From NCBI GenBank assembly GCA_023245415.1, contig JAHFKJ010000001.1, forward strand, positions 32,902 through 96,901: a DNA stretch of 64,000 nt. The letters run 5' to 3'. Positions 1-64,000 of this stretch are shown here, one piece after another. Source of the DNA: Candidatus Gottesmanbacteria bacterium (GTDB lineage: Bacteria; Patescibacteriota; Microgenomatia; UBA10105). The position numbers were made by a program, and so were the translations under genes. The notes beneath the pieces are model-generated. The model was given only the letters and a program-made list of their open reading frames with translations, had not been told where the DNA came from and ran no database searches. Position 1 is the stretch's first letter, and each line of letters opens with the position of its first letter.

Positions 1-672
1 CGGAGAAATAAATGGTTACTAGCAGGGATTTTGGGAATGCTTGCAAGCGCAACGAAAATAACCGGTATTTTACTATTACCTTCTTTAATTTGGGAATGGA
101 TAATAGCTAATAAATTACTGACTAGGCCGTTATTCAAAAATTACAAAATAAATTTTATTTTTAATATTTGTAAATCTCCGTTCTTATACTTGGTGCCACT
201 TGGACTATTGTTATATATGACTTACTTGTATATACAATTTAAAGATCCTTTATTATTTTGGCATGTTCAATCCGCTTTTGGTGCGTCAAGAAGTTCGAAT
301 TCTTTAATTTTTATACCACAGGTTATATGGAGGTATTTGAAAATTTTATCCCAGAATTCCTTCTATCACTATGATTATTGGGTAGCCTTAGTTGAATTCT
401 GCTCATTCATATTTGCTTTTCTAATACTTGTAGCTGGAATGAAATATAATATTAGAAAATCATACTTATTGTATAGCTGGTTACTTTTTTTAACACCTAT
501 TTTTACTGGAACATTCTCATCGCTTCCCAGATATATACTAATTATTTTTCCTATTTATATGATACTTGCAAAGATAAAAAATATATATATATGTAATTTT
601 ACCAAATTTATTTTTTTGGTACTTCTTATAATCTTAACTTCAAATTTCATCAGAGGGCTTTGGGTTGCATAA
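1..672 (+). CDS. 3' portion of a polytopic membrane protein, GT-C-like. The frame is open to the window start, so the gene is 5'-truncated. The listed 31..672 ORF begins at an internal TTG.
   Basis: No stop codon between nt 1 and 31 in this frame. Very hydrophobic, with several predicted TM segments. The segment 'LAGILGMLASATKITGILLLPSL' resembles the GxxxGLxxLTK-type segment of ArnT/PMT_2 glycosyltransferases. It lies immediately upstream of a DPM1-like GT2 gene. Confidence 0.35.
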   Translation, partial: RRNKWLLAGILGMLASATKITGILLLPSLIWEWIIANKLLTRPLFKNYKINFIFNICKSPFLYLVPLGLLLYMTYLYIQFKDPLLFWHVQSAFGASRSSNSLIFIPQVIWRYLKILSQNSFYHYDYWVALVEFCSFIFAFLILVAGMKYNIRKSYLLYSWLLFLTPIFTGTFSSLPRYILIIFPIYMILAKIKNIYICNFTKFIFLVLLIILTSNFIRGLWVA

Positions 673-708
673 TTATTGTTCATAGAAAGCGATGTTATAA
701 TATGAGAC

Positions 709-1392
709 GTGATAAAACTTTTAATTATATTACCTGCCTACAACGAAGAAAAAGTGATTGGGAAAGTACTTAAATCTTTGCCTAGAAAAATCAATCAAAT
801 CATTAAGGTTGATTTGCTTGTAGTTGACGATGGGTCTACAGATGACACACAAGAAATTTGTAGAAGCTGCAATGTGTTGGTAATTCATCATCTAATTAAT
901 AGAGGTTTGGGAGCCGCATTATGCACCGGGTTTACATATGCTGTCAATCATCATTATAATTATGTTGTAACTTTTGATGCCGATGGTCAACATAGTCCAT
1001 CAGATATTGGTCGATTGCTAAAACCTCTGCTTAGTAAAACTGCTGATGTTGTAATTGGTAGTAGAATGTTAAATCTTCAGTCAATGCCTCTGACTCGCAG
1101 ATTTGTGAATTTCTTCTCAAATTTAATTACCCTGCTTTTTTACAAGATCTGGACGACTGACTCTCAGTCAGGGTTGCGTGGATTTACTCTGTCAGCTTTA
1201 CAAAAAATTCGCGTTAGAACCCAACGTATGGAGGTTTCTTCTGAAATTTTTAAGGAAATATCCCGACACCATCTGATTTTTGCAGAAGTTCCAATTTCGT
1301 CATTATATACTAACTATTCATTGCAAAAAGGTCAAAGAATTACAAATGCACCGAATGTATTTTATAAGTTATTATTAAACAATTTTCGTTGA
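709..1392 (+). CDS. GT2 polyprenyl-phosphate sugar synthase (DPM1/GtrB/ArnC-like glycosyltransferase), GTG start
   Basis: N-terminus 'LIILPAYNEEKVIGKVLKSL...VVDDGSTDDT' with the DxD-type motif 'FDADGQH' and 'IGSRM'. This is the classic GT-A fold of dolichol/undecaprenyl-phosphate hexosyltransferases. Confidence 0.75.
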   Translation: MIKLLIILPAYNEEKVIGKVLKSLPRKINQIIKVDLLVVDDGSTDDTQEICRSCNVLVIHHLINRGLGAALCTGFTYAVNHHYNYVVTFDADGQHSPSDIGRLLKPLLSKTADVVIGSRMLNLQSMPLTRRFVNFFSNLITLLFYKIWTTDSQSGLRGFTLSALQKIRVRTQRMEVSSEIFKEISRHHLIFAEVPISSLYTNYSLQKGQRITNAPNVFYKLLLNNFR

Positions 1393-1398
1393 ATTAGA

Positions 1399-1761
1399 AT
1401 GATTATACAATTTGTATTGAGCTTTTTTCTTTTATTTGCTTTAAGTCGTGTCGTTTTGCAGGTGCGTTCAGCAAAAATTTCAATTGGAGCATTTTTATTT
1501 TGGTCGTCATTGTTCGTATTTGCATTGGTTGGCGTAGTTGATCCTAACGTAACCTCTTATTTCGCTAACTTTTTAGGTATCGGTCGCGGTTCAGACGTTG
1601 TGTTTTATATTTCTATTGCCCTGCTTTATTATCTTATATTTCGCTTTTCTATAGCTCTTGAAGACACCCGACGGGAAATAACAGAAATAGTTCGCAGAAT
1701 TGCTTTAAAAGATGATTTAGTTAAGAAAACATCAAGAATCAGATCTCATCGGAGAAAATAG
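1399..1761 (+). CDS. Small (120 aa) 3-4 TM membrane protein, DUF2304/GtrA-like, probable partner of the upstream GT2
   Basis: Hydrophobic, 120 aa, directly follows the GtrB-like GT2 and contains 'GIGRGSDVVFY'. Arrangement and size match the small membrane proteins that accompany polyprenyl-P-sugar GT2 enzymes. Confidence 0.4.
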   Translation: MIIQFVLSFFLLFALSRVVLQVRSAKISIGAFLFWSSLFVFALVGVVDPNVTSYFANFLGIGRGSDVVFYISIALLYYLIFRFSIALEDTRREITEIVRRIALKDDLVKKTSRIRSHRRK

Positions 1762-2909
1762 TGAAACTTCTTCTAATTACCGATTATTTTCCTTCATTAA
1801 CCTCTGTGGATATTCATGGAGGTGTCGAGAAAAGATCATATGAAATTGCCCGATATATTTCCAGAAATCACAACGTTACTGTAATTGCCTCTGGTGAGAA
1901 AGGTAAACCTAGATTTCAAAATTTGAGTGGTATTATTGTGAAAAGAGTAGGTTTATTAAGAGATTATACGCCTTTTGGCAGATATGTCGATTTGTTTAGC
2001 CGTACGGTTTTTCTAATCTTTGCTATATGTTCTGCATTATTTGAAGATTTTGATGTGGTTGAAGGAACAGGACATGTTGGTTGGTTTCCCGCATGGGTAT
2101 GTGCGAAAATTAAATCTAAAAAATCTGTTGCTTTTGTGGCTGATATAGCAGATAAATCTCTCGCTCCCTATATACACCCATTTTCACTTATATGTTTAGA
2201 GGTAGCTCAAAAGTTTATTCTCTCCAGAAGGTGGGATGTAATTATATGTATTAGTTACGCAGTCGCTCGAAAAGTTGATCCCTTAGTTTCTCCGAATGTG
2301 ATAATAAAAGTAATCTATTGTGGTACAAATTTGCATAAACTTCTCAAGCTTTCTGTAGTGAAAAAACGATTACACATCGTATGTGTAGCTAGATTGGTAA
2401 AATACAAAAGAGTTGATGTATTAATCAAAGCTGTCAAAAAAGTAAAAAAGATTTATAAAGGAATTTACCTTTCAATAATCGGCGTAGGCGAGGAACTTCC
2501 GTATCTAAAAAAACTCGCTGCACATCTTGATCTTAATAATAATATAAGTTTTAAGGGATTTGTTCCTGAACAAGTCGACGTGTGGAAAACTATAAAAAAA
2601 GCACAAATTTTCTGTTCACCGTCTGAAGTAGAAGGATTTGGAATTGTTACGGTTGAAGCTTTAGCATCAGGTGTGCCAGTTGTAATTGTAGATTTACCTA
2701 TAAATCATGAAATTACCCAAGAAAAAGGCGCGCTATTTTTTAAAGCCAGAAATGTGGATAGTTTGGCCATTCAGTTAACTCGTCTATTAAACAACAAACA
2801 ATTGTATAGGAAATTATCAAATCAGGCAAAAGCTATTGGCCAGAAATATAGCTGGGTAAATACAAATGTTCAGACGGAGAGATTATATGAAAATATGTAT
2901 GCTAATTGA
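1761..2909 (+). CDS. GT4-family (GT-B fold) glycosyltransferase
   Basis: C-terminal 'PSEVEGFGIVTVEALASGVPVV' E-x7-E-like motif. GTG start overlaps the upstream stop. Confidence 0.7.
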   Translation: MKLLLITDYFPSLTSVDIHGGVEKRSYEIARYISRNHNVTVIASGEKGKPRFQNLSGIIVKRVGLLRDYTPFGRYVDLFSRTVFLIFAICSALFEDFDVVEGTGHVGWFPAWVCAKIKSKKSVAFVADIADKSLAPYIHPFSLICLEVAQKFILSRRWDVIICISYAVARKVDPLVSPNVIIKVIYCGTNLHKLLKLSVVKKRLHIVCVARLVKYKRVDVLIKAVKKVKKIYKGIYLSIIGVGEELPYLKKLAAHLDLNNNISFKGFVPEQVDVWKTIKKAQIFCSPSEVEGFGIVTVEALASGVPVVIVDLPINHEITQEKGALFFKARNVDSLAIQLTRLLNNKQLYRKLSNQAKAIGQKYSWVNTNVQTERLYENMYAN

Positions 2910-4029
2910 CGTATGGAGGCCAATTTGGGGAGGGGGACAAACTCACGTTTGGGAATTGTCTAAAGAACTTATAAAGAATTATTCATGTGAGATCGATATA
3001 TTTACACGTGCATTAGTTGATAAGGACGGGAAGGTGTTTAATAAAACAGAATCTTACTTTAATAAGAAACTGACCATTTATCGTCTAAGTCCCGCCTCTG
3101 ATTTTTTTAATATTTCAATTCGGTTTTATTGGTTGATCGCAGTCGTTATTAAAGTTTTATCTGTATATCCAAATAAGAAATATAATTTACTTCATGCACA
3201 TGCATTTAGTGCGGGTATACCTGGGAAAATCCTAAGTTTCATACTAAAAATTCCACTAGTATTCACAGTTCATGGTAGCCATAATTTAGATCTTAATAAC
3301 AAAAATATTGTTTATTTTATTGAAAATTTTCTTCTAACGAAAATTCCTTACAGTCAGGAAATTACTGTAAGTTCAAAATTCTTAAAATATAAAAATGTAA
3401 ATAAAAACGTAAAAGTAATTCCAAACGGAGTCAATATATTGGATTTTAATAATTCGAAATCTCCTACTCTAAAGACAAATGGAAAACGTTTTTTTAAATT
3501 ATTATGGGTAGGCAGGTTTGACAAATTTAAGGGCTTAGAAATATTAACCCATGCATTTTATTTGGCACTACTTAACAAGTCGCAGATGGTTCTAACTTTA
3601 GTTGGAGATGGTCCTACTAAATCCAATATTAGGCATCTAGTGTCATGGTTAGGAATAAGATTAAGCGTCAAATTCATAAAAAAGCAACAGTTTAAAAAAC
3701 TCAGGAGTTATTATAATCAAACTGATATTTTTGTACTCCCCTCACTTGCTGAAGGCCAATCAATATCGTTATTAGAAGCTCTAGCTGCGGAAAAACCGGC
3801 CGTCGCGACAAATGTAGGAGAAAATTATCGCAGTGTAATAAATGGGTATAACGGGTATTTGATTAAGCCAAACGATGTCAATGAATTATGTACGGCTATA
3901 CAACAGGCAAATATGAATTCAAATTTAACAGCTTGGGGAAAAAGAAGTCAGAAAATCGTAGAAATAGATAATTCCTGGAAAGCAGTCTCATCAAAGACTT
4001 ATAAAACATATGAAAAACTAATTTTGTGA
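2887..4029 (+). CDS. GT4-family glycosyltransferase. Start chosen at MKICML; the ORF is open from 2866.
   Basis: 'LPSLAEGQSISLLEALAAEKPAVATNVGENYRSVINGYNGYLIKP' matches the GT4 C-terminal domain. Confidence 0.65.
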   Translation: MKICMLIDVWRPIWGGGQTHVWELSKELIKNYSCEIDIFTRALVDKDGKVFNKTESYFNKKLTIYRLSPASDFFNISIRFYWLIAVVIKVLSVYPNKKYNLLHAHAFSAGIPGKILSFILKIPLVFTVHGSHNLDLNNKNIVYFIENFLLTKIPYSQEITVSSKFLKYKNVNKNVKVIPNGVNILDFNNSKSPTLKTNGKRFFKLLWVGRFDKFKGLEILTHAFYLALLNKSQMVLTLVGDGPTKSNIRHLVSWLGIRLSVKFIKKQQFKKLRSYYNQTDIFVLPSLAEGQSISLLEALAAEKPAVATNVGENYRSVINGYNGYLIKPNDVNELCTAIQQANMNSNLTAWGKRSQKIVEIDNSWKAVSSKTYKTYEKLIL

Positions 4030-4829
4030 ATAAAACACCTGTGGTTAGTATTATTATGCCGGTATACAATGGAGGCTTTCACTTATTGGAAGCTATAAAT
4101 AGCATATTAAATCAAAGCTACTCAAATTTTGAGTTTATTATAATAAATGACGCGTCTACTGATGATTCGGGAAAGATTCTAAAAAAAATTGCCGACAATC
4201 GTGTAAAACTTTATAGTTTCACTAAACATCTTGGTGTGGCTAAATCATTAAATAAAGCTATATCCTTGGCTAAAGGAAAATTTATAGCCCGAATGGATGC
4301 GGATGACGTTGCCTACCCAGATCGTTTAATGTATCAACTAAACTTTATGAAAGTACACCCTAGAACTGTATTAGTGGGTAGTTGGGTAGAACTTATAAGT
4401 GACCAGGGTGTTTTTATAAGAAACAAATCCTATCCAATACTTTATGAACAGATTAAACGAATTATAATTAGTTACAATCCTTTTGTGCATCCGACTCTGT
4501 TAATGAAAAGTGACATATTTCAGACACTCGGTGGGTATGATGAAACCTTAAATGGTGCAGAGGATTATGATCTAGTATTAAGAATCTCTAAAAAATTCGA
4601 AGTACAAAATATCCCAAAAGTGCTGCTCAAATTTAGATTTAATATTAGTTCTGTTACATACAAAAATATTAAGCAGATTGAACTCCAATCATTTAAAGCC
4701 CGTCTTAAAGCTCTCAGTTTATATAAGTATTCCTTACTTCAAGGATTATTGTTGTTAAAGCCATTTATTTCGTTATGCGTGCCTGAGTTTATTAAGAAAA
4801 CTATTCTGCAAAAAAATAACTTTAAATGA
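4026..4829 (+). CDS. GT2 (GT-A) glycosyltransferase
   Basis: 'VSIIMPVYNGGFHLLEAINSILNQSYSNFEFIIINDASTDDS' and the DxD motif 'ARMDADDV'. GTGA overlap with the upstream gene. Confidence 0.75.
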   Translation: MNKTPVVSIIMPVYNGGFHLLEAINSILNQSYSNFEFIIINDASTDDSGKILKKIADNRVKLYSFTKHLGVAKSLNKAISLAKGKFIARMDADDVAYPDRLMYQLNFMKVHPRTVLVGSWVELISDQGVFIRNKSYPILYEQIKRIIISYNPFVHPTLLMKSDIFQTLGGYDETLNGAEDYDLVLRISKKFEVQNIPKVLLKFRFNISSVTYKNIKQIELQSFKARLKALSLYKYSLLQGLLLLKPFISLCVPEFIKKTILQKNNFK

Positions 4830-6058
4830 TCGTATTAATGTTGTGTGAATTCTTCTATCCCTTTGATAGGGGAGGAAGTGAGTGGAGTGTATTTTATTTA
4901 GCGAAAGGTTTAATCAATACAGGCCATAAAGTAACAATATGCACTCCAAATTACGGTTCAAAAAAAAACGACCTGTATAATTTAATTAGAATTTATCGTT
5001 TCCCGTTTTACATAAAATTAAAAAAAGTTTACTCTACTGTTACACCGCTTGTGTTTTCTACGCCAATTTGGTGGATATACTCCGGATTTTTTACAGTAAA
5101 AGCCATTTTAAAAATAAAACCGAATGTTATACATGTGCAAGGAAAATATTTTTTAGTCGCCGCGATTATTGCTAAACTTATATTCAAAGTGCCGATTGTA
5201 GTAACACTACGAGATTATATTCCATTGTGCCCCATAGGTTTCTGTTTAAGTAAATATCCTTACAAAAGCTGCAACTTAGGACATTTCATTTTTAATGAAA
5301 TACCAGATTATTTAAGAACCTACTCAAGTTCTGCAAATCCTATTTTCCTATCGGTGTTAATAGTGACTAACATATATGCAAAAATCTATTCGATGTTTTT
5401 AGTATTTCTATTGAAGAGGGTCAATAAAATTGTGGGTATAAGTTTTGCGCTGTCGTCAATATATCGAAAAAATTCAATAGATATCGATAACGTCATATAT
5501 AACTCGACAGATTTTTTCACTCCGGCTAAATCGATTCCTAAAAAATACTTGCTCTATCTGGGAAGATTAACGCCAGGAAAAGGAGTCGATTTGCTTATAA
5601 GATCATATCAGCTTGCATCTGATAGATATACGATACCAAAATTACTGATAGTTGGTGACGGTATTTTGAGAACAGAAATTAAGAAACAAAAAAACGTTAG
5701 TCTTCTCGGGCATGTTAAACATTCTTCGATTCGTAGTCTATTTAGGAAAGCATATTTAACAATAGTGCCTTCTGTTTGGCAAGAACCATTCGGTAGAGTT
5801 GCTTTGGAGTCTATAGCTCATAGAGTTCCTGTAGCGGGTACGCTAAGAGGAGGATTACCCGAAATTATAAATAATAATAAAACTGGAATACTGGTAAAGC
5901 CAGAAATATCCCAACTATCAAATGCAATTATTCAACTCTATATTCAAAGGAAGCGATTTTATTTTAATATTAAGCAGGACTACAAGAATTTAAGAAATAA
6001 GTTCGAAAAAAAACCGATTATGGAATATTCAAATATATATGAACATTTAGGTAATTAA
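4826..6058 (+). CDS. GT4-family glycosyltransferase
   Basis: 'GRLTPGKGVDLLIRSY' and 'QEPFGRVALESIAHRVPVAGTLRGGLPEII'. ATGA overlap with the upstream gene. Confidence 0.65.
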   Translation: MIVLMLCEFFYPFDRGGSEWSVFYLAKGLINTGHKVTICTPNYGSKKNDLYNLIRIYRFPFYIKLKKVYSTVTPLVFSTPIWWIYSGFFTVKAILKIKPNVIHVQGKYFLVAAIIAKLIFKVPIVVTLRDYIPLCPIGFCLSKYPYKSCNLGHFIFNEIPDYLRTYSSSANPIFLSVLIVTNIYAKIYSMFLVFLLKRVNKIVGISFALSSIYRKNSIDIDNVIYNSTDFFTPAKSIPKKYLLYLGRLTPGKGVDLLIRSYQLASDRYTIPKLLIVGDGILRTEIKKQKNVSLLGHVKHSSIRSLFRKAYLTIVPSVWQEPFGRVALESIAHRVPVAGTLRGGLPEIINNNKTGILVKPEISQLSNAIIQLYIQRKRFYFNIKQDYKNLRNKFEKKPIMEYSNIYEHLGN

Positions 6059-6061
6059 AAT

Positions 6062-7150
6062 ATGAATTTAGGCGTATTTCTAGCGATTGGAGAAAGTTGG
6101 GAAGATTTTAGATTTAAGGGGCAAGATAGATTATTGATTAATAACAATTATACTTACTATTCAAAATATTTTAATAAAGTGTTCGTTTTTTCATATGGAC
6201 AAAATAATTTAAATTTGCTCAAAAATGTTGATTTACTCGCGAATCCTTTAAGACTACATCGTTATTTATTCACATTTTTCATACCTTTACTTTATTCTTC
6301 CCAAATTAAGCAGTGTTCAGTATTACGCGGAATGCAGTTAACGAGTGCCTTGCCAGGACTTATCGCAAAATTTTTATATAAAAAGAAATTTGTCGTAAAT
6401 TACGGATATGACTATGTTAAAACTGCGTATATCGAGAGTAAGCCAATCCAGGCTGTTTGTTATAAAATAATCGAAAGGTTCTTATTGCGTTTTGTCGATA
6501 TTGTTATTGTAACAACCGAAAAATTAAATCATAAAGTTAAAACTTTAACCAAAAAACCCGTTGAGATTATTCCAAACAGCGTTAACACTCAATTATTCAA
6601 ACCCTTAGTACATCAAAAGAAAGATATAGATCTACTCTTTGTTGGTAGATTAGAGAAACAAAAAAACTTAGAATTCCTTTTAAAAACCATCAGTAAACTC
6701 AAGAATAAAGCTTCTTCAATTGTATTTGTGGGTGATGGAAGTTTAAAGCCGAAACTGTTGGAAATGGCTAAAAAATTGAAAATTAATCTAAGAATTACTG
6801 GTTTTGTGCCACATAATATTACAATTAATTATTATCAACGATCAAAAATTTTTGTATTACCTTCTTTAATTGAGGGTCATCCTAAGGTATTGTTAGAAGC
6901 GATGAGTTGCAGCTTAGCAGTTGTAGGGTCTGCACGAGAAGGGATTAAAGAGTTGATCACACATAATCATGACGGAATATTAGTCGATAACAACACAAGA
7001 GAGTATGTGAAAGTTATGAATAATCTAATAGAAAACGCAATTTTAAGAAATAAAATAGGAAAAATTGCGCGACAAACGATTTTACGTAAATTCGATCAAA
7101 AAAGACTATTTCTGCGGGAAATACAGTTATTAAAAAACTTAAATAAGTAA
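6062..7150 (+). CDS. GT4-family glycosyltransferase
   Basis: 'FVGRLEKQKNLEFLL' and 'VLPSLIEGHPKVLLEAMSCSLAVVGS'. Confidence 0.65.
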   Translation: MNLGVFLAIGESWEDFRFKGQDRLLINNNYTYYSKYFNKVFVFSYGQNNLNLLKNVDLLANPLRLHRYLFTFFIPLLYSSQIKQCSVLRGMQLTSALPGLIAKFLYKKKFVVNYGYDYVKTAYIESKPIQAVCYKIIERFLLRFVDIVIVTTEKLNHKVKTLTKKPVEIIPNSVNTQLFKPLVHQKKDIDLLFVGRLEKQKNLEFLLKTISKLKNKASSIVFVGDGSLKPKLLEMAKKLKINLRITGFVPHNITINYYQRSKIFVLPSLIEGHPKVLLEAMSCSLAVVGSAREGIKELITHNHDGILVDNNTREYVKVMNNLIENAILRNKIGKIARQTILRKFDQKRLFLREIQLLKNLNK

Positions 7151-7152
7151 TT

Positions 7153-8370
7153 ATGAATATTGTTTTTGTATGTTCTGAATATCCTATAGCTGGTAGACCA
7201 ACTGGGGGATTTGGTTCTTATGTTAACAATATTACAAATATAATAATTAAAGATAATAATCGAGTTACTGTTTTATGTAGAGGTCAAAGATCACAATCGT
7301 TTTTATCTCATGGGAAAAAAGTTATCGTTATAGATTCGAAATTGAATTTAATACGAAGTATGAGTGCATTTCTTCTGAAAGTTAACTTTTTGAATAAAAT
7401 ATTAAGTTTTGTTGAGTACCCACTCTATTATAGTTTCTTGGTATACAAAAAGATACGCATCATGCAACAATTCGAACAAATTGATTTAATTGAAGGCGGT
7501 GATTTTGGTGGTGAATTATTCTTTCATTTACTTTTGAAAAGTAGATCTACTGTTCGAAATATAATTAAACTTCATACTCCAAGCTATCTGATCCGACAGT
7601 TCAATGATGAACCAAATAACGTATTTTATAAAGTTATGAATTTTATTGAGAGTTATTGTTTGATTCACGTAGATTATCTTTATTCACCTTCAAAAGCTTT
7701 GGCGAAGCTGGTAAGTATCAAAAAAAAAGTTAAAACTGCAGCAATTATTCCTTATCCATTTGAAAAGGGGCTTAGTAATGTAAGCATAAAAAAAGTTAAA
7801 AAAAACAATAACCTTATTCTCTATGTCGGTAAAATTCAGAAAAAAAAGGGCGTATATGATATTATCGACGCTTTCTCTTTAGCTGTCGAATCTAATCCTT
7901 TAATTGAACTTATTTTAGTAGGACCCGACACGAAGATTAATGGTTTGTCTTCGCGTATGGAGTTGGAAGAGTGTATAACTAAGAAGGGTATAAAGAACCA
8001 TGTAAGTTTTATAGGAGAAGTTAATCAGATGATTTTATCAAGATACTATAGAAAAGCAATTGCAGTGCTAGTTCCATCGCACTGGGAGAATTTTCCGAAT
8101 GTAATACTGGAAGCTGTCAAGTATCATTGTTTAGTGATAGCTACAAAGGTAGGAGGAATTTCAGAAATGATTGAAGATGGTCAAAGTGGGTTACTGGTTG
8201 ATGTAGGTAACGTAAAGCAACTTGCCATGTCAGTTTTAAAGGCTGTTTCAAACAAAGAACTAAGAATAAATCTTACTAAGAACGCAAAGTCGATGTTTAT
8301 GAAAAGATATAGTCCTATTAATATAGGAAAACTGACTACTGATTTTTACGATAAATGTTTAGCAAACTGA
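7153..8370 (+). CDS. GT4-family glycosyltransferase
   Basis: 'YVGKIQKKKGVYDIIDAF' and 'VPSHWENFPNVILEAVKYHCLVIATKVGGISEMIEDGQSGLLV'. Confidence 0.65.
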   Translation: MNIVFVCSEYPIAGRPTGGFGSYVNNITNIIIKDNNRVTVLCRGQRSQSFLSHGKKVIVIDSKLNLIRSMSAFLLKVNFLNKILSFVEYPLYYSFLVYKKIRIMQQFEQIDLIEGGDFGGELFFHLLLKSRSTVRNIIKLHTPSYLIRQFNDEPNNVFYKVMNFIESYCLIHVDYLYSPSKALAKLVSIKKKVKTAAIIPYPFEKGLSNVSIKKVKKNNNLILYVGKIQKKKGVYDIIDAFSLAVESNPLIELILVGPDTKINGLSSRMELEECITKKGIKNHVSFIGEVNQMILSRYYRKAIAVLVPSHWENFPNVILEAVKYHCLVIATKVGGISEMIEDGQSGLLVDVGNVKQLAMSVLKAVSNKELRINLTKNAKSMFMKRYSPINIGKLTTDFYDKCLAN

Positions 8371-9592
8371 CTAGAGGTATTACTGGTTCAACAAACCGTT
8401 CAAGAAGTATAATAAAAATTAATCCTATAATTCCAAATCGCGGTATAACGAAAATAAAAAGAATTAATTTTCCAATATTAGGAACAAAGGACATGATTAA
8501 TTGTGGTTTTTTCAACTTTTGATAGATTACCATATCAGTATAGGCGAGCGTTAACGGAAAAGGAATAAGAGTTAAACTTAACCATTGCCCATAAATTATA
8601 GCTTGTGTATAGTTTTTATTAAAAAATGAATTTATTAAAAATGGTGTTGTAATCCATAGTGTTAAACAAAGCAGGCATCCGATAAGAAGCAGTTTTATAG
8701 AATGTTTGAATATAGTCTCCAAATGCTGAGTACTTGTTTGTTCTGCTAAACGTGCAGTAATTGGTTTGTAGAACACTCCAAAATTTTTTTGTACCGCAGT
8801 TAAAAATCTGCTCGCAACTGCCATAAGCGCAAGTTGTTCAACTCCAATCGCATTTCCGAGTAAAAAATTTCCTAAGTTTCCGCTAATCCAAGGAAGAATA
8901 CTTAAAAAGGTAATAAATTCGCCGTACTTCGGTAAATCGCGATCAATTCTACTTTTCTTATTTATATATCGCTTACTATAATTAAAACCAATTAGAGAAG
9001 GAATTATGAGGGCTAATAAATAGCCAACAGTTATGCCAACAGTATTAGATTGCCAGCGAAATGATGCCAATATTATTAGAAAATAAAAAATAGAAGAGAA
9101 ACCTGAAATTAATGCCAGGTCTAGAAATTTTTTTTTTGCAGTTAAAAAAGCTGGAAAATTGGAAAAAGCATTGAGAAAAGGAAAGAAACTGCTCGCAATT
9201 AATAAACTTAAAGCAATACTGTTTTGCCTGAAGGAAAAATAATAAAAAGAGAAACCTAATAAGATAGGTATACCTAAAAAAGAAAATTTAAATTTCTGAA
9301 TCATGCTTTGATTGAAAGATTTATCATAACCATGAGCTATTGATTGGATTAGAGCAAAATCTAGTCCGGGAAGACTCAAGAATGTAATCATGCCTAAAAT
9401 AGATAGAATCAAGTTATATTCGCCGAAGACTTTTTTCGTTACAAAGTGTCCAAAGAGGTAAGTTATCGAAAGGCCACAAGTAATTCCTACAATTTGTTGC
9501 AAAAAGGCAAAAATGCTACCTTTTAAGAAATACTTAATATCTAAATGCAAACGTTTAGTTAAACTGAAAATTATTTTTTTCGAGCGATTCAT
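8336..9592 (-). CDS. Wzx-like polysaccharide/oligosaccharide flippase (MOP superfamily), about 12 TM
   Basis: 418 aa, polytopic. N-terminus 'KRLHLDIKYFLKGSIFAFLQQIVGI' is typical of Wzx/polysaccharide-biosynthesis proteins. Convergent with the six-GT operon. Confidence 0.5.
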   Translation of the reverse strand: MNRSKKIIFSLTKRLHLDIKYFLKGSIFAFLQQIVGITCGLSITYLFGHFVTKKVFGEYNLILSILGMITFLSLPGLDFALIQSIAHGYDKSFNQSMIQKFKFSFLGIPILLGFSFYYFSFRQNSIALSLLIASSFFPFLNAFSNFPAFLTAKKKFLDLALISGFSSIFYFLIILASFRWQSNTVGITVGYLLALIIPSLIGFNYSKRYINKKSRIDRDLPKYGEFITFLSILPWISGNLGNFLLGNAIGVEQLALMAVASRFLTAVQKNFGVFYKPITARLAEQTSTQHLETIFKHSIKLLLIGCLLCLTLWITTPFLINSFFNKNYTQAIIYGQWLSLTLIPFPLTLAYTDMVIYQKLKKPQLIMSFVPNIGKLILFIFVIPRFGIIGLIFIILLERFVEPVIPLVSLLNIYRKNQ

Positions 9593-10382
9593 ACTTTTTA
9601 GCGATTAATAAAATCGATGATCTCTTATCAATCGCACCAGTTTCTCTTATAAACATATTTAGAAGCGGTACAAATGGTTTAATTAATATTTTTCTAAAAT
9701 TGGGAAATAATACCATCGAATCAGTGTATTTTTTGACTATTTTAGACAATACAGCAAAGGGAAGAAATAAATCATGTATCAAAATAATTTGTGGTGAATT
9801 ATAAAAAACCACATTTTCTAAGGAAAAATGGTTTTTCTCCAACTTTTTCTTCCACTGTTTCGGAGATAAAAGATGGTAATGCAAAAAAAGGCGGTTAATA
9901 AGTGAGGCATATTTTTTGGCGAGTATTGTTAACCCAAAATAATTTAGCAGTCGATAATAGCCCAGCTGTTTTGAATAAACATCTGATGGTGAAGTTGTAA
10001 TTAATTTACCACGCGGTTTTAATATTCTATTTATTTCCCCTAAAGCTGTGGACAATTCCGGTATATGTTCTAACACTCCGTTGATGAACACAGTTTTAAA
10101 ACTACAATTTTTAAACGGAAGATTAGTAACACTGGTACAGATGAGTCTATTATACATATTTGATTTTTTAGCTCTTCGTATTTCATTTTCATCAGAGTCA
10201 ATCCCGACGTCTATTTTAATATTTTTTTTAAACAAAACTTGTGCAAACAAGCCATCGCCACATCCGATTTCTAGTATCGGATGAATAAATTCTTCTTTTT
10301 CTAAAACTTGACATTCCCGGGCTCTAATTATTGCCCAAGATAGTGGTGCTTTGATCCAAAGATCATTTAAATAGTTATTCAT
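9555..10382 (-). CDS. Class I SAM-dependent methyltransferase
   Basis: Motif I 'ILEIGCGDGLFAQ' and motif 'VFINGVLEHIPE'. Confidence 0.6.
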   Translation of the reverse strand: MNNYLNDLWIKAPLSWAIIRARECQVLEKEEFIHPILEIGCGDGLFAQVLFKKNIKIDVGIDSDENEIRRAKKSNMYNRLICTSVTNLPFKNCSFKTVFINGVLEHIPELSTALGEINRILKPRGKLITTSPSDVYSKQLGYYRLLNYFGLTILAKKYASLINRLFLHYHLLSPKQWKKKLEKNHFSLENVVFYNSPQIILIHDLFLPFAVLSKIVKKYTDSMVLFPNFRKILIKPFVPLLNMFIRETGAIDKRSSILLIAKKYESLEKNNFQFN

Positions 10383-10395
10383 AATTAGACAAAAA

Positions 10396-11376
10396 TTAAC
10401 CGATATAATGAAACATTTTTTTTATACGATCGTGATACGTATGATGATTTTTAGTCTTTAACCAGCCTGAATAAGCAATTCTATTGCGAAGGTCTTCGTG
10501 TTTAAGGAAATAATCAACTTTTGAAATCATTTCAACTATAGATTTAAAATAAACCATTTCTATATTTTCTGTGAATAATTGACTCAAGGCAACATTATAC
10601 TCGCTAAGAACAAAAGCACCTACACCTGTGGACTCAAAATTTCTTAAATTGGCGATAACGACCGGTATACCTTCTTCTCCTGTTGAAACATTTATCACAA
10701 TTTTAGACTTGCGAAATACTTGCTTCATTTGTTGCTGATCTAGTTCACCATTGTAAAAATGCATAAGCGGGCTATTTTTCCAATTTGAGTAACCCCAAAG
10801 AGAGAAATTATAATCTTTGAGAGCGGAAAAATATTTGATTCTTCTTTGTGTTTTATGTCCGACAAATACAACATCAAAGTTTTTATAATTTACTTTAAAA
10901 TTAGTATCGGCTTCTCCTGCTACAGGTAAATATATAGTTTTTCTTCCAATTTTATTTAGTACTTGAGTTAAGTGTTTACATACTGAAAAATAATACTGGT
11001 AATATGGAGCAGTAGTGATTAAGAAATTCCACAAACCAATATTATCAGGGAACCAATTTATAGTAGGAATACCTAATGAATTTATTGCCTTTATTGTCGA
11101 AGGAAGAATTGTTTCACCTTTTATAGTGAGAAAGTAGTGAGGGTGTGTCTGCTTTATTTTTAATAATAGTTGATCATTTATCCAATTTATATACAAATTG
11201 GACATTTGCCTAATTGATGATAATATATTTTTAGACATTCCTAACCCGCTAGAAATAAAATCAGGTTTCAAATAATCGAAATGTACGACATGGTAATTCA
11301 GTTCATCTAATGCACGAGAAATAGGAGATAAGAAACGTGCCTGCTGAGGGATCGCAAATAGAATTTTATAAGTCAT
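10396..11376 (-). CDS. CgeB-like glycosyltransferase (Glyco_trans_1_2-like C-terminal domain)
   Basis: C-terminal pattern 'STGEEGIPVVIANLRNFESTGVGAFVLSEY...MVYFKSIVEMISKVDYFLKHEDLRNRIAYSGWLKTKNHHTYHDRIKKM' resembles CgeB-family proteins. Confidence 0.4.
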   Translation of the reverse strand: MTYKILFAIPQQARFLSPISRALDELNYHVVHFDYLKPDFISSGLGMSKNILSSIRQMSNLYINWINDQLLLKIKQTHPHYFLTIKGETILPSTIKAINSLGIPTINWFPDNIGLWNFLITTAPYYQYYFSVCKHLTQVLNKIGRKTIYLPVAGEADTNFKVNYKNFDVVFVGHKTQRRIKYFSALKDYNFSLWGYSNWKNSPLMHFYNGELDQQQMKQVFRKSKIVINVSTGEEGIPVVIANLRNFESTGVGAFVLSEYNVALSQLFTENIEMVYFKSIVEMISKVDYFLKHEDLRNRIAYSGWLKTKNHHTYHDRIKKMFHYIG

Positions 11377-11392
11377 CGAATTTTTTTTAAAT

Positions 11393-11773
11393 ATGCATGT
11401 TAGTAATAATAAATTATTAGCTTCAGATAACAGAGGATTAATATATTTTATAACAGCATTGAATTTTTCTATGAAGAATGCTTTATTTATTCTTTCAAAG
11501 AAAGGTGCATTAAGAGCAAATCATTACCATCAAAAAGATACACACGTTACTTATTTAATCACTGGAAAGTTCGAATACTTTGAGAAAAAAGTTCAAAGTA
11601 ACAGGTTTGGTACTGTGTCTCGTATTATACATCCTGGTGAAATGGTAGAAACTTTACCCAACACGATACACGCCATGAAGTTTATGGAGGATTCGAGTAT
11701 GCTGGTATTAACAACCGAAAAAAGAGATCAAAAGAGCTACGAAGGAGACACTGTGAGAATTCAACTAATTTAA
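11393..11773 (+). CDS. Small cupin-fold protein, WxcM/FdtA-like (candidate NDP-sugar 3,4-ketoisomerase)
   Basis: 'DNRGLIYFITA', 'RANHYHQKDTHVTYLITG' and a C-terminal acidic tail. This is the only + gene between two - strand blocks, and the start is uncertain. Confidence 0.35.
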   Translation: MHVSNNKLLASDNRGLIYFITALNFSMKNALFILSKKGALRANHYHQKDTHVTYLITGKFEYFEKKVQSNRFGTVSRIIHPGEMVETLPNTIHAMKFMEDSSMLVLTTEKRDQKSYEGDTVRIQLI

Positions 11774-13011
11774 ATAATTTTTGGAGATGGAACAGGTAGA
11801 ATAAATTTTACTCCCTTGTTTCTCAGATAAGCATATTTATCCATAATTGTTTTTGCAAAGTTCCAAGCGAGAATTAAAATATAATCAGGTTTTTGTATTG
11901 ATAAAAATCGAGAAGATCGTACCTGTATATGTGATCCAGGAGTAAAAAGATTGTGTTTAAATTCACTGTCATCTACTATGTAGTCGAGATACTGAGTATT
12001 AATTCCAAAGTAATTAAGTAAAGTATTACCTTTAGCTGGAGCGCCATATCCGATAATTCGTTTATTTTTCTGCTTAAGTTGAGATAAGAGTTCAGTTAAC
12101 GCAAGTTTATTTATCTCAACTCGCTGCGCAAATTGGTGATATGTAGAAAGGTTGGTCAGTTTTTTAGACTTTTCATATTTTAACAGTTTATTTACTAACG
12201 AAGAAATCTTATGCGTAGAATTCTCTTTTGTTACAAAAACTCTGAGTGAACCACCATGCGTAGATACACGTTCTACATCAATTATTCGCATCTGCCAGCC
12301 TTTAAAGAAGGTTAACAGCGGAGTTAACGAAAAATATGATATATGTTCGTGATAAACAGTATCAAATAGGTTCTTATCCAGAAAATCTATCAGATAGGGA
12401 ACTTCAAGAATAAAAACACCATTAGTATCTAGCAGGTTGTAAACTCCCTTTGCAACTTCGTCTATATCATTGATATGAGCAAAAACATTTGTGGCTGTGA
12501 TTATTTCAGCCCTTCCATAAGAATTTATAATTTTATCTGTCAGTAACAAACTAAAGAAATCAGTGATCGTATTGATACTGTTATTACGAGCAATTTGAGC
12601 CACGTTTTCTGATGGTTCAATGCCCAAAACTTGAATTCCAAGTTTGTGGTAAGGCTTAAGTAATATCCCATCGTTGCTTCCGATGTCAATTACTAATGAT
12701 GTTTTCTTTAATGAAAACCGCTCTACTATTTTACGCGCGAATTCTTCGAAGTGTTTTATAAAGAGAGGTGAGGTTGATGAAACGTATACATAATCCTTAA
12801 ACAAGACTTTTGGAGAAACGATATCGATTAGTTGAAGAAGGTGGCAATTCCTGCAGAAATAAACATTCAAAGGGTAATATTTTTCTGATTGAAAATCTCG
12901 CTGAGATTTAAGAAACGCATTTGCTAAAGGTTGCGGTCCAAACTTAAATACTAAAGTTAATTTATTGCTTTTACAGATACGGCAAACTTGATTTATGCTT
13001 AAATCCTTCAT
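11770..13011 (-). CDS. Zn-ribbon plus SAM methyltransferase of the NDP-sugar C-methyltransferase (TylCIII-like) family; paralog of 25640..26884
   Basis: N-terminal 'CRICKSNKL...CRNCHLLQL' zinc ribbon. 'LVIDIGSNDGILL' SAM motif I. Conserved 'FDTVYHEHISYFS' and 'GGSLRV' blocks, and C-terminal 'KRIIGYGAPAKGNTLLNY'. Confidence 0.6.
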   Translation of the reverse strand: MKDLSINQVCRICKSNKLTLVFKFGPQPLANAFLKSQRDFQSEKYYPLNVYFCRNCHLLQLIDIVSPKVLFKDYVYVSSTSPLFIKHFEEFARKIVERFSLKKTSLVIDIGSNDGILLKPYHKLGIQVLGIEPSENVAQIARNNSINTITDFFSLLLTDKIINSYGRAEIITATNVFAHINDIDEVAKGVYNLLDTNGVFILEVPYLIDFLDKNLFDTVYHEHISYFSLTPLLTFFKGWQMRIIDVERVSTHGGSLRVFVTKENSTHKISSLVNKLLKYEKSKKLTNLSTYHQFAQRVEINKLALTELLSQLKQKNKRIIGYGAPAKGNTLLNYFGINTQYLDYIVDDSEFKHNLFTPGSHIQVRSSRFLSIQKPDYILILAWNFAKTIMDKYAYLRNKGVKFILPVPSPKII

Positions 13012-13133
13012 ATGTTGTATGTCAAAACTTTATGCAATCTAGGTAATTTATGTTAAAGAAAGTTTCGTCTAGTACATTAGTTGGTAAACAAATGTAATAT
13101 TTTCATGATACAATTTACGCCAAACTAAATTAT

Positions 13134-14195
13134 ATGAGTAGATCTATTTTTGAGCAAGACACCGGTAAAATTGCTAAAAGTATTCGTAAAATTTCCACTC
13201 AACTGTCTGGGTGCACGTTATTAATTTCTGGTGGTACCGGATTTATCGGGTCTTATATTTTACGCACGATTGCATATTTAAATAAAACAACTTTACCTCA
13301 AGCTTGTAAAGTAATTTCAATCGACAATTATCTCACAAGTACTAAAAAAGAAAATGATGATGAGTTTCCTAAAGAAGAATTTACTTTTCTAGAGCATGAC
13401 ATTAGACAGCCTTTAAGTTTATGGGAAAAAATTGATTTTATAATTCATGCTGCAGGTGTAGCATCACCGATTTATTATCAAAAATATCCTTTAGAAACGA
13501 TTGAAACTGCGATTTGGGGGGCAAAAAATCTTCTAGAGTTAGCGAAAATAAAAAAAAGTAAAAGTTTTCTCTATTTCTCATCTAGTGAGATTTATGGTGA
13601 TCCGGATCCATCAGCAGTACCCACTCCAGAAACGTACCGAGGTAATGTTTCTTCCATTGGTGACCGCGCTTGTTATGACGAGTCCAAACGATTGGGTGAA
13701 ACTTTGTGCATGACTTACTTTTTTTTACATAAGATTCCCCTAAAAATTGTCAGACCTTTCAATATTTTTGGACCTGGTATGAAAGCCAACGACTACCGAG
13801 TAGTTCCCACATTTATATACCGTGCGCTGACGGACAAATACTTACCTGTTCATGATAAGGGAAACCAAACTCGTACCTTTTGTTACATCACTGATGCAGT
13901 TACTGCATTTTTCCAGGTACTTCTTTCATCTAAAAATGGTGAAGTCTACAATGTGGGTAATGATACAAATGAAATCAATATGATGAGTTTAGCTGATACG
14001 GTAAGTCAGTTATTTAAAAAACGACCCGTCATTAAAATGATTGCATATCCAAATCATTATCCCTCAGACGAGCCTCGCCGGCGCTGCCCAGATTTATCAA
14101 AAATAAAAGCAGAATTTGGTTATACTCCGGAGGTGAATTTGTCTATGGGGCTTAAACGTACACTCACATGGTATAAATCAACCTATAAGTTATGA
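13134..14195 (+). CDS. NAD-dependent epimerase/dehydratase (SDR), UDP-glucuronate decarboxylase (UXS)-like
   Basis: 'LISGGTGFIGSY', 'YFSSSEIYGDP', catalytic 'YDESKRLGE', 'RPFNIFGPGM' and 'DKGNQTRTFCYITDAV'. Confidence 0.65.
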   Translation: MSRSIFEQDTGKIAKSIRKISTQLSGCTLLISGGTGFIGSYILRTIAYLNKTTLPQACKVISIDNYLTSTKKENDDEFPKEEFTFLEHDIRQPLSLWEKIDFIIHAAGVASPIYYQKYPLETIETAIWGAKNLLELAKIKKSKSFLYFSSSEIYGDPDPSAVPTPETYRGNVSSIGDRACYDESKRLGETLCMTYFFLHKIPLKIVRPFNIFGPGMKANDYRVVPTFIYRALTDKYLPVHDKGNQTRTFCYITDAVTAFFQVLLSSKNGEVYNVGNDTNEINMMSLADTVSQLFKKRPVIKMIAYPNHYPSDEPRRRCPDLSKIKAEFGYTPEVNLSMGLKRTLTWYKSTYKL

Positions 14196-15139
14196 TTAAC
14201 CTGGCGCTTGTCGGAGTGGGTAAGTGGGGGAAAAACTTTTTGACTACTGTCGATAAGGTTTCAGATTGTAGGATTAAATATGTTTGCGCAAAAACGCAAA
14301 ATACACTGCAAAATTTATCGGATTCTTTTTCAAAGACAATTTTATATGAGGAATTATTCGAAAAAAAAGATTTACACGGTGTAATTATCGCGTCGCCTGC
14401 AGTAACTCATTTTAGAATGGCATATGACTTTATATCGCATGGGATTCCTGTACTTGTAGAAAAACCATTTACTACAAATCTTATTGAAGCAATTAAACTG
14501 GAAAATCACGCAACTAAACTGCAAGTTCCCTTAATGGTAGGACATGAATTTGTGTATAATCCCGCTTTTCAAGTCTTTAAACGAATATTATCTGAAATTG
14601 GATCTGTGAAATATATATATACGGAAGCAGGAAATTATGGTCCCTTTAGACCAGATATCTCCTGTTTATGGGATTGGGGTCCTCACGATGTCGCTATGTT
14701 AATTGATCTATTCCAATTATTACCTCAAACTGTTCAAGCTTGGATTACCGGTGAAGATATAGTTATCGCCCGACTTGTTTTTAATAAAACCGTAGATGCT
14801 TTTATCAACATCAACCGATTGATGCATACTAAAATTAGAACTTTCAATGCCTTGAGCCGTAAAATTAGCATTAGATACGATGAATTTGCGAAACAAAAAC
14901 TTACGTTTTATAGCTATCAACCAGTAATGAATAATTCCCAAATTAAACCGATGATTTCTTACCCTGACTATGATTTAACACCAGCGTTGCAAAAAGAAGT
15001 CGAAACCTTTGTTCAAATTATTCAAAACCGTAAGCATCCGAATCTTACAAACGGTTCTCACGCAGTGTTAGTAATCAAAATTCTCGAGGCCTTAGAGAAT
15101 TCATCAAACAACTCAGGTAAAGCTATAGAAATTCATTAA
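14192..15139 (+). CDS. Gfo/Idh/MocA-family NAD(P)-dependent sugar oxidoreductase (WbpB/WlbA-like)
   Basis: N-terminal Rossmann 'LALVGVGKWGKNF', 'GIPVLVEKPFTTNLIEA' and 'WDWGPHDVAML'. ATGA overlap with the upstream SDR gene. Confidence 0.65.
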   Translation: MINLALVGVGKWGKNFLTTVDKVSDCRIKYVCAKTQNTLQNLSDSFSKTILYEELFEKKDLHGVIIASPAVTHFRMAYDFISHGIPVLVEKPFTTNLIEAIKLENHATKLQVPLMVGHEFVYNPAFQVFKRILSEIGSVKYIYTEAGNYGPFRPDISCLWDWGPHDVAMLIDLFQLLPQTVQAWITGEDIVIARLVFNKTVDAFININRLMHTKIRTFNALSRKISIRYDEFAKQKLTFYSYQPVMNNSQIKPMISYPDYDLTPALQKEVETFVQIIQNRKHPNLTNGSHAVLVIKILEALENSSNNSGKAIEIH

Positions 15140-16946
15140 ATTCTAATACGTCTATATACGGACCAAATCTATTTACATGAAGCAGTTCGTAAACATTTGC
15201 AGATCCATGAATTAAATTTGTTAAAGGTTCTAACGAAGTCGTATGACGAGGAGTGATATGTTTAATTAATCGCCAGTGTGGAGGAGCATGGGTTACTAAT
15301 CGCTTTTCGGAAGTCCAAAATAATTGAATGATATATTTAATTTTCTGATTTTGAGCATACGCAAAAGTTTTATCAGGATCATCTCCTTGCTTGGTTATTT
15401 CGAGATAAACAACATTTCTTACAGTTTCCGGGTAGTCTTTCGGGGTTAAGACTTTAGCAAGTTGACCCCAAGCACTAGGTTTAAACACCTGCATAACTTT
15501 CATGGCTTCTCTATCGGGGACAAATGGAGAAAAACGAATAGATGTTAATGCAATCTGTAAGTTTGGATCAATATGTCGATTCAGCCAAGTCTGCATTTCA
15601 ATAAATGTAGGCGTATTGTTGTAACGTGATAACCATAAAAGAGATGGAAATATAAGTAATAATATGATTAAGCCAGTAGAGATAGTTAAAACATATTTAT
15701 TCTTAACGCTAACAAGAATATGATTCAAAACAAATGCTGCCGGAATTGATAAGAGGGGAATTATCGGAAGTAAATATCTGAGTGACTGATAAAATGTAAT
15801 CGCCATAATTAGAAAATAAATAGTTGAATAACTCATTATTGGTAAGAGTAATTTTGGCCAATGTTTTACCATGAAAATAGAAATTAAAAGTAATATAAAC
15901 AACATTGGTTCTGTAAGAATAAATTCTTTTGTATAAAACCCTAACCCGCTCAAAAGACCTTGGTTAATATTAGCGGTAAGTATATTTTGAAACTCTGATA
16001 GTTGATATGTATAAGTCATCAGCATTTTATATAAGCTTAACGAGACTAAAGGTATCCCGATAAGTACAGTGAGAGTAAGTAATGATTGGTTGTAAGGTAA
16101 AATTTTTCTTTTAGATTGCAAAAAAAGCAGCAAGAGTAGTAATAATCCATAAATGGCAGAAAAATGAAATCCAATAGCCAATACGAACGAAAGGGCAGAA
16201 AAAAATATAAATTTAATTTGTTGTTGAACTTTATCCAAACTTTTATAGCACCAGTAGATTCCCAACAAGTAAAAAAACTGTGAAGGCATCCACGGTTTCC
16301 CAATATGAGACAGTTGCACATGAGTTGTTGAAAATGCCACTATGAACGTAGCCCAAAAAGCAACGTTGGGTCGTTTGGGAAGTATTAATCTTGTTAACTT
16401 ATAGACAATTAGGAGTGAAGCTGTCCCAAATAAAGCTGAAATAAGTCTTGGAATAAATAATAAGTAGCCTTCGTGAGTTAATATAAAAAGTTCAAATTGA
16501 GAAATGTTGGATACGTGGTGAGTTAACCACAGGAACAGATAAGTAGCACCGAAGAATGGAATTAAAACATAAGAACCTAGTGGAGGATATTGAGAAGAAG
16601 TTATAAGTGTTTTTTGTGATAGCATTTCAAATGCCGCAAGGTAATTAGGAACTTCATCTGGAACGGTATAAAGTGCAGGACTACCAAAAGTTGGATTTAT
16701 AATTCTAATTGTAAACGCTAAAATAATAATAAATATTAGATTAATCATTGATGAATTCATAAATGTAAGGGGTAGTATAATTACACTAATCGATGGGAGC
16801 AAATAATGTGTTAAAAATAAAAAGCCAAATACCATACGGTAAACAGCAAATATTCTCTGATGATGTTGAAGCAGTTGTAAGAGTTTTAAATTCAGATTAT
16901 CTGACACAAGGACCTTGTATTGAAAAATTTGAATATGCAATCGCAC
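15123..16946 (-). CDS. Large polytopic membrane protein with a C-terminal soluble domain, GT-C-like. GTG start at 16946; an alternative ATG start sits near 16760.
   Basis: 607 aa, more than 10 predicted TM segments. First loop carries the 'YTVPDEVPNYLAAF' acidic motif resembling ArnT/PMT family. The long form overlaps the divergent aminotransferase start by about 150 nt, so the downstream start (MNSSMINL) is more plausible. Confidence 0.4.
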   Translation of the reverse strand: MRLHIQIFQYKVLVSDNLNLKLLQLLQHHQRIFAVYRMVFGFLFLTHYLLPSISVIILPLTFMNSSMINLIFIIILAFTIRIINPTFGSPALYTVPDEVPNYLAAFEMLSQKTLITSSQYPPLGSYVLIPFFGATYLFLWLTHHVSNISQFELFILTHEGYLLFIPRLISALFGTASLLIVYKLTRLILPKRPNVAFWATFIVAFSTTHVQLSHIGKPWMPSQFFYLLGIYWCYKSLDKVQQQIKFIFFSALSFVLAIGFHFSAIYGLLLLLLLFLQSKRKILPYNQSLLTLTVLIGIPLVSLSLYKMLMTYTYQLSEFQNILTANINQGLLSGLGFYTKEFILTEPMLFILLLISIFMVKHWPKLLLPIMSYSTIYFLIMAITFYQSLRYLLPIIPLLSIPAAFVLNHILVSVKNKYVLTISTGLIILLLIFPSLLWLSRYNNTPTFIEMQTWLNRHIDPNLQIALTSIRFSPFVPDREAMKVMQVFKPSAWGQLAKVLTPKDYPETVRNVVYLEITKQGDDPDKTFAYAQNQKIKYIIQLFWTSEKRLVTHAPPHWRLIKHITPRHTTSLEPLTNLIHGSANVYELLHVNRFGPYIDVLEFNEFL

Positions 16947-17986
16947 AATATTGTCAAGTCAAATACGCTGTAGCTTTTTCATCCGGTACCGCAGCTCTTC
17001 ATGGTGCATGTTTTGCTGCAGGAGTCGGAAATGGAGATGAAGTCATTACATCACCGTTAACTTTTGCAGCTTCAGCAAACTGTGTATTGTATTGCGGAGG
17101 AAAACCCGTATTTGCTGATATAAAATCCGATATTCCCTTGATAGATCCAAAACAAATATTTTTAAAAATTACCGATCGGACAAAAGCTGTTATACCTGTT
17201 GACTATTCTGGTATGCCAGCAGATTACCATGAAATAAATATTCTTGTTAGAAAACATAAATTAATAGTTATTGCGGATGCGGCGCATTCTTTCGGGGCAA
17301 CTTATAAGGATAAGAAAGTTGGCAGCTTAGCTGATATGACAGTGTTTTCTTTTCATCCAGTGAAACTTATTACTACAGGTGAAGGTGGAATGGTTGTAAC
17401 TAATAATCAAAAATTTTATGAGCGATTATTACTTTTTCGAAATCATGGGATTACAAAAGACCCGCGATTATTAAAAAGAAAAAGTGAGGGCCCATGGTAT
17501 TATGAAATGCAAGAGTTGGGTTTTAATTACCGACTAACCGATATACAGGCTGCGTTGGGTTTGATGCAACTTAAAAAAATTAATCGGTTTTTGGTTCGAA
17601 GGACTGAGATTGCTTCCGTATACACAAATTTTTTAAAAAATGAGATAAATATTCGTTCGCTGAGTGTTTCAAATGATCGCACATCCGCCTGGCATTTATA
17701 TCCGATTCAGCTGCAAGGAAAACTTCGAAATCTTAGAAAAGATATTGTAAATTTACTCCATAAGAGGGGGGTGATGGTACAAATTCACTACATTCCTGTA
17801 CATTTACATCCTTTTTATCACGAGCAGTTTGGGTTTAAAAAGGGAGATTTTCCCAACGCAGAAGCATTTTACGAAGGCGAAATTTCATTACCAATTTTTC
17901 CTAAACTAAAAACTAGAGAGCAATTTTGGGTTTTAAAAACACTCAAAAACGTCCTTACGTCTTTTTCTTCACTTAGTAAACATTGA
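16793..17986 (+). CDS. pseC: DegT/DnrJ/EryC1-family PLP-dependent sugar aminotransferase, PseC-like
   Basis: N-terminal 'IPYGKQQIFSDDVEAVVRVLNSDYLTQGP' is characteristic of PseC-type 4-aminotransferases. 'DAAHSFGATYKDKKVGSLADMTVFSFHPVKLITTGEGG' retains the PLP-binding lysine. Confidence 0.65.
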   Translation: MGANNVLKIKSQIPYGKQQIFSDDVEAVVRVLNSDYLTQGPCIEKFEYAIAQYCQVKYAVAFSSGTAALHGACFAAGVGNGDEVITSPLTFAASANCVLYCGGKPVFADIKSDIPLIDPKQIFLKITDRTKAVIPVDYSGMPADYHEINILVRKHKLIVIADAAHSFGATYKDKKVGSLADMTVFSFHPVKLITTGEGGMVVTNNQKFYERLLLFRNHGITKDPRLLKRKSEGPWYYEMQELGFNYRLTDIQAALGLMQLKKINRFLVRRTEIASVYTNFLKNEINIRSLSVSNDRTSAWHLYPIQLQGKLRNLRKDIVNLLHKRGVMVQIHYIPVHLHPFYHEQFGFKKGDFPNAEAFYEGEISLPIFPKLKTREQFWVLKTLKNVLTSFSSLSKH

Positions 17987-18012
17987 TTTTATCACTGTGG
18001 GAATATCAAATT

Positions 18013-18798
18013 TTAGCGGACATCAATTCCTTTTAGGCGCATATATTCTTTTGCATGTCGGGTGGATTGTTCAGTAAAGTGAAAAATGTTTGCTGCGGCT
18101 ACAGCCGATGCATGACCGTTCACAATTCCGTCAAATAAATGTTGCCATTCACCTACACCGCCGGCGGCAATTACTGGTATATCAACATTATCAGCAATAT
18201 TTCTAATTAAATTCAAATCATATCCGGAAAGTGTGCCGTCTTTATCCATTGATTGTAAAAGTATTTCTCCGGCTCCTCTGTTGGCCACTTCTTTTGCCCA
18301 ATAAATCGGATCCAAACCTGTTGCAACTTGGCCGTAACTTGTGATGACTTCATATTTATCATTTATTTTCTTAACATCAATTGACACAACGATACACTGT
18401 CTACCGAATATTTTAGCAGCCTCAGTTATAAATTCAGGTTTTTTAACAGCTTGTGAGTTGATCGAAATCTTATCGGCGCCGGCATGTAGATATTTTCTAA
18501 TATCAGCAATCGTATTGATACCACCACCAACAGTCAGCGGTACGAAACATCTAGTAGAAATATATTCTGTGTATTCAATCAATTTGGAGAAATTTTCTAA
18601 ATTAATATCCTGTCGACCTCGTATATACTTCATTTCTGGGGTGATGTCTAAAAAAACTATTTCGTCTACTTCCCATGCATTGAAGTATTCAATTGCAATT
18701 TTTGGGTTTCCTACAGGACGAAATGTTTTAAATTCAATACTCTTAACAAGCATACCTTCGCGCAACAACAGAATTGGGATCAGACGCTTTTTTAACAT
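18013..18798 (-). CDS. HisF-like cyclase/ammonia-channel subunit (WbuZ/AglY-like) of an acetamidino-sugar amidotransferase complex
   Basis: 'DEIVFLDI', 'AGADKISINS', 'DGTLSGYDLNLI' and 'IPVIAAGGVG' (TIM-barrel HisF signature). Lies in a sugar-modification context rather than a histidine operon. Confidence 0.7.
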   Translation of the reverse strand: MLKKRLIPILLLREGMLVKSIEFKTFRPVGNPKIAIEYFNAWEVDEIVFLDITPEMKYIRGRQDINLENFSKLIEYTEYISTRCFVPLTVGGGINTIADIRKYLHAGADKISINSQAVKKPEFITEAAKIFGRQCIVVSIDVKKINDKYEVITSYGQVATGLDPIYWAKEVANRGAGEILLQSMDKDGTLSGYDLNLIRNIADNVDIPVIAAGGVGEWQHLFDGIVNGHASAVAAANIFHFTEQSTRHAKEYMRLKGIDVR

Positions 18799-18799
18799 A

Positions 18800-20029
18800 T
18801 TACATGAATTGATATTCTTTTGGTTCTGGAAGAGGAGGGTTAGGCTGTAAAATATAGTAAGAATCAGGATTTAAGGGCAATCTAGAGACCTCGACGCCTG
18901 GATCATCAAGATGATTAGTAATAGAGTCAATCAGCTTCCAGTCACCAGATGATATTTTTTTCCATGCCTGTCGATCGCGCATTTTCTCAACTGCTTCAAA
19001 CAAATCTTTCTTGACTAGACCTGTCCATTTCAAGTATATATCCAGGTCATATGGTTCCTGGTGGTCATATTTTTCAACCATTGCAATTCCTTGCTCCCGG
19101 CTCATTCTACCGAAGCGAATATCAATACTGGCGTGATCCGTTGCTCGACCGTATCCAAATTTAAGATAGCGGAGATAGTCGTTTAGTCCGTTTGAAACAT
19201 GATCTTCGACATTTTCATATAAATTAAACGACCGATGCGGCGGTCCAGATTCAAAGCCGTATTTTTTTATCATCAGTTCCGTTTGTATTTTATGATTCCA
19301 GGGTATGAAGTTCCCTAAATAAATACCGCGAACATCGACACGATCAATTTCTTGATCGGTAGGATACATGGCCCAAAATAAATCCTTAGGTGTAATATCA
19401 TTTTCTTCTGAGAGCATATCCTGCCAATCATAACCGCGAAGTCCGTGTTCTACACGAAACTTTTTTGTCATTTCCACCATATCAAAATGTGAAAACATAC
19501 CTCCCAAGTCCATAAAACCTTGCTCACCCCAAATTATAAGCGGTATATTGTATTTTACGGCAATTTGCACAGGATAAGTGTAGATTCCACAGTGACTGTG
19601 CCAAAACATATCCCCCATTCTTCTTATAGTATAGATGGATAATTTTTTGATAGCAGCTGGATTGGGAGTGAAACGGAGATGGTCTAACTCAAATCGTTTG
19701 ACTAAGTTAGTCAAGTTTCTTAAACCGCGTTTGGTATTCATCTCGTGGTTAAATGTCACGAGCAACGGATTCATCCCGTAAATAACTTTAATGAGATAGG
19801 TTTGATAATGGCTATCTTTGCCGCCGGAAACAGGAATAATACAATCATAGTTTTTACCATTAGTGCTGCGATACTTGTCTAGAATAGTTCGAAGTTTATT
19901 CTCGCGCTCCTTCCAGTCGATGCTTTCTTTTTCTTCATGTACCCGACATGCACTACATACACCTTGTTCATCAAAGGTGAGCGGAATGGCATAATTTTCC
20001 GGACAGACGCAGCGTTGACAGTAGCGCAT
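18800..20029 (-). CDS. N-acetyl sugar amidotransferase (WbuX/WbpG/PseA/AglZ-like PP-loop ATP pyrophosphatase)
   Basis: N-terminal Cys-rich ribbon 'CQRCVCPENY...CSACRVHEE' and PP-loop 'IIPVSGGKDSHYQ'. Adjacent to the HisH-like and HisF-like genes. Confidence 0.7.
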   Translation of the reverse strand: MRYCQRCVCPENYAIPLTFDEQGVCSACRVHEEKESIDWKERENKLRTILDKYRSTNGKNYDCIIPVSGGKDSHYQTYLIKVIYGMNPLLVTFNHEMNTKRGLRNLTNLVKRFELDHLRFTPNPAAIKKLSIYTIRRMGDMFWHSHCGIYTYPVQIAVKYNIPLIIWGEQGFMDLGGMFSHFDMVEMTKKFRVEHGLRGYDWQDMLSEENDITPKDLFWAMYPTDQEIDRVDVRGIYLGNFIPWNHKIQTELMIKKYGFESGPPHRSFNLYENVEDHVSNGLNDYLRYLKFGYGRATDHASIDIRFGRMSREQGIAMVEKYDHQEPYDLDIYLKWTGLVKKDLFEAVEKMRDRQAWKKISSGDWKLIDSITNHLDDPGVEVSRLPLNPDSYYILQPNPPLPEPKEYQFM

Positions 20030-20034
20030 AAAAT

Positions 20035-20643
20035 TTAAGACTCCATCATAACAAAGTTTTTCAAGAGTTGCAATCCGTTTTTCTGGCTTTTTTCCGGATG
20101 AAATTGGACTCCGTAAATATTATGAAATTTGACACTGGATACAAACGTTTCTCCATAATCACAAGTGGAAGTGACAATTGGTTTCTCTTTTGGATCTATC
20201 ACATAGCTGTGGGCAAAATAAAAGGTTGGATTCTCTGGCAAATCTTTAAACAGACTAGTTTTATCCTTTACCAAAACATTATTCCAACCAACGTGTGGTA
20301 ACTTCTCTCGAGTGTTAATTTTTCTGACAATTCCCTGAATCCAATTTAATCCTTCATATTTACCATCTTCAAAACCGGTTTGGGCCAATAGCTGCAGTCC
20401 TAAACATATACCTAAATATAGTTTACCCTTGATTAACACTTCATCACGCAAGCAGTGAATAAGCTGACTCTTACGTATGGCTTTCATTCCGTCACAAAAC
20501 GCACCCTGGCCGGGAAAAATTAACTTATCAGCTTGTTGAATATACTTGGGTTCGGTTGTAATTTGATGCGGAGCTTTAAGATAGGCTAAAGCGTTTGCTA
20601 CTGATTTGACATTACCGATTCCCGAGTCAATGATTGCGATCAT
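20035..20643 (-). CDS. HisH-like class I glutamine amidotransferase subunit (WbuY/AglX-like)
   Basis: 'GICLGLQLL' catalytic Cys region and 'VQFHPEKS' His/Glu region. Confidence 0.7.
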   Translation of the reverse strand: MIAIIDSGIGNVKSVANALAYLKAPHQITTEPKYIQQADKLIFPGQGAFCDGMKAIRKSQLIHCLRDEVLIKGKLYLGICLGLQLLAQTGFEDGKYEGLNWIQGIVRKINTREKLPHVGWNNVLVKDKTSLFKDLPENPTFYFAHSYVIDPKEKPIVTSTCDYGETFVSSVKFHNIYGVQFHPEKSQKNGLQLLKNFVMMES

Positions 20644-21154
20644 ATTTAATTTTTTTTAACGTGCGTACCAGTACCTCGGTGTATAACGGATACAACTGTG
20701 CATACACTTCGGCCTCGGTTTTAATTTCTATGTTTTCAATCATTTTATATTCTTCGAAAAGTATTTCACCAGCATCGATTTTCTCCACCATCCAGTGTGA
20801 AGCGACAGAGGCTTTAGGATTGCCGTCGGCGATAAGTCTTTTTATCGGATTGACGCCTTTATACCTGTAAAGACAAGGGTGAAGATTTATACATGGTAAA
20901 GTTTCTACGAACTGTCTAGATAAAATTTTACGTCCGTGACAACAAATGAAAAGATCTATGTTAGCTGCGATTTCTTTGGGAAACGCGGGGTCATCTAAGA
21001 TTGAGGGTGGAAATGTGCGTAATTGAAAGCTGTTTGCGATTTGCTTAATGCCCTCGTCAACATATATTACATTACGTATGTCATGTTTTGATGCTAAAAG
21101 TGTTAATAATGTAATAACACCGGCAGTTTGGCCGCCATAGAATGCAATCCTCAC
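20627..21154 (-). CDS. Formyltransferase-fold protein (Formyl_trans_N-like), candidate sugar N-formyltransferase
   Basis: 'INLHPCLYRYKGVNP' matches the HxSLLPxxxG catalytic motif of formyltransferases, with a downstream Asp in 'VEKIDAGEIL'. Only about 175 aa, so N-domain only. Confidence 0.5.
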   Translation of the reverse strand: MRIAFYGGQTAGVITLLTLLASKHDIRNVIYVDEGIKQIANSFQLRTFPPSILDDPAFPKEIAANIDLFICCHGRKILSRQFVETLPCINLHPCLYRYKGVNPIKRLIADGNPKASVASHWMVEKIDAGEILFEEYKMIENIEIKTEAEVYAQLYPLYTEVLVRTLKKIKYDRNH

Positions 21155-21174
21155 GAAGGTATTGTATCAAAAAA

Positions 21175-22227
21175 TCACGCAAGTATTTCTCGAGTAAGTG
21201 GCGTTCCTCGTTGGATATCAAGTGCAGCTTTTCTTCCTAAAACTTCATCCAAATATTTTGGGTGTAATCCATATCCGGGGCGGATACAACGGACATTTTC
21301 TTGAGTAAATCTTTCACCTTTCCTGACGTTTTTGACAATAAAAAGTGAGCGACGGAAGACAATATTTTCTGATTCACGTTTGTCTGGTTTATATGTCGGC
21401 TTGCCAATAGCTTTTTCGACTTGGCGAATTTCTTGAACCAGCCGTTTGAACTCTAAAGGCTCTAATGAAAACGTGCAATCTGAACCACCTTCTTTACGCG
21501 AAAGTGTCAAATGTTTCTCGATGATTTTCGCTCCTAGTGCCACCGCAGTTATGGATGCAGTTAGACCTAAACTATGATCGGACAATCCCGGAATTACTTT
21601 AAATTTTTTTTGCAGATCCGGGATTGTCGCAATATTCATTTGTTCCAAAGTTGCTGGATAGGAACTGATGCAGTGGAGTACGGCGACCCCTGCTGCACCG
21701 TTTCTTTTAAGGGTGTTTATAGCCGTGATTATTTCTTCTGGTGAGGCTAACCCACGTGAGATTAATACCGGTTTTTTTGTTTGGCCAATCCGCTTGAGTA
21801 AGTCTACATCAATATTTTCAAATGACGCAATCTTGTATAGAGGCGGAGTTAATTCTTCTAAAAAATCAACCGCGGTGATATCAAAAGGCGTGGAAAAAAT
21901 GATTAAGCCTTTTTTTCGAGCATAAGCAAAAAGTTGCGGATGCCATTCCCAAGGAGTGTATACAGATTTATATAAGTCATAAAGTGTTTGGCCGGCCCAG
22001 GCATTGGCTTTGCCAATACGAAACCATTTTTTATCCGAATCAATTGTCAAGGTATCGGGTGTATAAGTTTGTAATTTGACTGCATCGACGCCTGCTTCTT
22101 TTGCAGCATCAATCAATTGATAAGCCCGATTAAGATTTTGTTTATGATTTCCCGATAGCTCAGCAACAATAAAACACGGCTGTCCAGCGCCAACTTTCCG
22201 TTTGTCTATTGAAAAAATATTCTGCAT
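21175..22227 (-). CDS. pseI: N-acetylneuraminate-synthase-family nonulosonic acid synthase, PseI-like
   Basis: 'CFIVAELSGNHKQNLNRAYQLIDAAKEAGVDAVKLQTY' TIM-barrel signature and a C-terminal SAF domain 'RRSLFIVKNVRKGERFTQENVRCIRPG'. Confidence 0.7.
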   Translation of the reverse strand: MQNIFSIDKRKVGAGQPCFIVAELSGNHKQNLNRAYQLIDAAKEAGVDAVKLQTYTPDTLTIDSDKKWFRIGKANAWAGQTLYDLYKSVYTPWEWHPQLFAYARKKGLIIFSTPFDITAVDFLEELTPPLYKIASFENIDVDLLKRIGQTKKPVLISRGLASPEEIITAINTLKRNGAAGVAVLHCISSYPATLEQMNIATIPDLQKKFKVIPGLSDHSLGLTASITAVALGAKIIEKHLTLSRKEGGSDCTFSLEPLEFKRLVQEIRQVEKAIGKPTYKPDKRESENIVFRRSLFIVKNVRKGERFTQENVRCIRPGYGLHPKYLDEVLGRKAALDIQRGTPLTREILA

Positions 22228-22241
22228 AAGAATTCATTATA

Positions 22242-22970
22242 TCATTGACCAAAATGCTTTCGTGGTATATGATTATTAATTGCTGGGAGTTCCGGGTGAG
22301 AGTCCAACAAAGAAATGATTTGCTGACAATTTAATGAATCTGCATGGTAATTCTCGATGAGAATTTTTATGAGTTGGTAATCTTCCTGAGTGTCAACTGA
22401 AAGTTGATAGGCAGATTTATCAATCCTTTGTACGAATTGACTTATTTTAAATTCCTGCCGGTGAGTTCGATAAATATATGGTGTTACATGTTCACGTTCC
22501 ACAGTATCGTGGGCGTTTTTATAAGCCGTTTCAAGCGCCTTAAACGTAAAAATTTCGAAATCAAACCCGCGGGGAAAAGTGCGTTTGATGGTATTTGATA
22601 GATAGTCAGAATTCTCTTCAAGATATTGTTCTAGGCCTTGGGAGATTAAATCTCCATCAATTAGAGGACAATCTGAAGTGATTCGAATAACTGTGTCAGC
22701 TTTAAATTCCTTTGCAGTTTCGTAATAGCGACTTAAAACATCATCTAATTTTCCTCGAAAGACTGTATACTGTTGTTTTTGACAATAGATATATAATTTA
22801 TCATCCGATGCGTTTGTGGATGTAGCAATCACAACTTGATCAATGTGTTTTGTACATTTAATTCGATTAACCACATACCACAATAACGCTTCACCATTTA
22901 TGGGTAATAAGACTTTACCTGGAAGTCTTGTTGAACTCATTCTGGCTTGAATGATTAAAACTATTTGCAT
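22242..22970 (-). CDS. pseF: Acylneuraminate cytidylyltransferase family (PseF/NeuA-like CMP-nonulosonate synthetase)
   Basis: 'IVLIIQARMSSTRLPGKVLLPINGEALL' and 'VVIATSTNASDD'. Confidence 0.7.
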   Translation of the reverse strand: MQIVLIIQARMSSTRLPGKVLLPINGEALLWYVVNRIKCTKHIDQVVIATSTNASDDKLYIYCQKQQYTVFRGKLDDVLSRYYETAKEFKADTVIRITSDCPLIDGDLISQGLEQYLEENSDYLSNTIKRTFPRGFDFEIFTFKALETAYKNAHDTVEREHVTPYIYRTHRQEFKISQFVQRIDKSAYQLSVDTQEDYQLIKILIENYHADSLNCQQIISLLDSHPELPAINNHIPRKHFGQ

Positions 22971-22976
22971 AAGATA

Positions 22977-24014
22977 CTATATCTTATAAAGTGCATCAAA
23001 AAACATTTTTTGTATCGGATGCGGACTCCGTCTATAGATTAAGCGCCAATTTTTCGGAAACTGATAATCAAATTCCTTAATATAAGAATTAACTGAAGTT
23101 CTGGATTTACGCCATTGTTTTAGATAAAAAAAACCATGAGTAAGTCGATCGATTAAACTCACAAAATTTTTAATTTGTTCTCTCGTCATCTCATGAAAGG
23201 AACTGATGTTTATCATTAAATTATAATATTTTTTAGGTAAGTATTCTAATTGATGCGGGAGTATGAAGCGTATTCGTGCAGAGATAAATTCTTTCTTAAT
23301 TTGGTTAAAAGACTTAAACGAATGGAAGAAAAATATCCTATCGTTTGGAAAAACTGCCGATATATATTTTTGAGATACATGAAGTGCTGGTGGTATATCG
23401 ATAATTGTATAAGTGCATTGTGGTAGTACCTTCAGGAATACAGTTGCTAATCTACCGTATCCGGCCCCGATTTCTGCAATATTCATTTTACTCTGGCCGG
23501 CTATTTTATTGGTTATACTATAAAATTCATGAATTGAATTACATAAATCCTGAGATAATAATTGATTTTTGTATTCAACTATAAATGGATTGCCGATTTT
23601 TGGTTCGGAGGCAATGTTGAAAATTTCTTTAATGTCTGTTGCTTTCAAATAGTCGGCATAAGACGCTACAAATATTCTGTATATAAAAGCTGAGATAGCA
23701 TTGAAATGTTTAATATTTCCCGCTTTCGTATTATTGTAATTTCTAAATCTACTCAAATAAAGTGGTTTCAGATTTCCCTGAAAAAGTTGAGATAATACTA
23801 TATTTAGTTGCTGTCTGATTATCCCTAAAGTTCCCCAGTTAAAATATTTCATATTAACAGTGCGTTTGAAATTCTTAAACCCATAATGTATCAATTGGTC
23901 AGTATGTTTACTATTTAATTCTTCCCAAAATTGAGAAGGAAAATAAATTGGCTTACTAGAACGAAGCTCTTTATGCATGCTGGATTGTTGCAGTTTATCC
24001 GAGTTGCTAGTCAT
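22977..24014 (-). CDS. SAM-dependent methyltransferase, putative sugar O-methyltransferase
   Basis: 'EIGAGYGRLATVFLKVLPQCTYTIIDIPP' SAM motif I. N-terminal 'FWEELN...GFKNFKRTVNMKYFNW' block. Confidence 0.45.
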   Translation of the reverse strand: MTSNSDKLQQSSMHKELRSSKPIYFPSQFWEELNSKHTDQLIHYGFKNFKRTVNMKYFNWGTLGIIRQQLNIVLSQLFQGNLKPLYLSRFRNYNNTKAGNIKHFNAISAFIYRIFVASYADYLKATDIKEIFNIASEPKIGNPFIVEYKNQLLSQDLCNSIHEFYSITNKIAGQSKMNIAEIGAGYGRLATVFLKVLPQCTYTIIDIPPALHVSQKYISAVFPNDRIFFFHSFKSFNQIKKEFISARIRFILPHQLEYLPKKYYNLMINISSFHEMTREQIKNFVSLIDRLTHGFFYLKQWRKSRTSVNSYIKEFDYQFPKNWRLIYRRSPHPIQKMFFDALYKI

Positions 24015-24023
24015 ATATGCGGA

Positions 24024-25643
24024 TTATTTTTTTTGCGCGACGATTAGTTGTATTGGAGATCCTTTGCATAAATAAAATAGATATGAAATAGGTACGAGGA
24101 TAATTCCTAACATCCCTATAATAATAGGCAATATTAACTTATATTTATGAGTGTATTTTAGAGCAAAAATATTTAGTTTTGGTGAAATGCGATATAATAT
24201 GCTTTGTGTCAATCCGATGGGGATATATTCAATTGCATAAATAGTTCTTTTTTTAATGATTCTGAATCCTACATCCTCAATTATTTGTGTTAGTCCATTT
24301 GGGGTAAAGTGAAAGAGATGTCTAGGCGGGTCTAGATGAAACCAGCTCGAACCAAATAAAATTCTTTCCCATGAGTTGTAGTTCGGGCATTCTATTATCA
24401 GAATTCCACCTTTTTTTAAGTATATAGATACCTTTTTAAGTGTTTGTAAAGGATTTTTTAGATGTTCAAAACTTTCCCAAAAAGTAACTAGATTGTAAGA
24501 CATAGGCTTTTCATTCATTTTTTCTACTCCTACGAGCTTAACATTTGAACTTTTAGAATCAGAGAATGGGGTTTCTATACATTGATAGAAGTACTTATTA
24601 GAATCTAATTGACCTCCTATTTTTCCGTCACCGCAGCCAATGTCTAAAATTTTTCCCGCAGGTAAAAAGCTTTTAATTATTTTTGGGCGTCGAACTTGCA
24701 AAAGACTGTATATAAAGGTTTTTAAAAAAATAAAGTATATTTTAGGGTAAAAAGTATGCAAACCATTAGGCTTTGGGTGTGTAAATCCAATATTGCAGGG
24801 AGTACAATAATATATTGAAAATATATTATTGCTGACAGCATCGCGAACATTATACTCTAAACGAGTTATGGATCGTCTACACAAAGGGCATTGTTGTACG
24901 GAAACTTTACTAAAAGGTCCGGAAGGCTTTTTGACAAATTTTGATATTACATATTGAGTGAGCGTCTTGAAAGTCCCTAATGCATAAATCGTACTATTTT
25001 TTAAGTTCGCCGTATGCATTTTCGGATGATAATCACAGGATACTTGTATTTCAGCTATTTTAAATTTATAAAATACTGCCTGTACGATAATTTCGAAGCT
25101 AAAAAGATAATCATCGGAATTTTGGTAAAAAGGAATTGATGTAAGTAATTTTCGTGTGTATAGTCTAAATCCTGAGTGGAATTCTGAAAGCTCTAACCCG
25201 AGTAGTAAATTATCTACATACGAAAGGCCACGATTTGCAATAAACTTATGGATAGGCATTTTTCGATCAAGAGCATCTTTCGGGTGAATAAACCTTGATC
25301 CGAGAGCCAAATCATAACCCCGGGAGATTTTTTTGAGGAACAAAGGTAAATTTTGCGGATCGTATTGATTGTCCGGATGGAATTCAATTATTATATCAGC
25401 ACTAGCTTCTAGAGCACGTGAAAGGCTAACTTTGAGGTTTCCACCGTATCCCAAGTTTAGAGAATTACGAAATACTGTGATTGGAAGTTCTTTCGCAACT
25501 TTATAAGTATTGTCCGTAGACGCATCATCTACGAGTATAATTTGGTCTATAAGTTTTTTAGGAAGTCTATTGTAAGAATCAACTAAAGTTTTAGCTGCAT
25601 TGTGTGCAGGCATAACTACAATGATTTTAGGTTTTTTGGTCAT
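24024..25643 (-). CDS. Fusion protein: N-terminal GT2 (DPM1-like), central Cys4 ribbon, C-terminal class I SAM methyltransferase, and a C-terminal TM anchor
   Basis: N-terminal 'KIIVVMPAHNAAKTLVDSYNRLPKKLIDQIILVDDASTDNT'. Central 'CPLCRRS...CTPCNIG'. C-terminal 'ILDIGCGDGKIGGQL' and the hydrophobic tail 'LILPIIIGMLGIILVPISYLFYLC'. Confidence 0.6.
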   Translation of the reverse strand: MTKKPKIIVVMPAHNAAKTLVDSYNRLPKKLIDQIILVDDASTDNTYKVAKELPITVFRNSLNLGYGGNLKVSLSRALEASADIIIEFHPDNQYDPQNLPLFLKKISRGYDLALGSRFIHPKDALDRKMPIHKFIANRGLSYVDNLLLGLELSEFHSGFRLYTRKLLTSIPFYQNSDDYLFSFEIIVQAVFYKFKIAEIQVSCDYHPKMHTANLKNSTIYALGTFKTLTQYVISKFVKKPSGPFSKVSVQQCPLCRRSITRLEYNVRDAVSNNIFSIYYCTPCNIGFTHPKPNGLHTFYPKIYFIFLKTFIYSLLQVRRPKIIKSFLPAGKILDIGCGDGKIGGQLDSNKYFYQCIETPFSDSKSSNVKLVGVEKMNEKPMSYNLVTFWESFEHLKNPLQTLKKVSIYLKKGGILIIECPNYNSWERILFGSSWFHLDPPRHLFHFTPNGLTQIIEDVGFRIIKKRTIYAIEYIPIGLTQSILYRISPKLNIFALKYTHKYKLILPIIIGMLGIILVPISYLFYLCKGSPIQLIVAQKK

Positions 25644-26884
25644 GGAACAATGCTTACGGAAGGGACAGGTATAATAAATTTACCTCCTTGAGTTATATAA
25701 TTTTTTTCTTTATCCATTATCTCTTTCGCAAAGTTCCAGGCTAAAAGTAAAATATAGTCAGGTTTTCGCTTGGATATTTCGACTTCAGGATAAATTCTGA
25801 TATGAGATCCGGGGGTATATAATCCTTGTTTATATGGAGTTGAATCAACTGCAAAATCAATAAGCGTATTATTAATACTGCAGTAATTAAGTAGAATATT
25901 GCCTTTTGCTGCAGCACCGTAGGCAGCGATAGTTTTGCCGTTATTTTTCAGTTTTTGTAATGTCATCTTCAGTTCTCTGCGTAATCTTTTTATACGTTTT
26001 GCGAATAAATTTAATACTGACAAATTGCCCAGGCCAAATTTCTCTTCGGCGGCAATCATGTCCTTGATTTTGTCGTTTATTGTATTATTATTCTGGTTTT
26101 CCTTTTTACCGATATAGACCCGTAATGATCCGCCATCTATAGACGTCCGTTCGATGTCTATTAAATGAAGATTTACTTGTGAAAGCAGGTTTAATAAAGG
26201 TTTTACTGAAAAGTAGGAAAGATGCTCATGATAAATCGTGTCGAATTGATTTTTTTCAATTAAATCCATTAGATACGGAAATTCACATATAAAAGCTCCG
26301 TTATCAGAAAGAAGTATTTTGATTGAATTAAATAAGTCATGTAAATCCTGTATATGGGCAACCACATTTGTTGCGGTGATAATTTTAGCGGTACCTTTTG
26401 CGGAGCGTATTTTTTTCGCCAGTTTTTGAGAAATATAATCATTGATTGTTTCTATACCTTTTAACTGGGCTATTTTTGCTAAATTGGTCGCCGGGTCAAT
26501 TCCTAAAGTTTTAATACCATAACCTCTAAAATAGGAGAGCAAACTGCCATCGTTGCTTCCTATATCAATCACTAAAGATTCAGTTGAAATGTGAAAACGA
26601 TTACGGATAGTAAAAGCTATATCTGCAAAGTTGCTCATTCTGGTTTTCGAACTTGAAGGTATATACACATAGTTTTTAAACATTGCTTCAGGGTTTACTG
26701 TCTCTGCCAGTTGGACAAGACCGCAGTCCATACAATAGGCGGTGTTTAATGGGTATTTATTTTCTTTCTTTTTTAGATCTTCCAATTTCAAGAATCCATT
26801 AGGGAGAGGAATCGTTCCTAGATTTAAAAATGTAAACAGTCTTTTTCCTTTACAGATTCTACAGTGAACTAATTTTTTAGTCAT
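25640..26884 (-). CDS. Zn-ribbon plus SAM methyltransferase of the NDP-sugar C-methyltransferase-like family; paralog of 11770..13011
   Basis: 'CRICKGKRL...CMDCGLVQL', 'LVIDIGSNDGSLL', 'FDTIYHEHLSYFS', 'GGSLRVY' and 'KTIAAYGAAAKGNILLNY'. Colinear with 11770..13011 over the full length. Confidence 0.6.
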   Translation of the reverse strand: MTKKLVHCRICKGKRLFTFLNLGTIPLPNGFLKLEDLKKKENKYPLNTAYCMDCGLVQLAETVNPEAMFKNYVYIPSSSKTRMSNFADIAFTIRNRFHISTESLVIDIGSNDGSLLSYFRGYGIKTLGIDPATNLAKIAQLKGIETINDYISQKLAKKIRSAKGTAKIITATNVVAHIQDLHDLFNSIKILLSDNGAFICEFPYLMDLIEKNQFDTIYHEHLSYFSVKPLLNLLSQVNLHLIDIERTSIDGGSLRVYIGKKENQNNNTINDKIKDMIAAEEKFGLGNLSVLNLFAKRIKRLRRELKMTLQKLKNNGKTIAAYGAAAKGNILLNYCSINNTLIDFAVDSTPYKQGLYTPGSHIRIYPEVEISKRKPDYILLLAWNFAKEIMDKEKNYITQGGKFIIPVPSVSIVP

Positions 26885-26916
26885 ACAAATAAGAAAACAA
26901 TTTTATATTGAGTAGT

Positions 26917-28476
26917 TTACTTCGACAAGCTGTATAAATATAGACTTTTAGTTCTTGCGCCATCTGATAAGTTGCTTTCGGAAAATTCTTTAATTAAGGA
27001 ATAGTTTTTTTTAATTTCATTTAATATCTCAAGTCGCTGTAATTCGGTTCTCCCGAAATAATGTGTATAAGAATCATTATAGATAATCATTGCTATTCTT
27101 TTATTGTGTATCATATCTTTAAATTCTTCTAAAGATGTCAAATGGTACTTTTGAGCAGATTGCGTGTCTAATATTGATAATGATCCGGCACCTTCATTCA
27201 TACGAATTGGTACGCTTCTATTTATTTCAGCGACAACTGGTAGGTAAAAAGTGATGATTAAGTCATCTATGTTTGTATTATTTTCTACAAATGCTGATAT
27301 CTCGCGAACGTAGTCATGAGGGTTTTTTTGTATAGTACTTAAGGACGTTTTAAGAAATTTGTAATGGGGAAAAGCAACAAAATTGGAAAATAGTATAAAA
27401 ATTAGTAGTGCGTAAAGAAATTTCCTGGTACTAACTCCAGAAATTTTTTGGCTGGTTATTATAACATAGTTGCTTGCCATTATTGATAATAAAGGTACAA
27501 CTGGATATAAATATGAGGAGTCCATGGGGTGATGAATTAAAGCGGTTAAAAGATATATAAAAATTATCATCCGGCAAAACAGAGAAAAGAGATAGTTTTT
27601 TTTAGAAGTTACTGTTTTTGTGAACAAAATTTCACTCAATATTATTATTAGAAATATTCCATAGTCTCTGATCGTTAATATAATAAATTCAATTATATTA
27701 GTTAAATTATACCTAGGGATATCTGAAACATATATAAGAATTTTTTTTGAGAAAAAAGGCCAAATAAGAGCATAAAGAGTTAGCTGAACACTTTTAAATA
27801 AAAAGGGCAGATATACACAAGTCGCTGTAAGAAGTCCAATTCCAGTCACCTTAATCAAATAATTCCTATTCTGCCTATGTCTGTATAAAGTATAAAACCA
27901 GCATAAAAGTAAGATTGGAATAGTTTGCGATCGTACAGCGGTATTAATTACAGCGAACATAATTGCAGCTGAGTTCCAATGAAGGATATGCCTTTTGGAT
28001 TTCAAAGACTTTGAGATGCAAAAAATGGTCAATATCAAAAATAATGACATTATTTGACTTGAATACGGGATATTTGAGTTGTAAAGATAGGTAATACTGC
28101 CAAACGTCAAAAATAAACCAGTTAATAAAACTTGTTTTCCGGATCCTAATGTTCTGCTGATTATTAAACACAGAATCAAGACTATCAAAGCTATTAGAAA
28201 TCCGATTACACGTTGAGAAAATATTGTTGGAAGTGTAAAAAGTGATGAGAATCCAATCAGATAATCAGTGAGAAGACTATTCCATCCGTTATAATCTATA
28301 AAAGGAATATGACCTGAATAAGCCAATTTTGCATTATAAAGTGCGATACCTTCATCGGTTGTTATATATCCGTATACTATAAAAATTAACCGTAAAATTA
28401 TATTTATACTCAATATTACAGAAAATAAAAGCATCCCACGGTTGCGAAGTGACTTAGTAAAATTAATAAATTTCAT
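26917..28476 (-). CDS. Large polytopic membrane protein, GT-C-like (ArnT/PMT-like acidic loop motif)
   Basis: 519 aa, many TM segments. First loop 'GYITTDEGIALYNAKLAYSG'. C-terminal soluble domain. Confidence 0.4.
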   Translation of the reverse strand: MKFINFTKSLRNRGMLLFSVILSINIILRLIFIVYGYITTDEGIALYNAKLAYSGHIPFIDYNGWNSLLTDYLIGFSSLFTLPTIFSQRVIGFLIALIVLILCLIISRTLGSGKQVLLTGLFLTFGSITYLYNSNIPYSSQIMSLFLILTIFCISKSLKSKRHILHWNSAAIMFAVINTAVRSQTIPILLLCWFYTLYRHRQNRNYLIKVTGIGLLTATCVYLPFLFKSVQLTLYALIWPFFSKKILIYVSDIPRYNLTNIIEFIILTIRDYGIFLIIILSEILFTKTVTSKKNYLFSLFCRMIIFIYLLTALIHHPMDSSYLYPVVPLLSIMASNYVIITSQKISGVSTRKFLYALLIFILFSNFVAFPHYKFLKTSLSTIQKNPHDYVREISAFVENNTNIDDLIITFYLPVVAEINRSVPIRMNEGAGSLSILDTQSAQKYHLTSLEEFKDMIHNKRIAMIIYNDSYTHYFGRTELQRLEILNEIKKNYSLIKEFSESNLSDGARTKSLYLYSLSK

Positions 28477-28540
28477 AAAATACTGAGCATATTCTACTTA
28501 AAATATTGTGGATAGGCCAGTATTATGATATCTTTGTCGC

Positions 28541-29527
28541 ATGTTTGAATGGTCAAAACAAGTAATACTTCTTACTGGTGGGACAGGTTCTTTTGGTCAA
28601 GCTTTTACTAAGTATTTATTAAAAAAACAACCACCTAAATCACTACGGATTTATAGTCGTGATGAGTATAAACAATATTTGATGCAGCAAAAATTTAACC
28701 ATCGTGCATTACGCTATTTTTTAGGAGATGTACGTGATATCGATCGGTTACGCAGAGCAATGTCTGGGGTATCTTTAGTAATTCACGCAGCGGCTATGAA
28801 ACAAATTGTAGCTTCCGAATATAATCCCACTGAAGCAGTAAAAACTAATATATTCGGGACTATGAACGTTTTAAACGTGGCTCTTGATTATGATATTGAA
28901 AGAGTATTTGGACTAATCACCGACAAAGCAGTCAGTCCGATAAATCTATACGGTGCTACAAAGTTGTGTATGGAGAAACTGCTTATTCAAGGTAATGCTT
29001 ATCGAGGAAAATGTAAAACAAAATTAAGCTGCATACGGTATGGGAATGTTGCAGGCAGCCGTGGAAGTATTATTCCTCTATTTTCGAAACAGCAAAGAAA
29101 AGGATTTATAACGCTTACCCATCCCGAGATGACAAGATTCTGGTTGACATTGGAAGACGCTGTCAGTTACGTAATTAGATCGATTGAGATTATGAAGGGC
29201 GGAGAGGTGTTTATACCCAAGATGCCCAGTTTTAAAATAATTGATCTCATTAAAGCAATAAATCCAAAACTAAGGCATAAATTGATAGGGGTAAGACCAG
29301 GAGAAAAAATACACGAAGACTTAATTAATATTCATGAGTCTAAAAACATTAGAGAACTTCCCAAACATTTTGTACTTTTGCCAGAGTTTGATTTTTGGGA
29401 TGATCCCGGAAAAGAATATAAAGTTGGGAAAAATGTATCCGCGACATTTTCATATAGTAGTAATAATAATTCTCATTTTTTGTCACATACGCAACTTGCT
29501 CAGTTGTTAAAAACAATTGAGTTATGA
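28541..29527 (+). CDS. pseB: UDP-N-acetylglucosamine 4,6-dehydratase (inverting), PseB/FlaA1-like short CapD-family SDR
   Basis: 'ILLTGGTGSFGQAF', 'GDVRDIDRL', 'HAAAMKQIVASEYNPTEAVKTNIFGTMNV', 'ITDKAVSPINLYGATKLCMEKL' and 'IRYGNVAGSRGSIIPLF'. Confidence 0.75.
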   Translation: MFEWSKQVILLTGGTGSFGQAFTKYLLKKQPPKSLRIYSRDEYKQYLMQQKFNHRALRYFLGDVRDIDRLRRAMSGVSLVIHAAAMKQIVASEYNPTEAVKTNIFGTMNVLNVALDYDIERVFGLITDKAVSPINLYGATKLCMEKLLIQGNAYRGKCKTKLSCIRYGNVAGSRGSIIPLFSKQQRKGFITLTHPEMTRFWLTLEDAVSYVIRSIEIMKGGEVFIPKMPSFKIIDLIKAINPKLRHKLIGVRPGEKIHEDLINIHESKNIRELPKHFVLLPEFDFWDDPGKEYKVGKNVSATFSYSSNNNSHFLSHTQLAQLLKTIEL

Positions 29528-31425
29528 AAATTCCTACGGTTATTTTTGCTTTAAGTCAATCAGAGGCGATTAGTGCAATTGATTATAAAAAAAAACATCC
29601 GAACGAAAATGTCATCATACTTTCACCTGATCTGTCCGTTCAGATAATCTTACGCTCTGCCAATTTAAAACCACTCGAATATTTTAATAATTCCTACTAT
29701 AAAAACCGTCACTACTATACTGATTACTACTGGAAAGTAGAAAAGGAAGCTGTCAGGTTGACTCAACTAGTATTAAGTTTGTTATGTCGATTTAATACGA
29801 AGAGTAAAGATTACCTAATGCCTTTTCAAAATAGGCTAGAAATGGCTTATTTTGAAATACTCCAAACTTATACATTTTATCAATCACTTGAAAAAAAGTG
29901 GCATCCCAAAAATTATATCATTTCAGATATTTATAAAAATCAAAATACTAATTTATACACTCCATTTGCAAGTCTGTGGGAATTACTTCGAACTTTTTTT
30001 ATTCCTGTAAAGAAATTGAAATATTTACGAAGTTTTCCGCAGCCAAAAATACGAGTAAGGTTAAAATCATTATTATCAAATATTTATTCTACGAATTTAT
30101 CAATTACTCTCTTTCTGGTATTAATAGATCGTGTCAAAAATTATTTTATTAAGTATAAATTCAAAGAAGGTAATAATAGCGATGTGTTGATTTTCTCAGG
30201 AGGAAGAAATTTATACATTTATCAGGAACTTTTAAGTTTATTATTTAATAATAAACATATAAAATTCACAATAATTACAAGTCCGTTAACACTAAATGAT
30301 GAGATAAACTTTCGCCAGAAAAAAATTCCGTTTATACCTCTAGCCCATTATTTTACATCAGAATTGAACATTCTACAAAATAAAATAGCTGAAAAATTAA
30401 TTCCGCAAATGTTGTCTAACTTATTGAAAAGTAGATACAAAAATATATTTAGTTCGTATCCAATTTCGATGCAATCTGCGTTTCGTAAAAAAACTGAGCA
30501 AATTATTGGAGAAAACATGCACAAAAACATTAAACAGACATTATTAGCCAGAAAATTAATGACTATTTTTTCACCGCATCTTGTGATCACTACTCATGAT
30601 CCAGGTCCTACTGCCATGCCGTTTGCTTTAGCCGCAAAGCGTCGTGGCTTATCTTCACTTGTCTTAATGCACGGTTGGCAGGATACAATATTAGGCGTTA
30701 ACCATGAGAGTGAGAACATTGCTGTTTGGGGAGAATATGTGGCTAAGTGGTATAGGCGTAAACTGCATAATAAAAATACGCGTGTCTTTTCTCTTGGATA
30801 TCCGGTATTTGACGTGTTTTTTAAAGAACAGAGATTAAAAGTTAAAAACGATACTAAATTTCAAAAAATAAACCCAAAATTAAAAATTGCTGTTCTTCTT
30901 ACTATGTATCTTCCTAGTACTGCTCAAATAAGCAAATTTCTATTCGAACTGTTCAGTGAATTTTCAGAGGAAAAAGATAATTATGAGATTTCTCTGCGAA
31001 CTCATCCGAGTCAACCTACGAAAGGTATACTTGAGTTAGCAGAATCCTTAGAGATTGCCGTTATTCTAAATCCACCAGTATCATTAGAACAGTATATATT
31101 AAATAGTGATGTCATACTTTCATGGGATACCACAGCGATGTTTTGGGCTATGGTATATGGAAAGCCTTTATTTTATTGTACCCCTAATTGGTCAGAAGGT
31201 ATTACTCCGATAAGAAAGCTGGGAGGAGCCTGGATGGTAAAAAGCAGTAAAGATTTTTTTACTCAACTAAAAAGGTTGAAAATGTCGACACTTCTACTTA
31301 AGCAACTGCGTAAAGAACAAAAAAACTTCCTAAAAGAAATTATTGGTGTCACTGACGGTTCTTCTTCGCAAAAACATTATGAACTGATTATGCGTCTACT
31401 GAAAGAATCAACGGGAGTCAATTAG
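29524..31425 (+). CDS. Large soluble GT-B-like protein (capsule-polysaccharide-biosynthesis/TagF-like); candidate nonulosonate or other sugar transferase
   Basis: 633 aa. C-terminal region 'RTHPSQP...ILSWDTTAMFWAMVYGKPLFYC' resembles CDP-glycerol/capsule (KpsC/KpsS/TagF-type) GT-B transferases. ATGA overlap with pseB-like gene. Confidence 0.3.
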   Translation: MKIPTVIFALSQSEAISAIDYKKKHPNENVIILSPDLSVQIILRSANLKPLEYFNNSYYKNRHYYTDYYWKVEKEAVRLTQLVLSLLCRFNTKSKDYLMPFQNRLEMAYFEILQTYTFYQSLEKKWHPKNYIISDIYKNQNTNLYTPFASLWELLRTFFIPVKKLKYLRSFPQPKIRVRLKSLLSNIYSTNLSITLFLVLIDRVKNYFIKYKFKEGNNSDVLIFSGGRNLYIYQELLSLLFNNKHIKFTIITSPLTLNDEINFRQKKIPFIPLAHYFTSELNILQNKIAEKLIPQMLSNLLKSRYKNIFSSYPISMQSAFRKKTEQIIGENMHKNIKQTLLARKLMTIFSPHLVITTHDPGPTAMPFALAAKRRGLSSLVLMHGWQDTILGVNHESENIAVWGEYVAKWYRRKLHNKNTRVFSLGYPVFDVFFKEQRLKVKNDTKFQKINPKLKIAVLLTMYLPSTAQISKFLFELFSEFSEEKDNYEISLRTHPSQPTKGILELAESLEIAVILNPPVSLEQYILNSDVILSWDTTAMFWAMVYGKPLFYCTPNWSEGITPIRKLGGAWMVKSSKDFFTQLKRLKMSTLLLKQLRKEQKNFLKEIIGVTDGSSSQKHYELIMRLLKESTGVN

Positions 31426-31460
31426 ACTTGAAAAACTTATACTGATCAGGTTGTGTAAAC

Positions 31461-32561
31461 TCAATGTACAAGTTGCTGAAAAATAGAAATATACTGGTTT
31501 GCGATGATTTTATAGTTATAAAATGTTCGAATTAAAGTTGATGCATTTTTACCGATATGTTCTTTCAAATCATCTTGCTGATTAAGAGCGTTGATGTGTG
31601 ATACTATTTGTTTCAAGTTACCTGGATCGACCAGAATACAGTTGATTAAATGTTTAAATCTAAACTCTTCGACACCCGGAGTTTTAGTAAGAATTACAGC
31701 TTTGCTACAACTCATACAGCGCATAGCACTCGCCTGACCGCTAAAATGCTGATTTTGATTATTTAAGATTAGAACGATTTTGGAATTTCTAATTTTTTCA
31801 ACTAAATTGGCATTCTCAAAGTATTGTAGCCGAACGTTTTTTGGCATAGTTAGTTTAACCAAAGCAGGTTGAGTCGCAAATAAAAATTTTTCATTCGGAA
31901 AACTTAAAGCTACTTGGCGATATAGCTTCCAGTCGCGGGCCGGGTCAATTCCGATTCCAAGAATATATTTATCAGCGGAAGTTATAGCCGGTTTAAAAAA
32001 GTCTATATCAATTCCGCTATACGGCGCGAATCTAAAAAGAGTTATATCTAAATTAAAATTACTGGCCAGTAATTCGCATTCATGCCAACTGCTACCGGAA
32101 ATAAATAAGTCAACTTCAAGAAGCCAAGATTTTAAAACCCTTTTGTTAAATGAATTCTGTTTATTTATGAACTGATCGTACAATCCACAGATATTCATGA
32201 CTATTCTTGGTTTATTAATTAATCTCAACTTTTTTAATAATCCTAATGAAAGCCCAGTTTTAGGGGTGGTAGCAAATACAAACTGACTTCGATTAATTCT
32301 TTTTAGCAGTGGCAATATAGTTATTAAGGGAAAATTTATTCCGATTATTAAATTAAGAGTGTGATCTATAACTAAATGAAATAGTTTTACGAAAAAATTA
32401 TCTGAAGCAACAGTCGCAAAATCAAGGTTAAATTTTTTTTTAAATTCATGATAGAAATAGAAGTAGTCTTTTGGAATTTGACCGTTTTTAGCTTTAGACA
32501 GATCATTTTTGATAGAATTACGAAATAAATAAAGTAATTTTGTTTTATTTCTTTTCATCAT
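31461..32561 (-). CDS. Divergent GT-B-fold glycosyltransferase (GT4-like C-terminal domain)
   Basis: C-terminal 'FSGQASAMRCMSCSKAVILTKTPGVEEFRFKHLINCILVDPGNLKQIV' follows the GT1/GT4 donor-binding pattern. Lacks the canonical E-x7-E motif. Confidence 0.3.
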   Translation of the reverse strand: MMKRNKTKLLYLFRNSIKNDLSKAKNGQIPKDYFYFYHEFKKKFNLDFATVASDNFFVKLFHLVIDHTLNLIIGINFPLITILPLLKRINRSQFVFATTPKTGLSLGLLKKLRLINKPRIVMNICGLYDQFINKQNSFNKRVLKSWLLEVDLFISGSSWHECELLASNFNLDITLFRFAPYSGIDIDFFKPAITSADKYILGIGIDPARDWKLYRQVALSFPNEKFLFATQPALVKLTMPKNVRLQYFENANLVEKIRNSKIVLILNNQNQHFSGQASAMRCMSCSKAVILTKTPGVEEFRFKHLINCILVDPGNLKQIVSHINALNQQDDLKEHIGKNASTLIRTFYNYKIIANQYISIFQQLVH

Positions 32562-32600
32562 TCAGCATTTTATTGATTAAGTTATTTTTGCAAAAAAACT

Positions 32601-34034
32601 ATGCATATAAAATATATACTCGTTAGTCTGGCATTTACATTATTAGCTTCATGGATTATTCCTACTGAATTTACTACAGAAGATACCGCTATTCATGTAC
32701 CTTTTATCAAAAAAATTCTTACTCCAGAATTATATGAAGGCGATTATATATTTTTATCTAAATCACCTCAGGCAGAAATTTCATTCTATTATTTAAGTTT
32801 GGCTTTTGTGTCAAAGCAATTTAATTTAACAATTAAAGCACTTTACGAGTATGGTCGTAACATTTATTTCTTTTTATTTTTCATTACACTTTTTGTGTAC
32901 AGTCAAAAATTTTTCACCAGAATATCAATTGGTATGATTTTAGGGTTAATAGTCTTCTTTCACATACCAATAGGGGGGACTGCAACATTTCATTTGGAAG
33001 CAGAGATTATACCCAGGGCATTGGGAATGCTCATGAGTCTAATTATTCTATATTTGATTTTAACACAAAGGAAACGCCAGGGAATCTTGTTTGTGGGTGT
33101 AGCTTTTGCGGTTCATCCGTTATCAGCATTTTATACTTTGTGTTTGATCGGGGTTTACATGCTATATAAGGAGCAGTTTATGTCTCCGTCTAGAATAATT
33201 TATTTTTTTTGCACTATTTTAGGATTGCTAATTTTCTTAAACCTGATTAATTTCAATTTATTATCGATTGATAGATTCTGGTTATCTATCATACGCTTTA
33301 GGAATAGTTATGCTTTTCTTGATCTTTGGAATATAGTTGCCTGGTTCAATCTGCTAGTAACTCTTGTTCCAGGACTTATTTTTTTAAATCAGAAGAAAAC
33401 TAGACTTCATAAATGGAAATTTATATTACGGGTAACATACTTTACTGCAATCATTATCACCTTTGTACATATCTGCTTCGCCCTGATATATCCTATAGAT
33501 TTTGTAATATCTCTGCAACTTTTGCGAATATGGTATTATCCAACTGCATGTTCATTGGCTTGTTTTGCTTATTATGTGACCAATTACTTTAAGTCAAGAA
33601 TCTCAAAATCGGTATTACTGGGTATTTTTTTATTTGTGGCTGTGGTTTTTTTAAGTAATAAGTCAAACCACACGAGTAGTCAGTGGTTAGAAGTTGGAGA
33701 CTGGGTAAGTATAAACATCAAGAAGAATTGTACATTTTTAGTTCCATTTTATTCCAAAGGATTTAGAGCGATTTCAAATAGATCTTCCAGCGGAGAGTTT
33801 AAAGATGGAGCACTAAGTTTCTACTCAAAAGAATTTGCATTGTCCTGGTACAAAAGATATCAGGATCTTCATAATTGGGAAACTCTAACTACTGCTCAAA
33901 TTGGAGAATTAAGTTACAAATACCATTTTCAATATATTGTAGAATCCAAAAATCAAGAGCGTAATCTGACAAAAGTTTATTTTAATGATAACTATCAGAT
34001 CTACCAAATAAGTCCCCTTACGATCTGCAAATAG
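32601..34034 (+). CDS. Polytopic membrane protein with a C-terminal soluble domain (possible GT-C-like or Wzy/ligase-like)
   Basis: 477 aa, more than 10 hydrophobic segments. 'TTEDTAIHVPFIKK' acidic motif after the first TM. Confidence 0.3.
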   Translation: MHIKYILVSLAFTLLASWIIPTEFTTEDTAIHVPFIKKILTPELYEGDYIFLSKSPQAEISFYYLSLAFVSKQFNLTIKALYEYGRNIYFFLFFITLFVYSQKFFTRISIGMILGLIVFFHIPIGGTATFHLEAEIIPRALGMLMSLIILYLILTQRKRQGILFVGVAFAVHPLSAFYTLCLIGVYMLYKEQFMSPSRIIYFFCTILGLLIFLNLINFNLLSIDRFWLSIIRFRNSYAFLDLWNIVAWFNLLVTLVPGLIFLNQKKTRLHKWKFILRVTYFTAIIITFVHICFALIYPIDFVISLQLLRIWYYPTACSLACFAYYVTNYFKSRISKSVLLGIFLFVAVVFLSNKSNHTSSQWLEVGDWVSINIKKNCTFLVPFYSKGFRAISNRSSSGEFKDGALSFYSKEFALSWYKRYQDLHNWETLTTAQIGELSYKYHFQYIVESKNQERNLTKVYFNDNYQIYQISPLTICK

Positions 34035-34036
34035 AT

Positions 34037-35104
34037 ATGCGAGTGTGTTTTTTCGGGTCTTATGATCCGCGTTATTCAAGAAATAAAATTCTTATCGACG
34101 GGTTAGAAAAAAACAACGTATTAGTATTGCATTGTCGATCAACTCACCCAAGTGTATTCACTCGCTATCCTGAGCTTATTAAACAGTTCTTAAAAATTGG
34201 GATGAATTATGATATTTTATATGTTGGATTTGTTGGGCATTTAGATATGCCGCTCGCATTCGTTTTAGCTAAACTCACCGGTAAAAAAGTAGTTTTTGAT
34301 ATGTTTTATTCAATGTATGATACGTATGTTTACGATAGACAAAGTGCTAAGTCAGAAAGTTGGCGGGCAAAATCCTACTACTGGATTGATAGGATTGCTG
34401 CTGTACTTGCAGATTTAATCATTACCGATACCCGAGCGCATACGCAGTATTTTATCAAAAATTTTCATATAAATCGTCGAAAATTTCAACGAATATTCGT
34501 CGGTGGAGATGATACTCTATTTAAACCTTTCGTAAGAAGTAAGAGATTGCCTATTGTAATTGAATTCCATGGAATGTTTACTCGACTTCATGGAGCAGAA
34601 TATTTTGTTAAAGCCGCTAAGTTATTAGAGAATAATAAGAGTCTCTGTTTTCTTTTAATAGGGAGTACCTCAAATTATCCGCTGCCTATTGAAATTTATA
34701 AGAAACTTAGACCTAAAACTATGAAGTATATTCCTGCGCTTTCACTGACTAAACTCGCTAAAACCATAGCCGAAAGCGATATATGTATTGGTCATGTTGG
34801 GATTACTCAGAAAGCAAAACGTGTCATCACGAATAAAATGTATCATGGAATATTCTGTAAAGTTGCCGTAATTGCCGGAAATTGCCAAGCAAGTAGAGAG
34901 CTATTTACAAATCGAAAGACTGCCCTTTTTGTGAAAATGGGTGATGTAGTAGATTTAGCTGAAAAAATTAAACTGCTGGCATTTAATTCTAAATTACGAA
35001 ATGATATTTCAGAAAATGGTTATAAATTGGCGAAATCTAATCTGACAAATTACCAACTGGGAAAAAAATTATTGGGATATATGAATCATTTAATTAGATC
35101 GTGA
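34037..35104 (+). CDS. Putative GT-B-fold glycosyltransferase
   Basis: N-terminal 'MRVCFFGSYDPRYSRNKILIDGL' and overall Rossmann-like alternation. No strong motif. Confidence 0.3.
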   Translation: MRVCFFGSYDPRYSRNKILIDGLEKNNVLVLHCRSTHPSVFTRYPELIKQFLKIGMNYDILYVGFVGHLDMPLAFVLAKLTGKKVVFDMFYSMYDTYVYDRQSAKSESWRAKSYYWIDRIAAVLADLIITDTRAHTQYFIKNFHINRRKFQRIFVGGDDTLFKPFVRSKRLPIVIEFHGMFTRLHGAEYFVKAAKLLENNKSLCFLLIGSTSNYPLPIEIYKKLRPKTMKYIPALSLTKLAKTIAESDICIGHVGITQKAKRVITNKMYHGIFCKVAVIAGNCQASRELFTNRKTALFVKMGDVVDLAEKIKLLAFNSKLRNDISENGYKLAKSNLTNYQLGKKLLGYMNHLIRS

Positions 35105-36415
35105 GTGTCTGCTAAGAAATGCATCAAATGTTTCTTGAATATATTGAAGATGTGAATATGTAATGTGTGGACCGATTCCGATAAAAAAAGTATCTTTTAA
35201 CACTTTATCAGAATTGGTAAGTAAATTGCTGATTTTATATTTTACACGTCGTAATGCCGGTTGGCGAACGATATTTCCGGCGAAGACTGTTCGCGTTTCG
35301 ATAAGGTGTCGTTCCAGGTATTGGGTGATTTGGCTACGGGTAAAAGTTACTTTGTCACGAATGGTTAGAGGGAAGCTGAACCAGCACGGGTTAGCTTTTG
35401 GTAAACTTCGAGGAAGGATAAATAAATTTTCATAGGTTTTAAAAAATCTTAGTAACTGGGCGAAATTTCTTCGTCTGGCAGAAGCCATTGTCGGAAAACG
35501 GTGAAGCTGTGCAAGACCCATTGCAGCCTGTATTTCTACCGGTTTCAAATTGAAGCCGAGCGTTAGAAACAAGTATTTATGATCAATGGGAATATCATCA
35601 ATTTTAAAATTGAAACGATTCCGACAGGCTCCGTTCCGATCTTTTTCAAGAGAAGTACACCAGCAGCCTCTCCCCCAATTTCTGAACGATAGTATAACTC
35701 TGTGCAAACGGGGATCGTTAATAAACACAGCTCCTCCTTCACCAGCCATTGTGATGTGATGCGCGGGATAAAATGAACAAGTAGCTAATATTCCAAAGCT
35801 GCCGGTTTTTTTACCATCATACTCAGAGCCTAATGCATCGCAGTTATCTTCGATAACGAGTAGTTTATGTTTTTGAGCAACTTTCATAATTTTCTCCATT
35901 TCATTCGGGTTTCCCAGCGTATGTGGAATAAAAATAGCTCGGGTAATGGGAGTAATAGCTTCTTCTATCATTTGTATATTGGGATTGTATGTTCCCAAAT
36001 CTATATCAGTAAACACTGGCGTCATACCCATGTGAACTATCGCGGCCGCCGTAGTGGCGAAAGTACAGGCGGGAGTAATAATCTCGGCACCTTTTTCTAT
36101 TCTGTCTGAATACAAATCACTCGTAATACTCGCCATACAAAGTAAACTCGCAGACGAACCTGAATTGGTTAGTAATGTACTGTTTGAACCGATATATAGG
36201 CTTAAAGCTTTTTCGAGCATGTCACCTTTTATACCCAAACCGAACCAGCCACCCAACATAGTATCGGTCATTTGAATTAACTCTTCTGATCCATAGAATG
36301 AACCGGAATAACGTACTTTATGTTTACCAGGAATAAATTTTTTTTCCAACTGCGTGATTTTATAGTACTGTCGAAGCAATTTATGAACCTTGTTTTTTAA
36401 AAGATGCTTTTTCAT
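35090..36415 (-). CDS. DegT-family PMP-dependent sugar 3-dehydrase, RfbH/E1 (CDP-6-deoxy-D-xylo-4-hexulose-3-dehydrase)-like
   Basis: 'DNCDALGSEYDGKKTGSFGILATCSFYPAHHITMAGEGGAVF': the position normally holding the PLP lysine is His, the hallmark of E1/ColD dehydrases. The 441 aa length fits RfbH. Confidence 0.55.
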   Translation of the reverse strand: MKKHLLKNKVHKLLRQYYKITQLEKKFIPGKHKVRYSGSFYGSEELIQMTDTMLGGWFGLGIKGDMLEKALSLYIGSNSTLLTNSGSSASLLCMASITSDLYSDRIEKGAEIITPACTFATTAAAIVHMGMTPVFTDIDLGTYNPNIQMIEEAITPITRAIFIPHTLGNPNEMEKIMKVAQKHKLLVIEDNCDALGSEYDGKKTGSFGILATCSFYPAHHITMAGEGGAVFINDPRLHRVILSFRNWGRGCWCTSLEKDRNGACRNRFNFKIDDIPIDHKYLFLTLGFNLKPVEIQAAMGLAQLHRFPTMASARRRNFAQLLRFFKTYENLFILPRSLPKANPCWFSFPLTIRDKVTFTRSQITQYLERHLIETRTVFAGNIVRQPALRRVKYKISNLLTNSDKVLKDTFFIGIGPHITYSHLQYIQETFDAFLSRHSRSN

Positions 36416-36430
36416 AATAAAATCAATAGA

Positions 36431-37303
36431 TTAGTAAATAACATGAGTTATGTATTCTTCAAGCGATACTTTCCAATCGCGCATCTGATCTAGTCCTAAT
36501 TCGATGAGTTTTCCATTTCGTACTTCAAGCTTTCGGCTTCTTGGCGCGGCTTCTATAAACGTATCTGCAGGTATGGCAGAGAGTTTTATGTTTCGAATAC
36601 GGGCAAAGTCTAATATGGTTTTTGCATATTCAAAATAACTTGTAATTCCGTGGCCTACCATATTATATGTTCCATAAATCTGGTTATCAATTAATGTAAG
36701 CAAGTTTTTTATACTGTCTCGGCTATAACTGGGCTGAATAAATCTGTCAGAAACAACGGATATTCTATTACGAATCTTTGCGAGTTCTAATATTTTATGA
36801 ACAAATTTTTTATCTTTATTTTTTCCACCAAACAACGAACCTAATCGCACAACTAACTTTTTATCAATATCTAATTCCTCTAGCATCTGTTCTGCGATTA
36901 ACTTATGTTTTGCGTAAATACCAAGAGTTTCACTTAGAATAGGTTGATCAAATCGATCATCGATTGGAGATTTATTTAACCCTGAAAATACATAGTAAGT
37001 ACTCGGAAAAACAAATGTGCTGTCAATTTTTTTACAAGCTTTGGCGATATAAAAAACGGCTTGAGCATTTACTAAGAAACTTTGGTCAGGGTGATTTTCA
37101 CACCAATCAACATCCGTTTTGGCAGCGAAATGAAATACAATTTTTGGGTTTAAACGAAGTATTTTTTCGTGAACGTCATATTTATTAGTAACGTCTAATT
37201 CTTTTGCAGTCCACTTAATTAAACAGTATCTTTCTGGATTAAGCAAATCTATAATTTCTTGAGCTAAAGCTCCATTGGCTCCAGTTAATAACGCGGTCTT
37301 CAT
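36431..37303 (-). CDS. RmlD-like NAD(P)H-dependent sugar-nucleotide reductase (SDR, RmlD substrate-binding type)
   Basis: 'MKTALLTGANGALAQEII', about 290 aa. Position directly downstream of the RfbH-like gene. Confidence 0.45.
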   Translation of the reverse strand: MKTALLTGANGALAQEIIDLLNPERYCLIKWTAKELDVTNKYDVHEKILRLNPKIVFHFAAKTDVDWCENHPDQSFLVNAQAVFYIAKACKKIDSTFVFPSTYYVFSGLNKSPIDDRFDQPILSETLGIYAKHKLIAEQMLEELDIDKKLVVRLGSLFGGKNKDKKFVHKILELAKIRNRISVVSDRFIQPSYSRDSIKNLLTLIDNQIYGTYNMVGHGITSYFEYAKTILDFARIRNIKLSAIPADTFIEAAPRSRKLEVRNGKLIELGLDQMRDWKVSLEEYITHVIY

Positions 37304-37355
37304 AGCATTAAACTGCTTTTTGTGATAAGTTCCAAAAATTATGAAAATACTAAAA

Positions 37356-38933
37356 TTATGTTTTTACACCCATATACAATACTTTATGAGAAGGCGAATA
37401 AATTACAAAATTGGTCTTAACATCAAAAGGAAATTCTGCTGGTGGTCCAATGTATAAAGTATTCTGCTGATGTGATATTGAATTCCAATTCTGACCTGTA
37501 AAATCATACTTTCCAAAAGCATTGAATCCTATAAAAGAATTCCGTTTTTTTAGTTGATTTTTTAGCCACAGCGGATCCTTTTTATTATATAAAAGTACAT
37601 AAATATATGCTTGTTTTATATTCTGTGATATAATAATTTTGTCGACAGATGTTTCATATTTATTTGCTTCAACAGCTAATTCTTTAACGCCATACTCCCA
37701 AGAATCATAAAACCTGATCGGACTATTTATAAAATATTGATTAGAGAAATATATAAGATTTAAAGCAAATAATCCGCAAATTAAAGAATAAAGATAACGT
37801 AAGATAGGACGTCTATTTATCATTTTTAGGAAATAAAGTAGTCCGAGAGAAATTACAAGCTGAAGAACAGGTAATAGAAGTAAGATGCGTCCTGCATTGG
37901 GTGGACCCACAGTTAAGGCTCCTGGTAAAGGAGCGATAAGAATCCAGAGGAATATAAATGATTTAAGTGACCTTAATTTCCAAAGAGTGTACATCCCGAT
38001 TAATAAAAACGGAAATTCAATTACAAATAAAAGACCAATGTCCTGGACTTGAAAATAGCGCATAGTACTGGTGTCAAAGAATAAGTTATGCGGGTTAAAT
38101 TGATTTATGTAATTTAATGAAAACTTAAAGAAGATTTTAGGAATTGATAGAGATTTTTCTTCCTTTTCACGGACGAAAATATTTATACCTCCAAATCGAG
38201 TTTGAGCAAGGGGCTTAGAGAAAAAATCGAAGACGATAGGTAATGTAACAATAATAAATATTAGACAGCAAAAAATTAAATATAGAATTTTTTTATAAAA
38301 AAAATGCCTGCAATGATAAATAAGCAGTAATAGTAATATAGGAGACGTAAGTCTTGGAGCATGATATGCATAAAATGTACTCCCCATAATTAGAAAACTC
38401 ATAGAAACTGCAAAACGATTAGATTTTCTAATCCCTAATAAAAATGTCCACATTCCTAAAAATTGGAGCACTAACCCATAAATAGCATCATGGGCTATTC
38501 GTGAAAATTGAATATGCCATGGAGAAAACGCAATCAGGGTAGTACATAGGAGAGCAATTTTGTATGGATGTTTTGAAATAATTATATTGTTAGAATCGAA
38601 TAGCTCAGAAATGAATAAAAATATTATTGCAAGTGAAAGCATGCTAACGATTACTGATGGGAAACGTACTGTAAAATCATTCAAGCCAAGTAGTGCAATA
38701 GCAGGAACGGTTGAATAAAAAATGAGCGGACTTACATCAGCACGAAGTATTAAAGGCCACGTTTTTCCGTATTCATCGATGCCGGACTTAAGCAGACTAT
38801 AAGCGTTATATCCAACTCCAACTTCATCACCGTGGAGTGAAATCGGAATTTTTCCTAGTTGCCACAGATTCAAACATAATGATAACGCGGAAATGCCAAA
38901 GAAAAATAATAAAATCTTATTTTTGCGTCTCAT
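37356..38933 (-). CDS. GT-C glycosyltransferase, ArnT/PMT_2-like polytopic membrane protein
   Basis: 525 aa. First periplasmic loop 'SLHGDEVGVGYNAYSLLKSGIDEYG' matches the DE/DExxYA motif of ArnT/PMT. Immediately upstream of a DPM1-like GT2, as in the ArnC-ArnT pairing. Confidence 0.5.
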   Translation of the reverse strand: MRRKNKILLFFFGISALSLCLNLWQLGKIPISLHGDEVGVGYNAYSLLKSGIDEYGKTWPLILRADVSPLIFYSTVPAIALLGLNDFTVRFPSVIVSMLSLAIIFLFISELFDSNNIIISKHPYKIALLCTTLIAFSPWHIQFSRIAHDAIYGLVLQFLGMWTFLLGIRKSNRFAVSMSFLIMGSTFYAYHAPRLTSPILLLLLIYHCRHFFYKKILYLIFCCLIFIIVTLPIVFDFFSKPLAQTRFGGINIFVREKEEKSLSIPKIFFKFSLNYINQFNPHNLFFDTSTMRYFQVQDIGLLFVIEFPFLLIGMYTLWKLRSLKSFIFLWILIAPLPGALTVGPPNAGRILLLLPVLQLVISLGLLYFLKMINRRPILRYLYSLICGLFALNLIYFSNQYFINSPIRFYDSWEYGVKELAVEANKYETSVDKIIISQNIKQAYIYVLLYNKKDPLWLKNQLKKRNSFIGFNAFGKYDFTGQNWNSISHQQNTLYIGPPAEFPFDVKTNFVIYSPSHKVLYMGVKT

Positions 38934-39661
38934 GCATTTAGCCGTAATTTGAGAGCAGTAGATGAATAGGAAAGAAACATCTGGAAAAAATTCGATTTGC
39001 TGGTTCCATAAATACGATTTTTGTAAAATACCGGTGTTTCAACTATGGATACATTTTCCAAGCAACAATAATATATTAGTCGAATAAAATAATCTCCAAA
39101 GCCGTAAAAAATTTTTTGTGGTGTGAACTGATTTAAAACATTTTTCTTAATCGCAAAAAACCCACTTAAATTATCATGCACGTGATGCCCTAAAAGTATT
39201 CTTAAATATAGATTAAATACCAAACTAAATGCGTTACGGAGTTTATTTTCCATCCCGCCACCATTAATAAACCGTGATCCAATAATAAAAGAGTATTGAT
39301 TCATTAGCATAATAAATTTAAGAAGTACATTTGGGTCATGATTAAAATCGGTATCCATTATGATAAGCCACTTCCCTTTACTTTTAGAAATACCAAAAAA
39401 GATTGCGGATGCAAGTCCGCGTTGATTTTTTCGAACGTGTATTTTCACGAATTTTTTCGCAAAAAAAAAGTTGCGGGCATTTTTGGCAGTTTGATCAGGA
39501 CTGTTATCGTCAACCAATATAATTTCATGAGATTGTCTACTGGTTACGAGAATTTTATGTAATTCACAAATTAAACGTATAATGTTGCCTGCTTCATTAT
39601 AGGTAGGTAATATTACGGATATTTTTGGATTCATAAGAAAAAGTATTAGGGATAATAACAA
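38930..39661 (-). CDS. GT2 polyprenyl-phosphate sugar synthase (DPM1/ArnC-like)
   Basis: 'KISVILPTYNEAGNIIRLICEL...ILVDDNSPDQT', 'IIMDTDFNHDP' and 'IGSRF'. Confidence 0.7.
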   Translation of the reverse strand: MLLSLILFLMNPKISVILPTYNEAGNIIRLICELHKILVTSRQSHEIILVDDNSPDQTAKNARNFFFAKKFVKIHVRKNQRGLASAIFFGISKSKGKWLIIMDTDFNHDPNVLLKFIMLMNQYSFIIGSRFINGGGMENKLRNAFSLVFNLYLRILLGHHVHDNLSGFFAIKKNVLNQFTPQKIFYGFGDYFIRLIYYCCLENVSIVETPVFYKNRIYGTSKSNFFQMFLSYSSTALKLRLNA

Positions 39662-39692
39662 ACATATATATAACTGGCAACCGTAACGCAGA

Positions 39693-41447
39693 ATGAAAAT
39701 ATTTAATAAATTTAAGGTGATTCTTATTCTTGCTTCAATCTTTGTTGGAATTATATATTTATATCCTTATAGTTATTATAATTTACTCAAACACGAAGAT
39801 AGAGTGCTTTACCCTTTTTCGTTTGCTGAAACTTTATACGCAGCACAAGTTAAGGAAATAATAGACGGTAATTTCAGTGTAGGTGATCCTCAATTCTTCG
39901 AACATAAACAGGTAACTCCATCAGTTTTTCCGTATATCTGTGTGTTTTTGATCGCGACAGTGAGTTATATAACAGGGTCAATAGTTTGGGGATTTTTGGT
40001 GAGTGATTTCATTTTTCCGGTTATACTTTTCTTACTATTATATACATTCGGAATCTTACTAACTCATAATCGGTTATGTGCGTTGCTTGCGAGTTTCTCC
40101 ACGCTTTTTTTGTATCACCTTCTTGCCAAATTTCCTCCTATTTCAATAGAAGGAATACGCGAATTCTTGAAGATAGTTACATGGCAGCAGGTTAGTGGAC
40201 CACTGCCATTCTATCGCACGCCAAATCCACAAATAAGTTTTATTTTTTTAGCTTTATCATTATTTATACTCTATGGATTATGGTTAAAGCCTGATTGGAA
40301 AATAACATCAGTGCTAATAGTTGCAGCAAACTTATTATATTCAGTTTATTTTTATCACGTGACTTATTTTATTTTTATCACATTAATTCTTCTTTTTACT
40401 ACGTTATTTAAACGCGATAAGAAGCAGTTTATTTCGCTTTTTACACTTCTTTGCTCCCTTTGCATTACAGGAATCGCTTATCTGCAAATTTCCAAAATTT
40501 ATCCATATCAAACTCTACAAGTTACGGGTGGAAAATTTGAAATGCGTTATTTCGACTGGATATATAGTTTGCGTTATGGAATCTTTTTTATAATATTATT
40601 GTTTTTAACAAATGGCATTAACAACTCACAAAGAGTTTTTTCAGGTAGTTTAGTTTTAGCCGGATTAGGCGTCATGAACTTTCAAGTGTTGACTGGATGG
40701 ACCATACAGCCTGGGCATTGGCCGCAAACAACTGTTGAACCTGTTATTACATTTTTACTCTGTCTTTATATCGGGCGTTTACTAATTACGAAAATTTCGT
40801 CCTTCTCTATGTGTATATTAATACTATGTATTTGCATTTATGCAGTAATATGGCAAATACATTTTTCGCAACGTGCAGTGAAAGATTGGAGTATCCCTAG
40901 AGATTTAAATAATGTGCTAATTTGGTTAAATACCAATTCAACAACTCAAACTGTTGTGTTGGCTCTTGATATTGAAGTATCTGCTTATGTACCTGTCTTA
41001 ACTTCAGCGAACATTTTTTTACCCGTTGAAGAATATCATTATGCAACTGTCGATGAAATTTGGCAAAGAATTTTACTTGCTTATAAGATATATAAAGTAC
41101 CTAAATATTTTTTTAATCCAAGTGTTTTACCTTTGGTCACTTATTTTGAGTTAACATATAATTTAAATCAATACAAACATGAAGATTTTAGAGAATATGA
41201 TCAGCTAATCCGTCAGCGTATTAAAAATTGTTATCCGTCATTATGCGCTAGTCTTTATAGCTTGCCAATGAGAATTAAAGATTATTGGGTTGAACAATTC
41301 GCATTAAAAATAGATTTAGAAAAAAATCCATTTCGGTTAGACTATATAATTTATTCCCCTAATGATAAAAAGAAGCACGCGCTTTTTCCTACCGGGACAC
41401 TTGTCTATCGGTCCGGTGAATATCGAGTATTTGCCTATAAGAGATAA
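39693..41447 (+). CDS. Large polytopic membrane protein (584 aa), function unknown, possibly GT-C-like
   Basis: More than 10 hydrophobic segments plus a C-terminal soluble domain. No clear catalytic motif. Confidence 0.3.
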   Translation: MKIFNKFKVILILASIFVGIIYLYPYSYYNLLKHEDRVLYPFSFAETLYAAQVKEIIDGNFSVGDPQFFEHKQVTPSVFPYICVFLIATVSYITGSIVWGFLVSDFIFPVILFLLLYTFGILLTHNRLCALLASFSTLFLYHLLAKFPPISIEGIREFLKIVTWQQVSGPLPFYRTPNPQISFIFLALSLFILYGLWLKPDWKITSVLIVAANLLYSVYFYHVTYFIFITLILLFTTLFKRDKKQFISLFTLLCSLCITGIAYLQISKIYPYQTLQVTGGKFEMRYFDWIYSLRYGIFFIILLFLTNGINNSQRVFSGSLVLAGLGVMNFQVLTGWTIQPGHWPQTTVEPVITFLLCLYIGRLLITKISSFSMCILILCICIYAVIWQIHFSQRAVKDWSIPRDLNNVLIWLNTNSTTQTVVLALDIEVSAYVPVLTSANIFLPVEEYHYATVDEIWQRILLAYKIYKVPKYFFNPSVLPLVTYFELTYNLNQYKHEDFREYDQLIRQRIKNCYPSLCASLYSLPMRIKDYWVEQFALKIDLEKNPFRLDYIIYSPNDKKKHALFPTGTLVYRSGEYRVFAYKR

Positions 41448-42935
41448 TTAACAGTCTTTATAGATAAAAATTTGATTATCTCCAATTTGCACCGTTCTTT
41501 TAGCCTTAAGCTTCGCTTTTTCGATAACGAGTGGATTGATTTGAGGTACATGAATATGTATTAATACTACTGCGTTATCCAAATATCCTTTCAGGAATTG
41601 TTTCACAGCTTCTTCCTTCGTCCAATCTTCATTTTCTACAGCCGGTAGCATACTTTGGCCAAAATAGTAACGAGCCCTCCATGCATCTTCTGTACTAATG
41701 TATGTTTGACTTCCTTGGAAACAAGGCTTAACTATTTTTCCTACTTCTCTGATGCGATCGTTTTTAAAGGTCCAGTTGCGATATATTAGTGGATTTGGCG
41801 CACCCAATAACAGCGGTTTAGTGGAAATTAAATTAATAATAATTATAACTGACAAAAAAACCGATGTTAAGGGAAGGATTACTACAGTTTCTGCGGCGAT
41901 TAGAGCGACTGGCCCTAATATATTAAGATATACAGTACAACAGGGAATTATCGGAACTTCGATTAGTAATACTGCGATGAGCATTAACCACAAAAACAGG
42001 ATACTTTTTCTTTTATTAAAAATAAGAGCCGGTATTAAAAACGGCCACATGACAATAATTCCAGGTTGACCCAAGAAACGATCCCATTTTTCTCGTAAGA
42101 AATAATTTAACCCTTGTTTATATTGTCCAGTGACCTGTTGAGATCGGTTAATAGTGAAATAACTTCTATAATGGATAAAGCCTGCCCCTTTAGGGCTTTT
42201 GGGAAGAAAACTATAGCCGATATAAGGAACGTAATAAACTGATACGATAAGAATGAATAAAATACTGGTTCGAATAATCTCTCCTGATTGTAAAAATTTT
42301 CTTTTTTGAAAAATAAGTAAAAGTAATGATGGCAGAAATAATATAAAATCTATCGATATAAATAAACAAAATGTTAGAGTTGCGAAAAGTATGCTAAGTG
42401 ATCTCCTTGAAGGAAATTCATAAAAATACAGCACTCCTATACTAGCTAATAATCCGCCGGAAATATTTAAACCAAAAGTAATGGGTTGGCTAAACCACAC
42501 AATATAAGTAGAAATTGAAAAAAAACTTAAAAAAGCTAAGGCTACTTTTTTTCCACGAATCCTCTTGATACTGAAAAATCCTAATAGAAGCGCGCCGATT
42601 GAAACAGAGACGTAAATAAGTCTTGCTGTAAATTCGCGAGGTTGAAAAGGTACAGCAGGTAGAAGTATTAAAAATTCGACCGGCGGATGATTATGCTGGA
42701 GCAGCGGATAAAAAATATTCTGTAGAGCAACCCGTGGGTTTTTGATCAGTAATAAATCTGCTAAACCCCGGACCATTTGTACTGCTTTAGTCATGTGACC
42801 TGCCTCGTCTCCGGTAAAACTTGGTCTCCAAAATCCCCACATTCTAAGTAGTGTTCCAATTAATATTAGAAATACTACTACAGCAACATAGATCGAAGAA
42901 TACCCTTGTGGTATAGTACGTTTAATTATTTGCAT
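41448..42935 (-). CDS. Large polytopic membrane protein, GT-C-like
   Basis: 495 aa. First loop 'SFTGDEAGHMTKAVQM'. C-terminal soluble domain. Confidence 0.4.
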   Translation of the reverse strand: MQIIKRTIPQGYSSIYVAVVVFLILIGTLLRMWGFWRPSFTGDEAGHMTKAVQMVRGLADLLLIKNPRVALQNIFYPLLQHNHPPVEFLILLPAVPFQPREFTARLIYVSVSIGALLLGFFSIKRIRGKKVALAFLSFFSISTYIVWFSQPITFGLNISGGLLASIGVLYFYEFPSRRSLSILFATLTFCLFISIDFILFLPSLLLLIFQKRKFLQSGEIIRTSILFILIVSVYYVPYIGYSFLPKSPKGAGFIHYRSYFTINRSQQVTGQYKQGLNYFLREKWDRFLGQPGIIVMWPFLIPALIFNKRKSILFLWLMLIAVLLIEVPIIPCCTVYLNILGPVALIAAETVVILPLTSVFLSVIIIINLISTKPLLLGAPNPLIYRNWTFKNDRIREVGKIVKPCFQGSQTYISTEDAWRARYYFGQSMLPAVENEDWTKEEAVKQFLKGYLDNAVVLIHIHVPQINPLVIEKAKLKAKRTVQIGDNQIFIYKDC

Positions 42936-43010
42936 AGAAATTACGCCATTTTACGCTAAGCTTCATTAAATAAAAAGGTCAAATTCTTTTATATAAAATG
43001 AGTGCTTAAT

Positions 43011-44000
43011 ATGAAAAAGAAATCAATTTTAGTTACAGGCGGTGCAGGATTTATTGGCAGTCATTTAGCAGATGCATTAATTCATAAATTTAGAGTAATT
43101 GTCTTAGATAATTTTTCTTCTGGAAAACATGAAAACCTACGTGAATTTATTTCAAAAGGTGGAGAAGTATGTGTTGGTGATATATTAAATTATAAGAATG
43201 TGGAGAAATTAGTCTCTCAAGTGGATGTAATTATTCATTTGGCAGTTCAATGCGTCAGACTTTCTTTTAAAAATCCCCATTTCGTACACGAAACAAATAT
43301 CACCGGTACTCTTAATTTATTGGAGGCTGCCAGAAAAAAACGTCTAATGAGATTTCTTTATGTATCTTCATCAGAAGTTTATGGTAATTCTAAACAGAAA
43401 AGACTAAGGGAAGTTGACGTGACTAATCCTTCCACTATCTATGGTGCAAGTAAACTTGCGGGAGAATACTATTGTCGAGCGTATTTACAGTCATATAATC
43501 TACCTATAGTAATAGTGCGACCGTTTAATACATATGGTCCTAGATCGCATTTTGAAGGTGTATATGGGGAAGTAATACCCAAATTTTTTATACGACTCAT
43601 TAATAAAAAAAGGCCGATAATTTATGGTAATGGGTATCAAACCCGGGATTTTACGTATATTTCAGATACGGTAAATGGATTGATCTTAGCTCTTGATAAT
43701 ACTGAGGTTATAGGCGAGGTTATAAATATTGCCCACGGTGTCGAGGTGAGTATAAACGAGTTGGCAGAATTAATTAGCGGTATTACTCGAAAAAATAATC
43801 TCTTACCGATATACAGTCAGAATCGTCCGGCCGACTTACTGCACCTTAAAGCCAATATTCAAAAAGCTCGGAAGCTGCTAAATTTTAATCCGCAAGTCTC
43901 AATTAATAAGGGTTTACAAAAATATTATGATTGGCTTATGAGCTCGAAAATTGATTTTAATAATGCTTTTAAGCAAGACGAACAAGAAAATTGGAAATGA
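43011..44000 (+). CDS. NAD-dependent epimerase/dehydratase (SDR). The ORF is open from a GTG at 43002.
   Basis: 'ILVTGGAGFIGSHLADAL', 'YVSSSEVYG', 'YGASKLAGEYY', 'RPFNTYGPRS' and 'GNGYQTRDFTYISDTV'. Confidence 0.7.
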   Translation: MKKKSILVTGGAGFIGSHLADALIHKFRVIVLDNFSSGKHENLREFISKGGEVCVGDILNYKNVEKLVSQVDVIIHLAVQCVRLSFKNPHFVHETNITGTLNLLEAARKKRLMRFLYVSSSEVYGNSKQKRLREVDVTNPSTIYGASKLAGEYYCRAYLQSYNLPIVIVRPFNTYGPRSHFEGVYGEVIPKFFIRLINKKRPIIYGNGYQTRDFTYISDTVNGLILALDNTEVIGEVINIAHGVEVSINELAELISGITRKNNLLPIYSQNRPADLLHLKANIQKARKLLNFNPQVSINKGLQKYYDWLMSSKIDFNNAFKQDEQENWK

Positions 44001-45136
44001 AGATACCTTTAACTAAACCATTGTTTAATTTGGCGGAGATTAATGCCGTTAAAAAAGTTCTCGCATCAGGTTGGGTGACTCAAGGTCCAATTACTGCTAA
44101 GTTTGAAAGGAATTTGGAAAAATATATTAACGCCAAGCATGTTGTTGTCGTGTCAAATTGTACAAACGCATTGCATTTATGCCTGCTAATAGGGAGCGTC
44201 AAGCCAGGGGATGAAGTGATAGTTCCTTCACTCACCTATATTGCAACTATCAGCGCCATTCGATATGTAGGCGCAGTGCCTGTGTTTGCAGATATTGATT
44301 TGAAAACTTTTACATTGGATCCTCAAGCGACATCAAATAAAATTACCAAAAAAACAAAATTTATATTGCTAGTCCATCAGATTGGAATTTCTGCTGATTT
44401 AGATCCTTTAAGATCAATTGCACGCAAAAATAATCTTATACTGATAGAAGATGCTGCGCCTGCACTAGGTGCAACATACAAAGAGAAAATGGTTGGACAA
44501 AATGGTAAATTTGTCGCATTTAGCTTTCATCCGCGTAAAAGTATAACTACAGGTGAAGGCGGAGCTATCGCAACCGAGGACGATGAAACTTATTCAAGAT
44601 TGAAAATTCTTCGTTCACACGGATCTTCAATTTCTGACTATTATCGCCATAAAGGAAAAGCACTCAATTTCGAAAAATTCGAAGTTCTTGGGTTCAATTA
44701 TCGATTATCAGACATTAATGCTGCTATAGGAATAGAGCAACTTAAAAAATTGCCAGGATGGATCATATTAAGAAGAAGATTGGCAAAAAATTACCAAAAA
44801 GAATTTAAAAGGATGTCAAATCTAATCCCGCCGTTCGAGCCGAATTACACTCGACACACATTTCAATCCTATCAAATAAGAGTAAGGGGGATTTCATCAG
44901 AGCGCAGAGATGAATTAATACAACGTCTATTACGAAAAAACATTGCAACAAGGAGAGGTGTAATGGCATCTCATCTGGAACCGTTGTATATCAAGTATCC
45001 GTCACAAGATCTTATAAATACAGAGATTGCCTACAGGGAATCATTATTATTGCCAATGTATCCAGATATGACACAACTTGAACAAGAGTATGTAGTAGAT
45101 TCTGTGAAAAAAGTTTTTGCCCAGATGCATCTTTAA
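43991..45136 (+). CDS. DegT/DnrJ/EryC1-family sugar aminotransferase
   Basis: 'DAAPALGATYKEKMVGQNGKFVAFSFHPRKSITTGEGGAI' with lysine present. N-terminal 'VLASGWVTQGPITAKFE'. Confidence 0.75.
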   Translation: MEMKIPLTKPLFNLAEINAVKKVLASGWVTQGPITAKFERNLEKYINAKHVVVVSNCTNALHLCLLIGSVKPGDEVIVPSLTYIATISAIRYVGAVPVFADIDLKTFTLDPQATSNKITKKTKFILLVHQIGISADLDPLRSIARKNNLILIEDAAPALGATYKEKMVGQNGKFVAFSFHPRKSITTGEGGAIATEDDETYSRLKILRSHGSSISDYYRHKGKALNFEKFEVLGFNYRLSDINAAIGIEQLKKLPGWIILRRRLAKNYQKEFKRMSNLIPPFEPNYTRHTFQSYQIRVRGISSERRDELIQRLLRKNIATRRGVMASHLEPLYIKYPSQDLINTEIAYRESLLLPMYPDMTQLEQEYVVDSVKKVFAQMHL

Positions 45137-46076
45137 TATGAGATCAAAACTAAAGGTTGCAGTTATTGTACCTTTACTAAACGAATCACAAAATATTTCT
45201 CGTTATTATTACGAATTAAAAAAAACCACCACTGAACTTAAAAAGTACAAATTTTCCTACTTATTTGTAGATGATGGTTCCTCAGATGATTCATGGGATA
45301 AAATAATTTATTTGACACAACATGATAAACAGGTATCTGCAATTAAGTTTTCACGAAATTTTGGTAGTCATTCCGCCTGGTATGCTGGAATTAAAGCTGT
45401 GAAAGAAGTTGATGCCTGTATATTAACGACGATTGATTTGCAGGATCCACTAATTTTAATTCCTGTAATGTTAGAGAAATTTCAAAACGGAGCTAAATTA
45501 GTTTGCGCTGTTCGTAGAGACAGGAAAGATATATTGCTGACTAAAATTCTATCTCAATGTTACTATTTCTTAGTTAAAAAATTTGCGCTACCAAACATGC
45601 CATCAGGAGGTGTTGATTTTTGCCTTATTGCTAAAAAAATTATTCAAGACCTTATAGAAATGGGTGAAAAAAACACATCGCTGATTGGGCTTATTTTATG
45701 GTTAGGCTACTCATATGCGGAAGTTTTTTATGTCAGAAATAAAAGAAGATTCGGAAAATCCAAATGGACAATTTTCAAGAAAGTAAAATTATTTATTGAT
45801 ACATTCGTAGGATTTTCGTTTATGCCAATTCGACTAGTTTCATATTTAGGTTTTCTATTTTCTACTTTAGGTTTTTTGTATGCAATTATCATTTTCGTTC
45901 GTAGAATTATATATGGAGCACCAATTGAAGGCTGGTCTTCGTTAATGCTTGTAGTGTTGATACTTTCTGGCGTGCAACTGATCACATTAGGAATTGTGGC
46001 AGAATATTTATGGAGAACGCTGGATGCTTCAAGACAAAGACCATTGTACGTAATAGAAAAACAAGTAAATCTCTAA
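45117..46076 (+). CDS. GT2 polyprenyl-phosphate (amino)sugar synthase with two C-terminal TM helices (GtrB/ArnC-like)
   Basis: 'VAVIVPLLNESQNI...FVDDGSSDDS', 'TTIDLQDP', then C-terminal hydrophobic helices 'LVSYLGFLFSTLGFLYAIIIF' and 'LMLVVLILSGVQLITLGIV', typical of GtrB/ArnC. Confidence 0.7.
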   Translation: MPRCIFNMRSKLKVAVIVPLLNESQNISRYYYELKKTTTELKKYKFSYLFVDDGSSDDSWDKIIYLTQHDKQVSAIKFSRNFGSHSAWYAGIKAVKEVDACILTTIDLQDPLILIPVMLEKFQNGAKLVCAVRRDRKDILLTKILSQCYYFLVKKFALPNMPSGGVDFCLIAKKIIQDLIEMGEKNTSLIGLILWLGYSYAEVFYVRNKRRFGKSKWTIFKKVKLFIDTFVGFSFMPIRLVSYLGFLFSTLGFLYAIIIFVRRIIYGAPIEGWSSLMLVVLILSGVQLITLGIVAEYLWRTLDASRQRPLYVIEKQVNL

Positions 46077-46079
46077 CAA

Positions 46080-46598
46080 TCACATTCTCTTATTCAATAC
46101 TTTTGCGGGTATGCCAACTGCAACTGAAAATTCAGGGATATTCTTTGTGACTACGGCACCAGCACCTATTTGAGAATATTTACCAATGGTAACTCCCGGT
46201 AATAGTATTGCACCTATACCGATATCACAACCTGTTTTAATATAAATTGGTGCGTACTTTTGAGATCTTTCGATTATGGGAACAGTGCGTTTATGGACCT
46301 CATGGGATAATGTTAAAAGTTTCACAAATGGCCCAATGCCTACAGAATCTTCGATTGTAATTCCACCACCGCTATGTAAAAAACAATTTTGGCCAATCCA
46401 AACATTGTTGCCAATCGACATCGTATTTCTAAAATAGCCTTTTAGAATAGTTCGGTGTCCAATATAAACATTATCGCCAATTTCAATATTTTCCGGATGA
46501 AAAATTAAAACTTCTGGTTCAAATATGACATTGTCGCCCAAGTGTTTAAAGCTCTTTCTTGTAAATCTACCATCGCCGTGAGAGGTGAATAATTTCAT
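46080..46598 (-). CDS. Hexapeptide-repeat (left-handed beta-helix) acetyltransferase. The ORF is open to 46643, but the start at MKLF is more plausible.
   Basis: Repeated [LIV]G-x4 hexapeptides: 'IGDNVYIGHRTIL', 'IGNNVWIGQNCFL', 'IEDSVGIGPFV', 'IGIGAILLPGVTIGKYSQIGAGAVV'. Confidence 0.6.
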   Translation of the reverse strand: MKLFTSHGDGRFTRKSFKHLGDNVIFEPEVLIFHPENIEIGDNVYIGHRTILKGYFRNTMSIGNNVWIGQNCFLHSGGGITIEDSVGIGPFVKLLTLSHEVHKRTVPIIERSQKYAPIYIKTGCDIGIGAILLPGVTIGKYSQIGAGAVVTKNIPEFSVAVGIPAKVLNKRM

Positions 46599-46641
46599 GT
46601 TTACATTGTAGCAAATATGAAATCTGGCTATAATTACCCCC

Positions 46642-47664
46642 ATGCCGGTAAAACTTGGTCTTATAGGTCTTGGATATTGGGGGCCTAATTTATTGCGGAA
46701 CTTTCAGAATACACATTATGCAAGTGTTATAGCTTGTGCTGATTTAGATAGTCAAAAAATAAAAAAAATTGCCCAGAAATATCCGAACATTTCTTTTTAT
46801 AAGAACTATAGAAAATTACTTTTAGAAGACCTGAATGCTGTCATAATAGCTACTCCTCCAAGTTCGCATTATGAAATTATCAAAGCCGCGCTGCAAAGCA
46901 ATAAACACGTCTTTGTAGAAAAACCAGTAACTACGAATTATTCTCAAGCGCTGGAAATTGCTAAGATTGCTCAAGCAAAACGTAAAATTCTTATGGTAGA
47001 TCATATATTTGTCTATTCAAATGCTGTTGAAAAAATTAAAGGATTAATCGACAAAAAAAAACTTGGCGATCTATACTATTTCGATTCAACTCGTGTAAAT
47101 TTAGGTCTACTTCAATCGAATACCAGCGTGTTATGGGACTTGGCAAGCCACGATGTTTCAATTTTAGAATATTTGATCAATGACAGGCCCCTAAGTATTC
47201 ACTGCGTTGGATCTTCTCATACCTTAAGCCGACAAGAAGATATTGCTTTCGTAACCATAAAATACCCAGGTAATTTTATTGCGCACATAAACGTTAATTG
47301 GTTGGCTCCATCAAAAATTCGTCGGATTGTTGTCGCCGGAAGCAAAAAAATGGTAGTTTACGATGAAGCAAGTGTAGAGGAAAAAGTAAAAATTATCGAA
47401 AAGGGTATTAGTGAACTTACGGGTCACCACCGACATGAGGTTTTAACCAATTATCGAATAGGCGATAGCATCTCTCCTTATTTACCGGCTAGAGAGACAC
47501 TTGTAGACGTATGCGCACATTTTATCAATTGCATACTAAAAAACAGACGGCCAATAACAAATGGATTCTCAGGCGCGCGAGTCGTTAAAATTTTGGAGAA
47601 AGCTGAATTCTCTTTAATTTCCGGGATGACATATAAATTTTCAACGGCAGATTTCAAAATTTGA
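46642..47664 (+). CDS. Gfo/Idh/MocA-family sugar oxidoreductase (paralog of 14192..15139)
   Basis: 'LGLIGLGYWGPNLL', 'VFVEKPVTTNYSQALEI' and 'WDLASHDVSILEYL'. Confidence 0.65.
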   Translation: MPVKLGLIGLGYWGPNLLRNFQNTHYASVIACADLDSQKIKKIAQKYPNISFYKNYRKLLLEDLNAVIIATPPSSHYEIIKAALQSNKHVFVEKPVTTNYSQALEIAKIAQAKRKILMVDHIFVYSNAVEKIKGLIDKKKLGDLYYFDSTRVNLGLLQSNTSVLWDLASHDVSILEYLINDRPLSIHCVGSSHTLSRQEDIAFVTIKYPGNFIAHINVNWLAPSKIRRIVVAGSKKMVVYDEASVEEKVKIIEKGISELTGHHRHEVLTNYRIGDSISPYLPARETLVDVCAHFINCILKNRRPITNGFSGARVVKILEKAEFSLISGMTYKFSTADFKI

Positions 47665-48232
47665 AAAGATACGAATTCCAATGCTGGTGATAAAGGTAAA
47701 ACTCTCCGATTAGTTTTCCATTCAACTTCTGATAAAACAGATTAGCCCGGAGATTTTTTTGGTACACGTTTACAGAAAAACACTTAATACCTTTTTGTTT
47801 AAAATCACGAAACAACTGTTCGATCAATCTATTCCCAACTTCGTTTCTCCGCCATTTTTCACTGACACCAATAAATAATAATTCTGACTCACATTTATGC
47901 GGTTGTCGAGAAGAATAGAATAGAGTATCTAGTAAATTGAATATTATCAAAGGATTTACTATCAGCTTGAATGTTAGCCATAAAACTAACTCTTTGAAAT
48001 TTTTTCTAAGAATTCTTATAGTCATAGTGGAGCTGTCACTTATCCCAATTACAAAGCCAGTCAATTCAGATTTATAAAAAATTCCCCAGGCTGAAATGTC
48101 ATCGAGTTGTAACATGGATTTATAAAGAGAGTATAAAAACTTGTAACCCAGACTCGCCAAAAAATCTTCGGGTAAACATTTTAGATGAAGACGTGCACAA
48201 GATGAAGCGTTTATCGCAGTGAGCTTTTGCAT
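47654..48232 (-). CDS. GNAT-family N-acetyltransferase (possible PseH-type or other aminosugar N-acetyltransferase)
   Basis: 'LLFIGVSEKWRRNEVGNRLIEQLFRDFKQKGIKCFSV' acetyl-CoA binding motif A region. About 190 aa. Last gene of an aminotransferase/epimerase operon. Confidence 0.5.
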   Translation of the reverse strand: MQKLTAINASSCARLHLKCLPEDFLASLGYKFLYSLYKSMLQLDDISAWGIFYKSELTGFVIGISDSSTMTIRILRKNFKELVLWLTFKLIVNPLIIFNLLDTLFYSSRQPHKCESELLFIGVSEKWRRNEVGNRLIEQLFRDFKQKGIKCFSVNVYQKNLRANLFYQKLNGKLIGEFYLYHQHWNSYLFKF

Positions 48233-48233
48233 T

Positions 48234-49331
48234 TTACAAATATGAACATAGTGTACTTGAAATGTAAGAAATTTCCTTGTTTGTTAGTTGGGTATGAGTC
48301 GGCAGGGTAATGCCGGTACGAGAAAGTTTTTCCGATACAGGATACGCATTCTGATTTCTGTACATCGGAAAATGCGAGATTGGATAAAAAACGGGTCGGC
48401 TTTCAATTCCTTTAGCAGATAGTTTTAAAATGATCTGGTTGCGCTTTTGAGCAGTGACATTATTTATTAATAGCGTGAAAAGCCAATTGACGCCTTGTGT
48501 ATCATGAGTGTTGTTGGGAGGAAATATGATATTTTTTTGATACCGCAGTTTTTGCCTATAAAGGGTGTCAATATTTTTCCGTATCTTTAGGAAGGTTTCG
48601 ATTTTTTTAAGCTGAGCAAGACCAATTGCTGCTTGTATATTGGTCATACGGTAATTATACCCGACAACCGGGTGCCAATATTTTTTAAATTTTGACATCC
48701 CGTGGTTTTTTAGGAGTCTGATCTTTTCTGCTAGTTTCAAGTTATTTGTTGTTAACATACCGCCTTCACCGGTGGTAATAATTTTATTGCCGTAAAAAGA
48801 AAAACAACCGATATCTCCGATAGATCCCACGAGTTTCTGATTAACCTGAGCTCCATGCGCTTCGGCAGCATCTTCAATAATGAATAGGTTATATTTTTTT
48901 GCAATTTTTGTAATTCGATTCATTTGCGCTGGAAATCCATATAAGTGGACGGGAATAACTGCTTTAGTTTTTCCCGTAATGGATTTTTCAATTTCTGTTG
49001 GATCAATATTCCAAGTTGCTTCATTTACATCGACGAGAACAGGTTTAGCTCCAATATAAGAAACGGCATTTGCAGTAGAGATAAACGTAAAATTTGGGAC
49101 TATTACTTCGTCATCCGGCTTTATGTTTATAGCCATCAACGCCAGATGCAAAGCCACAGTACCGTTACTGCAACTAATGGCATATTTAACCCCGCACCAC
49201 TTGGCGAAATTTTCTTCAAATTTTGAAATAAACTCTCCAGTTGACGAAATCCACGAACTTTTTAGGCAGGTTACGACATTCTGCAATTCTTCTCTCTTTA
49301 ATTCGGGGTATGCGATTGGGATTCTATTCAT
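48234..49331 (-). CDS. DegT/DnrJ/EryC1-family sugar aminotransferase
   Basis: 'DAAEAHGAQVNQKLVGSIGDIGCFSFYGNKIITTGEGGML' and N-terminal 'SSWISSTGEFISKFEENFAKWCGVKYAIS'. Confidence 0.75.
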   Translation of the reverse strand: MNRIPIAYPELKREELQNVVTCLKSSWISSTGEFISKFEENFAKWCGVKYAISCSNGTVALHLALMAINIKPDDEVIVPNFTFISTANAVSYIGAKPVLVDVNEATWNIDPTEIEKSITGKTKAVIPVHLYGFPAQMNRITKIAKKYNLFIIEDAAEAHGAQVNQKLVGSIGDIGCFSFYGNKIITTGEGGMLTTNNLKLAEKIRLLKNHGMSKFKKYWHPVVGYNYRMTNIQAAIGLAQLKKIETFLKIRKNIDTLYRQKLRYQKNIIFPPNNTHDTQGVNWLFTLLINNVTAQKRNQIILKLSAKGIESRPVFYPISHFPMYRNQNAYPVSEKLSRTGITLPTHTQLTNKEISYISSTLCSYL

Positions 49332-50293
49332 TCTTGTTGTAGTCGGGTTGTTTTATACCAATCGATAAATTGTTTGATTCCTGAGTCAAAATTTATTTTA
49401 GGTTGCCACTTTAACGTTTTATAAGCCTTCGAATTGTTGGCATAGGTAATTATAGCTTCTTCGGAGCGTGATGATTTTATTTGCTTTTTAATGATTTTCC
49501 CGGTGTATTTTTCTATATGCATAATCATATCCTTAAGTTTTATCGGATGAGAATTGCCAATATTGAGTATTTCAAATTGAGATTTTTGATAAAGACATAC
49601 ACACAAAGCGTTCAAAACATCATCTATATAAGTATAGTCTCGAGCAGAATTACCGTCACCAAATTGGTCTATCTTTTTACCGTGAAAAGCCGCTTTTGTG
49701 AAAATGTATGGAGCTAAATCAGGCCGGCTTTTGGGACCGTATACTGAAAAAAGTCTTAATATTATTAAAGGGATCCGATTCGTGTTGTACAGTTCTTGTA
49801 AAACATACTCGCCCTGCTGTTTCGTTTTTGCGTATGGTGACTGTGGAGTCAAAATTTGCTTTTCTTCAAACGGAACCAAAGAGCTGTTTCCATAAACGCT
49901 TGAAGAAGAAGTAAATATAAACTGTTCAACATTCGCATGTTTTGATATTTGGTATATATTTTTCACGCCTACTACATTGTTTTCAAAATACTTTTTAGTT
50001 TGACGTAGAGATTGACGAACTCCGGTGAGAGCAGCTAAATGAAATACTGTTTTAGGCAAATATTTAGAAAAAATGTTCGAAATTTTAGATTTATCTAATA
50101 TGTCAACTTTATGAAAATAGAAATTTGGATATTCAAGTAGTAGATTTATGTTTTCCTGCTTATATTTTTGAGGATAGTTACTTGCGAAGTTATCTATACC
50201 GATTATTGTAAAATTGCGCCTCAATAATTTAGAAGCCAGCGATGAACCTATAAAACCAGCGCATCCTGTAATACAGATAAGTGAGCGTCTCAT
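49328..50293 (-). CDS. NAD-dependent epimerase (SDR), UDP-glucuronate/UDP-GlcNAc 4-epimerase-like
   Basis: 'CITGCAGFIGSSLASKLL', 'FTSSSSVYG', 'YAKTKQQGE', 'RLFSVYGPKSRPDLAPYIF' and 'GDGNSARDYTYIDDV'. Confidence 0.6.
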   Translation of the reverse strand: MRRSLICITGCAGFIGSSLASKLLRRNFTIIGIDNFASNYPQKYKQENINLLLEYPNFYFHKVDILDKSKISNIFSKYLPKTVFHLAALTGVRQSLRQTKKYFENNVVGVKNIYQISKHANVEQFIFTSSSSVYGNSSLVPFEEKQILTPQSPYAKTKQQGEYVLQELYNTNRIPLIILRLFSVYGPKSRPDLAPYIFTKAAFHGKKIDQFGDGNSARDYTYIDDVLNALCVCLYQKSQFEILNIGNSHPIKLKDMIMHIEKYTGKIIKKQIKSSRSEEAIITYANNSKAYKTLKWQPKINFDSGIKQFIDWYKTTRLQQE

Positions 50294-51483
50294 GCGCGAT
50301 AATAGCGAGTTATTTTCAGTACTGATTTAATAACGTCATCTACATCCTGCTTCGTCATTGCCGGTGATAAAGGTAGTGATAAAGTTCTTTCACCGATAAA
50401 TTCACTGTTGGGATAGTCACCGGGTTTAAATCCGAAAGTTGTTTGATAATAGCGGTGTAGGTGTAGAGCCGTGAAATGGATTCCGGTTCCTATACCTTCT
50501 AGACGTAAACCTTCTATGAATTGACTTCGATTAATTTTGAGCTTTTCCAAATTAAGGAGTATCGCGTACAAGTGTCGGGCATGAGTTAAATCTTTCGGAG
50601 TTGGGGCAGGAGTAATAATCTCTGGAAGATCTTTAAATGCTTCATCATACATCTGCCAATACGTATTTCTTACAATTAAATTTTTGGATACATTTTTCAA
50701 TTGATGTAGGCCAAATGAAGCGACTAAATCCATCATGTTGTATTTATAACCAGGATAGAGCGTTTCATAAGGCTGAAAACCGCTGCTTGAATAGCGTTTC
50801 CAGGCATCTTTGGAGATTCCATGCAGACTTCTGGTGCGGGCTTCTTCCGCCCATTGTTGATGATTCGTAGTGAGCATACCGCCTTCACCAGTCATGATAT
50901 TTTTGGTCACATAAAATGAGAATGCAGTAAAGTCAGTGATGGTTCCGATTTTGTTACCTTTGTAAACAGCTTCAGCTGCATGAGCTGCGTCATCTACGGT
51001 AAAGAGGTGATATTCATTGGCGAGTTTTTTAATTCTGTCATATTCACAAGGTCTACCATGAAGATCTACTGTTATTATTCCTTTAGTATTTGACGAAATT
51101 TTTCTCTCAATTTGCAATGGATCGATATTCCAGGTTTCCAGATCTATATCTGCAAATACTGGTTTTGCCCGGTGATGAACTATAACATTTGCAGTTGAGG
51201 GAAAAGTGAGGGGAGTTGTGATGACTTCATCGTTTTCGTGTACACCTAACACGTCCAAAGCTAAATGCAAACCAGCGGTACAAGAATTCAAGGCAATCGC
51301 ATATCGTGCACCGATATATTTTCGAAATTCTTCTTCAAATTGCTTAGTCTTGGGACCGGTACCTAACCAGCCGCTTTTTATGGTTGAGATAACTTCTTTG
51401 ATTTCTTGTACGGTGATTTTCGGTTTTCCAAAGACTAAGAAATTTTTCCTAACTGGTTTTCCACCCTCTAATGCGGGTTTCAT
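50290..51483 (-). CDS. DegT-family sugar aminotransferase, ArnB/WecE-like
   Basis: 'DDAAHAAEAVYKGNKIGTITDFTAFSFYVTKNIMTGEGGML'. C-terminal 'GIGTGIHFTALHLHRYYQTTFGF...LSLPLSPAMT' resembles ArnB. Confidence 0.75.
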   Translation of the reverse strand: MKPALEGGKPVRKNFLVFGKPKITVQEIKEVISTIKSGWLGTGPKTKQFEEEFRKYIGARYAIALNSCTAGLHLALDVLGVHENDEVITTPLTFPSTANVIVHHRAKPVFADIDLETWNIDPLQIERKISSNTKGIITVDLHGRPCEYDRIKKLANEYHLFTVDDAAHAAEAVYKGNKIGTITDFTAFSFYVTKNIMTGEGGMLTTNHQQWAEEARTRSLHGISKDAWKRYSSSGFQPYETLYPGYKYNMMDLVASFGLHQLKNVSKNLIVRNTYWQMYDEAFKDLPEIITPAPTPKDLTHARHLYAILLNLEKLKINRSQFIEGLRLEGIGTGIHFTALHLHRYYQTTFGFKPGDYPNSEFIGERTLSLPLSPAMTKQDVDDVIKSVLKITRYYRA

Positions 51484-51580
51484 AATGGGGTACAGTATAA
51501 CATATTAAACTCATTCGGCTCCTAGGTGTATTGATATAATTATTGTTTTAACTCTTACGGTAATCGAATATAATCAAAAT

Positions 51581-52792
51581 ATGACTATATTTACGCTTTT
51601 GACCGTTACTTATATTTACTGGAAAACATTATTTACATATTTTGCGCAGGATGATTTCTACTTACTTTTAGTAAGTAAAGCCAGGAATATTATTGAAGTT
51701 TTCCAATTTTTCCTGCCAAGAACTGATGCTGTTTGGTATCGACCCTTGTCTTCTCACGTCTTCTTTTTTGTTTCGTATTCATTTTTTGGCTTACAACCGT
51801 TTTTCTACCATATTATAGTATTCGGAACTCATTTAACGGCATGTTGGTTATTAATTTGCTTTGTAAGTGATCAAGCTCATACTCAGAAAGTAGGACTGCT
51901 AGTTGGTTTTATCTATGGAATTTATCAAATTCATACAATATCTCTTTCATGGCTTTCTTCGTACTCTTTCGTTCTTGGACCTTTGTGGCTTATTCTTTTG
52001 ACCAAGTTTTATTTTGAAAAAAAGTATTTTAAATCCAACATAATATTTTTGCTTGGATTATTGACTACGGAAGTATTTATCATTTATATTCCTTTTTTAT
52101 TTTGTTTAGAATTGATTTTTGAAAAACCAATTTATATTGGTCGGATTATTCCTTTTATGCTTACAGGTATTACTGTACTTCTCATGCGTTTCGTCTTTTT
52201 TCCCACTACGATATCTAATTATCAATATGGGTTTAGTTTAAACTTAAGTATTTTATCAAACGTCAAATTTTACTTATTTAGATTAATAGGTATACCCTTG
52301 GCAGTTGAGCAAATGTCTTGGATGGAAAAAATAATTTCCTTAACTTCAACAAGCCTGATAATCTGCATATGTATGTATGGAGGGTTGGTAAATTTTAAAA
52401 ATTCGAGTTTTCGAAATCTAAATAAATTTGTTGTTGTGTGTCTGATGTTAAGTATATTCGGAGTTTTGCCTTTTTTACCATTGACTAATCATGTAGCTCC
52501 GTATTATTTAACATTTACATTAGTAGGATTTGCTCCACTTATGGCTTTATGTTTAATTAAAGCTCAGTCTCGGCTTCCTAGATTAGGGAGATCTATTTAT
52601 TGGGGATTAATTATTGGAATTTTAATTTTAACTAACATTATTGGCATTGAGTATACAATGCGAACGCATTGGATTTTTCGACGCGCAAAAATGGCCCAAG
52701 TTCTGATTTCGCAAAAAAATTTACATCATCCAGTCGGCAGTGAGGAATATTTCACATTAGGGGCAGATGCAGCTGAAAAATTTCTGCGGTAG
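51581..52792 (+). CDS. Polytopic membrane protein (403 aa), possibly GT-C-like or Wzy/ligase-like
   Basis: About 10 or more hydrophobic segments. 'YFAQDDFYLLLVSK' acidic motif after the first TM. Confidence 0.3.
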   Translation: MTIFTLLTVTYIYWKTLFTYFAQDDFYLLLVSKARNIIEVFQFFLPRTDAVWYRPLSSHVFFFVSYSFFGLQPFFYHIIVFGTHLTACWLLICFVSDQAHTQKVGLLVGFIYGIYQIHTISLSWLSSYSFVLGPLWLILLTKFYFEKKYFKSNIIFLLGLLTTEVFIIYIPFLFCLELIFEKPIYIGRIIPFMLTGITVLLMRFVFFPTTISNYQYGFSLNLSILSNVKFYLFRLIGIPLAVEQMSWMEKIISLTSTSLIICICMYGGLVNFKNSSFRNLNKFVVVCLMLSIFGVLPFLPLTNHVAPYYLTFTLVGFAPLMALCLIKAQSRLPRLGRSIYWGLIIGILILTNIIGIEYTMRTHWIFRRAKMAQVLISQKNLHHPVGSEEYFTLGADAAEKFLR

Positions 52793-52797
52793 CTATT

Positions 52798-54369
52798 ATG
52801 AAAAAAATAAAAATCTTTATTATCTTTACACTTTGTGTAAAGCAATTGGTTTGGGCGTCTTATATTCCTCCGTGGCAGTTTCCGGATGAACAGGCTCACT
52901 TTGCACAAGTACAGAATTTCGCACAGCGGGGTTTGACAGCTTTTTCGGGGCCAAATACTTCACAGGAAATCTACGAATCAGAGAAACTTTTAGGAACTGT
53001 CAGAGATGGATTTGGTAATAACAGTTTTACATATCATCCCGAGTACAAATTAGCCTATTCAGATGGAAAAGATGGATTGAATGAAGATTTGATTAGAAAT
53101 TTTCCGCTGAGAATGCAACAAAAGTACGTAATTTTTGAAGCGACTGTTTATCCACCATTTTATTACACTCTTTTAGTTCCATTTTACAATTTAGGTAGAC
53201 AGAGCGATTTACTAACAAGAATTTTTTGGGTTCGCCTGGGAAATATCCCGATTTTTTTAGGAATGATTTTTTTAGCAAATAGAATTGGAAAAGTACTTTT
53301 TAAATCTTCACAGTTGGTATGGACATTGACTTTAATAGTAAGTTTTCATCCCATGTTCTCTTTTGTAAGTGCCGGGACGACAAGTGATAACATATTTACA
53401 CTTCTAGTTACATTAACTCTCTATGTATCACTGCAAACACTACGGAATGGTTTACGGCCCAGATATATTCTGGGGATGATAGTGGTATTAATATTAGGTA
53501 TTTATTCAAAGCCTCAAGGAAGACTTGTAGGACTTATATTTTTATATCCTTTAATTAATAATTTATTAAATAAAAGCCGGAAATTCCAGAAATCAAACTG
53601 GGTAATAATAAGCGTATTATTAGTAGCGATTTTTGGATTTATGATTTCAAATATTTTCTCTGGTAGACAGATGTTGCCAGAAATACCAACACTAAATGAC
53701 TTTATCAATCATGATTCTATTTCTATTCAAAGCCATTTTCTATGGACATTTTGGCATACATATCATGAAATTTTACCGTGGTATTGGGGAGTCTATAGGT
53801 GGCTTAGTTTAACTTATCCCCGGCCTATACACCGGATAATTAATTGGACAGTTCTATTAGCTGGTTTTGGAGTGATGATCACGTTAGGGAAAAGTATAAG
53901 AAATAAACAAACTCTCGTTTTGAGATCAAACTTGTTTTTTTTAATTTATGCGTCTTTAATATATTTTTTGAGCATTACATTTTACGATTTTATTTTTTTC
54001 AAAACTCATGGTTTTTCTTTTGGAGTGCAAGGTAGGTATTTTTTTCCAGTCATTGTTGCGCATATGGCACTTCTTCTTGTTGGTTTCGTCAGCATAGCTG
54101 AGTTATTGAAAATGTTGTTAAGAAATTTAAATATTAAAGTATTAGGCTTGTTTATGATAATTCTGCACGTATACGCGCAGTGGTATGTCGTCAGATCATA
54201 TTATGATGCCTCGTCACTTAAAATATTTTTTAACCAAGCGAGTCAATACAAACCCTACTTTTTAAAAAGTCCTTTTTTGGAATTGATCGCAATTACCTAC
54301 GGGATGTGTTTGTTAATATTAGTATGGTACTATTTGAAACGCGTGCACGAGCCGTATGAAAAAGCGTAG
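52798..54369 (+). CDS. Large polytopic membrane protein, GT-C-like (ArnT/PMT-like)
   Basis: 523 aa. First loop 'PWQFPDEQAHFAQVQNFAQRG'. Followed directly by a DPM1-like GT2. Confidence 0.4.
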   Translation: MKKIKIFIIFTLCVKQLVWASYIPPWQFPDEQAHFAQVQNFAQRGLTAFSGPNTSQEIYESEKLLGTVRDGFGNNSFTYHPEYKLAYSDGKDGLNEDLIRNFPLRMQQKYVIFEATVYPPFYYTLLVPFYNLGRQSDLLTRIFWVRLGNIPIFLGMIFLANRIGKVLFKSSQLVWTLTLIVSFHPMFSFVSAGTTSDNIFTLLVTLTLYVSLQTLRNGLRPRYILGMIVVLILGIYSKPQGRLVGLIFLYPLINNLLNKSRKFQKSNWVIISVLLVAIFGFMISNIFSGRQMLPEIPTLNDFINHDSISIQSHFLWTFWHTYHEILPWYWGVYRWLSLTYPRPIHRIINWTVLLAGFGVMITLGKSIRNKQTLVLRSNLFFLIYASLIYFLSITFYDFIFFKTHGFSFGVQGRYFFPVIVAHMALLLVGFVSIAELLKMLLRNLNIKVLGLFMIILHVYAQWYVVRSYYDASSLKIFFNQASQYKPYFLKSPFLELIAITYGMCLLILVWYYLKRVHEPYEKA

Positions 54370-55081
54370 TTTATCACTTATACTACCGTGTTACAACGAA
54401 GCCGAACATTTTAGAAAAAGTGCCGACTGGATACTTAATGTTTTAGAAAATTGCGGTACACAGTTTGAAATTATTTTTGTTGAGGATTGTAGTAAAGATA
54501 ATACAAAACAAATTATAGAAAATTACTTAAAAAATAAAAAAGATGATAGTTTAAAAGTTTTTTACCACAACGATAATCAAGGTAGAGGAAAAACAGTATG
54601 CGATGGCATACTAAAAGCGAAAGGTGATTATGTGGGATTTATGGATATCGACTGTGAAATTTCGCCTGAGTATATACCCGCTTTCCTAAACCGATTGAAT
54701 GAGGGTTATGCTGTAGTTAACGCGGAAAGATTTTATCCAGTTTCTGCTCAGAGTATCTTAAGAGCTATGGTAAGTAAATTATATAGTTTTTTGGTACGGT
54801 GGATACTGAAAACTAATTTTACTGATACAGAGGCAGGTTTTAAATTCTTTAACCGGAAAATAATCTTACCTCTTGTTCATATGACTCAAGATCCAGGATG
54901 GTTTTGGGATACAGAAATTATGTTATTGTCCCAGCGGCTAGGATTAAAAATTAGTTTTATTTCAGTTTTATTTAAACGGCGCACCGATAAAACCTCAACT
55001 GTAAAACTTTGGTCAGATTCATTTGATTATTTCAAAAAATTACTTGAATTTAAAGTAAAGCTTAAATCAATTAAATCATGA
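54356..55081 (+). CDS. GT2 polyprenyl-phosphate sugar synthase (DPM1-like)
   Basis: 'LSLILPCYNEAEHF...IIFVEDCSKDNT' and 'GFMDIDCEISPEY'. Confidence 0.7.
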   Translation: MKKRSLSLILPCYNEAEHFRKSADWILNVLENCGTQFEIIFVEDCSKDNTKQIIENYLKNKKDDSLKVFYHNDNQGRGKTVCDGILKAKGDYVGFMDIDCEISPEYIPAFLNRLNEGYAVVNAERFYPVSAQSILRAMVSKLYSFLVRWILKTNFTDTEAGFKFFNRKIILPLVHMTQDPGWFWDTEIMLLSQRLGLKISFISVLFKRRTDKTSTVKLWSDSFDYFKKLLEFKVKLKSIKS

Positions 55082-55749
55082 AAAATAACCCGACGATAAA
55101 AAACTATTGGGACAGAAATTCGCCAGCTTTTACCAATCAATATAGGACTATCTTCGGAATGCCGGTGTCTATGGTTGGTATATTTTTACGCTTACGCCAG
55201 AATAAAATTACTAAATTACTGGCAGGATTATCCGGAAAAAATGTTGCGGATATAGGTTGCGGATCCGGGGTGTTTATGGTCGAAGCAGTTAAACAGCAGC
55301 GTTATGTTTATGGAATAGATTACTCTGATCAGATGCTTGATATTGCAAGATTAAAGTTAAAAGCATATTCATCTCATAGGTTTAAATTGATTCGGGCTGA
55401 CGCAGTGTGTTTACCTTTAAAAACAAACGATATTGACATCGTTATCGCAAGTGGACTCACAGATTATTTAACAACTTTAAACCTGGCCAAGTTTTTAGAT
55501 GAAGTTGCAAGAATTCTTAGAATAAAAGGATTTATTATCATAACTTTTCCTAAAAAAGATAGTCTGCTTGCATTTTTGAGAATTGGAGTAGGGCTTAAAC
55601 TGCGAAAAATCTTCCTCAAATTACCGCCGATGGAGAATTCTTATAGAAAACTGGATATTGAGAAAGTATTAAAAGAGAGAGGGTTGCATATTCAAAAACT
55701 TGATGAAGTTTTCGGTACGATGTGGATAGTTTTAGCTCAAAAACTATGA
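55078..55749 (+). CDS. Class I SAM-dependent methyltransferase
   Basis: 'VADIGCGSGVFMVEA' motif I and 'IDIVIASGLTDYL'. ATGA overlaps on both sides. Confidence 0.6.
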   Translation: MKNNPTIKNYWDRNSPAFTNQYRTIFGMPVSMVGIFLRLRQNKITKLLAGLSGKNVADIGCGSGVFMVEAVKQQRYVYGIDYSDQMLDIARLKLKAYSSHRFKLIRADAVCLPLKTNDIDIVIASGLTDYLTTLNLAKFLDEVARILRIKGFIIITFPKKDSLLAFLRIGVGLKLRKIFLKLPPMENSYRKLDIEKVLKERGLHIQKLDEVFGTMWIVLAQKL

Positions 55750-56315
55750 TTCTTTCCCTTCTGCGTCATTTAATGTTGCCGCTTAGGCAAATTAACGACT
55801 TTATTCCCGATAGCGGTTTAAATTATGAACTAGGGTCGGGATATGGAGTCATCAGTACGTATTTAGCTAATTCTCATAGTCAAAGAAGTGTTATCGCAGT
55901 GGATATCGATTCGCAAAAGATCAATCTAGCTCATAAAAAAAACATTAACAAAAATCTTGATTTTGTGGTAGCAGACATACATAAATTTAAACTGGAACTG
56001 TGCCATGGCGTTGTGTTGTCTGACTTTTTACACCATCTTGCCTATGCTACTCATGAGGATGTTATAAAAAAAATTTATTCAAGTTTGGTTAGGGGAGGCG
56101 TATTAGTGATTAAAGAAATCGATGATAATGACGGACTACGTAAATGGTTAAGTCGGTTTTGGGATATGCTACTTTATCCTAAGGACAGGATTTATTACCG
56201 TTCAAAAGCTGAATGGAGTAGTTTACTCAGAAAATACGGATTTACGATATCAATTATGAGAACTGTTTGGTGGTTTCCCGGATCCAGCTACTTATTTATA
56301 TGCAAAAAAAATTAA
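55746..56315 (+). CDS. Class I SAM-dependent methyltransferase. Start chosen at the ATGA overlap; the ORF is open from 55722.
   Basis: 'YELGSGYGVISTYLAN' motif I and 'GGVLVIKE' post-II region. Confidence 0.55.
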   Translation: MILSLLRHLMLPLRQINDFIPDSGLNYELGSGYGVISTYLANSHSQRSVIAVDIDSQKINLAHKKNINKNLDFVVADIHKFKLELCHGVVLSDFLHHLAYATHEDVIKKIYSSLVRGGVLVIKEIDDNDGLRKWLSRFWDMLLYPKDRIYYRSKAEWSSLLRKYGFTISIMRTVWWFPGSSYLFICKKN

Positions 56316-57871
56316 ACAATTGGATTCTTCCATTTATTTTTTTACTAATTATTGCAGTTTTAACTTTTGTGGTGAGAACAATTCGGCTTGAGGAGTTATA
56401 TCATTTTACCTATGACGAAGAAGTTTTTGCGTTTGTCGGAAAACGCATGTTTATAAATCATCATATACCGCTAATCGGGGGTGTAACTCCAATGCACTTC
56501 CACGTTGCACCTTACTTTTATTGGCTGTCGGCAGTTGTACTTTTTATATCAAAGCTTAATCCGGTGGGGTGGGGTATCGCTGCGGCGGTTTTATCGGTTG
56601 TTACGGTTGGTGTTTTATTTTTTGTTTCCAGAAAATTATTTAACACAAAAACTGCCGCGTTGACTGTCGGATTATACTGTCTATCATTTTATCAAAACAT
56701 TTACGATCGACATTATTGGGGACTAAGCTTCGATGGATTAATATCAATCCTGACTATCTATTTTTTATACAAAATGGTAATGGGGGGTAAGAATTATGTA
56801 TTTGTGTTAGCGCTTATCATAGCCTTTGGATTTCACACCGATCTTTCAACTTTAAACTTATTCCTGCTTTCGTTATTTGTAATCGTGGGTATGAAAGTTA
56901 GACTCGCGAAAAAACAAATATTCTTCGCGAGTGCATTATTTGGTATTACCTTTTCGCCGTTAATTCTATTTGATATTAGACATGATTTTTCCAATAGCAG
57001 GGGGATTATTCAGTATTTTAATGAAATAAGTTCTAGTAGAAAAGGAGTTATAAATCAATCAGCAGTTGACAGTGTATTATTCGTTCCCCGGAGTTTGGTT
57101 CGCAGTTTGTATGTATTTGGCAATACAGATTTAGCCAGACAATATTCTTATTGTCCAGTTCATGCTCTAGGTAGGCTTCAAGATGTGCCCAATTTATTTG
57201 CGCTACTAGTCACTGCAATAATTGCATATTTCTTTTTTATACATCGAAGATCTTATACACAGATTCAGATGAAACTTATAATTGCATTGTTTGCTTTAAC
57301 TTATATGGGCCTTTCTATTTATGGGGTAATATTAAAAGGCGATCTTTTCGACCATTATTTAGGTACGTTATATCCGATATTTTATTTGATTGTATCTAGT
57401 GTTTTAATAAACTTTTTTCAAAAAAAACAAATTATTATTGTACTTTTGGTGACAGTTTATACTGTATTTAATCTCCAACTTTTAAGTAAAGTTCAAAATC
57501 GTTTTGGATACAGTTTAAAGCAAGAGGCAGTTAGATGGGTGATTGCAGAAACTGGAGCTGAGCCTTTTTCATTGGATGTGATTAGTAGTTGTTTTCGCTA
57601 TAACGGTTATCGCTACTTATTTTATCTTTATGGTAAAGAACCGGCAAAAAGCTATGTAGATGCAAATTTTACCTACTTATATGACATTCCCCCGGTCGAA
57701 AAACATCCCAAAACGCTCGTGGTTATCACAAATCCAGATTATACAGAAACCAAGGAATATTTTTATGAGTACGAAAAATATGTACGCAAACTGGTTAAGA
57801 AAAAAAACTTTGGTAATATTGAAATACTCATAATAGATAATAGTAATTTAGATTTTGTGGGGAAATTTTAA
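56267..57871 (+). CDS. Large polytopic membrane protein, GT-C-like. The real start is probably near 56300 (MQKKLNNW).
   Basis: 534 aa. First loop 'YHFTYDEEVFAFVGKRM'. C-terminal soluble domain. Confidence 0.4.
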   Translation: MVVSRIQLLIYMQKKLNNWILPFIFLLIIAVLTFVVRTIRLEELYHFTYDEEVFAFVGKRMFINHHIPLIGGVTPMHFHVAPYFYWLSAVVLFISKLNPVGWGIAAAVLSVVTVGVLFFVSRKLFNTKTAALTVGLYCLSFYQNIYDRHYWGLSFDGLISILTIYFLYKMVMGGKNYVFVLALIIAFGFHTDLSTLNLFLLSLFVIVGMKVRLAKKQIFFASALFGITFSPLILFDIRHDFSNSRGIIQYFNEISSSRKGVINQSAVDSVLFVPRSLVRSLYVFGNTDLARQYSYCPVHALGRLQDVPNLFALLVTAIIAYFFFIHRRSYTQIQMKLIIALFALTYMGLSIYGVILKGDLFDHYLGTLYPIFYLIVSSVLINFFQKKQIIIVLLVTVYTVFNLQLLSKVQNRFGYSLKQEAVRWVIAETGAEPFSLDVISSCFRYNGYRYLFYLYGKEPAKSYVDANFTYLYDIPPVEKHPKTLVVITNPDYTETKEYFYEYEKYVRKLVKKKNFGNIEILIIDNSNLDFVGKF

Positions 57872-58656
57872 TGAATACGCCAATTACTGTACATATGATC
57901 GTAAAAAACGAAGAGCAGTGGGTTTGGTATTCGATAATGTCGGTATTACATTTTGTCCAAAAGATCGTAATCTTCGATACAGGATCTACAGATAATACTA
58001 TCTCAATTATAAACAAGATTGATTCAGACAAAATCGAGCTTGAAACTTTTCCGGACATATCTGGGCAAGATTTGGTATCGATTCGAAATGAACAAATTGA
58101 TAAAACCCTAACCGATTGGTTTATGTTATTGGATGGAGATGAAGTTTGGCCAATAACGGCAATGCAAGATTTCTTAGCTGTTGTTACTGATTCAAATTCA
58201 CAATTTGATGCAATTGCACTACCTGTGATCATTCCGGTTGGAAACCTATTTCACGCACAACCCGAGTCCGCAGGCCGTTATGAGATTCAAGGAAATTACG
58301 GGCATTTCAATATCCGCGGGTATCGAAAAAGTAGTCAATATAAGTGGATGGGAGTATTTCCATTGGAGGCTTACACTGATAAAGTTGGTCGTACTATACA
58401 AAGCAAAAATAAGCGCATACATCTGTTAAAACGTAGTTATTGGCATATGACACATATGCGACGTTCAAAAATTGATACGCATAATAAATTTAAGCTCGAA
58501 ATTGGAGAACATATATTTACTCCTTTGCCTGAAGTATTTTTTCTCACGCGGCCGGTAATGGTTCCAACTCCCTGGATAACATATTCAGCCTATGATCTAG
58601 TTTGTGCTCAAATTCGAACGCCAATCGTTAAAATAAAACGGATATTAGGGCTATAA
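57871..58656 (+). CDS. GT2-like (GT-A) glycosyltransferase
   Basis: 'ITVHMIVKNEEQWV...IVIFDTGSTDNT' and the 'LLDGDEVW' DxD-type motif. Confidence 0.4.
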   Translation: MNTPITVHMIVKNEEQWVWYSIMSVLHFVQKIVIFDTGSTDNTISIINKIDSDKIELETFPDISGQDLVSIRNEQIDKTLTDWFMLLDGDEVWPITAMQDFLAVVTDSNSQFDAIALPVIIPVGNLFHAQPESAGRYEIQGNYGHFNIRGYRKSSQYKWMGVFPLEAYTDKVGRTIQSKNKRIHLLKRSYWHMTHMRRSKIDTHNKFKLEIGEHIFTPLPEVFFLTRPVMVPTPWITYSAYDLVCAQIRTPIVKIKRILGL

Positions 58657-58658
58657 TT

Positions 58659-59876
58659 GTGCTTAATAAAATTAAATCGCATATCAGAAACAATTCCATA
58701 TTTTGGGTAATAATTGTACTCGGAATATGTGTAAGAATTTTATTAAATAGTGCAGTAGATTCGTTCGATTTTCATGCTTTTGTCATGTGGGCTAACTATC
58801 TAACTGTGCATCGTATTGCTGATGCGTTTACCTATCTTCCTGAAGGTTACACTCCCTATCCGCCGCTATATTATTATATTCTGTGGTTTTTAGGTCGAAC
58901 TATAAGTTTTTTGGGTGTTTGGGAAAATAAATGGCTGACCTATCTCATAATCAGAATACCGGTAATTGCTGCAGATACCTTAATCGCATACTTGATCTAT
59001 TTATTTACTCAAAAAAACATGTCCAAAAAGGAGGCTATAATTGCAGTTATATTTTATTTTCTGCATCCGGCAGTAATTTATAATACTTCAATTTGGGGTC
59101 AGATTGATGCAATCGTGACATTATTGGGCTTTTTAAGCGTGGTTGCCTTTTTGTCTAAGCAAAATTTTTGGGGAATAGGTCTTTATATACTAGGTGTGAT
59201 TACTAAATTGCAGATTCTTGCACTGCTCCCACTGATAGTATTTTTAAGTTTGAATAAAAAGCCGGGAATTCATAAGTTTTTTACATCACTGCTGGTTTGG
59301 GGTGCTATCGCATTTTTACCCTTTGTACCAATTGTTTATGTAAACGGATTTAAATGGACTTGGGATTATTTTTTTACTATACCCAACTGGTATGCATATA
59401 CCTCGATATATGCATACAATATCTGGGCGCCATTTGGATTTATAGTATCTGACAACACAAAGTTGTTTGGGCTAATCGCTTATAAATTTATCGGCATCGG
59501 ATTATTTTGGTTTGTAGCTTTTATTATTCTTTATCCATTATTTAAGAAAGTCAATCGTACACCACAAGCGATAATGTACGCAGCATTTTTATTGTGGTTC
59601 GATTTCGCCTTTTTTGCTACCCGCATTCACAGTCGATATCTTATTTATAGTTTCGGATTTTTCGCGCCATTTAGCGCAAAATTTCCGAAATTAGCTGCAC
59701 TTATCAGTATCATTATGATTGGTAATTTGCTCTTGCCCAATAAAAACGTTGTTTTGTCAGCGTTTGTCTATTGGTTGAATCAACCAATTGTTATTGCAGG
59801 TATAGTTATTTTTGCTTTTTGTATATTTATTTATAGCTATAAACTGTATATAAAAAGGATATTACGTAGAGTATAG
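58659..59876 (+). CDS. Polytopic membrane protein (405 aa), GT-C-like (PMT 'DE-HF'-like loop motif)
   Basis: 'SAVDSFDFHAFVMWANYL' in the first loop region resembles the D-E/D-x-HF motif of PMT-type mannosyltransferases. About 10 or more TM segments. Confidence 0.3.
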   Translation: MLNKIKSHIRNNSIFWVIIVLGICVRILLNSAVDSFDFHAFVMWANYLTVHRIADAFTYLPEGYTPYPPLYYYILWFLGRTISFLGVWENKWLTYLIIRIPVIAADTLIAYLIYLFTQKNMSKKEAIIAVIFYFLHPAVIYNTSIWGQIDAIVTLLGFLSVVAFLSKQNFWGIGLYILGVITKLQILALLPLIVFLSLNKKPGIHKFFTSLLVWGAIAFLPFVPIVYVNGFKWTWDYFFTIPNWYAYTSIYAYNIWAPFGFIVSDNTKLFGLIAYKFIGIGLFWFVAFIILYPLFKKVNRTPQAIMYAAFLLWFDFAFFATRIHSRYLIYSFGFFAPFSAKFPKLAALISIIMIGNLLLPNKNVVLSAFVYWLNQPIVIAGIVIFAFCIFIYSYKLYIKRILRRV

Positions 59877-59902
59877 AATCGGCTTAATCGGTCTCATTAT
59901 CT

Positions 59903-61270
59903 ATGAAATTGCGCCGTACTGATGGATACCACTTCCTTTTTTTAGGAGCATTGTTGATTTTTCATATTTGTCTTCTTCTGCTTACTAAATTTACTGCTTG
60001 GCCGGAAATGCTTATTTATCCATTTTTAATGGAGAAGGGATTTAAATTATATTCAGATATTATTCAACCATACATGCCCATACTGCCATATACGCTTTTG
60101 TACTGGTTTCATCTAAGCGGGTTTTCAGTATGGTCACTTCGCATATTTACGATATTGCTAATACTAATTTCAGATGTTTTATTTATTAAGATCGCCAACA
60201 ATATATTTAAACTGAAGACTTCCTTAACGGCGTTACTGATTTTTATCGGCTTTCAGGTTTATTTTGAAGGTAATGGACTCTGGTTTGATTTATTTGCAAC
60301 TCCGTTTATGCTTTTTTCAGCACTAATCTTCATCAGAGTTAAAACACCTAAATTTTTAGACATAATTTGGATTGGTATATTATTAGGAACGAGCTTTATC
60401 GTAAAACAGTCTACAGCTTGGGTAATATTGGGGATATGTTGTTTGTTGGTGGGAGGAAGAAAAATAAAATTGGTGGGAATAATTTTGTTTGTCTCTCTTA
60501 TTCCGGTTTTCCTGGTAATGGTTATTTTTGGTTTCGTACCAATATATCAATGGGCTTTACATTATCCTTTTTTTGAAATGACTAAATCTCCTGGTTTTAT
60601 GGTTCTTCCTAGTTTTAAACAATTGATTCTTATAATAATATTTTTTTCACCAGTATTTCCAGCTCTATCATCAAAAAATCCCGCGGTACCCGTACTTATA
60701 ACTTTTTTTCTGGGATCTCTTGGTTTTCTAATTCCCCGATTTGCCATGTTTCACTTTCAACCTCTTGTTCCATATTTTGTTTTGTTGCTATGTATCGCTT
60801 TTTCCGAGCATAGTGATAAATTGTTCCGATTATTTATTGGGTTATATATAATATTTTCATTATGCCTGTTAACTAAATTTTTTCTGCAAAACACCCTTCG
60901 TCCAGTGAGATTTTTTGAACCTGAGGTATATGCTTGGGCAGCACTTATAAAGCAAAAAATACCGTCTTCGAAACCAATCTTTTTCTATAACGTTATTGCA
61001 AACGAAATATTATTGACTGGTTTTACTCCAGTTAAACCATGGGTTGACAACTTTCCCTGGTATATGGAAATACCCGGAATACAAAATAGAATTATCGACG
61101 AAATCGAAGTCGAAAGTACCGAATGGGTAATTGCTGCGCCATTTAAGTCAGAGGGGAAGTATGTTCCCGGTTCATATAAACCAGCAGAAATTGACGTATA
61201 TCTTCACCAAAAGTACATCAAAGTAGATAATATTTCACCTGAATTAGAGTTTTGGAAACGCATTCGTTAA
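59903..61270 (+). CDS. Polytopic membrane protein (455 aa) with a C-terminal soluble domain
   Basis: Highly hydrophobic over most of its length. No clear catalytic motif. Confidence 0.3.
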   Translation: MKLRRTDGYHFLFLGALLIFHICLLLLTKFTAWPEMLIYPFLMEKGFKLYSDIIQPYMPILPYTLLYWFHLSGFSVWSLRIFTILLILISDVLFIKIANNIFKLKTSLTALLIFIGFQVYFEGNGLWFDLFATPFMLFSALIFIRVKTPKFLDIIWIGILLGTSFIVKQSTAWVILGICCLLVGGRKIKLVGIILFVSLIPVFLVMVIFGFVPIYQWALHYPFFEMTKSPGFMVLPSFKQLILIIIFFSPVFPALSSKNPAVPVLITFFLGSLGFLIPRFAMFHFQPLVPYFVLLLCIAFSEHSDKLFRLFIGLYIIFSLCLLTKFFLQNTLRPVRFFEPEVYAWAALIKQKIPSSKPIFFYNVIANEILLTGFTPVKPWVDNFPWYMEIPGIQNRIIDEIEVESTEWVIAAPFKSEGKYVPGSYKPAEIDVYLHQKYIKVDNISPELEFWKRIR

Positions 61271-62379
61271 ACTCGCTGAAAAAAACAGGGAGATGTTACA
61301 ATAACAGTGTGAAGATAGCTTTTTTGTCATTTTATAGTGGTCATATAGATCGAGGTGTGGAAGTGGCTGTTTTTGAATTAGCAAAGCGTCTCGGTAGAAG
61401 TCATCGGGTTACACTTTTTCAAGCGGGGAAGCGTCAAGAAGATGATGTATCGACTCTCATTCTGGACGTTGAAAAAAAGTGGCCACAAGATACAAGCGGA
61501 TCAATATTCAGGTTGATTTATTTTGATTATTACAGTCGCAAAATCGCCTGGTTTACACTGAAGTTCTTACCATATTTATTTAACGAGAAGTATGATGTGG
61601 TTATTCCAACAAACGGTGGATGGCAGGTATTATTCTGTCGTTTGGCCACATGGTTTTTAGGTAAGAAGTTGTTAGTTCAAGGAAATGCAGGAATAGGCAG
61701 AGATGATTTTTGGCAACTTCTGATGCACCCTGACGTTTATATCGCGATATCTCCGGCAGGGTATAAATGGGTTCAAAGTAAACTTAGTTGGATAAAAAAA
61801 ACATATATCCCATATGGTGTTGATTGTCAGATGCTTAAATCTATCAAAACCGCAGATATCAAACTTACAAGTCCAATTATTTTATGTGTTTGTGCTTTCT
61901 CGCCATTTAAACGAGTGAGGCTATTAATTGATGCCGTTGCCAAGCTTAAGAACGTAAGTTTATTACTTATAGGTCAAGGCCCCGACGAAGAAACTTTACG
62001 AACTACTGCTAAAAAATTAATCGGCACCAAACGATTTTTAATGTTGACTGGGATTACACACGAAGAATTGTGGCCATATTACAAGGCAGCAGACATTTTT
62101 TCATTACCGAGTTCTAAAACGGAAGCGTTTGGAATTGTACAAATTGAGGCTATGGCCATGGGACTTGCAGTCGTGGCTACTGATGACTTTAATCGTCAAG
62201 AAATTATTGGTGAAGCTGGAATTTTAGTCGATCCAACGAACACCGATGCCTATGCTCAGGCCTTAAGACTTGCTCTGAATGTAGACTTTGGACAAAAACC
62301 GCAAATTCAGGCTCAAAAATTTTCTTGGGACAAAATTATAAGAGACTATAATCAGTTATTAAATCAAATTAAAATATGA
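61252..62379 (+). CDS. GT4-family glycosyltransferase
   Basis: 'LPSSKTEAFGIVQIEAMAMGLAVVATD'. Start uncertain, because the 5' end overlaps the upstream gene. Confidence 0.65.
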   Translation: METHSLNSLKKTGRCYNNSVKIAFLSFYSGHIDRGVEVAVFELAKRLGRSHRVTLFQAGKRQEDDVSTLILDVEKKWPQDTSGSIFRLIYFDYYSRKIAWFTLKFLPYLFNEKYDVVIPTNGGWQVLFCRLATWFLGKKLLVQGNAGIGRDDFWQLLMHPDVYIAISPAGYKWVQSKLSWIKKTYIPYGVDCQMLKSIKTADIKLTSPIILCVCAFSPFKRVRLLIDAVAKLKNVSLLLIGQGPDEETLRTTAKKLIGTKRFLMLTGITHEELWPYYKAADIFSLPSSKTEAFGIVQIEAMAMGLAVVATDDFNRQEIIGEAGILVDPTNTDAYAQALRLALNVDFGQKPQIQAQKFSWDKIIRDYNQLLNQIKI

Positions 62380-63215
62380 AAGTATCTGTAATTATACCTA
62401 GTTTCAATGAGGAACAAAATATTGTCGAGTGTATCACATCTCTTGGGCAGCAAACTAAACCTCATGAACTTATCATCGTTGACGATTGTTCAACAGATGA
62501 TACCGTTGCCACCTTAAAGCGATTACACTTTCTTAATTCAAAATTGGTATTGTTGCAACAAAACCATCTAGGTCCGGGTGCAGCAAGAAATATGGGAGCG
62601 AAACAGTCAACAGGTGAGATTTTGGTTTTTGTTGATGCAGACATGTCGTTTGCTCCAGATTTCCTAGAAGAATTAGTCGGACCAATTGAAGACGCTAGAA
62701 CAAAGGGTACGTTTACGAGAATCGAATATGTAAAAAATTGGGATAATGTTTGGGCTCGTTGCTGGAATTACAATCAGGGCATTAGAATAAATATTCGAAT
62801 ACCCCAAAATTATCCTAATACTTCACCTGTGTTTCGTGCCATCCTCAAATCAGAATTTATTCGAGTCGGTGGATTTGAGCACCATGCAGGTTGGACAGAT
62901 GACTGGTCGTTATCGCAAAAACTTAATTACAAAGCAACAGAAACACCGGCAGTATGTTTTCATATAAACCCAAAAACTTTGATTGAAGTCTTTATTCAGG
63001 CGCGTTGGGTAGGAAAAAATACTTTTATGTCGAGAAATATACTTACTATTTTCATGAGTTTAATAAAGTTTTCATTCCCTGTTTCGTTTTCTGTGGGGAT
63101 TTGCAAAGCAATTATTTATAGGCAGCCAAAATTTCTATTTTTTAAACTCATACATGATTTGGGTATATATTTAGGTCTAACATCTGCTTTGTCCGGTGGG
63201 CACAGAAATAAATGA
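62376..63215 (+). CDS. GT2 (GT-A) glycosyltransferase
   Basis: 'KVSVIIPSFNEEQNIVECITSLGQQTKPHELIIVDDCSTDDT' and 'VFVDADMSFAPDF'. Confidence 0.7.
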   Translation: MKVSVIIPSFNEEQNIVECITSLGQQTKPHELIIVDDCSTDDTVATLKRLHFLNSKLVLLQQNHLGPGAARNMGAKQSTGEILVFVDADMSFAPDFLEELVGPIEDARTKGTFTRIEYVKNWDNVWARCWNYNQGIRINIRIPQNYPNTSPVFRAILKSEFIRVGGFEHHAGWTDDWSLSQKLNYKATETPAVCFHINPKTLIEVFIQARWVGKNTFMSRNILTIFMSLIKFSFPVSFSVGICKAIIYRQPKFLFFKLIHDLGIYLGLTSALSGGHRNK

Positions 63216-64000
63216 ACCTCAAAATAATCATCCGCGATTTACTTCTGATATTGCTTCTCTACTTAGGATTATTAAATGGTACGAATCAAATTGATACGAT
63301 TATCGGATTTATATTGTTTATATATGTGTCAAGTGTGTTATTTCTAGGACTCAGAATTAATTTAATGAAGCGTTGGCTTATTCTTCCATTACTTCTTATG
63401 TTTGTGCTCACGAGCCAGTTAAACAGCTCTAAAATTAAAGATTATTTAAGTCGAGAGCCGATTAATAAGTCATATCGAACTGATATGGATGATTTTTTAA
63501 AAACATTTTATCGTATGAAGCAGGGTGGTGATTATTATTCAAGTTACAAGTACTCAATCGAACAAAATCCTTTCAAGGGTTTAGTTTCAACCAACCTTTG
63601 GTCGTGGAGATTACCCACTCTATTCTTAATTTGGACCTGGTTTACTGGAAAAACTGGTTTATTTATTTACTATTTATTTCTCCTAAATTGTATTGGTGTT
63701 TTATTTTGCAGTTATAAATTAATTGAGAAATTACTTCATCCAAAAGTTCAACATTTTGCAATCCTTGCTCCGTACTTACTCTTTCCTTATTTGCACTTCG
63801 CAAATCGCGATACCACACTTTTGCAATCTGAATGGTGGGGAATGTTTTTTTATATATATGGTGTTTGTTTTCTAATTATAAAAAAGAGAAAAATATCGCT
63901 ACTGTGTTTTGTTCTTGCAATTTTAAGCCGTGAACTTTTTATTTCCCCTTTAGCACTTAGTTTGATGTATAGTTTGTTTTCCGACAGGAAAAACATTTTT
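63212..64000 (+). CDS. 5' portion of a membrane protein; runs off the 3' end of the window. It is absent from the ORF track because it has no stop codon.
   Basis: ATG at 63212 overlaps the upstream stop (ATGA). The frame is open for 263 codons to nt 64000. The translation 'MNLKIIIRDLLLILLLYLGLL...' is hydrophobic with several TM segments. Confidence 0.35.
   Translation, partial: MNLKIIIRDLLLILLLYLGLLNGTNQIDTIIGFILFIYVSSVLFLGLRINLMKRWLILPLLLMFVLTSQLNSSKIKDYLSREPINKSYRTDMDDFLKTFYRMKQGGDYYSSYKYSIEQNPFKGLVSTNLWSWRLPTLFLIWTWFTGKTGLFIYYLFLLNCIGVLFCSYKLIEKLLHPKVQHFAILAPYLLFPYLHFANRDTTLLQSEWWGMFFYIYGVCFLIIKKRKISLLCFVLAILSRELFISPLALSLMYSLFSDRKNIF

Follow-up and report, generated by a model that had tools for sequence, protein, structure and literature searches.

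Divergent GT-C-like membrane proteins and putative polyprenyl-phosphate sugar synthases in a dense glycan island of a Microgenomates-type bacterium

What do thirteen polytopic membrane proteins, interspersed with DPM1-like sugar synthases, do in a single locus of an uncultured, ultra-small CPR bacterium of the Microgenomates type? The 64 kb of DNA analyzed here (the window) is one continuous sugar-coat gene island, the central part of a larger locus for cell-surface glycans that runs past both window ends and totals at least 80 kb. It contains ∼59 genes and only four intergenic gaps of more than 60 bp. Thirteen of the ∼59 genes are GT-C-like, versus 1–3 polytopic proteins in each ∼20 kb of the non-CPR loci that the same query retrieved, which argues for a GT-C density beyond chance; loci from Gottesman-, Curtiss-, and Daviesbacteria encode 5–9 polytopic proteins per 11–21 kb. 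The initial annotation read the GT-C enzymes and DPM1-like synthases as a modular system for extracytoplasmic glycosylation, and this central reading held in all tests that were run.

All 13 polytopic open reading frames that it listed were present, with 6–12 TM segments each in a Kyte-Doolittle scan, and the soluble C-terminal domains ascribed to several of them correspond to non-membrane tails of 125–170 aa in 8 of the 13. Two genes (1–672 and 63212–end) are cut by the window edges; overlapping metagenome contigs gave full lengths of 386 and 388 aa, respectively. The acidic motifs quoted as following the first TM helix were all located 5–20 residues past TM1, and the loop-1 Asp/Glu residues were invariant or nearly so in alignments wherever homologues could be gathered. 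According to a crude hydropathy and positive-inside calculation, a K/R-rich N-terminus precedes TM1 and the conserved acidic motifs follow an N-in TM1. Pfam matches were obtained for six of the 13 proteins (GT22, PMT_2 twice, DUF2142, DUF6798, and, for the full-length protein only, PIG-V), and one more (37356) matched PMT_2 below threshold. Four others were tied to the GT-C network by homologues with PMT_2/GT87 matches (as found for 41448, 58659, 39693, and 51581) or by profile-profile comparison (84–96%); among the hhalign controls, 147 decoy comparisons gave ≤22.5%, and the Wzx flippase at 8336–9592 gave ≤1.4% against every GT-C family. The paralogs had been proposed to form one expanded family, an idea that was not supported: no significant pairwise similarity was detected among the 13, which are linked only at the profile-profile or fold level. 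Transporters and Wzy polymerases had been named as contrary identities, and family searches for them (Pfam, NCBIfam, PDB) yielded no match to Wzy/Wzy_C, MOP, or transporter families from any of the 13. Structure comparison agreed with the proposed assignment. The high-confidence predicted structures of 39693 and 51581 had exclusively GT-C enzymes among their top ∼20 PDB neighbors, so that both models are unambiguous GT-C folds; transporters scored a probability <0.1 against the 39693 model. PIG-U and GAB1 were among the structural neighbors of the modeled proteins. The GT-C fold includes non-catalytic members, PIG-U being an example.

Several members could be assigned by family models. U1 (1–672, + strand), a GT-C of the PIG-V/Mannosyl_trans2 type, is represented in the window by the C-terminal 223 aa (full gene, L003:4150–5310); the complete protein has 8 TM segments, matches PF04188 over residues 33–245 with 22.5 bits (cut-off 22.4), and carries the loop-1 motif WANFD54GVHY, with D54 kept in 3 sequences. 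The protein at 15123–16946 (− strand) is a GT22 (ALG9-like) GT-C (PF03901, 29.3 bits, cut-off 23.8, residues 73–446) with a 170-aa C-terminal tail, the motif YTVPDEV from residue 93, and an hhalign value of 89% to the U3 family described below. Two PMT_2 family members, 56267–57871 and 59903–61270 (both + strand), matched PF13231 with 28.3 bits, above the cut-off, and 30 bits, respectively; YDE(50–51) is invariant in 13 sequences of the former (D50E51), which has orthologues in the Gottesman-, Curtiss-, and Daviesbacteria loci, and the latter shows conservation of WPE(35)M across 5 sequences. At 52798–54369 (+ strand), a GT-C-like DUF2142 membrane protein (PF09913, 74 bits) has PDE(30–31)Q invariant in 15 sequences (D30E31) and reached 92.6% to the U6 family. 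The PMT_2-like GT-C at 37356–38933 (− strand), translationally coupled to synthase 38930, scored 22.1 bits, under the PMT_2 cut-off of 26.1; it matched Agl23 (TIGR03663, E 4e-7), has HGDEVGVGY after TM1, and gave 62% to U4.

The other members required more distant comparisons. U3 (39693–41447, + strand) belongs to an unmodelled GT-C family; its architecture is STT3/AftA-like, with a globular domain at the C-terminus, and its loop-1 residues D65 and E70 are conserved in 92 and 98%, respectively. U5 (51581–52792, + strand), also of an unmodelled family, exhibits the TMTC-like loop-1 motifs QDDF and WYRPLS, with D24D25 invariant or nearly so. U4 (41448–42935, − strand) is a PMT_2-related GT-C with only 8 homologues, one carrying PF13231; its GDE(43–44) is invariant (D43E44), and hhalign gave 87.5% to the 56267 PMT_2 family. 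U6 (58659–59876, + strand) has no direct Pfam match and is a GT-C of GT87/DUF2029 or Gpi18-like type as judged from hhalign (92% against both the PMT_2 and the DUF2142 families) and from distant homologues that carry PF09594, PF13231, and PF26314, one of which is named a "Gpi18-like mannosyltransferase" by JGI; across 66 sequences, D37 and W44 do not vary. For 26917, 32601, and 63212, profile-profile probabilities of 84–87% plus architecture provide moderate evidence, and these are probable GT-C proteins. U2 (26917–28476, − strand) had no Pfam, NCBIfam, or PDB match; the protein combines 8 TM segments with a K/R-rich N-terminus, TTDEGIALY right after TM1, and a 148-aa C-terminal tail, and its hhalign values were 86.8% to U3 and 62% to the 56267 family (own decoys ≤8.2%). 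The protein at 32601–34034 (+ strand) contains a DUF6798 C-terminal segment (PF20604, 29.9 bits) and, over residues 27–206, reached 84% against the U3 family (decoys ≤22.5%). U7 (63212–64000, + strand; the N-terminal 262 of 388 aa, full gene L005:1153–2319) lacked a Pfam match even at full length, has 8 TM segments, and gave 87% to the U5 family; its homologue in L012 matched the U5 HMM (4.8e-8), and a U5 homologue in L013 matched the U7 HMM (8.5e-5).

At least six interspersed GT2 genes had been described as synthase-like. All six matched Pfam Glycos_transf_2, two further GT2 genes (4026 and 57871) had gone unlisted, and five of the six resemble DPM1/GtrB/ArnC/PpgS polyprenyl-phosphate sugar synthases at the sequence level. 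The predicted PpgS/GacI-like synthase at 709–1392 (+ strand; Glycos_transf_2, 98 bits) is without a TM segment; its top NCBIfam match was PpgS (full length, 140 bits), and its top PDB matches were DPM synthase 5mlz and ArnC. The gene at 24024–25643 (− strand) encodes a fusion of a DPM1-like GT2 (Glycos_transf_2, residues 9–167), a SAM methyltransferase (Methyltransf_23, 327–464), and a C-terminal TM segment (499–527), with Dol-P-hexose transferase, PpgS, and AglJ as the top NCBIfam matches of the N-domain. The DPM1-like protein at 38930–39661 (− strand; Glycos_transf_2, 99 bits) was closest in the PDB to Pyrococcus DPM synthase 5mlz (92 bits). GtrB/ArnC-type 45117 matched GtrB 5ekp (179 bits) and ArnC (120 bits) over the full length in the PDB and NCBIfam PgfS (186 bits), and possesses a 2-TM C-terminal hairpin (TM segments at 240–283). 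An ArnC/GtrB-like catalytic domain was found at 54356–55081 (+ strand; Glycos_transf_2, 97 bits), with ArnC and GtrB as top PDB matches (∼50 bits) and NCBIfam scores of 77 bits for PgfS and 63 bits for ArnC. A specific lipid-phosphate sugar synthase identity was rejected for 62376–63215 (+ strand), which is a generic GT2 with one C-terminal TM segment: EpsD and TuaG were its top NCBIfam matches, and DPMS and ArnC ranked below 5tze, GalT1, and chondroitin synthase in the PDB.

As had been pointed out, GT2 genes sit beside GT-C genes: three pairs overlap by a few bases (38930/37356, 52798/54356, and 62376/63212), and 709 starts 37 bp past the first GT-C gene. A small 3-TM protein follows at 1399–1761 (+ strand), previously called GtrA/DUF2304-like. 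The DUF2304 part was borne out (PF10066, 86 bits, full length). DUF2304 is the GacJ/Rv3632 family, an activator of the synthase (bioRxiv 10.1101/180810), and a GtrA-type flippase identity was rejected in its favor; GacJ/Rv3632-like 1399 is likely, from its sequence, the activating partner of adjacent 709. No GtrA-type flippase was present among the scanned ORFs of ≥100 aa.

Six cytoplasmic glycosyltransferases occur in series at 1761–8370 (+ strand; Pfam Glycos_transf_1/Glyco_transf_4 and Glycos_transf_2), comprising five GT4 enzymes and an EpsE-like GT2 (4026–4829; NCBIfam EpsE, 133 bits). A Wzx-type (MOP) flippase at 8336–9592 (− strand; Polysacc_synt, 44 bits, and Polysacc_synt_3) is an extra polytopic protein that the initial annotation had not listed. 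A nonulosonic-acid/acetamidino-sugar block at 18013–22970 (− strand; Pfam) encodes HisF-like, WbuX amidotransferase (TIGR03573, 371 bits), HisH-like, formyltransferase-like, NeuB synthase, and CMP-sugar synthetase proteins. At 43002–46076 (+ strand; Pfam), an NAD-dependent dehydratase/epimerase, a DegT aminotransferase, and the GtrB/ArnC-type synthase form a donor module that mirrors the logic of the Arn system. Two methyltransferases lie directly after synthase 54356 at 55078–56315. An initiating phosphoglycosyltransferase was absent from the window in the Pfam/ORF scan.

The best explanation, which we consider reasonably probable, is a three-layer glycan island ending in extracytoplasmic GT-C glycosylation. 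Folds and families, conserved motifs, gene adjacency, and synteny were observed directly; for donor identities, flipping, reaction order, and acceptor, we infer the following scheme. Cytoplasmic nucleotide-sugar pathways would yield rare sugars, namely several 4-amino-4,6-dideoxyhexoses, sugars with C- or O-methylation, and a nonulosonic acid that has an acetamidino branch. Soluble GT4/GT2 enzymes and Wzx flippases would build and export a polyprenyl-diphosphate-linked oligosaccharide. The five synthase-like GT2 enzymes, one aided by the GacJ-type DUF2304 activator, would load single sugars onto polyprenyl phosphate at the inner membrane face; once flipped, these lipid-linked sugars would be used outside the membrane by the 13 divergent GT-C proteins, with catalysis by the conserved Asp/Glu of the first external loop; a glycoconjugate at the surface would thereby be extended or decorated. 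Synthase, flippase, and GT-C together constitute known three-component systems (PMC11127046).

A rather improbable reading is a mosaic: independent, strain-variable three-component modules of the Gtr/Gac/Csb type would have collected in a hypervariable glyco-island, and every module would put a single optional side-chain sugar on a polymer built by the conventional route (e.g., for phage evasion). The GT2/GT-C pairs are indeed arranged as self-contained couples, the GT-C families lack pairwise similarity, 26917 and 32601–42935 have few or no homologues in genome or metagenome scans, and gene content flanking the conserved core varies between related genomes. However, that core (50290–61270), which includes five GT-C genes, keeps its synteny between Microgenomates groups of candidate-phylum level, with orthologues 40–60% identical, indicating a conserved rather than optional function, and synthases are too few for 1:1 pairing. 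Synteny of the module DegT–U5–DUF2142–GT2–methyltransferase–PMT_2 extends over Gottesmanbacteria, Curtissbacteria, Daviesbacteria, and other Patescibacteria. We regard it as very improbable that some unassigned polytopic proteins are polymerases/ligases, flippases, or non-catalytic GT-C-fold scaffolds (PIG-U or Agl23-type flippase-associated). Such roles would fit the missing family matches of 26917 and 63212 (32601 being counted alongside), upstream protein X1, which has neither a family match nor an hhalign link, the weak match of 37356 to Agl23, a "flippase activity-associated protein", the PIG-U and GAB1 neighbors, and the need for lipid-sugar flippases, none of which were identified among window ORFs of ≥100 aa; yet the catalytic-type loop-1 Asp/Glu is conserved in every alignable family, and both the family searches and the U3 structure search speak against them.

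The acceptor favored in the initial annotation was protein. Archaellin is ruled out because the source is a CPR bacterium, and we consider it unlikely that the GT-C proteins are mainly PMT/TMTC-like O-glycosyltransferases or OST-like enzymes directly modifying S-layer proteins or type IV pilins. S-layers and abundant pili do occur on CPR cells. Several GT-C members are of the PMT_2 type, but this is a catch-all model that includes ArnT-like lipid- or glycan-directed enzymes. U5 shares its DD and YRP loop-1 motifs with TMTC protein O-mannosyltransferases but lacks their TPR domain; U3 is closest in predicted structure to STT3/AglB/PglB, C-terminal globular domain included, but is without WWDYG, the motif defining OSTs. 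A gene 8 kb downstream encodes a Wzy_C-PMT_2 fusion; the Wzy_C family takes in PglL/PilO protein O-oligosaccharyltransferases, and a monoderm CPR cell would offer a WaaL-type ligase no lipid A-core. Pilin glycosylation in Saccharibacteria, so far a prediction (PMC11623550), also counts toward protein acceptors. Against these stand the absence of pilin or S-layer genes from the window and fetched flanks, and the fact that 13 different protein glycosyltransferases at one locus would be unprecedented.

Returning to the three-layer island, the GT-C:synthase ratio of ∼2.6 to 1 (13 versus 5) and the conservation of each GT-C across the lineage suggest a distinct linkage per GT-C in a stepwise outside assembly line, which we infer to fit better than simple "decoration" or strain-variable seroconversion add-ons. 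Several independent glycan pathways side by side could equally account for the locus. The system is a multiplied form of Gtr/Arn/Gac-type extracytoplasmic glycosylation and possibly an outside assembly line like that of mycobacteria, where distinct GT-C enzymes act stepwise in arabinogalactan/LAM synthesis. The island's machinery is of a known kind, packed here with unusual density in a manner typical of the lineage, and several of its enzyme families lack a database model.

The window had a G+C content of 31-36% along its entire 64 kb and held 59 non-overlapping open reading frames (ORFs), with only four intergenic gaps exceeding 60 bp. Scans of essentially every ORF against Pfam and NCBIfam revealed that all of the recognisable genes were glycan-related. 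Besides 13 polytopic proteins, they encoded seven GT4/GT1-type and eight GT2 glycosyltransferases, a Wzx-type flippase (8336-9592) as the export gene of the window, six DegT aminotransferases, several 4,6-dehydratases/epimerases, RmlD, acetyltransferases, and several methyltransferases, as well as two paralogous NDP-hexose C-methyltransferases (11770-13011 and 25640-26884, both on the minus strand; Methyltransf_13 plus Methyltransf_14, 189-192 bits), which imply that the product contains branched-chain (C-methyl) sugars. A complete-looking nonulosonic-acid pathway (18013-22970 on the minus strand and 28541-31425 on the plus strand) comprised a PseB-like dehydratase, NeuB, a CMP-synthetase, a formyltransferase-like gene, and a WbuX/HisH/HisF amidotransferase trio. 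The 633-aa protein encoded after these genes, whose C terminus matched models for "surface carbohydrate biosynthesis protein" (TIGR04396/BFO_1060), is a candidate nonulosonate transferase. The sole match of a 126-aa ORF wedged among opposite-strand genes (11393-11773, plus strand) was to the MOP flippase C-terminal domain (Polysacc_synt_C, 25 bits, sub-threshold), and the ORF looks like the remnant of a second flippase gene. Exact protein matches located the window sequence in the metagenome assemblies ENA ERZ27276474 and Logan SRR14366783 as well.

The initial annotation had listed 13 polytopic ORFs in this locus as GT-C-like, and this reading was borne out by Pfam matches, homologues, structural models, and profile-profile comparison. 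Hydropathy predicted 6-12 transmembrane (TM) segments in each of the 13 proteins, which we counted as agreeing with the polytopic character of GT-C enzymes (7-13 or more TM helices). Pfam cut-offs were exceeded by 15123 (genes are named by their start coordinate; Glyco_transf_22), by 56267 and 59903 (PMT_2), and by 52798 (DUF2142), and the PIG-V cut-off was reached by the full-length version of 1-672 (U1); 37356 matched PMT_2 below cut-off and Agl23 weakly, and 32601 carried DUF6798 as a direct Pfam match. The proteins from 26917, 39693, 41448, 51581, 58659, and 63212 (U2 to U7, respectively) had no match in Pfam, NCBIfam, or PDB sequences. For U3 to U6, GT-C family membership was established via homologues: U4 had only eight, one of which carried PMT_2, and U6 had 70, with GT87/DUF2029, PMT_2, or PF26314 in distant members, one of them named "Gpi18-like mannosyltransferase" by JGI. 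Comparison of all island families by hhalign gave colinear alignments that linked U5 with 56267 (95.6%), 59903 (93.2%), and U7 (87.3%); U6 with the DUF2142 family (92.6%) and 56267 (92.1%); U3 with 15123 (89.3%), 26917 (86.8%), and 32601 (84.2%); and U4 with 56267 (87.5%). As an internal control, the Wzx flippase reached 1.4% at most, and 147 comparisons with reversed or block-shuffled decoys gave a maximum of 22.5%. The link between U7 and U5 was also found at the HMM level through homologues (4.8e-8 and 8.5e-5). We assign GT-C identity with high confidence to ten of the 13 proteins and with moderate confidence to 26917, 32601, and 63212, for which the GT-C link came from hhalign only (84-87%). 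All 13 are predicted to use polyprenyl-(di)phosphate-sugar donors. The longest ORFs of the GT22 gene (15123-16946, minus strand) and a divergent DegT gene (16793-17986, plus strand) share 154 bp at their 5′ ends; because the GT22 Pfam match sets in at residue 73 and TM1 near residue 39, the true GT22 start is probably an internal Met (∼M38).

The alignment of paralogues did not yield a single expanded family, a possibility that had been raised earlier. All-versus-all BLASTP and phmmer comparisons of the 13 proteins returned no significant pair (best E value of 0.009), and we reject a recently expanded paralogous family on this ground. Searches of the window proteins with the family HMMs gave no cross-family detection, leaving profile-profile comparison as the sole method that linked families. 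Judged from these sequence comparisons, the 13 proteins are anciently diverged GT-C lineages gathered together, not recent duplicates. The proteins lacking a family match were also considered as transporters or Wzy proteins, and both assignments were rejected on the basis of the Pfam and NCBIfam scans and of a Foldseek search with the U3 model, in which transporters had probabilities of <0.1. The Wzy_C domain (PF04932) of polymerases and ligases occurred in 0 of the 13 proteins, and the only one detected lies in a fusion protein encoded ∼8 kb downstream of the window.

Every acidic motif quoted earlier as following the first TM helix was present. Loop 1 spans 46-117 aa in most of the 13 proteins, and where alignments exist it contains invariant acidic residues (D43E44, D30E31, D50E51, D37, and D24D25) or, in U3, D65 and E70 (92% and 98% conserved). 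Conservation of the loop-1 acidic residues was 92-100% in the families of U3, U4, U5, U6, 52798, and 56267, and the residues were also kept in 59903, U1, and U7, for which the alignments were small; no homologues of 15123, 26917, 32601, or 37356 were available for alignment. By a crude positive-inside count, with small margins for several proteins, the short, K/R-rich N termini ahead of TM1 are cytoplasmic in most cases, so loop 1 is estimated to lie outside.

Relatives of U3 and U5 were recovered in 1,576 representative clusters when 1.84 billion representative proteins were searched exhaustively with HMMER. Alignments of 62 (U3) and 65 (U5) sequences were supplied to AlphaFold, and the resulting family models, both all-helical bundles, had pLDDT values of 93.7 and 96.5. 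Structural comparison with known GT-C enzymes, as had been suggested, revealed a three-dimensional likeness of both models to solved members of the superfamily. The top 28 Foldseek matches of the U3 model were all GT-C, and structural neighbours of the two models included AftA, AftB, AftD, and PimE. The PMT_2 model was reached by only 9 of the 65 U5 and 6 of the 62 U3 sequences, so the two are peripheral GT-C families, mostly undetected by current models. Their family profiles yielded only noise against PDB sequences. A single-protein scan of genome contigs with U3 found no match, nor did a scan of metagenome contigs with U2.

U3 resembles oligosaccharyltransferases (OSTs) in architecture. In STT3, AglB, and PglB, the C-terminal domain opens with WWDYG; a regular-expression search found this motif neither in U3 nor in any other window protein, and U3 (residues ∼400-584) instead carries, at the corresponding position, a family-invariant W411-L-N-x-N together with R459. 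AftA scored on a par with the OSTs, and we reject U3 as a true OST on these two grounds. The TMTC O-mannosyltransferases bear two loop-1 motifs, DD and SHKSYRP, modelled as catalytic and donor-binding sites (PMC7801869). The U5 family shares both, with an invariant QDDF followed further along by an invariant WYRPLS, and Pmt4 and Pmt2 were among the top structural matches of U5, although sequence identity to the structurally matched solved GT-C enzymes was 6-13%. Unlike TMTC1-4 and the PMTs, U5 comprises just 403 aa, stops 47 aa past its last TM segment, and lacks TPR and MIR domains, and nothing in it points to a protein acceptor; its motifs are present and invariant, but the missing C-terminal TPR led us to reject a TMTC-type assignment.

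Six GT2 enzymes had been read as lipid-phosphate sugar synthases, and the best NCBIfam and PDB matches upheld five of them (709, 38930, 45117, 54356, and the N-terminal domain of 24024) while removing 62376. The 45117 protein aligned over its full length with GtrB (5ekp, 179 bits) and ArnC (120 bits) and ends in a hairpin of two TM segments; its gene is preceded by a dehydratase/epimerase and a DegT aminotransferase, and the three form an Arn-like donor module. The best match of 38930 was a Pyrococcus DPM synthase (92 bits), and those of 54356 were ArnC and GtrB; neither protein has an evident membrane anchor, as is the case for class-I DPM1 catalytic subunits. The 709 protein matched PpgS best in NCBIfam (full length, 140 bits) and DPMS/ArnC best in the PDB. 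The N-terminal domain of 24024 matched Dol-P-hexose transferase, PpgS, and AglJ. This gene (24024-25643, minus strand) encodes a single polypeptide in which a DPM1-like GT2 domain, a SAM methyltransferase, and a TM segment at the C terminus are fused, and it adjoins the C-methyltransferase gene 25640 and the GT-C gene 26917, which suggests that methylation may take place on the lipid-linked sugar donor itself. The best matches of 62376 were EpsD, TuaG, 5tze, and GalT1, so that it looks like an ordinary polysaccharide GT2; 4026 (EpsE-like) and 57871 are further GT2s of the conventional kind.

Directly 3′ of 709 lies a DUF2304 gene (1399-1761, 86 bits), the only small membrane protein found. It had been described as GtrA/DUF2304-like, of which the second part holds and the first does not: DUF2304 is the GacJ/Rv3632 family, in which GacJ binds the GlcNAc-P-Und synthase GacI in a stable complex, increasing the Vmax of the synthase by orders of magnitude, and Rv3632 stimulates PpgS (bioRxiv 10.1101/180810). 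A flippase role was rejected, since the same study shows a synthase activator. A scan of window ORFs of ≥100 aa detected no GtrA/SMR-like flippase (PF04138), and Wzx-type flippases are present instead.

Overlapping contigs revealed that the island runs past both ends of the window. The upstream flank encodes another GT2, a GT4, a polytopic protein designated X1, and then the complete 386-aa protein whose gene ends as 1-672. X1 (L003:2438-4153, on the upstream contig) comprises 571 aa, with ∼8 TM segments, the motif SDEFD following TM1, and a C-terminal tail of 168 aa; it had no Pfam family match and no hhalign value above 4.2% with any island family, and its architecture is GT-C-like. The downstream flank contains the complete 388-aa gene from 63212, a protein (X2) with a weak PMT_2 match, a methyltransferase, and a second Wzx, followed by two GT4 genes, a hexapeptide transferase, and the Wzy_C-PMT_2 fusion (L005:8633-11155, on the downstream contig). 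The fusion protein, of at least 841 aa (1,037 aa in the gene call) with ∼17 TM segments, carries an N-terminal Wzy_C domain of the O-antigen ligase, polymerase, or PglL type (48 bits) and a C-terminal PMT_2 GT-C domain (53 bits).

A genome scan was run with a 16-sequence subset of the U5 family, and 31 loci were annotated locally. A syntenic core, DegT - U5 - DUF2142 - GT2(54356) - methyltransferase - PMT_2(56267), was present in Gottesman-, Curtiss-, and Daviesbacteria and other Patescibacteria, and in one Patescibacteria genome it was lengthened by GT2(57871) - U6 - PIG-V-like protein - PMT_2(59903). The core loci encode 5-9 polytopic proteins (≥330 aa, ≥7 TM) per 11-21 kb, compared to 1-3 at the loci of Planctomycetota, Krumholzibacteriia, and Latescibacterota with distant U5 relatives; dense GT-C clustering is therefore a trait of this CPR lineage and not a quirk of this window. 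The closest relatives were in Candidatus Gottesmanbacteria (62% identity for 58659 and 41% for 51581), with others in Curtissbacteria, Daviesbacteria, and unclassified Patescibacteria, which places the source among Microgenomates-type CPR bacteria; few or no relatives of 26917 and of the stretch 32601-42935 were found in the collections scanned. Several MAG records titled "uncultured Gammaproteobacteria bacterium" (loci L007, L009, L010, L012, L015, and L027) have Microgenomates-type synteny and proteins 37-42% identical to those of the window, so the label looks wrong.

The closest known systems are GacI/GacJ/GacK/GacL, for the GlcNAc side chain of the Streptococcus pyogenes Group A carbohydrate, and PpgS/Rv3632/Rv3779 of M. 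tuberculosis, in which a GT2 polyprenyl-P-HexNAc synthase is followed by a DUF2304 activator, with a GT-C enzyme and a flippase of the Wzx type encoded at the same locus. This arrangement recurs in genes 709, 1399, and 1-672 together with Wzx 8336, and the triplet 709/1399/U1 with its nearby Wzx corresponds to GacI/GacJ/GacL(/GacK) and PpgS/Rv3632/Rv3779. The GT-C partner here, however, is PIG-V/GT76-like rather than GacL- or Rv3779-like, and the triplet is just one among at least five donor modules. The three-component logic of synthase, flippase, and GT-C is well known, and GtrA/GtrB/GtrC, ArnC/ArnT, and CsbB/GtcA/YfhO all pair a lipid-phosphate sugar synthase with an outside-acting GT-C (PMC11127046); the placement of 45117, a GtrB/ArnC homologue, after a dehydratase and an aminotransferase recalls the Arn pathway in particular. 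In contrast to these systems, no GtrA/SMR-type flippase was found here, the 13 GT-C genes face five synthases instead of being matched 1:1, and the genes are conserved across the lineage, being neither phage-borne nor serotype-specific. The Corynebacteriales possess a set of GT-C enzymes (EmbA/B/C, AftA-D, PimE, and MptA-C) fed by decaprenyl-P-arabinose and polyprenyl-P-mannose, and the likeness is that many divergent GT-Cs draw on a small number of lipid-monophosphate donors for polymer synthesis on the outer side of the membrane. The mycobacterial genes are scattered across a 4 Mb genome, whereas 13-16 GT-C genes are found here in ∼80 kb of a genome of probably ∼1 Mb; sequence-level orthology to the mycobacterial enzymes is absent.

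The mechanism best supported by our analysis would be a multiplied form of the three-component logic. Five lipid-monophosphate sugar donors would be made inside, flipped, and then spent outside by the 13 GT-C enzymes, while a conventional Wzx-dependent route would, in parallel, build a lipid-diphosphate-linked oligosaccharide from rare sugars. Arabinogalactan/LAM assembly in mycobacteria uses many GT-C enzymes on two shared donors, and the 13:5 ratio, together with the lineage-wide conservation of individual GT-C genes, suggests a resemblance to that process; an optional, phage-type seroconversion would fit less well. The acceptor may be a wall-linked polysaccharide or lipoglycan, or it may be protein (S-layer, pilins). 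There are hints of a protein acceptor in the PMT/TMTC-like motifs of U5, in the STT3-like architecture of U3, and in the Wzy_C-PMT_2 fusion, since the host is expected to lack a lipid A-core as a ligation target. As a WaaL-type lipid A-core ligase would be hard to account for in a monoderm CPR cell, the fusion may instead act as a GT-C-coupled polymerase or protein O-oligosaccharyltransferase. These hints are countered by the lack of WWDYG in U3, the lack of TPR repeats in U5, and the lack of an acceptor gene nearby. An archaeal origin of the island, which would have pointed to archaellin as the acceptor, was rejected because the closest relatives are all Patescibacteria.

The interpretation offered at the outset is thus supported overall, with corrections regarding 62376, DUF2304, and the notion of one family. 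Machinery of this kind is already known; the novelty lies in how extensive and dense it is within a reduced genome, in the fact that it is conserved among Microgenomates, and in several GT-C families missed by current profile libraries, including at least four (U2, U3, U5, and U7) in which the window protein itself was detected by no Pfam model. In limited searches of the literature, we came across no description of these GT-C clusters. For glycobiology, the results widen the sequence space of the GT-C superfamily, supply two high-confidence models for families outside current database recognition (U3 and U5), provide a natural case of many GT-Cs acting on few donors outside Corynebacteriales, and define testable targets in five candidate lipid-sugar synthases and 13 GT-C enzymes with predicted catalytic residues. 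A large part of bacterial diversity belongs to the CPR/Patescibacteria, which live attached to other cells, and to our knowledge almost nothing is known of their surface chemistry. In this locus, a reduced genome commits a large, contiguous part of its coding capacity to extracytoplasmic glycosylation. We put forward, as a tentative and rather improbable reading, that in a Microgenomates-type CPR with a ∼1 Mb genome this conserved island of at least 80 kb is a mycobacteria-like "outside" assembly line, in which more than a dozen GT-Cs build a complex surface heteropolymer or lipoglycan from a handful of polyprenyl-phosphate sugars. If true, a so far undescribed envelope glycoconjugate could be central to the episymbiotic lifestyle of these bacteria.

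Follow-up and report, generated by a model that had tools for sequence, protein, structure and literature searches.

The window, a stretch of 64,000 nucleotides, is predicted from family scores to encode a genuine pseudaminic acid (Pse) pathway, of Pse type and neither legionaminic (Leg) nor Neu. It is a variant of the well-known pathway: a small formyltransferase lies at the usual position of the acetyltransferase, and the UDP-sugar hydrolase was not found in the 64 kb. The region is best explained as a working CMP-pseudaminic acid module within a very large surface-glycan island, the source being probably a Patescibacteria (CPR) bacterium (Table 1).

Table 1. Genes of the Pse region and the distant GNAT, with the best family evidence (scores in bits).
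Gene product	Coordinates	Strand	Evidence
PseC, UDP-4-amino-4,6-dideoxy-L-AltNAc aminotransferase	16793..17986	+	TIGR03588 490.6, cut-off 423.5
HisF-like cyclase subunit (WbuZ-type), putative acetamidino-forming amidotransferase	18013..18798	-	WbuZ TIGR03572 279.7, cut-off 299.7
WbuX/PseA-family N-acetyl sugar amidotransferase	18800..20029	-	TIGR03573 371, cut-off 203.2
HisH-like glutaminase subunit (WbuY-type)	20035..20643	-	TIGR01855 225.2, cut-off 105.4
175-aa formyltransferase	20627..21154	-	Pfam Formyl_trans_N 47
PseI, pseudaminic acid synthase	21175..22227	-	TIGR03586 472.2, cut-off 340.25
CTP_transf_3 cytidylyltransferase, presumed CMP-Pse synthetase	22242..22970	-	Pfam PF02348 121
NanM-family putative sugar O-methyltransferase	22977..24014	-	TIGR04371 135.9, cut-off 44
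GT2 glycosyltransferase fused to methyltransferase domain	24024..25643	-	Glycos_transf_2 78, Methyltransf_23 60
Sugar C-methyltransferase	25640..26884	-	Methyltransf_13 76, _23 63, _14 192
519-aa polytopic membrane protein	26917..28476	-	First gene of minus-strand operon; six TM-like segments
PseB, inverting UDP-GlcNAc 4,6-dehydratase/5-epimerase	28541..29527	+	TIGR03589 442.2, cut-off 407.75
633-aa GT-B protein, candidate CMP-Pse transferase (alternative: UDP-sugar hydrolase)	29524..31425	+	ATGA overlap with PseB
366-aa GT-B (GT4-like) glycosyltransferase	31461..32561	-	Glycos_transf_1 / Glyco_trans_1_2, weak
GNAT, judged outside the Pse pathway	47654..48232	-	RimI 30 only

The sequence-only reading had listed PseB-, PseC-, PseI- and PseF-like genes, and all four were found where it had placed them. 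Its choice of a Pse-type pathway was correct, since PseB, PseC and PseI pass their NCBIfam equivalog cut-offs and the Leg and Neu models fail on them. Specifically, PseB gave 57.8 bits with the LegB model and 234 with FnlA, PseC gave 241.8 with LegC, and PseI gave 303.4 with NeuB, under the NeuB cut-off of 399.65. Among the DegT-type aminotransferases of the window PseC alone passes TIGR03588, the others scoring 157-322. The closest solved relative of PseB is FlaA1/PseB of H. pylori (2gn4, 322 bits, against 122 for PglF) and that of PseI is the Pse synthase 8h2c (313 bits, against 150 for NeuB). Legionaminic or acinetaminic acid, the alternative product named by the earlier reading, is thus already largely refuted, and we regard any non-Pse nonulosonate as very improbable. 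Both PseG and a canonical PseF are absent from the window, as such a product would allow, and LegC-like (372.9 bits) and LegB-like (204.9 bits) genes are found elsewhere in it; these lie, however, in other operons and under their cut-offs, and the window contains neither a NeuC/LegG-type Epimerase_2 protein nor a second NeuB. As to the cytidylyltransferase, the label "PseF-like" holds at the superfamily level only, and the gene was rejected as a canonical PseF (TIGR03584 gave just 26.3 bits versus a cut-off of 205.7). Its top PDB match was 6oew, annotated 'Cytidylyltransferase' (160 bits), and it has orthologues in most of the formyltransferase-type Pse loci.

The genes do form three transcription units on both strands, as previously described, but to call them scattered was an overstatement: all the Pse genes lie inside 14.6 kb and the units abut. 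PseC and a 10-gene minus-strand operon converge, and 64 bp separate this operon from the divergent unit of PseB and the 633-aa protein. One relative (locus L002) keeps the whole layout of the window, with Pse proteins 42-72% identical.

The 175-aa formyltransferase, directly downstream of PseI, had been overlooked in the earlier reading. The Asn-His-Asp catalytic triad is kept (N90/H92/D127, invariant in 28 homologues), and the family profile matched the PDB entries of Fmt (58 bits), WbtJ (4nv1, 55.6), 6v33 (51.8), ArnA (about 48) and VioF (46.4), with 24.7 bits for PseJ (E=1.7e-4). We surveyed 29 related loci with this formyltransferase, and in 22 it is adjacent to PseI or one gene away; loci with the two genes close together occur in CPR bacteria, DPANN archaea, methanogens and Dehalococcoidia. 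The neighboring genes for FolD (L020, L022, L024) and 5-formyl-THF cyclo-ligase (L020, L021, L023) argue for the use of N10-formyl-THF, although neither gene is found in the 64-kb window, which counts against the formyl explanation. L033 lacks a GNAT, and its gene order, PseB-PseC-CTP-PseG-FT-PseI, is the canonical set with the formyltransferase (FT) in the PseH slot. From these comparisons it is likely that the formyltransferase, rather than the GNAT 20 kb off, is the N-acylating enzyme, and likely too that it is a functional substitute for PseH that N-formylates the 4-amino sugar, as an analogue and not an orthologue of PseJ. Its substrate and the position of formylation we infer.

The GNAT had been put forward as a possible PseH, a role that our analysis does not bear out. 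PseH (TIGR03585) had no match in the NCBIfam scan of all window ORFs of at least about 90-100 aa. The GNAT itself gave no PseH match at E<=1e-4 and resembles RimI weakly, and an HMM made from PseH-like GNATs of related Pse loci did not match it. Besides, it is the last gene of a separate operon of overlapping genes with two aminotransferases and an SDR (48234-51483), 25 kb from PseI, and the syntenic Pse block of L002 has no GNAT. That it nevertheless acts as PseH, the formyltransferase modifying another position or another sugar of the island, seems to us quite improbable, even with a GNAT present within the window and with other amino-sugar pathways there that could use formyl groups (an ArnC-like gene is found at 45117-46076). 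The survey offers this alternative an argument: 9 of the 29 loci also hold a PseH-like GNAT, fused with the formyltransferase in L014, which counts against a simple replacement of PseH. These cases, together with L026 where a PIG-L deacetylase precedes the formyltransferase, suggest that in some lineages the enzyme may act at another nitrogen (for example N5 after deacetylation).

Next to the formyltransferase the operon carries the WbuX, HisH-like and HisF-like trio, which is conserved together in L002, L011, L013-L016, L022 and L026; the HisF-like protein also gave 234.6 bits with AglZ/HisF2. The trio and the NanM-like methyltransferase suggest, on family membership, a 7-N-formyl, 5-acetimidoyl and possibly O-methylated Pse. 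With the formyltransferase, they would account for the lack of PseH and indicate which N-substituents to expect. The GT2-methyltransferase fusion is in the same operon as PseI and is a possible candidate for a role in the Pse pathway, while the C-methyltransferase of this operon probably acts on another sugar. The 519-aa membrane protein had no family match in NCBIfam or Pfam and has orthologues beside the Pse genes in L002 (32%) and L011 (43%). The 366-aa GT-B glycosyltransferase is likewise conserved next to Pse genes, with orthologues in L002 (41%), L011 (36%) and L013 (26%).

The earlier observation that the window has no recognisable PseG was confirmed. TIGR03590 had no match in the same NCBIfam scan. 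An unfiltered search of all stop-to-stop window ORFs of 50 aa or more, with an HMM of three canonical PseG proteins from related loci, had a best E of 0.42. Since no other UDP-releasing enzyme could be assigned in the window, the proposed pathway has a hole. A non-canonical hydrolysis step is possible, and PseG could equally be encoded elsewhere in the genome. Canonical hydrolysis by a normal PseG or an AP_endonuc_2-type protein encoded outside the window is an explanation with a real, if less than even, chance. The contig is at least 143 kb long and the window takes up 64 kb of it; the flanks were inspected over about 5 kb (left) and 11 kb (right). The Pse genes of Campylobacter jejuni are divided among separate loci. 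Moreover, a canonical PseG does exist in three formyltransferase-type loci (L030, L033, L034), and in some relatives an AP_endonuc_2 TIM-barrel gene, in one locus fused to NeuB, is a PseG candidate. Still, those loci of this group that do have a PseG carry it next to the formyltransferase and PseI, and about 13 related loci have neither PseG nor AP_endonuc_2 near otherwise complete Pse sets, including the syntenic L002, which was checked together with 10 kb of either flank.

PseB and the 633-aa gene do share an ATGA overlap in the sequence (...GAGTTATGAAAATT...), and the assignment of the latter to the GT-B enzymes was also upheld: the fold is shown by its AlphaFold (AF2) model (pLDDT 90.6) and by Foldseek matches to UDP-GlcNAc 2-epimerases (2e-10, the best) and to TagF/TarL (2e-8). 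The family is rare, with 430 matches among 1.84 billion representatives, and has members in 11 Pse loci. Residues 473-628, in the C-terminal nucleotide-binding half, matched BFO_1060 with 40.5 bits, far under the family cut-off of 200 and in this half only, and TIGR04396 with 28.6 bits. This distant relationship to the Pse/Leg transferase family of Tannerella indicates that the protein probably transfers Pse to an acceptor, a role that we infer.

The best structural neighbors of the 633-aa protein, the 2-epimerases (TM 0.61-0.68 on the target), count against a transferase. That family includes the hydrolysing enzymes NeuC and LegG, responsible for nucleotide release in the Neu and Leg pathways. 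The 633-aa protein could then supply the missing PseG function, hydrolysing UDP from the UDP-4-acylamido sugar, leaving the transfer of Pse to another glycosyltransferase of the island; we find this unlikely. The tight coupling to a biosynthetic gene, PseB, which it also adjoins in L002 and L011, would fit a hydrolase, and short relatives (X341, hhalign 99.3%) stand, in L006 and L015, between PseC and the PseF/PseH-like genes and give faint PseG, NeuC and Epimerase_2 matches (E 0.001-0.03). The family is never found together with canonical PseG (just 3 PseG loci were seen), and all window proteins without a family match are polytopic membrane proteins, so that few soluble candidates are left. 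On the other hand, hhalign gave only a 20.5% probability to canonical PseG, in the generic C-terminal domain. The protein, in which about 210 aa form an additional N-terminal domain, is large for a simple hydrolase, whereas the canonical PseG here have 342-388 aa, and its family coexists in L011, L012 and L020 with AP_endonuc_2, the second PseG candidate. BFO_1060, the sole resembling family with genetic data, is a transferase, its members being needed for the terminal addition of Pse or Leg in Tannerella forsythia (PMC5420450), and T. forsythia possesses a PseG proven by biochemistry (PMC5420450, PMC5378307).

With the 633-aa protein kept as the probable transferase, a route of seven steps can be proposed, which as a whole we consider slightly favored. 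PseB would convert UDP-GlcNAc to the 4-keto-6-deoxy-L-sugar, PseC would aminate C4, and the new amino group would be formylated by the 175-aa folate-type enzyme in place of PseH, as PseJ does in Anoxybacillus. UDP would be removed by an enzyme other than a PseG homologue, and PseI would join the free sugar and PEP to give Pse5Ac7Fo. The remaining N-acetyl could then become acetimidoyl by the WbuX/HisH/HisF amidotransferase, an O-methyl group might be added by the NanM-like methyltransferase, and the CMP-sugar would be made by the non-canonical CTP_transf_3 enzyme. Finally, the PseB-coupled 633-aa protein would transfer the sugar to its acceptor. Both the sequence of tailoring reactions and the final N-substituents are tentative.

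Compared with the canonical route to CMP-Pse5Ac7Ac of C. jejuni and H. pylori (PseB, PseC, PseH, PseG, PseI, PseF), the window has clear orthologues of PseB, PseC and PseI, and, like C. jejuni, has its genes spread over several transcription units, but it lacks PseH and PseG, has a CTP_transf_3 protein of a different subfamily and embeds a formyltransferase, an amidotransferase trio and a methyltransferase. Among the acetamidino-forming amidotransferases of the PseA and WbuX-WbuY-WbuZ type, the wbuXYZ genes of E. coli O145 place WbuX with adjacent HisH- and HisF-like partners (TIGR03572/03573 family descriptions). The arrangement is the same here, with a WbuX that passes its family cut-off and whose N-acyl target may be the N5-acetyl or N7. 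The sugar 4-amino N-formyltransferases (WbtJ 4nv1, VioF 4yfv, the dTDP-Qui4N enzymes 6v33/6v2t, the ArnA N-domain) have the same Formyl_trans_N fold and Asn-His-Asp triad; their substrates are 4-amino-4,6-dideoxy or 4-amino-4-deoxy sugars linked to a nucleotide. Ours lacks the C-terminal dimerisation/extension region of these 240-660-aa proteins, and its presumed substrate is UDP-linked L-altro instead of dTDP-gluco. Both 7-N-formyl Pse and the Pse formyltransferase PseJ are known from Reimer et al. (2018, ACS Chem Biol 13:3161), as cited in PMC11040635. The PseJ route of Anoxybacillus kamchatkensis (PDB 6ci2/6ci4) resembles the window in having a folate-type formyltransferase in the Pse cluster instead of the GNAT PseH, with 7-N-formyl Pse as the shared predicted product; PseJ has 217 aa versus 175 and belongs to a different formyltransferase clade, the activity here being putative. 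The T. forsythia locus for Pse5Am7Gra / Leg (Tanf_01245 / BFO_1060), whose organism has proven PseG and PseH, neither of them found in the window, has in common with it an acetimidoyl-forming function and a GT-B/TagB-like protein at the edge of the NulO genes. Our 633-aa protein is almost twice the length of the T. forsythia NulO transferase, has the extra N-terminal domain, and is like it in the C-terminal half (NF046086 match on residues 474-626), where both have a conserved His in an HP-type motif (R492-x-H494 in the 633-aa protein).

All window ORFs of at least roughly 90-100 aa were scanned with NCBIfam models, and those left unassigned with Pfam. The four genes of pseudaminic acid (Pse) type named in the sequence-only reading were found where it had placed them, and three, PseB, PseC and PseI, scored above the equivalog cut-offs of their Pse families (table below). 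The closest solved structure to PseB, a predicted inverting UDP-GlcNAc 4,6-dehydratase, was H. pylori FlaA1/PseB (2gn4, 322 bits versus 122 for PglF), and that to PseI was a pseudaminic acid synthase (8h2c, 313 bits, with NeuB at about 150). A grouping of these enzymes with the legionaminic acid (Leg) or Neu families had been set beforehand as the result that would speak against Pse; the outcome favours Pse, because the equivalog scores and the solved structures of PseB and PseI agree. The fourth gene had been called PseF-like. It is a CTP_transf_3 member, but the PseF equivalog model gave 26.3 bits against a cut-off of 205.7 (TIGR03584), and the best solved relative (6oew) is a cytidylyltransferase without further name.

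The same reading described these genes as scattered. They do lie in three units, but the units abut within 14.6 kb, so that the word was overstated. A promoter and terminator scan of 16000-33000 gave no excess over shuffled sequence (69 promoter-like sites versus 73, 14 terminator-like sites versus 9.3), and the units are therefore defined solely by gene orientation and overlap. The Pse gene arrangement is kept in a syntenic relative (L002), with Pse proteins 42-72% identical. Next to PseC, a mechanically called ORF of 607 aa with a GTG start (15123-16946, minus strand) shares 154 bp with the start of PseC. An identical contig carries this gene as a 545-aa call, so its true start is probably near 16760, and PseC and this divergent gene would then be about 30 bp apart.

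Features of the Pse genes in the window and of accessory genes in related loci (L numbers)
Feature	Coordinates	Strand	Matches
PseC	16793-17986	+	TIGR03588 490.6 bits (equivalog cut-off 423.5); LegC 241.8 (cut-off 420)
175-aa formyltransferase, in minus-strand operon, flanking PseI	20627-21154	-	Formyl_trans_N PF00551 47.1 bits (gathering 26.1)
PseI	21175-22227	-	TIGR03586 472.2 bits (equivalog cut-off 340.25); NeuB 303.4 (cut-off 399.65)
CTP_transf_3 cytidylyltransferase ("PseF-like")	22242-22970	-	Pfam CTP_transf_3 121 bits
PseB	28541-29527	+	TIGR03589 442.2 bits (equivalog cut-off 407.75); LegB 57.8, FnlA 234
633-aa GT-B protein	29524-31425	+	
AP_endonuc_2 (xylose-isomerase-like)	L004:11636-12358; L011:700-1452(-); L020:12295-13035; L025:10504-11253; L032:10522-11271; L035:10363-11259		
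NeuB::AP_endonuc_2 fusion, 636 aa	L012:5438-7348	-	
FolD (methylene-THF dehydrogenase/cyclohydrolase) / cyclo-ligase	L020:10461-11832; L021:4195-4740; L022:10516-11343; L023:10519-11070; L024:10953-11774		
Class-III aminotransferase module	L004:4075-6224; L014:15-3079; L023:2577-4830; L024:11771-14797; L032:7626-8948		

The gene list of the sequence-only reading did not include a formyltransferase flanking PseI, an amidotransferase trio or a NanM-type gene. In the formyltransferase the Asn-His-Asp triad of folate-dependent enzymes (N90, H92, D127) is invariant in an alignment of 28 homologues. Altogether 70 homologues were found, the few named ones being from Patescibacteria/Pacebacteria MAGs. 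The top solved matches of the family profile were Fmt (58 bits), WbtJ (55.6), dTDP-Qui4N formyltransferases (48-52), ArnA (about 48) and VioF (46); WbtJ, the dTDP-Qui4N enzymes, ArnA and VioF are nucleotide-sugar 4-amino N-formyltransferases. PseJ (6ci4) came at about rank 50 in this search with 24.7 bits, behind Fmt, WbtJ, ArnA, VioF, PurN and the LgrA F-domain, and with so low a score the family is a PseJ analogue of another clade and not its orthologue. N-formylated nonulosonates are themselves established: Pse5Ac7Fo, made with PseJ (PMC11040635), 5-N-formyl-Leg in Halorubrum (PMC6137143), and a Leg-type cluster with deacetylase/formyltransferase in Kuenenia (bioRxiv 10.64898/2026.04.20.719630).

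When 185,579 species genomes were scanned, 25 loci with this formyltransferase came up. Within the CPR the closest were in Curtissbacteria (55-57%), and others were in Saccharibacteria, Magasanikbacteria, Staskawiczbacteria, Nomurabacteria and Collierbacteria; outside it they were found in DPANN archaea, in methanogens, in Dehalococcoidia and in a single epsilonproteobacterium. In 22 of 29 loci the gene has a PseI homologue as its direct neighbour or one gene off, and PseB, PseC and a cytidylyltransferase are usually close by. FolD and/or 5-formyl-THF cyclo-ligase, which regenerate N10-formyl-THF, flank it in five loci, of a Staskawiczbacteria MAG and of archaea (Methanosarcinales, DPANN). These neighbours look like a private N10-formyl-THF supply and give strong contextual support to real formyl transfer; the window itself holds neither gene. 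The context, that is the adjacency to PseI and the FolD/cyclo-ligase neighbours, supports for the 175-aa protein the candidate role of formylating UDP-4-amino-4,6-dideoxy-L-AltNAc with N10-formyl-THF.

The acetyltransferase that would usually act at this step, PseH, had zero matches among the window ORFs (TIGR03585). A GNAT at 47654-48232 had been put forward as a possible PseH, a role that its matches do not bear out: it matches RimI only and closes a separate aminotransferase/SDR operon, and an HMM made of the PseH-like GNATs from Pse loci hit nothing in the window, this GNAT included. One related locus (L033) has the order PseB-PseC-cytidylyltransferase-PseG-formyltransferase-PseI with no GNAT, and is a canonical Pse set with the formyltransferase in the PseH slot. 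The enzyme is not always a simple PseH replacement, since a PseH-like GNAT accompanies it in 9 of 29 loci, a Patescibacteria MAG carries a formyltransferase-GNAT fusion of 326 aa (L014:10001-10981, PseH model 36 bits), and a Collierbacteria MAG encodes a PIG-L-family de-N-acetylase directly upstream of its formyltransferase (L026:9291-10004). The fusion and the PIG-L gene suggest that some lineages deacetylate and then re-formylate, or make double N-acyl variants. Five Pse loci with the formyltransferase also contain a class-III aminotransferase of about 410-440 aa (Aminotran_3 in L004), accompanied in four of the five by a GFO_IDH_MocA oxidoreductase, which is an additional putative tailoring module. 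The pair is absent from the Pse block of the window, and a GFO_IDH_MocA gene lies near it (14192-15139).

After the formyltransferase in the minus-strand operon (18013-28476) come the genes of a HisH-like glutaminase (225 bits, cut-off 105), a WbuX/PseA-family N-acetyl-sugar amidotransferase (TIGR03573, 371 bits versus 203.2) and a HisF-like protein, the last with 279.7 bits in the WbuZ model, slightly under the cut-off of 299.7. We take the WbuX family, following its TIGRFAM description, to include C. jejuni PseA, the maker of acetamidino Pse. On the far side of the cytidylyltransferase lies a NanM-family sugar O-methyltransferase (135.9 bits versus 44). PseA is an amidine synthase (PMC11040635).

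That a recognisable PseG is missing has held up, with zero TIGR03590 matches among the scanned ORFs. The model does detect PseG in two related loci (L033, 201 bits; L034, 178.5 bits; cut-off 153.55). A local HMM of the three canonical PseG of related loci, run with --max on stop-to-stop ORFs of at least 50 aa, had a best E of 0.42 in the window. The related loci show three states. A canonical PseG adjoins the formyltransferase in L030, L033 and L034. Six others have, next to PseI, the formyltransferase or a GNAT, a TIM-barrel protein of 240-250 aa (AP_endonuc_2) with weak matches to EndoIV/CbiR phosphodiesterases, never found together with canonical PseG (PseG loci n=3). This protein is a candidate for a non-orthologous PseG, though it could also be a keto-sugar isomerase; a literature search linking nonulosonic acids with xylose-isomerase-like proteins returned nothing relevant. 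Neither is found in the window, in L002 or in about a dozen further loci, and phmmer and hmmsearch with filters off found no AP_endonuc_2 homologue in the window.

The window proteins without any family match are all polytopic membrane proteins, which leaves, besides the 633-aa protein, only ordinary GT-B transferases as soluble hydrolase candidates. The flanks recovered from other assemblies (about 5 kb left, 11 kb right) carry only further glycan genes. The missing enzyme may be a protein of this locus that the models do not recognise, or may be encoded in another part of the genome. Two other proteins were considered and rejected as PseG substitutes: the 366-aa GT-B and the 519-aa membrane protein both have orthologues in L011, which bears the AP_endonuc_2 candidate, and the second is also polytopic. 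If PseG has been displaced, the 633-aa epimerase/TagF-like GT-B protein is the most plausible UDP-releasing candidate of the window. That PseG was displaced non-orthologously at least twice and independently, with the 633-aa protein as the substitute in the window and AP_endonuc_2 in CPR, DPANN and methanogen relatives, is a reading that we consider rather doubtful.

To our knowledge, few Pse transferases are known. The 633-aa protein had been proposed as a CMP-nonulosonate-dependent transferase, together with the ATGA overlap that joins it to PseB and that is present in the sequence. Its family is rare: an exhaustive search of 1.84 billion representatives gave 430 matches at E<=1e-3 and 44 at E<=1e-30, mostly of similar length (a word-index search gave 6 proteins only). 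D359, H383, G425, R492 and K547 are invariant, H494 and D529 nearly so. In Foldseek the AlphaFold (AF2) model (pLDDT 90.6, pTM 0.91) matched GT-B enzymes, with non-hydrolysing UDP-GlcNAc 2-epimerases at the top (E=2e-10, target TM 0.61-0.68) and the CDP-glycerol/ribitol transferases TagF and TarL next (2e-8). The order of secondary structures would place the GT-B core at about residues 220-560, with an additional domain of some 210 aa in front of it. A marginal hydrophobic segment (183-201) was considered as a membrane anchor; its hydropathy is not kept across the family, so we make no such claim.

Deletion of BFO_1060/Tanf_01245 in T. forsythia leaves the O-glycan without its terminal Pse or Leg derivative (PMC5420450), and PseG has been demonstrated separately in that organism (PMC5378307). 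With the BFO_1060 type our protein shares the GT-B fold and the conserved His (HP-type motif, nucleotide-binding domain), but the full-length family model (NF046086) reached 40.5 bits against 200, over residues 474-626 only; other models touch the C-terminal half only, far under their cut-offs (TIGR04396, 28.6 bits; TIGR04326, 16.5 bits). By hhalign the family matches shorter relatives of 340-440 aa in other Pse loci at 99.3%, with the HP motif invariant in them, and canonical PseG at only 20.5%. Members occur in 11 examined Pse loci, adjoining PseB in the window, L002 and L011 and following PseI-formyltransferase in L006, L013 and L015. We regard the protein as the probable CMP-Pse transferase. 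The rival reading is a hydrolase role, for which speak its resemblance to epimerases in fold, its coupling to PseB and the short relative found between the PseC and PseF genes of L006 and L015.

The window is an unbroken surface-glycan island with a G+C of about 33%. Glycan biosynthesis fills all of it and continues for no less than 5 kb on the left (L009) and 11 kb on the right (L007), so that the island measures at least 80 kb; the genome is probably small and of the CPR, the taxonomy being taken from the names of homologous loci. The island contains 12 polytopic membrane proteins with at least six TM-like segments (GT-C/PMT_2, DUF2142, DUF6798, GT22-like, Agl23-like and Wzx types) and about 15 GT2/GT4 genes. 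An RfbH-type CDP-4-keto-6-deoxyglucose 3-dehydrase (35090-37303, minus strand, 491.7 bits, cut-off 423) adjoins an RmlD-like reductase, which indicates a separate 3,6-dideoxyhexose branch. Two paralogous sugar C-methyltransferases of Methyltransf_13/14 architecture (11770-13011 and 25640-26884, both minus strand, one within the Pse operon) imply C-branched sugars in the glycan. A second amino-sugar block at 43002-51483 has a LegB-like SDR (204.9 bits), three more DegT-type aminotransferases, one LegC-like (372.9 bits, under the 420 cut-off) and one ArnB-like (321.7), an ArnC-like polyprenyl-phosphate GT2, a hexapeptide acetyltransferase, a UDP-GlcNAc 3-dehydrogenase-like oxidoreductase and the GNAT discussed above. 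The likely products of this block are diamino or 3-amino sugars with no link to Pse.

Taken as a route, UDP-GlcNAc would be converted by PseB and aminated by PseC, the 4-amino group would be N-formylated by the 175-aa enzyme, UDP would be released by an enzyme other than a recognised PseG, and PseI would condense the product with PEP to Pse5Ac7Fo. The remaining acetamido group may then be amidinated, with possible O-methylation, before CMP activation and transfer of Pse by the 633-aa GT-B protein. The PseB, PseC and PseI steps follow from equivalog-level assignment and the formylation from conserved catalytic residues and synteny; UDP release, amidination, O-methylation, CMP activation and transfer are what we infer.

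Pse is a surface sugar studied chiefly in pathogens, and its six-enzyme pathway is regarded as fixed. A search for literature on Pse in Patescibacteria found nothing relevant. The small formyltransferases form a distinct, widespread clade, hard-wired to PseI in uncultured CPR, DPANN, methanogens and Dehalococcoidia, which predicts that N-formylated Pse is common on ultra-small, possibly episymbiotic cell surfaces. The frequent lack of a PseG homologue points to at least one unrecognised UDP-sugar hydrolase, and annotation pipelines that require PseG would thus overlook the pathway. The rare 633-aa GT-B family adds a new candidate Pse transferase. Compared with the PseJ-type Pse cluster, the concept of a formyltransferase in the Pse locus is the same, whereas the formyltransferase of the window is of another clade, its cytidylyltransferase is not PseF, and a rare candidate transferase is present in a locus that has no PseG.

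Follow-up and report, generated by a model that had tools for sequence, protein, structure and literature searches.

Six closely packed genes in a 64-kb stretch of DNA (hereafter the window), which probably comes from a bacterium of the ultra-small CPR/Patescibacteria type, raise the question of which sugar is built where relatives of the histidine-pathway proteins HisF and HisH, an amidotransferase of the WbuX family and a formyltransferase sit beside nonulosonate genes. Our reading, to which we give a probability of about 0.6, is that the product of the operon is CMP-Pse5Am7Fo, a sialic-acid-like surface sugar of the pseudaminic acid (Pse) type with a formyl and an acetamidino (Am) group. 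It is built on what was observed: the genes present and their families, the active-site residues, the fold and the conserved synteny. The first-pass annotation of this DNA had seen in the locus a source of an acetamidino- and/or N-formyl-substituted pseudaminic/legionaminic-type acid, a reading that proves essentially right.

Layout of the locus and identity of the sugar

The six minus-strand open reading frames (ORFs) at 18013-22970 have exactly the limits given to them earlier, both in the ORF listing and in an independent gene call on a public contig carrying the same DNA (Table 1). Their junctions, read 3′ to 5′, are +1, +5, -17, +20 and +14 nt. The gaps of 1-20 nt described before therefore stand; of the two overlapping pairs also described, only the hisH/fmt pair (17 nt) does, and further upstream the C-methyltransferase gene overlaps that of the GT2-methyltransferase by 4 nt. 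Solely from this spacing we infer that the six genes are probably co-transcribed; a promoter and terminator scan returned sites not above the shuffled-sequence level. The six genes make up the 3′ part of a same-strand block of ten, which reaches upstream to 28476 and is flanked by PseC and PseB equivalogs. The 519-aa membrane protein had no family match in the profile search, and a homologue of it holds the same position in the related locus L002. All assignable ORFs of the window are glycan genes.

Table 1. Genes of the block and its flanks, in window coordinates
Feature	Position	Strand	Family or basis
PseC aminotransferase, 26 nt from the HisF paralogue and convergent with it	16793..17986	+	TIGR03588
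HisF paralogue (WbuZ/HisF2 type), 261 aa	18013..18798	-	PF00977
WbuX-family N-acetyl sugar amidotransferase (PP-loop ATP pyrophosphatase, synthetase subunit), 409 aa	18800..20029	-	TIGR03573
HisH-type class I glutaminase, 202 aa	20035..20643	-	TIGR01855
Single-domain N-formyltransferase, 175 aa, GTG start	20627..21154	-	PF00551
PseI, pseudaminic acid synthase, 350 aa	21175..22227	-	TIGR03586
CTP_transf_3 cytidylyltransferase, 242 aa	22242..22970	-	PF02348
NanM-like putative sugar O-methyltransferase	22977..24014	-	TIGR04371, 136 bits vs 44; 6-nt gap
GT2 glycosyltransferase fused to methyltransferase	24024..25643	-	PF00535 + PF13489
TylCIII-type sugar C-methyltransferase	25640..26884	-	PF08421, PF13489, PF08484
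Polytopic membrane protein, 519 aa, opening the same-strand block	26917..28476	-	ORF
PseB, inverting UDP-GlcNAc 4,6-dehydratase, divergent from the block	28541..29527	+	TIGR03589
633-aa GT-B-fold protein	29524..31425	+	Weak BFO_1060-family match, predicted fold

PseI scores 472 bits against its equivalog model (cut-off 340) and 303 against the NeuB model (cut-off 399), PseC scores 490.6 bits (cut-off 423.5) and PseB 442 bits (cut-off 407.75). Since all three equivalogs are above cut-off, the sugar is Pse rather than legionaminic acid (Leg). The cytidylyltransferase, described before as PseF/NeuA-like, deserves that name at the superfamily level (121 bits against PF02348) and not as a PseF equivalog (26 bits, cut-off 205.7). 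It matches PDB 6OEW ('cytidylyltransferase', E=6e-46) and, with 97 bits, an unnamed gene between pseC and pseG, which is the sole cytidylyltransferase-like gene in a pse operon without pseF from Bacillus mycoides. It is presumably a CMP-Pse synthetase of a non-PseF type. B. subtilis requires the cytidylyltransferase spsF for legionaminic acid to be transferred to its spore surface (PMC7439481). Compared with the canonical CMP-Pse pathway PseB-PseC-PseH-PseG-PseI-PseF (Helicobacter, Campylobacter and the Klebsiella plasmid locus L025), the window shares PseB, PseC and PseI, has no PseH or PseF equivalog and no PseG, and encodes in place of PseF the enzyme resembling the B. mycoides gene and 6OEW.

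The amidotransferase trio

WbuX scores 371 bits against TIGR03573 (cut-off 203), occurs in one copy in the window and carries an SGGKDS PP-loop at residue 68 and CxxC motifs at residues 4 and 25. HisH scores 225 bits against TIGR01855 (cut-off 105) and displays the Cys-His-Glu triad, as GICLGLQ with Cys80 and as H182-P-E184. The HisF paralogue matches His_biosynth (PF00977) with 197 bits and scores highest on the WbuZ model (TIGR03572, 279.7 bits), ahead of hisF (TIGR00735, 262.6 bits) and AglZ/HisF2 (234.6 bits), in all three cases below the cut-off. Leucine occupies the position of the catalytic Asp11 in the window copy, in 118 of the 119 informative nearest relatives and in all seven syntenic copies from CPR bacteria. 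R5, E46, D98, K99 and E167, which include the ammonia-gate and interface residues, are retained, as is D141, the equivalent of D130. On the basis of these residues, we propose that the protein has lost the function of its cyclase site and serves as ammonia channel and activator of the glutaminase, and the three proteins would probably work as one complex.

Could HisH and HisF be instead a true imidazole glycerol phosphate synthase of histidine or purine metabolism, present here by chance? HisH passes the hisH equivalog model, the HisF paralogue has the hisF score given above, and public annotations name its relatives 'imidazole glycerol phosphate synthase cyclase subunit'. That score, however, is lower than both the hisF cut-off (294.55) and the WbuZ score, the WbuX gene sits between the HisH and HisF genes, and the ORFs of at least 110 aa in the window include no histidine gene, be it hisA, hisB, hisD, hisG or another. 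Together with the leucine at position 11, this absence effectively refutes a role in histidine biosynthesis, so that the probability of such an enzyme is negligible, and it bears out the earlier suggestion that HisH and HisF were co-opted.

The linkage of the trio to nonulosonate genes, also put forward before, is conserved: in 9 of 19 related loci, the PseI/formyltransferase block contains WbuX, in most cases together with HisH and HisF. The trio directly abuts the formyltransferase gene in the window and in L002, L004, L011 and L021. The best annotated matches of WbuX, on plasmids, adjoin neuA/neuB/neuC-type genes; a plasmid of a cultured Rhodobacteraceae has the same order, cytidylyltransferase, amidotransferase, hisH and hisF, and its HisF also carries Leu in place of Asp11.

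Adjacent genes of the three families are likewise found in WbuX/WbuY/WbuZ (E. coli O145, FucNAm), WbpG/HisH2/HisF2 (P. aeruginosa O5) and AglX/Y/Z (Methanococcus maripaludis), and the loss of Asp11 with a conserved ammonia gate is a further likeness. Compared through NCBIfam models only, the window trio resembles the WbuXYZ type, with WbuX above its cut-off and the HisF paralogue best on the WbuZ model, although under the WbuZ and AglZ equivalog cut-offs. The partner differs, being a Pse nonulosonate pathway in the window and a hexosamine or hexuronate pathway in those systems. PseA (Campylobacter jejuni) and PtmG/LegA are the amidotransferases for acetamidino Pse and Leg. The Campylobacter PseA/PtmG loci are not known to have a dedicated HisH/HisF pair; in contrast, the window encodes a dedicated glutaminase and channel subunit.

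The single-domain formyltransferase

The 175-aa protein scores 47 bits against Formyl_trans_N (cut-off 26), and its Asn-His-Asp triad (N90, H92, D127) is invariant across 33 family members. Its AF2 model (pLDDT 96) yields Foldseek matches to the catalytic domains of Fmt and ArnA (TMq 0.88-0.90); the C-terminal tRNA-binding domain of Fmt (about 315 aa) is absent. The protein belongs to a family of short (about 170 aa), single-domain formyltransferases, which we found only in CPR bacteria and DPANN archaea. It adjoins PseI in 15 of the 19 related loci, PseC being present in 17 and CTP_transf_3 in 13, and in five (L015, L016, L017, L019 and L020) the next genes encode 5-formyl-THF cyclo-ligase and/or FolD, enzymes of formyl-THF supply.

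PseJ of Anoxybacillus kamchatkensis (PDB 6CI2, 6CI4) is also short (192-217 aa chain), essentially single-domain and part of a Pse cluster, where it replaces PseH and formylates in the Pse5Ac7Fo pathway (PMC11040635). The profile of the short family nevertheless finds PseJ only remotely (24.8 bits, E=1.6e-4), outranked by about 50 Fmt, ArnA, WbtJ, VioF, WbkC and PurN chains (best 59.7 bits), and PseJ is not among the top 50 Foldseek matches of the model. Judged by sequence, the family is a lineage separate from PseJ and distantly related to it; we propose that it is a PseH substitute and a functional analogue of PseJ. The weak PseJ match was counted against CMP-Pse5Am7Fo.

A phmmer search detected no PseH-like GNAT in the window. 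In loci L013 and L015, one PseI is accompanied by both the short formyltransferase and a PseH-like GNAT, and L009 encodes a formyltransferase-GNAT fusion. Because these loci carry a GNAT too, the formyltransferase is not always a simple replacement of PseH, and the position of the formyl group is uncertain.

The proposed route and its alternatives

In the proposed route, PseB and PseC would convert UDP-GlcNAc to UDP-4-amino-4,6-dideoxy-beta-L-AltNAc, whose 4-amine would be formylated by the 175-aa enzyme with N10-formyl-tetrahydrofolate, in place of the acetyltransferase PseH, and the formylated nitrogen would become N7 of Pse. UDP would then be removed by a hydrolase, PseI would turn the free sugar and PEP into Pse5Ac7Fo, and the CTP_transf_3 enzyme would produce the CMP-sugar. 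WbuX would use ATP to activate the carbonyl of the remaining N5-acetamido group, HisH would hydrolyse glutamine and the HisF paralogue would channel the ammonia to WbuX, forming the acetamidino group of CMP-Pse5Am7Fo. We infer the substrates, the order of the steps and the assignment of the two groups to N7 and N5. In Campylobacter, Am groups are reportedly introduced on the CMP-sugar (PMC5378307). Neither the window nor any of the 19 related loci yielded a PseG homologue, which leaves an obligatory UDP-removal step without an assigned enzyme and counts against the route. In the literature searched, no mention of Pse5Am7Fo was found.

Upstream, the NanM-like methyltransferase may O-methylate the Pse sugar, and the 633-aa protein may transfer it. 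The latter has an invariant His-Pro motif (H494-P495), and its C-terminus matches weakly (40 bits, far under the cut-off of 200) the BFO_1060 family, named for the BFO_1060/Tanf_01245 nonulosonate transferases of Tannerella. The top Foldseek matches of its AF2 model (pLDDT 80) are UDP-GlcNAc 2-epimerases, including NeuC, and its gene comes after PseB in L002 too. It is a candidate for the Pse transferase or else for the missing UDP-sugar hydrolase.

The trio could alternatively amidate an acetamido sugar of hexose type that other genes of the window produce (2,3-diacetamido or FucNAc-type), in parallel to WbpG, AglXYZ and WbuXYZ, the adjacency to PseI being incidental. There are WbuX-family enzymes with a known hexose context, and the TIGR03573 subfamily name is generic; furthermore, a Gfo/Idh/MocA UDP-GlcNAc-3-dehydrogenase-like gene, an LbH acetyltransferase gene and several DegT aminotransferase genes are present at 46080-51483. 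However, these genes lie about 26 kb off in other transcription units, and a search of the window for the enzymes of a ManNAc3NAcA route found neither a UDP-GlcNAc 6-dehydrogenase nor a 2-epimerase. The WbuX homologues closest among those annotated have neu-type neighbours, and the trio recurs in the PseI/formyltransferase block in nine of 19 independent loci and is translationally coupled to the formyltransferase in five. We consider a hexose substrate improbable, and the 2,3-diamino hexose offered as an alternative by the first-pass annotation the less likely one. The WbpB/WbpD/WbpE-like set at these positions could offer the trio another acetamido substrate, which was counted against CMP-Pse5Am7Fo.

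It is equally unlikely that the formyltransferase acts on another amine (N5 via a GlcN-level precursor, a route proposed for 5-N-formyl-Leg, or another amino sugar of this very large glycan locus) and that an unlinked PseH acetylates N7, giving Pse5Ac7Am, Pse5Am7Ac or a Pse5Fo-type sugar. The GNATs of L009, L013 and L015 speak in its favour, as do many further aminotransferases in the window and the predicted formyltransferase in a 5-N-formyl-Leg cluster of Halorubrum (PMC6137143). On the other hand, the window is without a detectable PseH-like protein, PseB is a UDP-GlcNAc-specific equivalog, the formyltransferase is tied to PseI and not to other amino-sugar genes, and PseJ, the one characterised Pse-pathway formyltransferase, serves Pse5Ac7Fo, with the formyl at N7 (PMC11040635). 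Less probable still is a PP-loop enzyme that takes as its substrate the formamido group left by the adjoining formyltransferase, to yield an N-formimidoyl (formamidino) Pse. The formyltransferase does abut WbuX or HisH, with translational coupling, in five loci, and WbuX is present in about half of the formyltransferase loci; yet the other half are without it, and many WbuX loci elsewhere are without any formyltransferase. To our knowledge, no formamidino sugar is known and the WbuX family has been characterised, genetically, solely for the conversion of acetamido to acetamidino groups, and both points count against such a product.

The preferred product, CMP-Pse5Am7Fo, would resemble the Pse5Am7Gra carried by Tannerella forsythia, which is reported to have no pseA and ptmG homologues (PMC5378307). 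In both, Am would occupy one nitrogen and an acyl group other than acetyl the second, formyl in the window and glyceroyl in Tannerella. The locus is a recombination of known enzyme kinds, and not a new kind of system.

Gene layout and identity of the nonulosonate

The six minus-strand genes running from the HisF paralogue to the cytidylyltransferase (Table) have exactly the ORF limits that the first-pass annotation had assigned to them, and the same six were recovered in independent gene calls on identical public DNA (Logan SRR14366783). Because their junctions read +1, +5, -17, +20 and +14 nt, only one pair overlaps, and not two as had been claimed. Four further genes continue the same-strand block upstream, and from the spacing we infer that all ten genes are co-transcribed; a scan of 16500-29800 for promoters and terminators gave counts equal to those of shuffled sequence, which is uninformative on the operon. 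GC content is 0.355-0.406 in the six genes (18013-22970) and 0.30-0.34 in the four upstream ones (22977-28476), against 0.339 for the window, a contrast for which conservation or a separate origin might account.

Features of the pseudaminic acid gene block and of the surrounding glycan locus
Feature	Coordinates	Strand	Remarks
HisF paralogue	18013-18798	-	261 aa; ORF list
WbuX	18800-20029	-	409 aa; ORF list
HisH	20035-20643	-	202 aa; ORF list
Formyltransferase	20627-21154	-	175 aa; GTG start; ORF list
PseI	21175-22227	-	350 aa; ORF list
Cytidylyltransferase	22242-22970	-	242 aa; ORF list
NanM-like sugar O-methyltransferase	22977-24014	-	Upstream, same-strand block
GT2-methyltransferase fusion	24024-25643	-	Upstream, same-strand block
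TylCIII-type C-methyltransferase	25640-26884	-	Upstream, same-strand block; 414 aa
Polytopic membrane protein	26917-28476	-	Upstream, same-strand block; 519 aa
PseC equivalog	16793-17986	+	Convergent with block; 490 vs cut-off 423
PseB equivalog	28541-29527	+	Divergent from block; 442 vs cut-off 408
633-aa protein	29524-31425		After PseB; GT-B fold
TylCIII-type C-methyltransferase, paralogue	11770-13011		413 aa
Polytopic membrane protein	15123-16946		607-aa ORF; GTG start
Polytopic membrane protein	37356-38933
Polytopic membrane protein	52798-54369
Polytopic membrane protein	56267-57871
Polytopic membrane protein	59903-61270
WbpB/WbpD/WbpE-like set	46080-51483

PseI scored 472.2 against its own model (TIGR03586, cut-off 340.25) and 303.4 against the NeuB model (NeuB_NnaB, TIGR03569), below the cut-off of 399.65. 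Since the gene models place PseC and PseB equivalogs on either side of the block and favour PseI over NeuB, the nonulosonate is, as judged from these models, pseudaminic acid (Pse) and not legionaminic or neuraminic acid. The cytidylyltransferase is a member of PF02348 only (121, cut-off 22.6), with 26.3 against the PseF model TIGR03584, below the cut-off of 205.7. It matches PDB entry 6OEW (E=6e-46) and aligns at 97 bits with the sole cytidylyltransferase-like gene of a Bacillus mycoides pse operon, which, going by its position, we take to be 'Pcp'. In B. subtilis, spsF, a putative cytidylyltransferase gene, is required for legionaminic acid transfer (PMC7439481). One related locus (L016:584-2626) encodes a 680-aa protein that joins a CTP_transf_3 cytidylyltransferase with a glutamate-1-semialdehyde-aminomutase-like aminotransferase, and in another (L004) the two families occupy neighbouring genes.

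A minimal formyltransferase in pseudaminic acid loci

The 175-aa protein is a member of the formyltransferase superfamily, as are ArnA-N, WbtJ, VioF and WbkC: it scored 47.1 against PF00551 (gathering threshold 26.1), its triad Asn90, His92 and Asp127 is invariant across its family, and its AF2 model (pLDDT 96) adopts the Fmt/PurN catalytic fold, with TMq of 0.88-0.90 to the Fmt and ArnA catalytic domains. Fmt, ArnA and most sugar N-formyltransferases typically carry a C-terminal domain. This domain is absent from the AF2 model of the 175-aa protein, which closes with a long helix (147-174), and the Foldseek targets, at 244-314 aa, reach a TMt of only about 0.5. The family comprises ~170-aa proteins (70 matches) and, when a single genome was scanned for each species, turned up only in CPR bacteria (Curtissbacteria, the nearest at 57% identity, Magasanikbacteria, Saccharibacteria, Staskawiczbacteria, Collierbacteria and Paceibacterota) and DPANN archaea (Woesearchaeota, Aenigmatarchaeota and Micrarchaeia). 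L011 and L015 are labelled otherwise, as Gammaproteobacteria and Methanosarcinales respectively, possibly as a result of mis-binning. The L011 contig (CAYHKY010000020.1) shares the gene order of the window at 74-77% identity; its MAG is labelled 'uncultured Gammaproteobacteria' and its formyltransferase (P0019) is assigned to Patescibacteria at NCBI, probably a binning or labelling conflict.

Met-tRNA formyltransferase and PurN were considered as identities, and both were rejected: the protein scored 57 against the fmt model (201.5 required) and 32 against that of PurN (150), has no tRNA-binding C-terminal domain, and stands in a fixed Pse context. PseJ (6CI2, 6CI4) is the known formyltransferase of the Pse pathway (PMC11040635). 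It is related to the 175-aa protein only remotely, ranking about 52nd by profile with 24.8 bits (E=1.6e-4) where Fmt has 59.7, and is not among the top 50 Foldseek matches of the model. Among 19 related loci scored for the neighbourhood of the formyltransferase gene, PseI adjoins it or lies one small gene off in 15, while 17 contain PseC and 13 a CTP_transf_3 gene. A 5-formyl-THF cyclo-ligase gene directly follows in L015:9995-11832, L016:3692-5488 and L019:10001-11070, and FolD follows in L015 and L017:10001-11343 (both by NCBIfam) and in L020:10001-11774 (by BLAST similarity to the former two). This is good contextual evidence for folate-dependent formyl transfer in the Pse pathway. The cyclo-ligase and/or FolD genes right behind the formyltransferase gene, seen in DPANN loci and in some of CPR, make up a small formyl-donor supply module within the sugar cluster.

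On the PseI adjacency and the folate genes in five loci, we propose that the enzyme formylates UDP-4-amino-4,6-dideoxy-L-AltNAc. Because phmmer detected no PseH-like GNAT in the window, the simplest reading is that it replaces PseH, giving an N7-formyl group. The position of the formyl is not certain, since three loci pair the formyltransferase with a PseH-like GNAT, in L009 as a fusion. The L009 protein (10001-10981, 326 aa) is an apparent formyl/acetyl-transferase fusion, similar in its C-terminal half to the GNAT (PseH) portion of a Klebsiella PseG-PseH fusion.

An amidotransferase module with a probably co-opted HisF

The WbuX, HisH and HisF genes are each single-copy in the window. WbuX scored 371 bits against TIGR03573 (cut-off 203.2) over residues 1-347 and model positions 1-343 of 344, and carries the PP-loop SGGKDS at residues 68-73 (ATP pyrophosphatase motif SGGxDS) and CxxC motifs at residues 4 and 25; it would convert an acetamido into an acetamidino group on a sugar. 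HisH has the triad Cys80, His182 and Glu184 and scored 225.2 against TIGR01855 (cut-off 105.4), a model that does not distinguish histidine-pathway from glycan-pathway HisH.

Public annotation labels such HisF paralogues as IGP synthase, and whether this one is a genuine cyclase bears directly on the co-option argued for in the first-pass annotation. Its model scores fall short of every cut-off: the WbuZ model TIGR03572 scored best (279.7, cut-off 299.7), followed by the hisF model TIGR00735 (262.6, cut-off 294.55) and the AglZ/HisF2 model NF038364 (234.6, cut-off 310). In T. maritima HisF, Asp11 and Asp130 are catalytic, R5, E46, K99 and E167 form the ammonia gate and D98 contacts HisH. Our working criterion for a glycan HisF paralogue, based on that enzyme, was loss of Asp11 with the ammonia gate and D98 kept. 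Aligned to HisF structures, the protein has Leu at the position of Asp11 and retains the Asp130 equivalent, R5, E46, K99, E167 and D98. The same pattern was found in 7/7 syntenic HisF copies of related loci. In a search of 5.8 billion proteins, 119 nearest relatives were informative and 118 of them share it, with position 11 occupied by L 92, I 20, V 3, F 2, P 1 and D 1. HisF-like relatives carry Patescibacteria names, and these, with the Curtissbacteria match of the formyltransferase (57%), are the basis for placing the window taxonomically. A cultured Rhodobacteraceae plasmid also carries a 'hisF' with this pattern, following genes for an N-acetyl sugar amidotransferase, hisH and an acylneuraminate cytidylyltransferase. 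The gene lies outside a his operon, beside those for WbuX and HisH in the order hisH-wbuX-hisF (gaps of 1 and 5 nt), and no other histidine-pathway gene was found among the ORFs of at least 110 aa in the 64-kb window. The identity as a genuine IGP synthase cyclase was rejected on the TIGR00735 score and the Leu at Asp11. Both the absence of his neighbours and the replacement at Asp11 favour co-option: because Asp11 is lost and the gate kept here and in the wider sets, the protein is by sequence a cyclase-dead paralogue that retains its channel. An insertion of ~11 residues after strand 2 (residues ~56-67, KYIRGRQDINL...) is also seen in the HisF copies of L002, L009, L011 and L017 and is absent from those of L008, L010 and L021.

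WbuX lies inside the PseI/formyltransferase block in 9 of the 19 loci, in eight of them with HisH and HisF, and the trio directly adjoins the formyltransferase in the window, L002, L004, L011 and L021; the best annotated WbuX matches also sit in nonulosonate contexts. The trio is an accessory module on a Pse core. In L010 (4322-8182) one HisH/HisF pair stands between two WbuX paralogues, and two synthetase subunits may share the one glutaminase/channel pair.

A possible PseG-free route and its glycan context

The canonical six-enzyme CMP-Pse set is incomplete in the window: PseB, PseC and PseI are present and the place of PseF is taken by another CTP_transf_3 protein. No PseG was found in the window or the 19 loci (NCBIfam; phmmer queried with reference proteins from Klebsiella and Bacillus). 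NCBIfam and phmmer likewise returned no PseH or PseF in the window, PseH-like GNATs and PseF-like proteins occurring only in some other loci. Neighbours of ~275 aa beside the formyltransferase were rejected as PseG substitutes, being FolD in L015 and L017 (NCBIfam), their BLAST homologue in L020 and a sulfotransferase in L012; that of L004 had no match. The model of the 633-aa protein shows only a generic GT-B fold, with a TMq of about 0.4 and an rmsd of about 7 A, its top Foldseek matches being UDP-GlcNAc 2-epimerases including NeuC. The protein has an invariant His-Pro motif and, at its C terminus, a weak match to the Tannerella BFO_1060 nonulosonate-transferase family. It could be a Pse transferase or the missing hydrolase. 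The slot beside PseI holds small GT2 proteins in L006, L010 and L012 and DUF218 proteins in L008, L013 and L017, and either might fill the PseG gap.

Built on the observed gene content, motifs, fold and synteny, a route can be drawn in which substrates, order of steps and group positions are inferred. PseB and PseC would turn UDP-GlcNAc into the UDP-4-amino sugar, on which the formyltransferase would install a 4-formamido group; a further enzyme would cleave off UDP, PseI would produce Pse5Ac7Fo and the CTP_transf_3 enzyme its CMP-sugar. WbuX would then activate the N5-acetamido carbonyl with ATP, HisH/HisF supplying glutamine ammonia, to yield CMP-Pse5Am7Fo (N5-acetamidino, N7-formyl); O-methylation and transfer may come next. 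In Campylobacter the acetamidino group is reported to be added at the CMP-sugar stage, and Pse5Am7Gra is documented in Tannerella (PMC5378307). We give roughly a one-in-four chance to the full reading, namely that CPR and DPANN share a streamlined PseG-free route made of PseB, PseC, a minimal 170-aa formyltransferase not descended with PseJ, PseI and a non-PseF cytidylyltransferase, with non-homologous UDP release (by the 633-aa GT-B, small GT2 or DUF218 proteins), and that together with HisH/HisF/WbuX it yields an undescribed Pse5Am7Fo on the episymbiont surface. The earlier interpretation as an acetamidino/formyl nonulosonate operon is, overall, supported.

Precedents exist for the parts: HisH/HisF/WbuX trios for acetamidino sugars, PseA for amidinated Pse and PseJ for formylated Pse. 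Pse5Am7Fo is named in no paper of the literature searched. The new elements are modest: a minimal formyltransferase that forms its own lineage and was encountered here solely in CPR and DPANN genomes, the joining of formyl and acetamidino tailoring in one Pse operon, and the systematic absence of PseG.

Glycan genes fill the remainder of the 64 kb (GT1, GT2, GT4, GT-C-like, methyltransferases, DegT aminotransferases, RfbH, RmlD and a flippase). The WbpB/WbpD/WbpE-like set comprises a Gfo/Idh/MocA 3-dehydrogenase, an LbH acetyltransferase and DegT aminotransferases, accompanied by a GNAT and a LegC-like aminotransferase; it might constitute a pathway to a 2,3-diamino sugar or to a second diamino sugar, and no uronate dehydrogenase was seen with it. 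The six large polytopic membrane proteins have weak PMT_2, GT22, DUF2142 or Agl23-like matches, a density of GT-C candidates unusually high for 64 kb. The longest ORF of the 607-aa one extends about 150 nt into the beginning of the divergent pseC, and because the public call is a shorter product of 545 aa its real start probably lies downstream. The two paralogous TylCIII-type C-methyltransferases hint that this glycan locus also makes branched-chain sugars.

None of these results overturns current understanding. They flag UDP-sugar hydrolysis as a step lacking a recognised enzyme in these Pse loci, and the change of Asp11 to a hydrophobic residue offers a sequence rule splitting glycan HisF paralogues from the true histidine enzymes with which public annotation now confuses them. 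The 175-aa formyltransferase and the glutamine-dependent amidination module could be used in chemo-enzymatic synthesis of Pse derivatives. If the proposed route is true, ultra-small symbiotic bacteria and archaea coat their surface with a sialic-acid-like sugar bearing a positive acetamidino and a formyl group, and such a sugar could bear on host-cell attachment and phage evasion.
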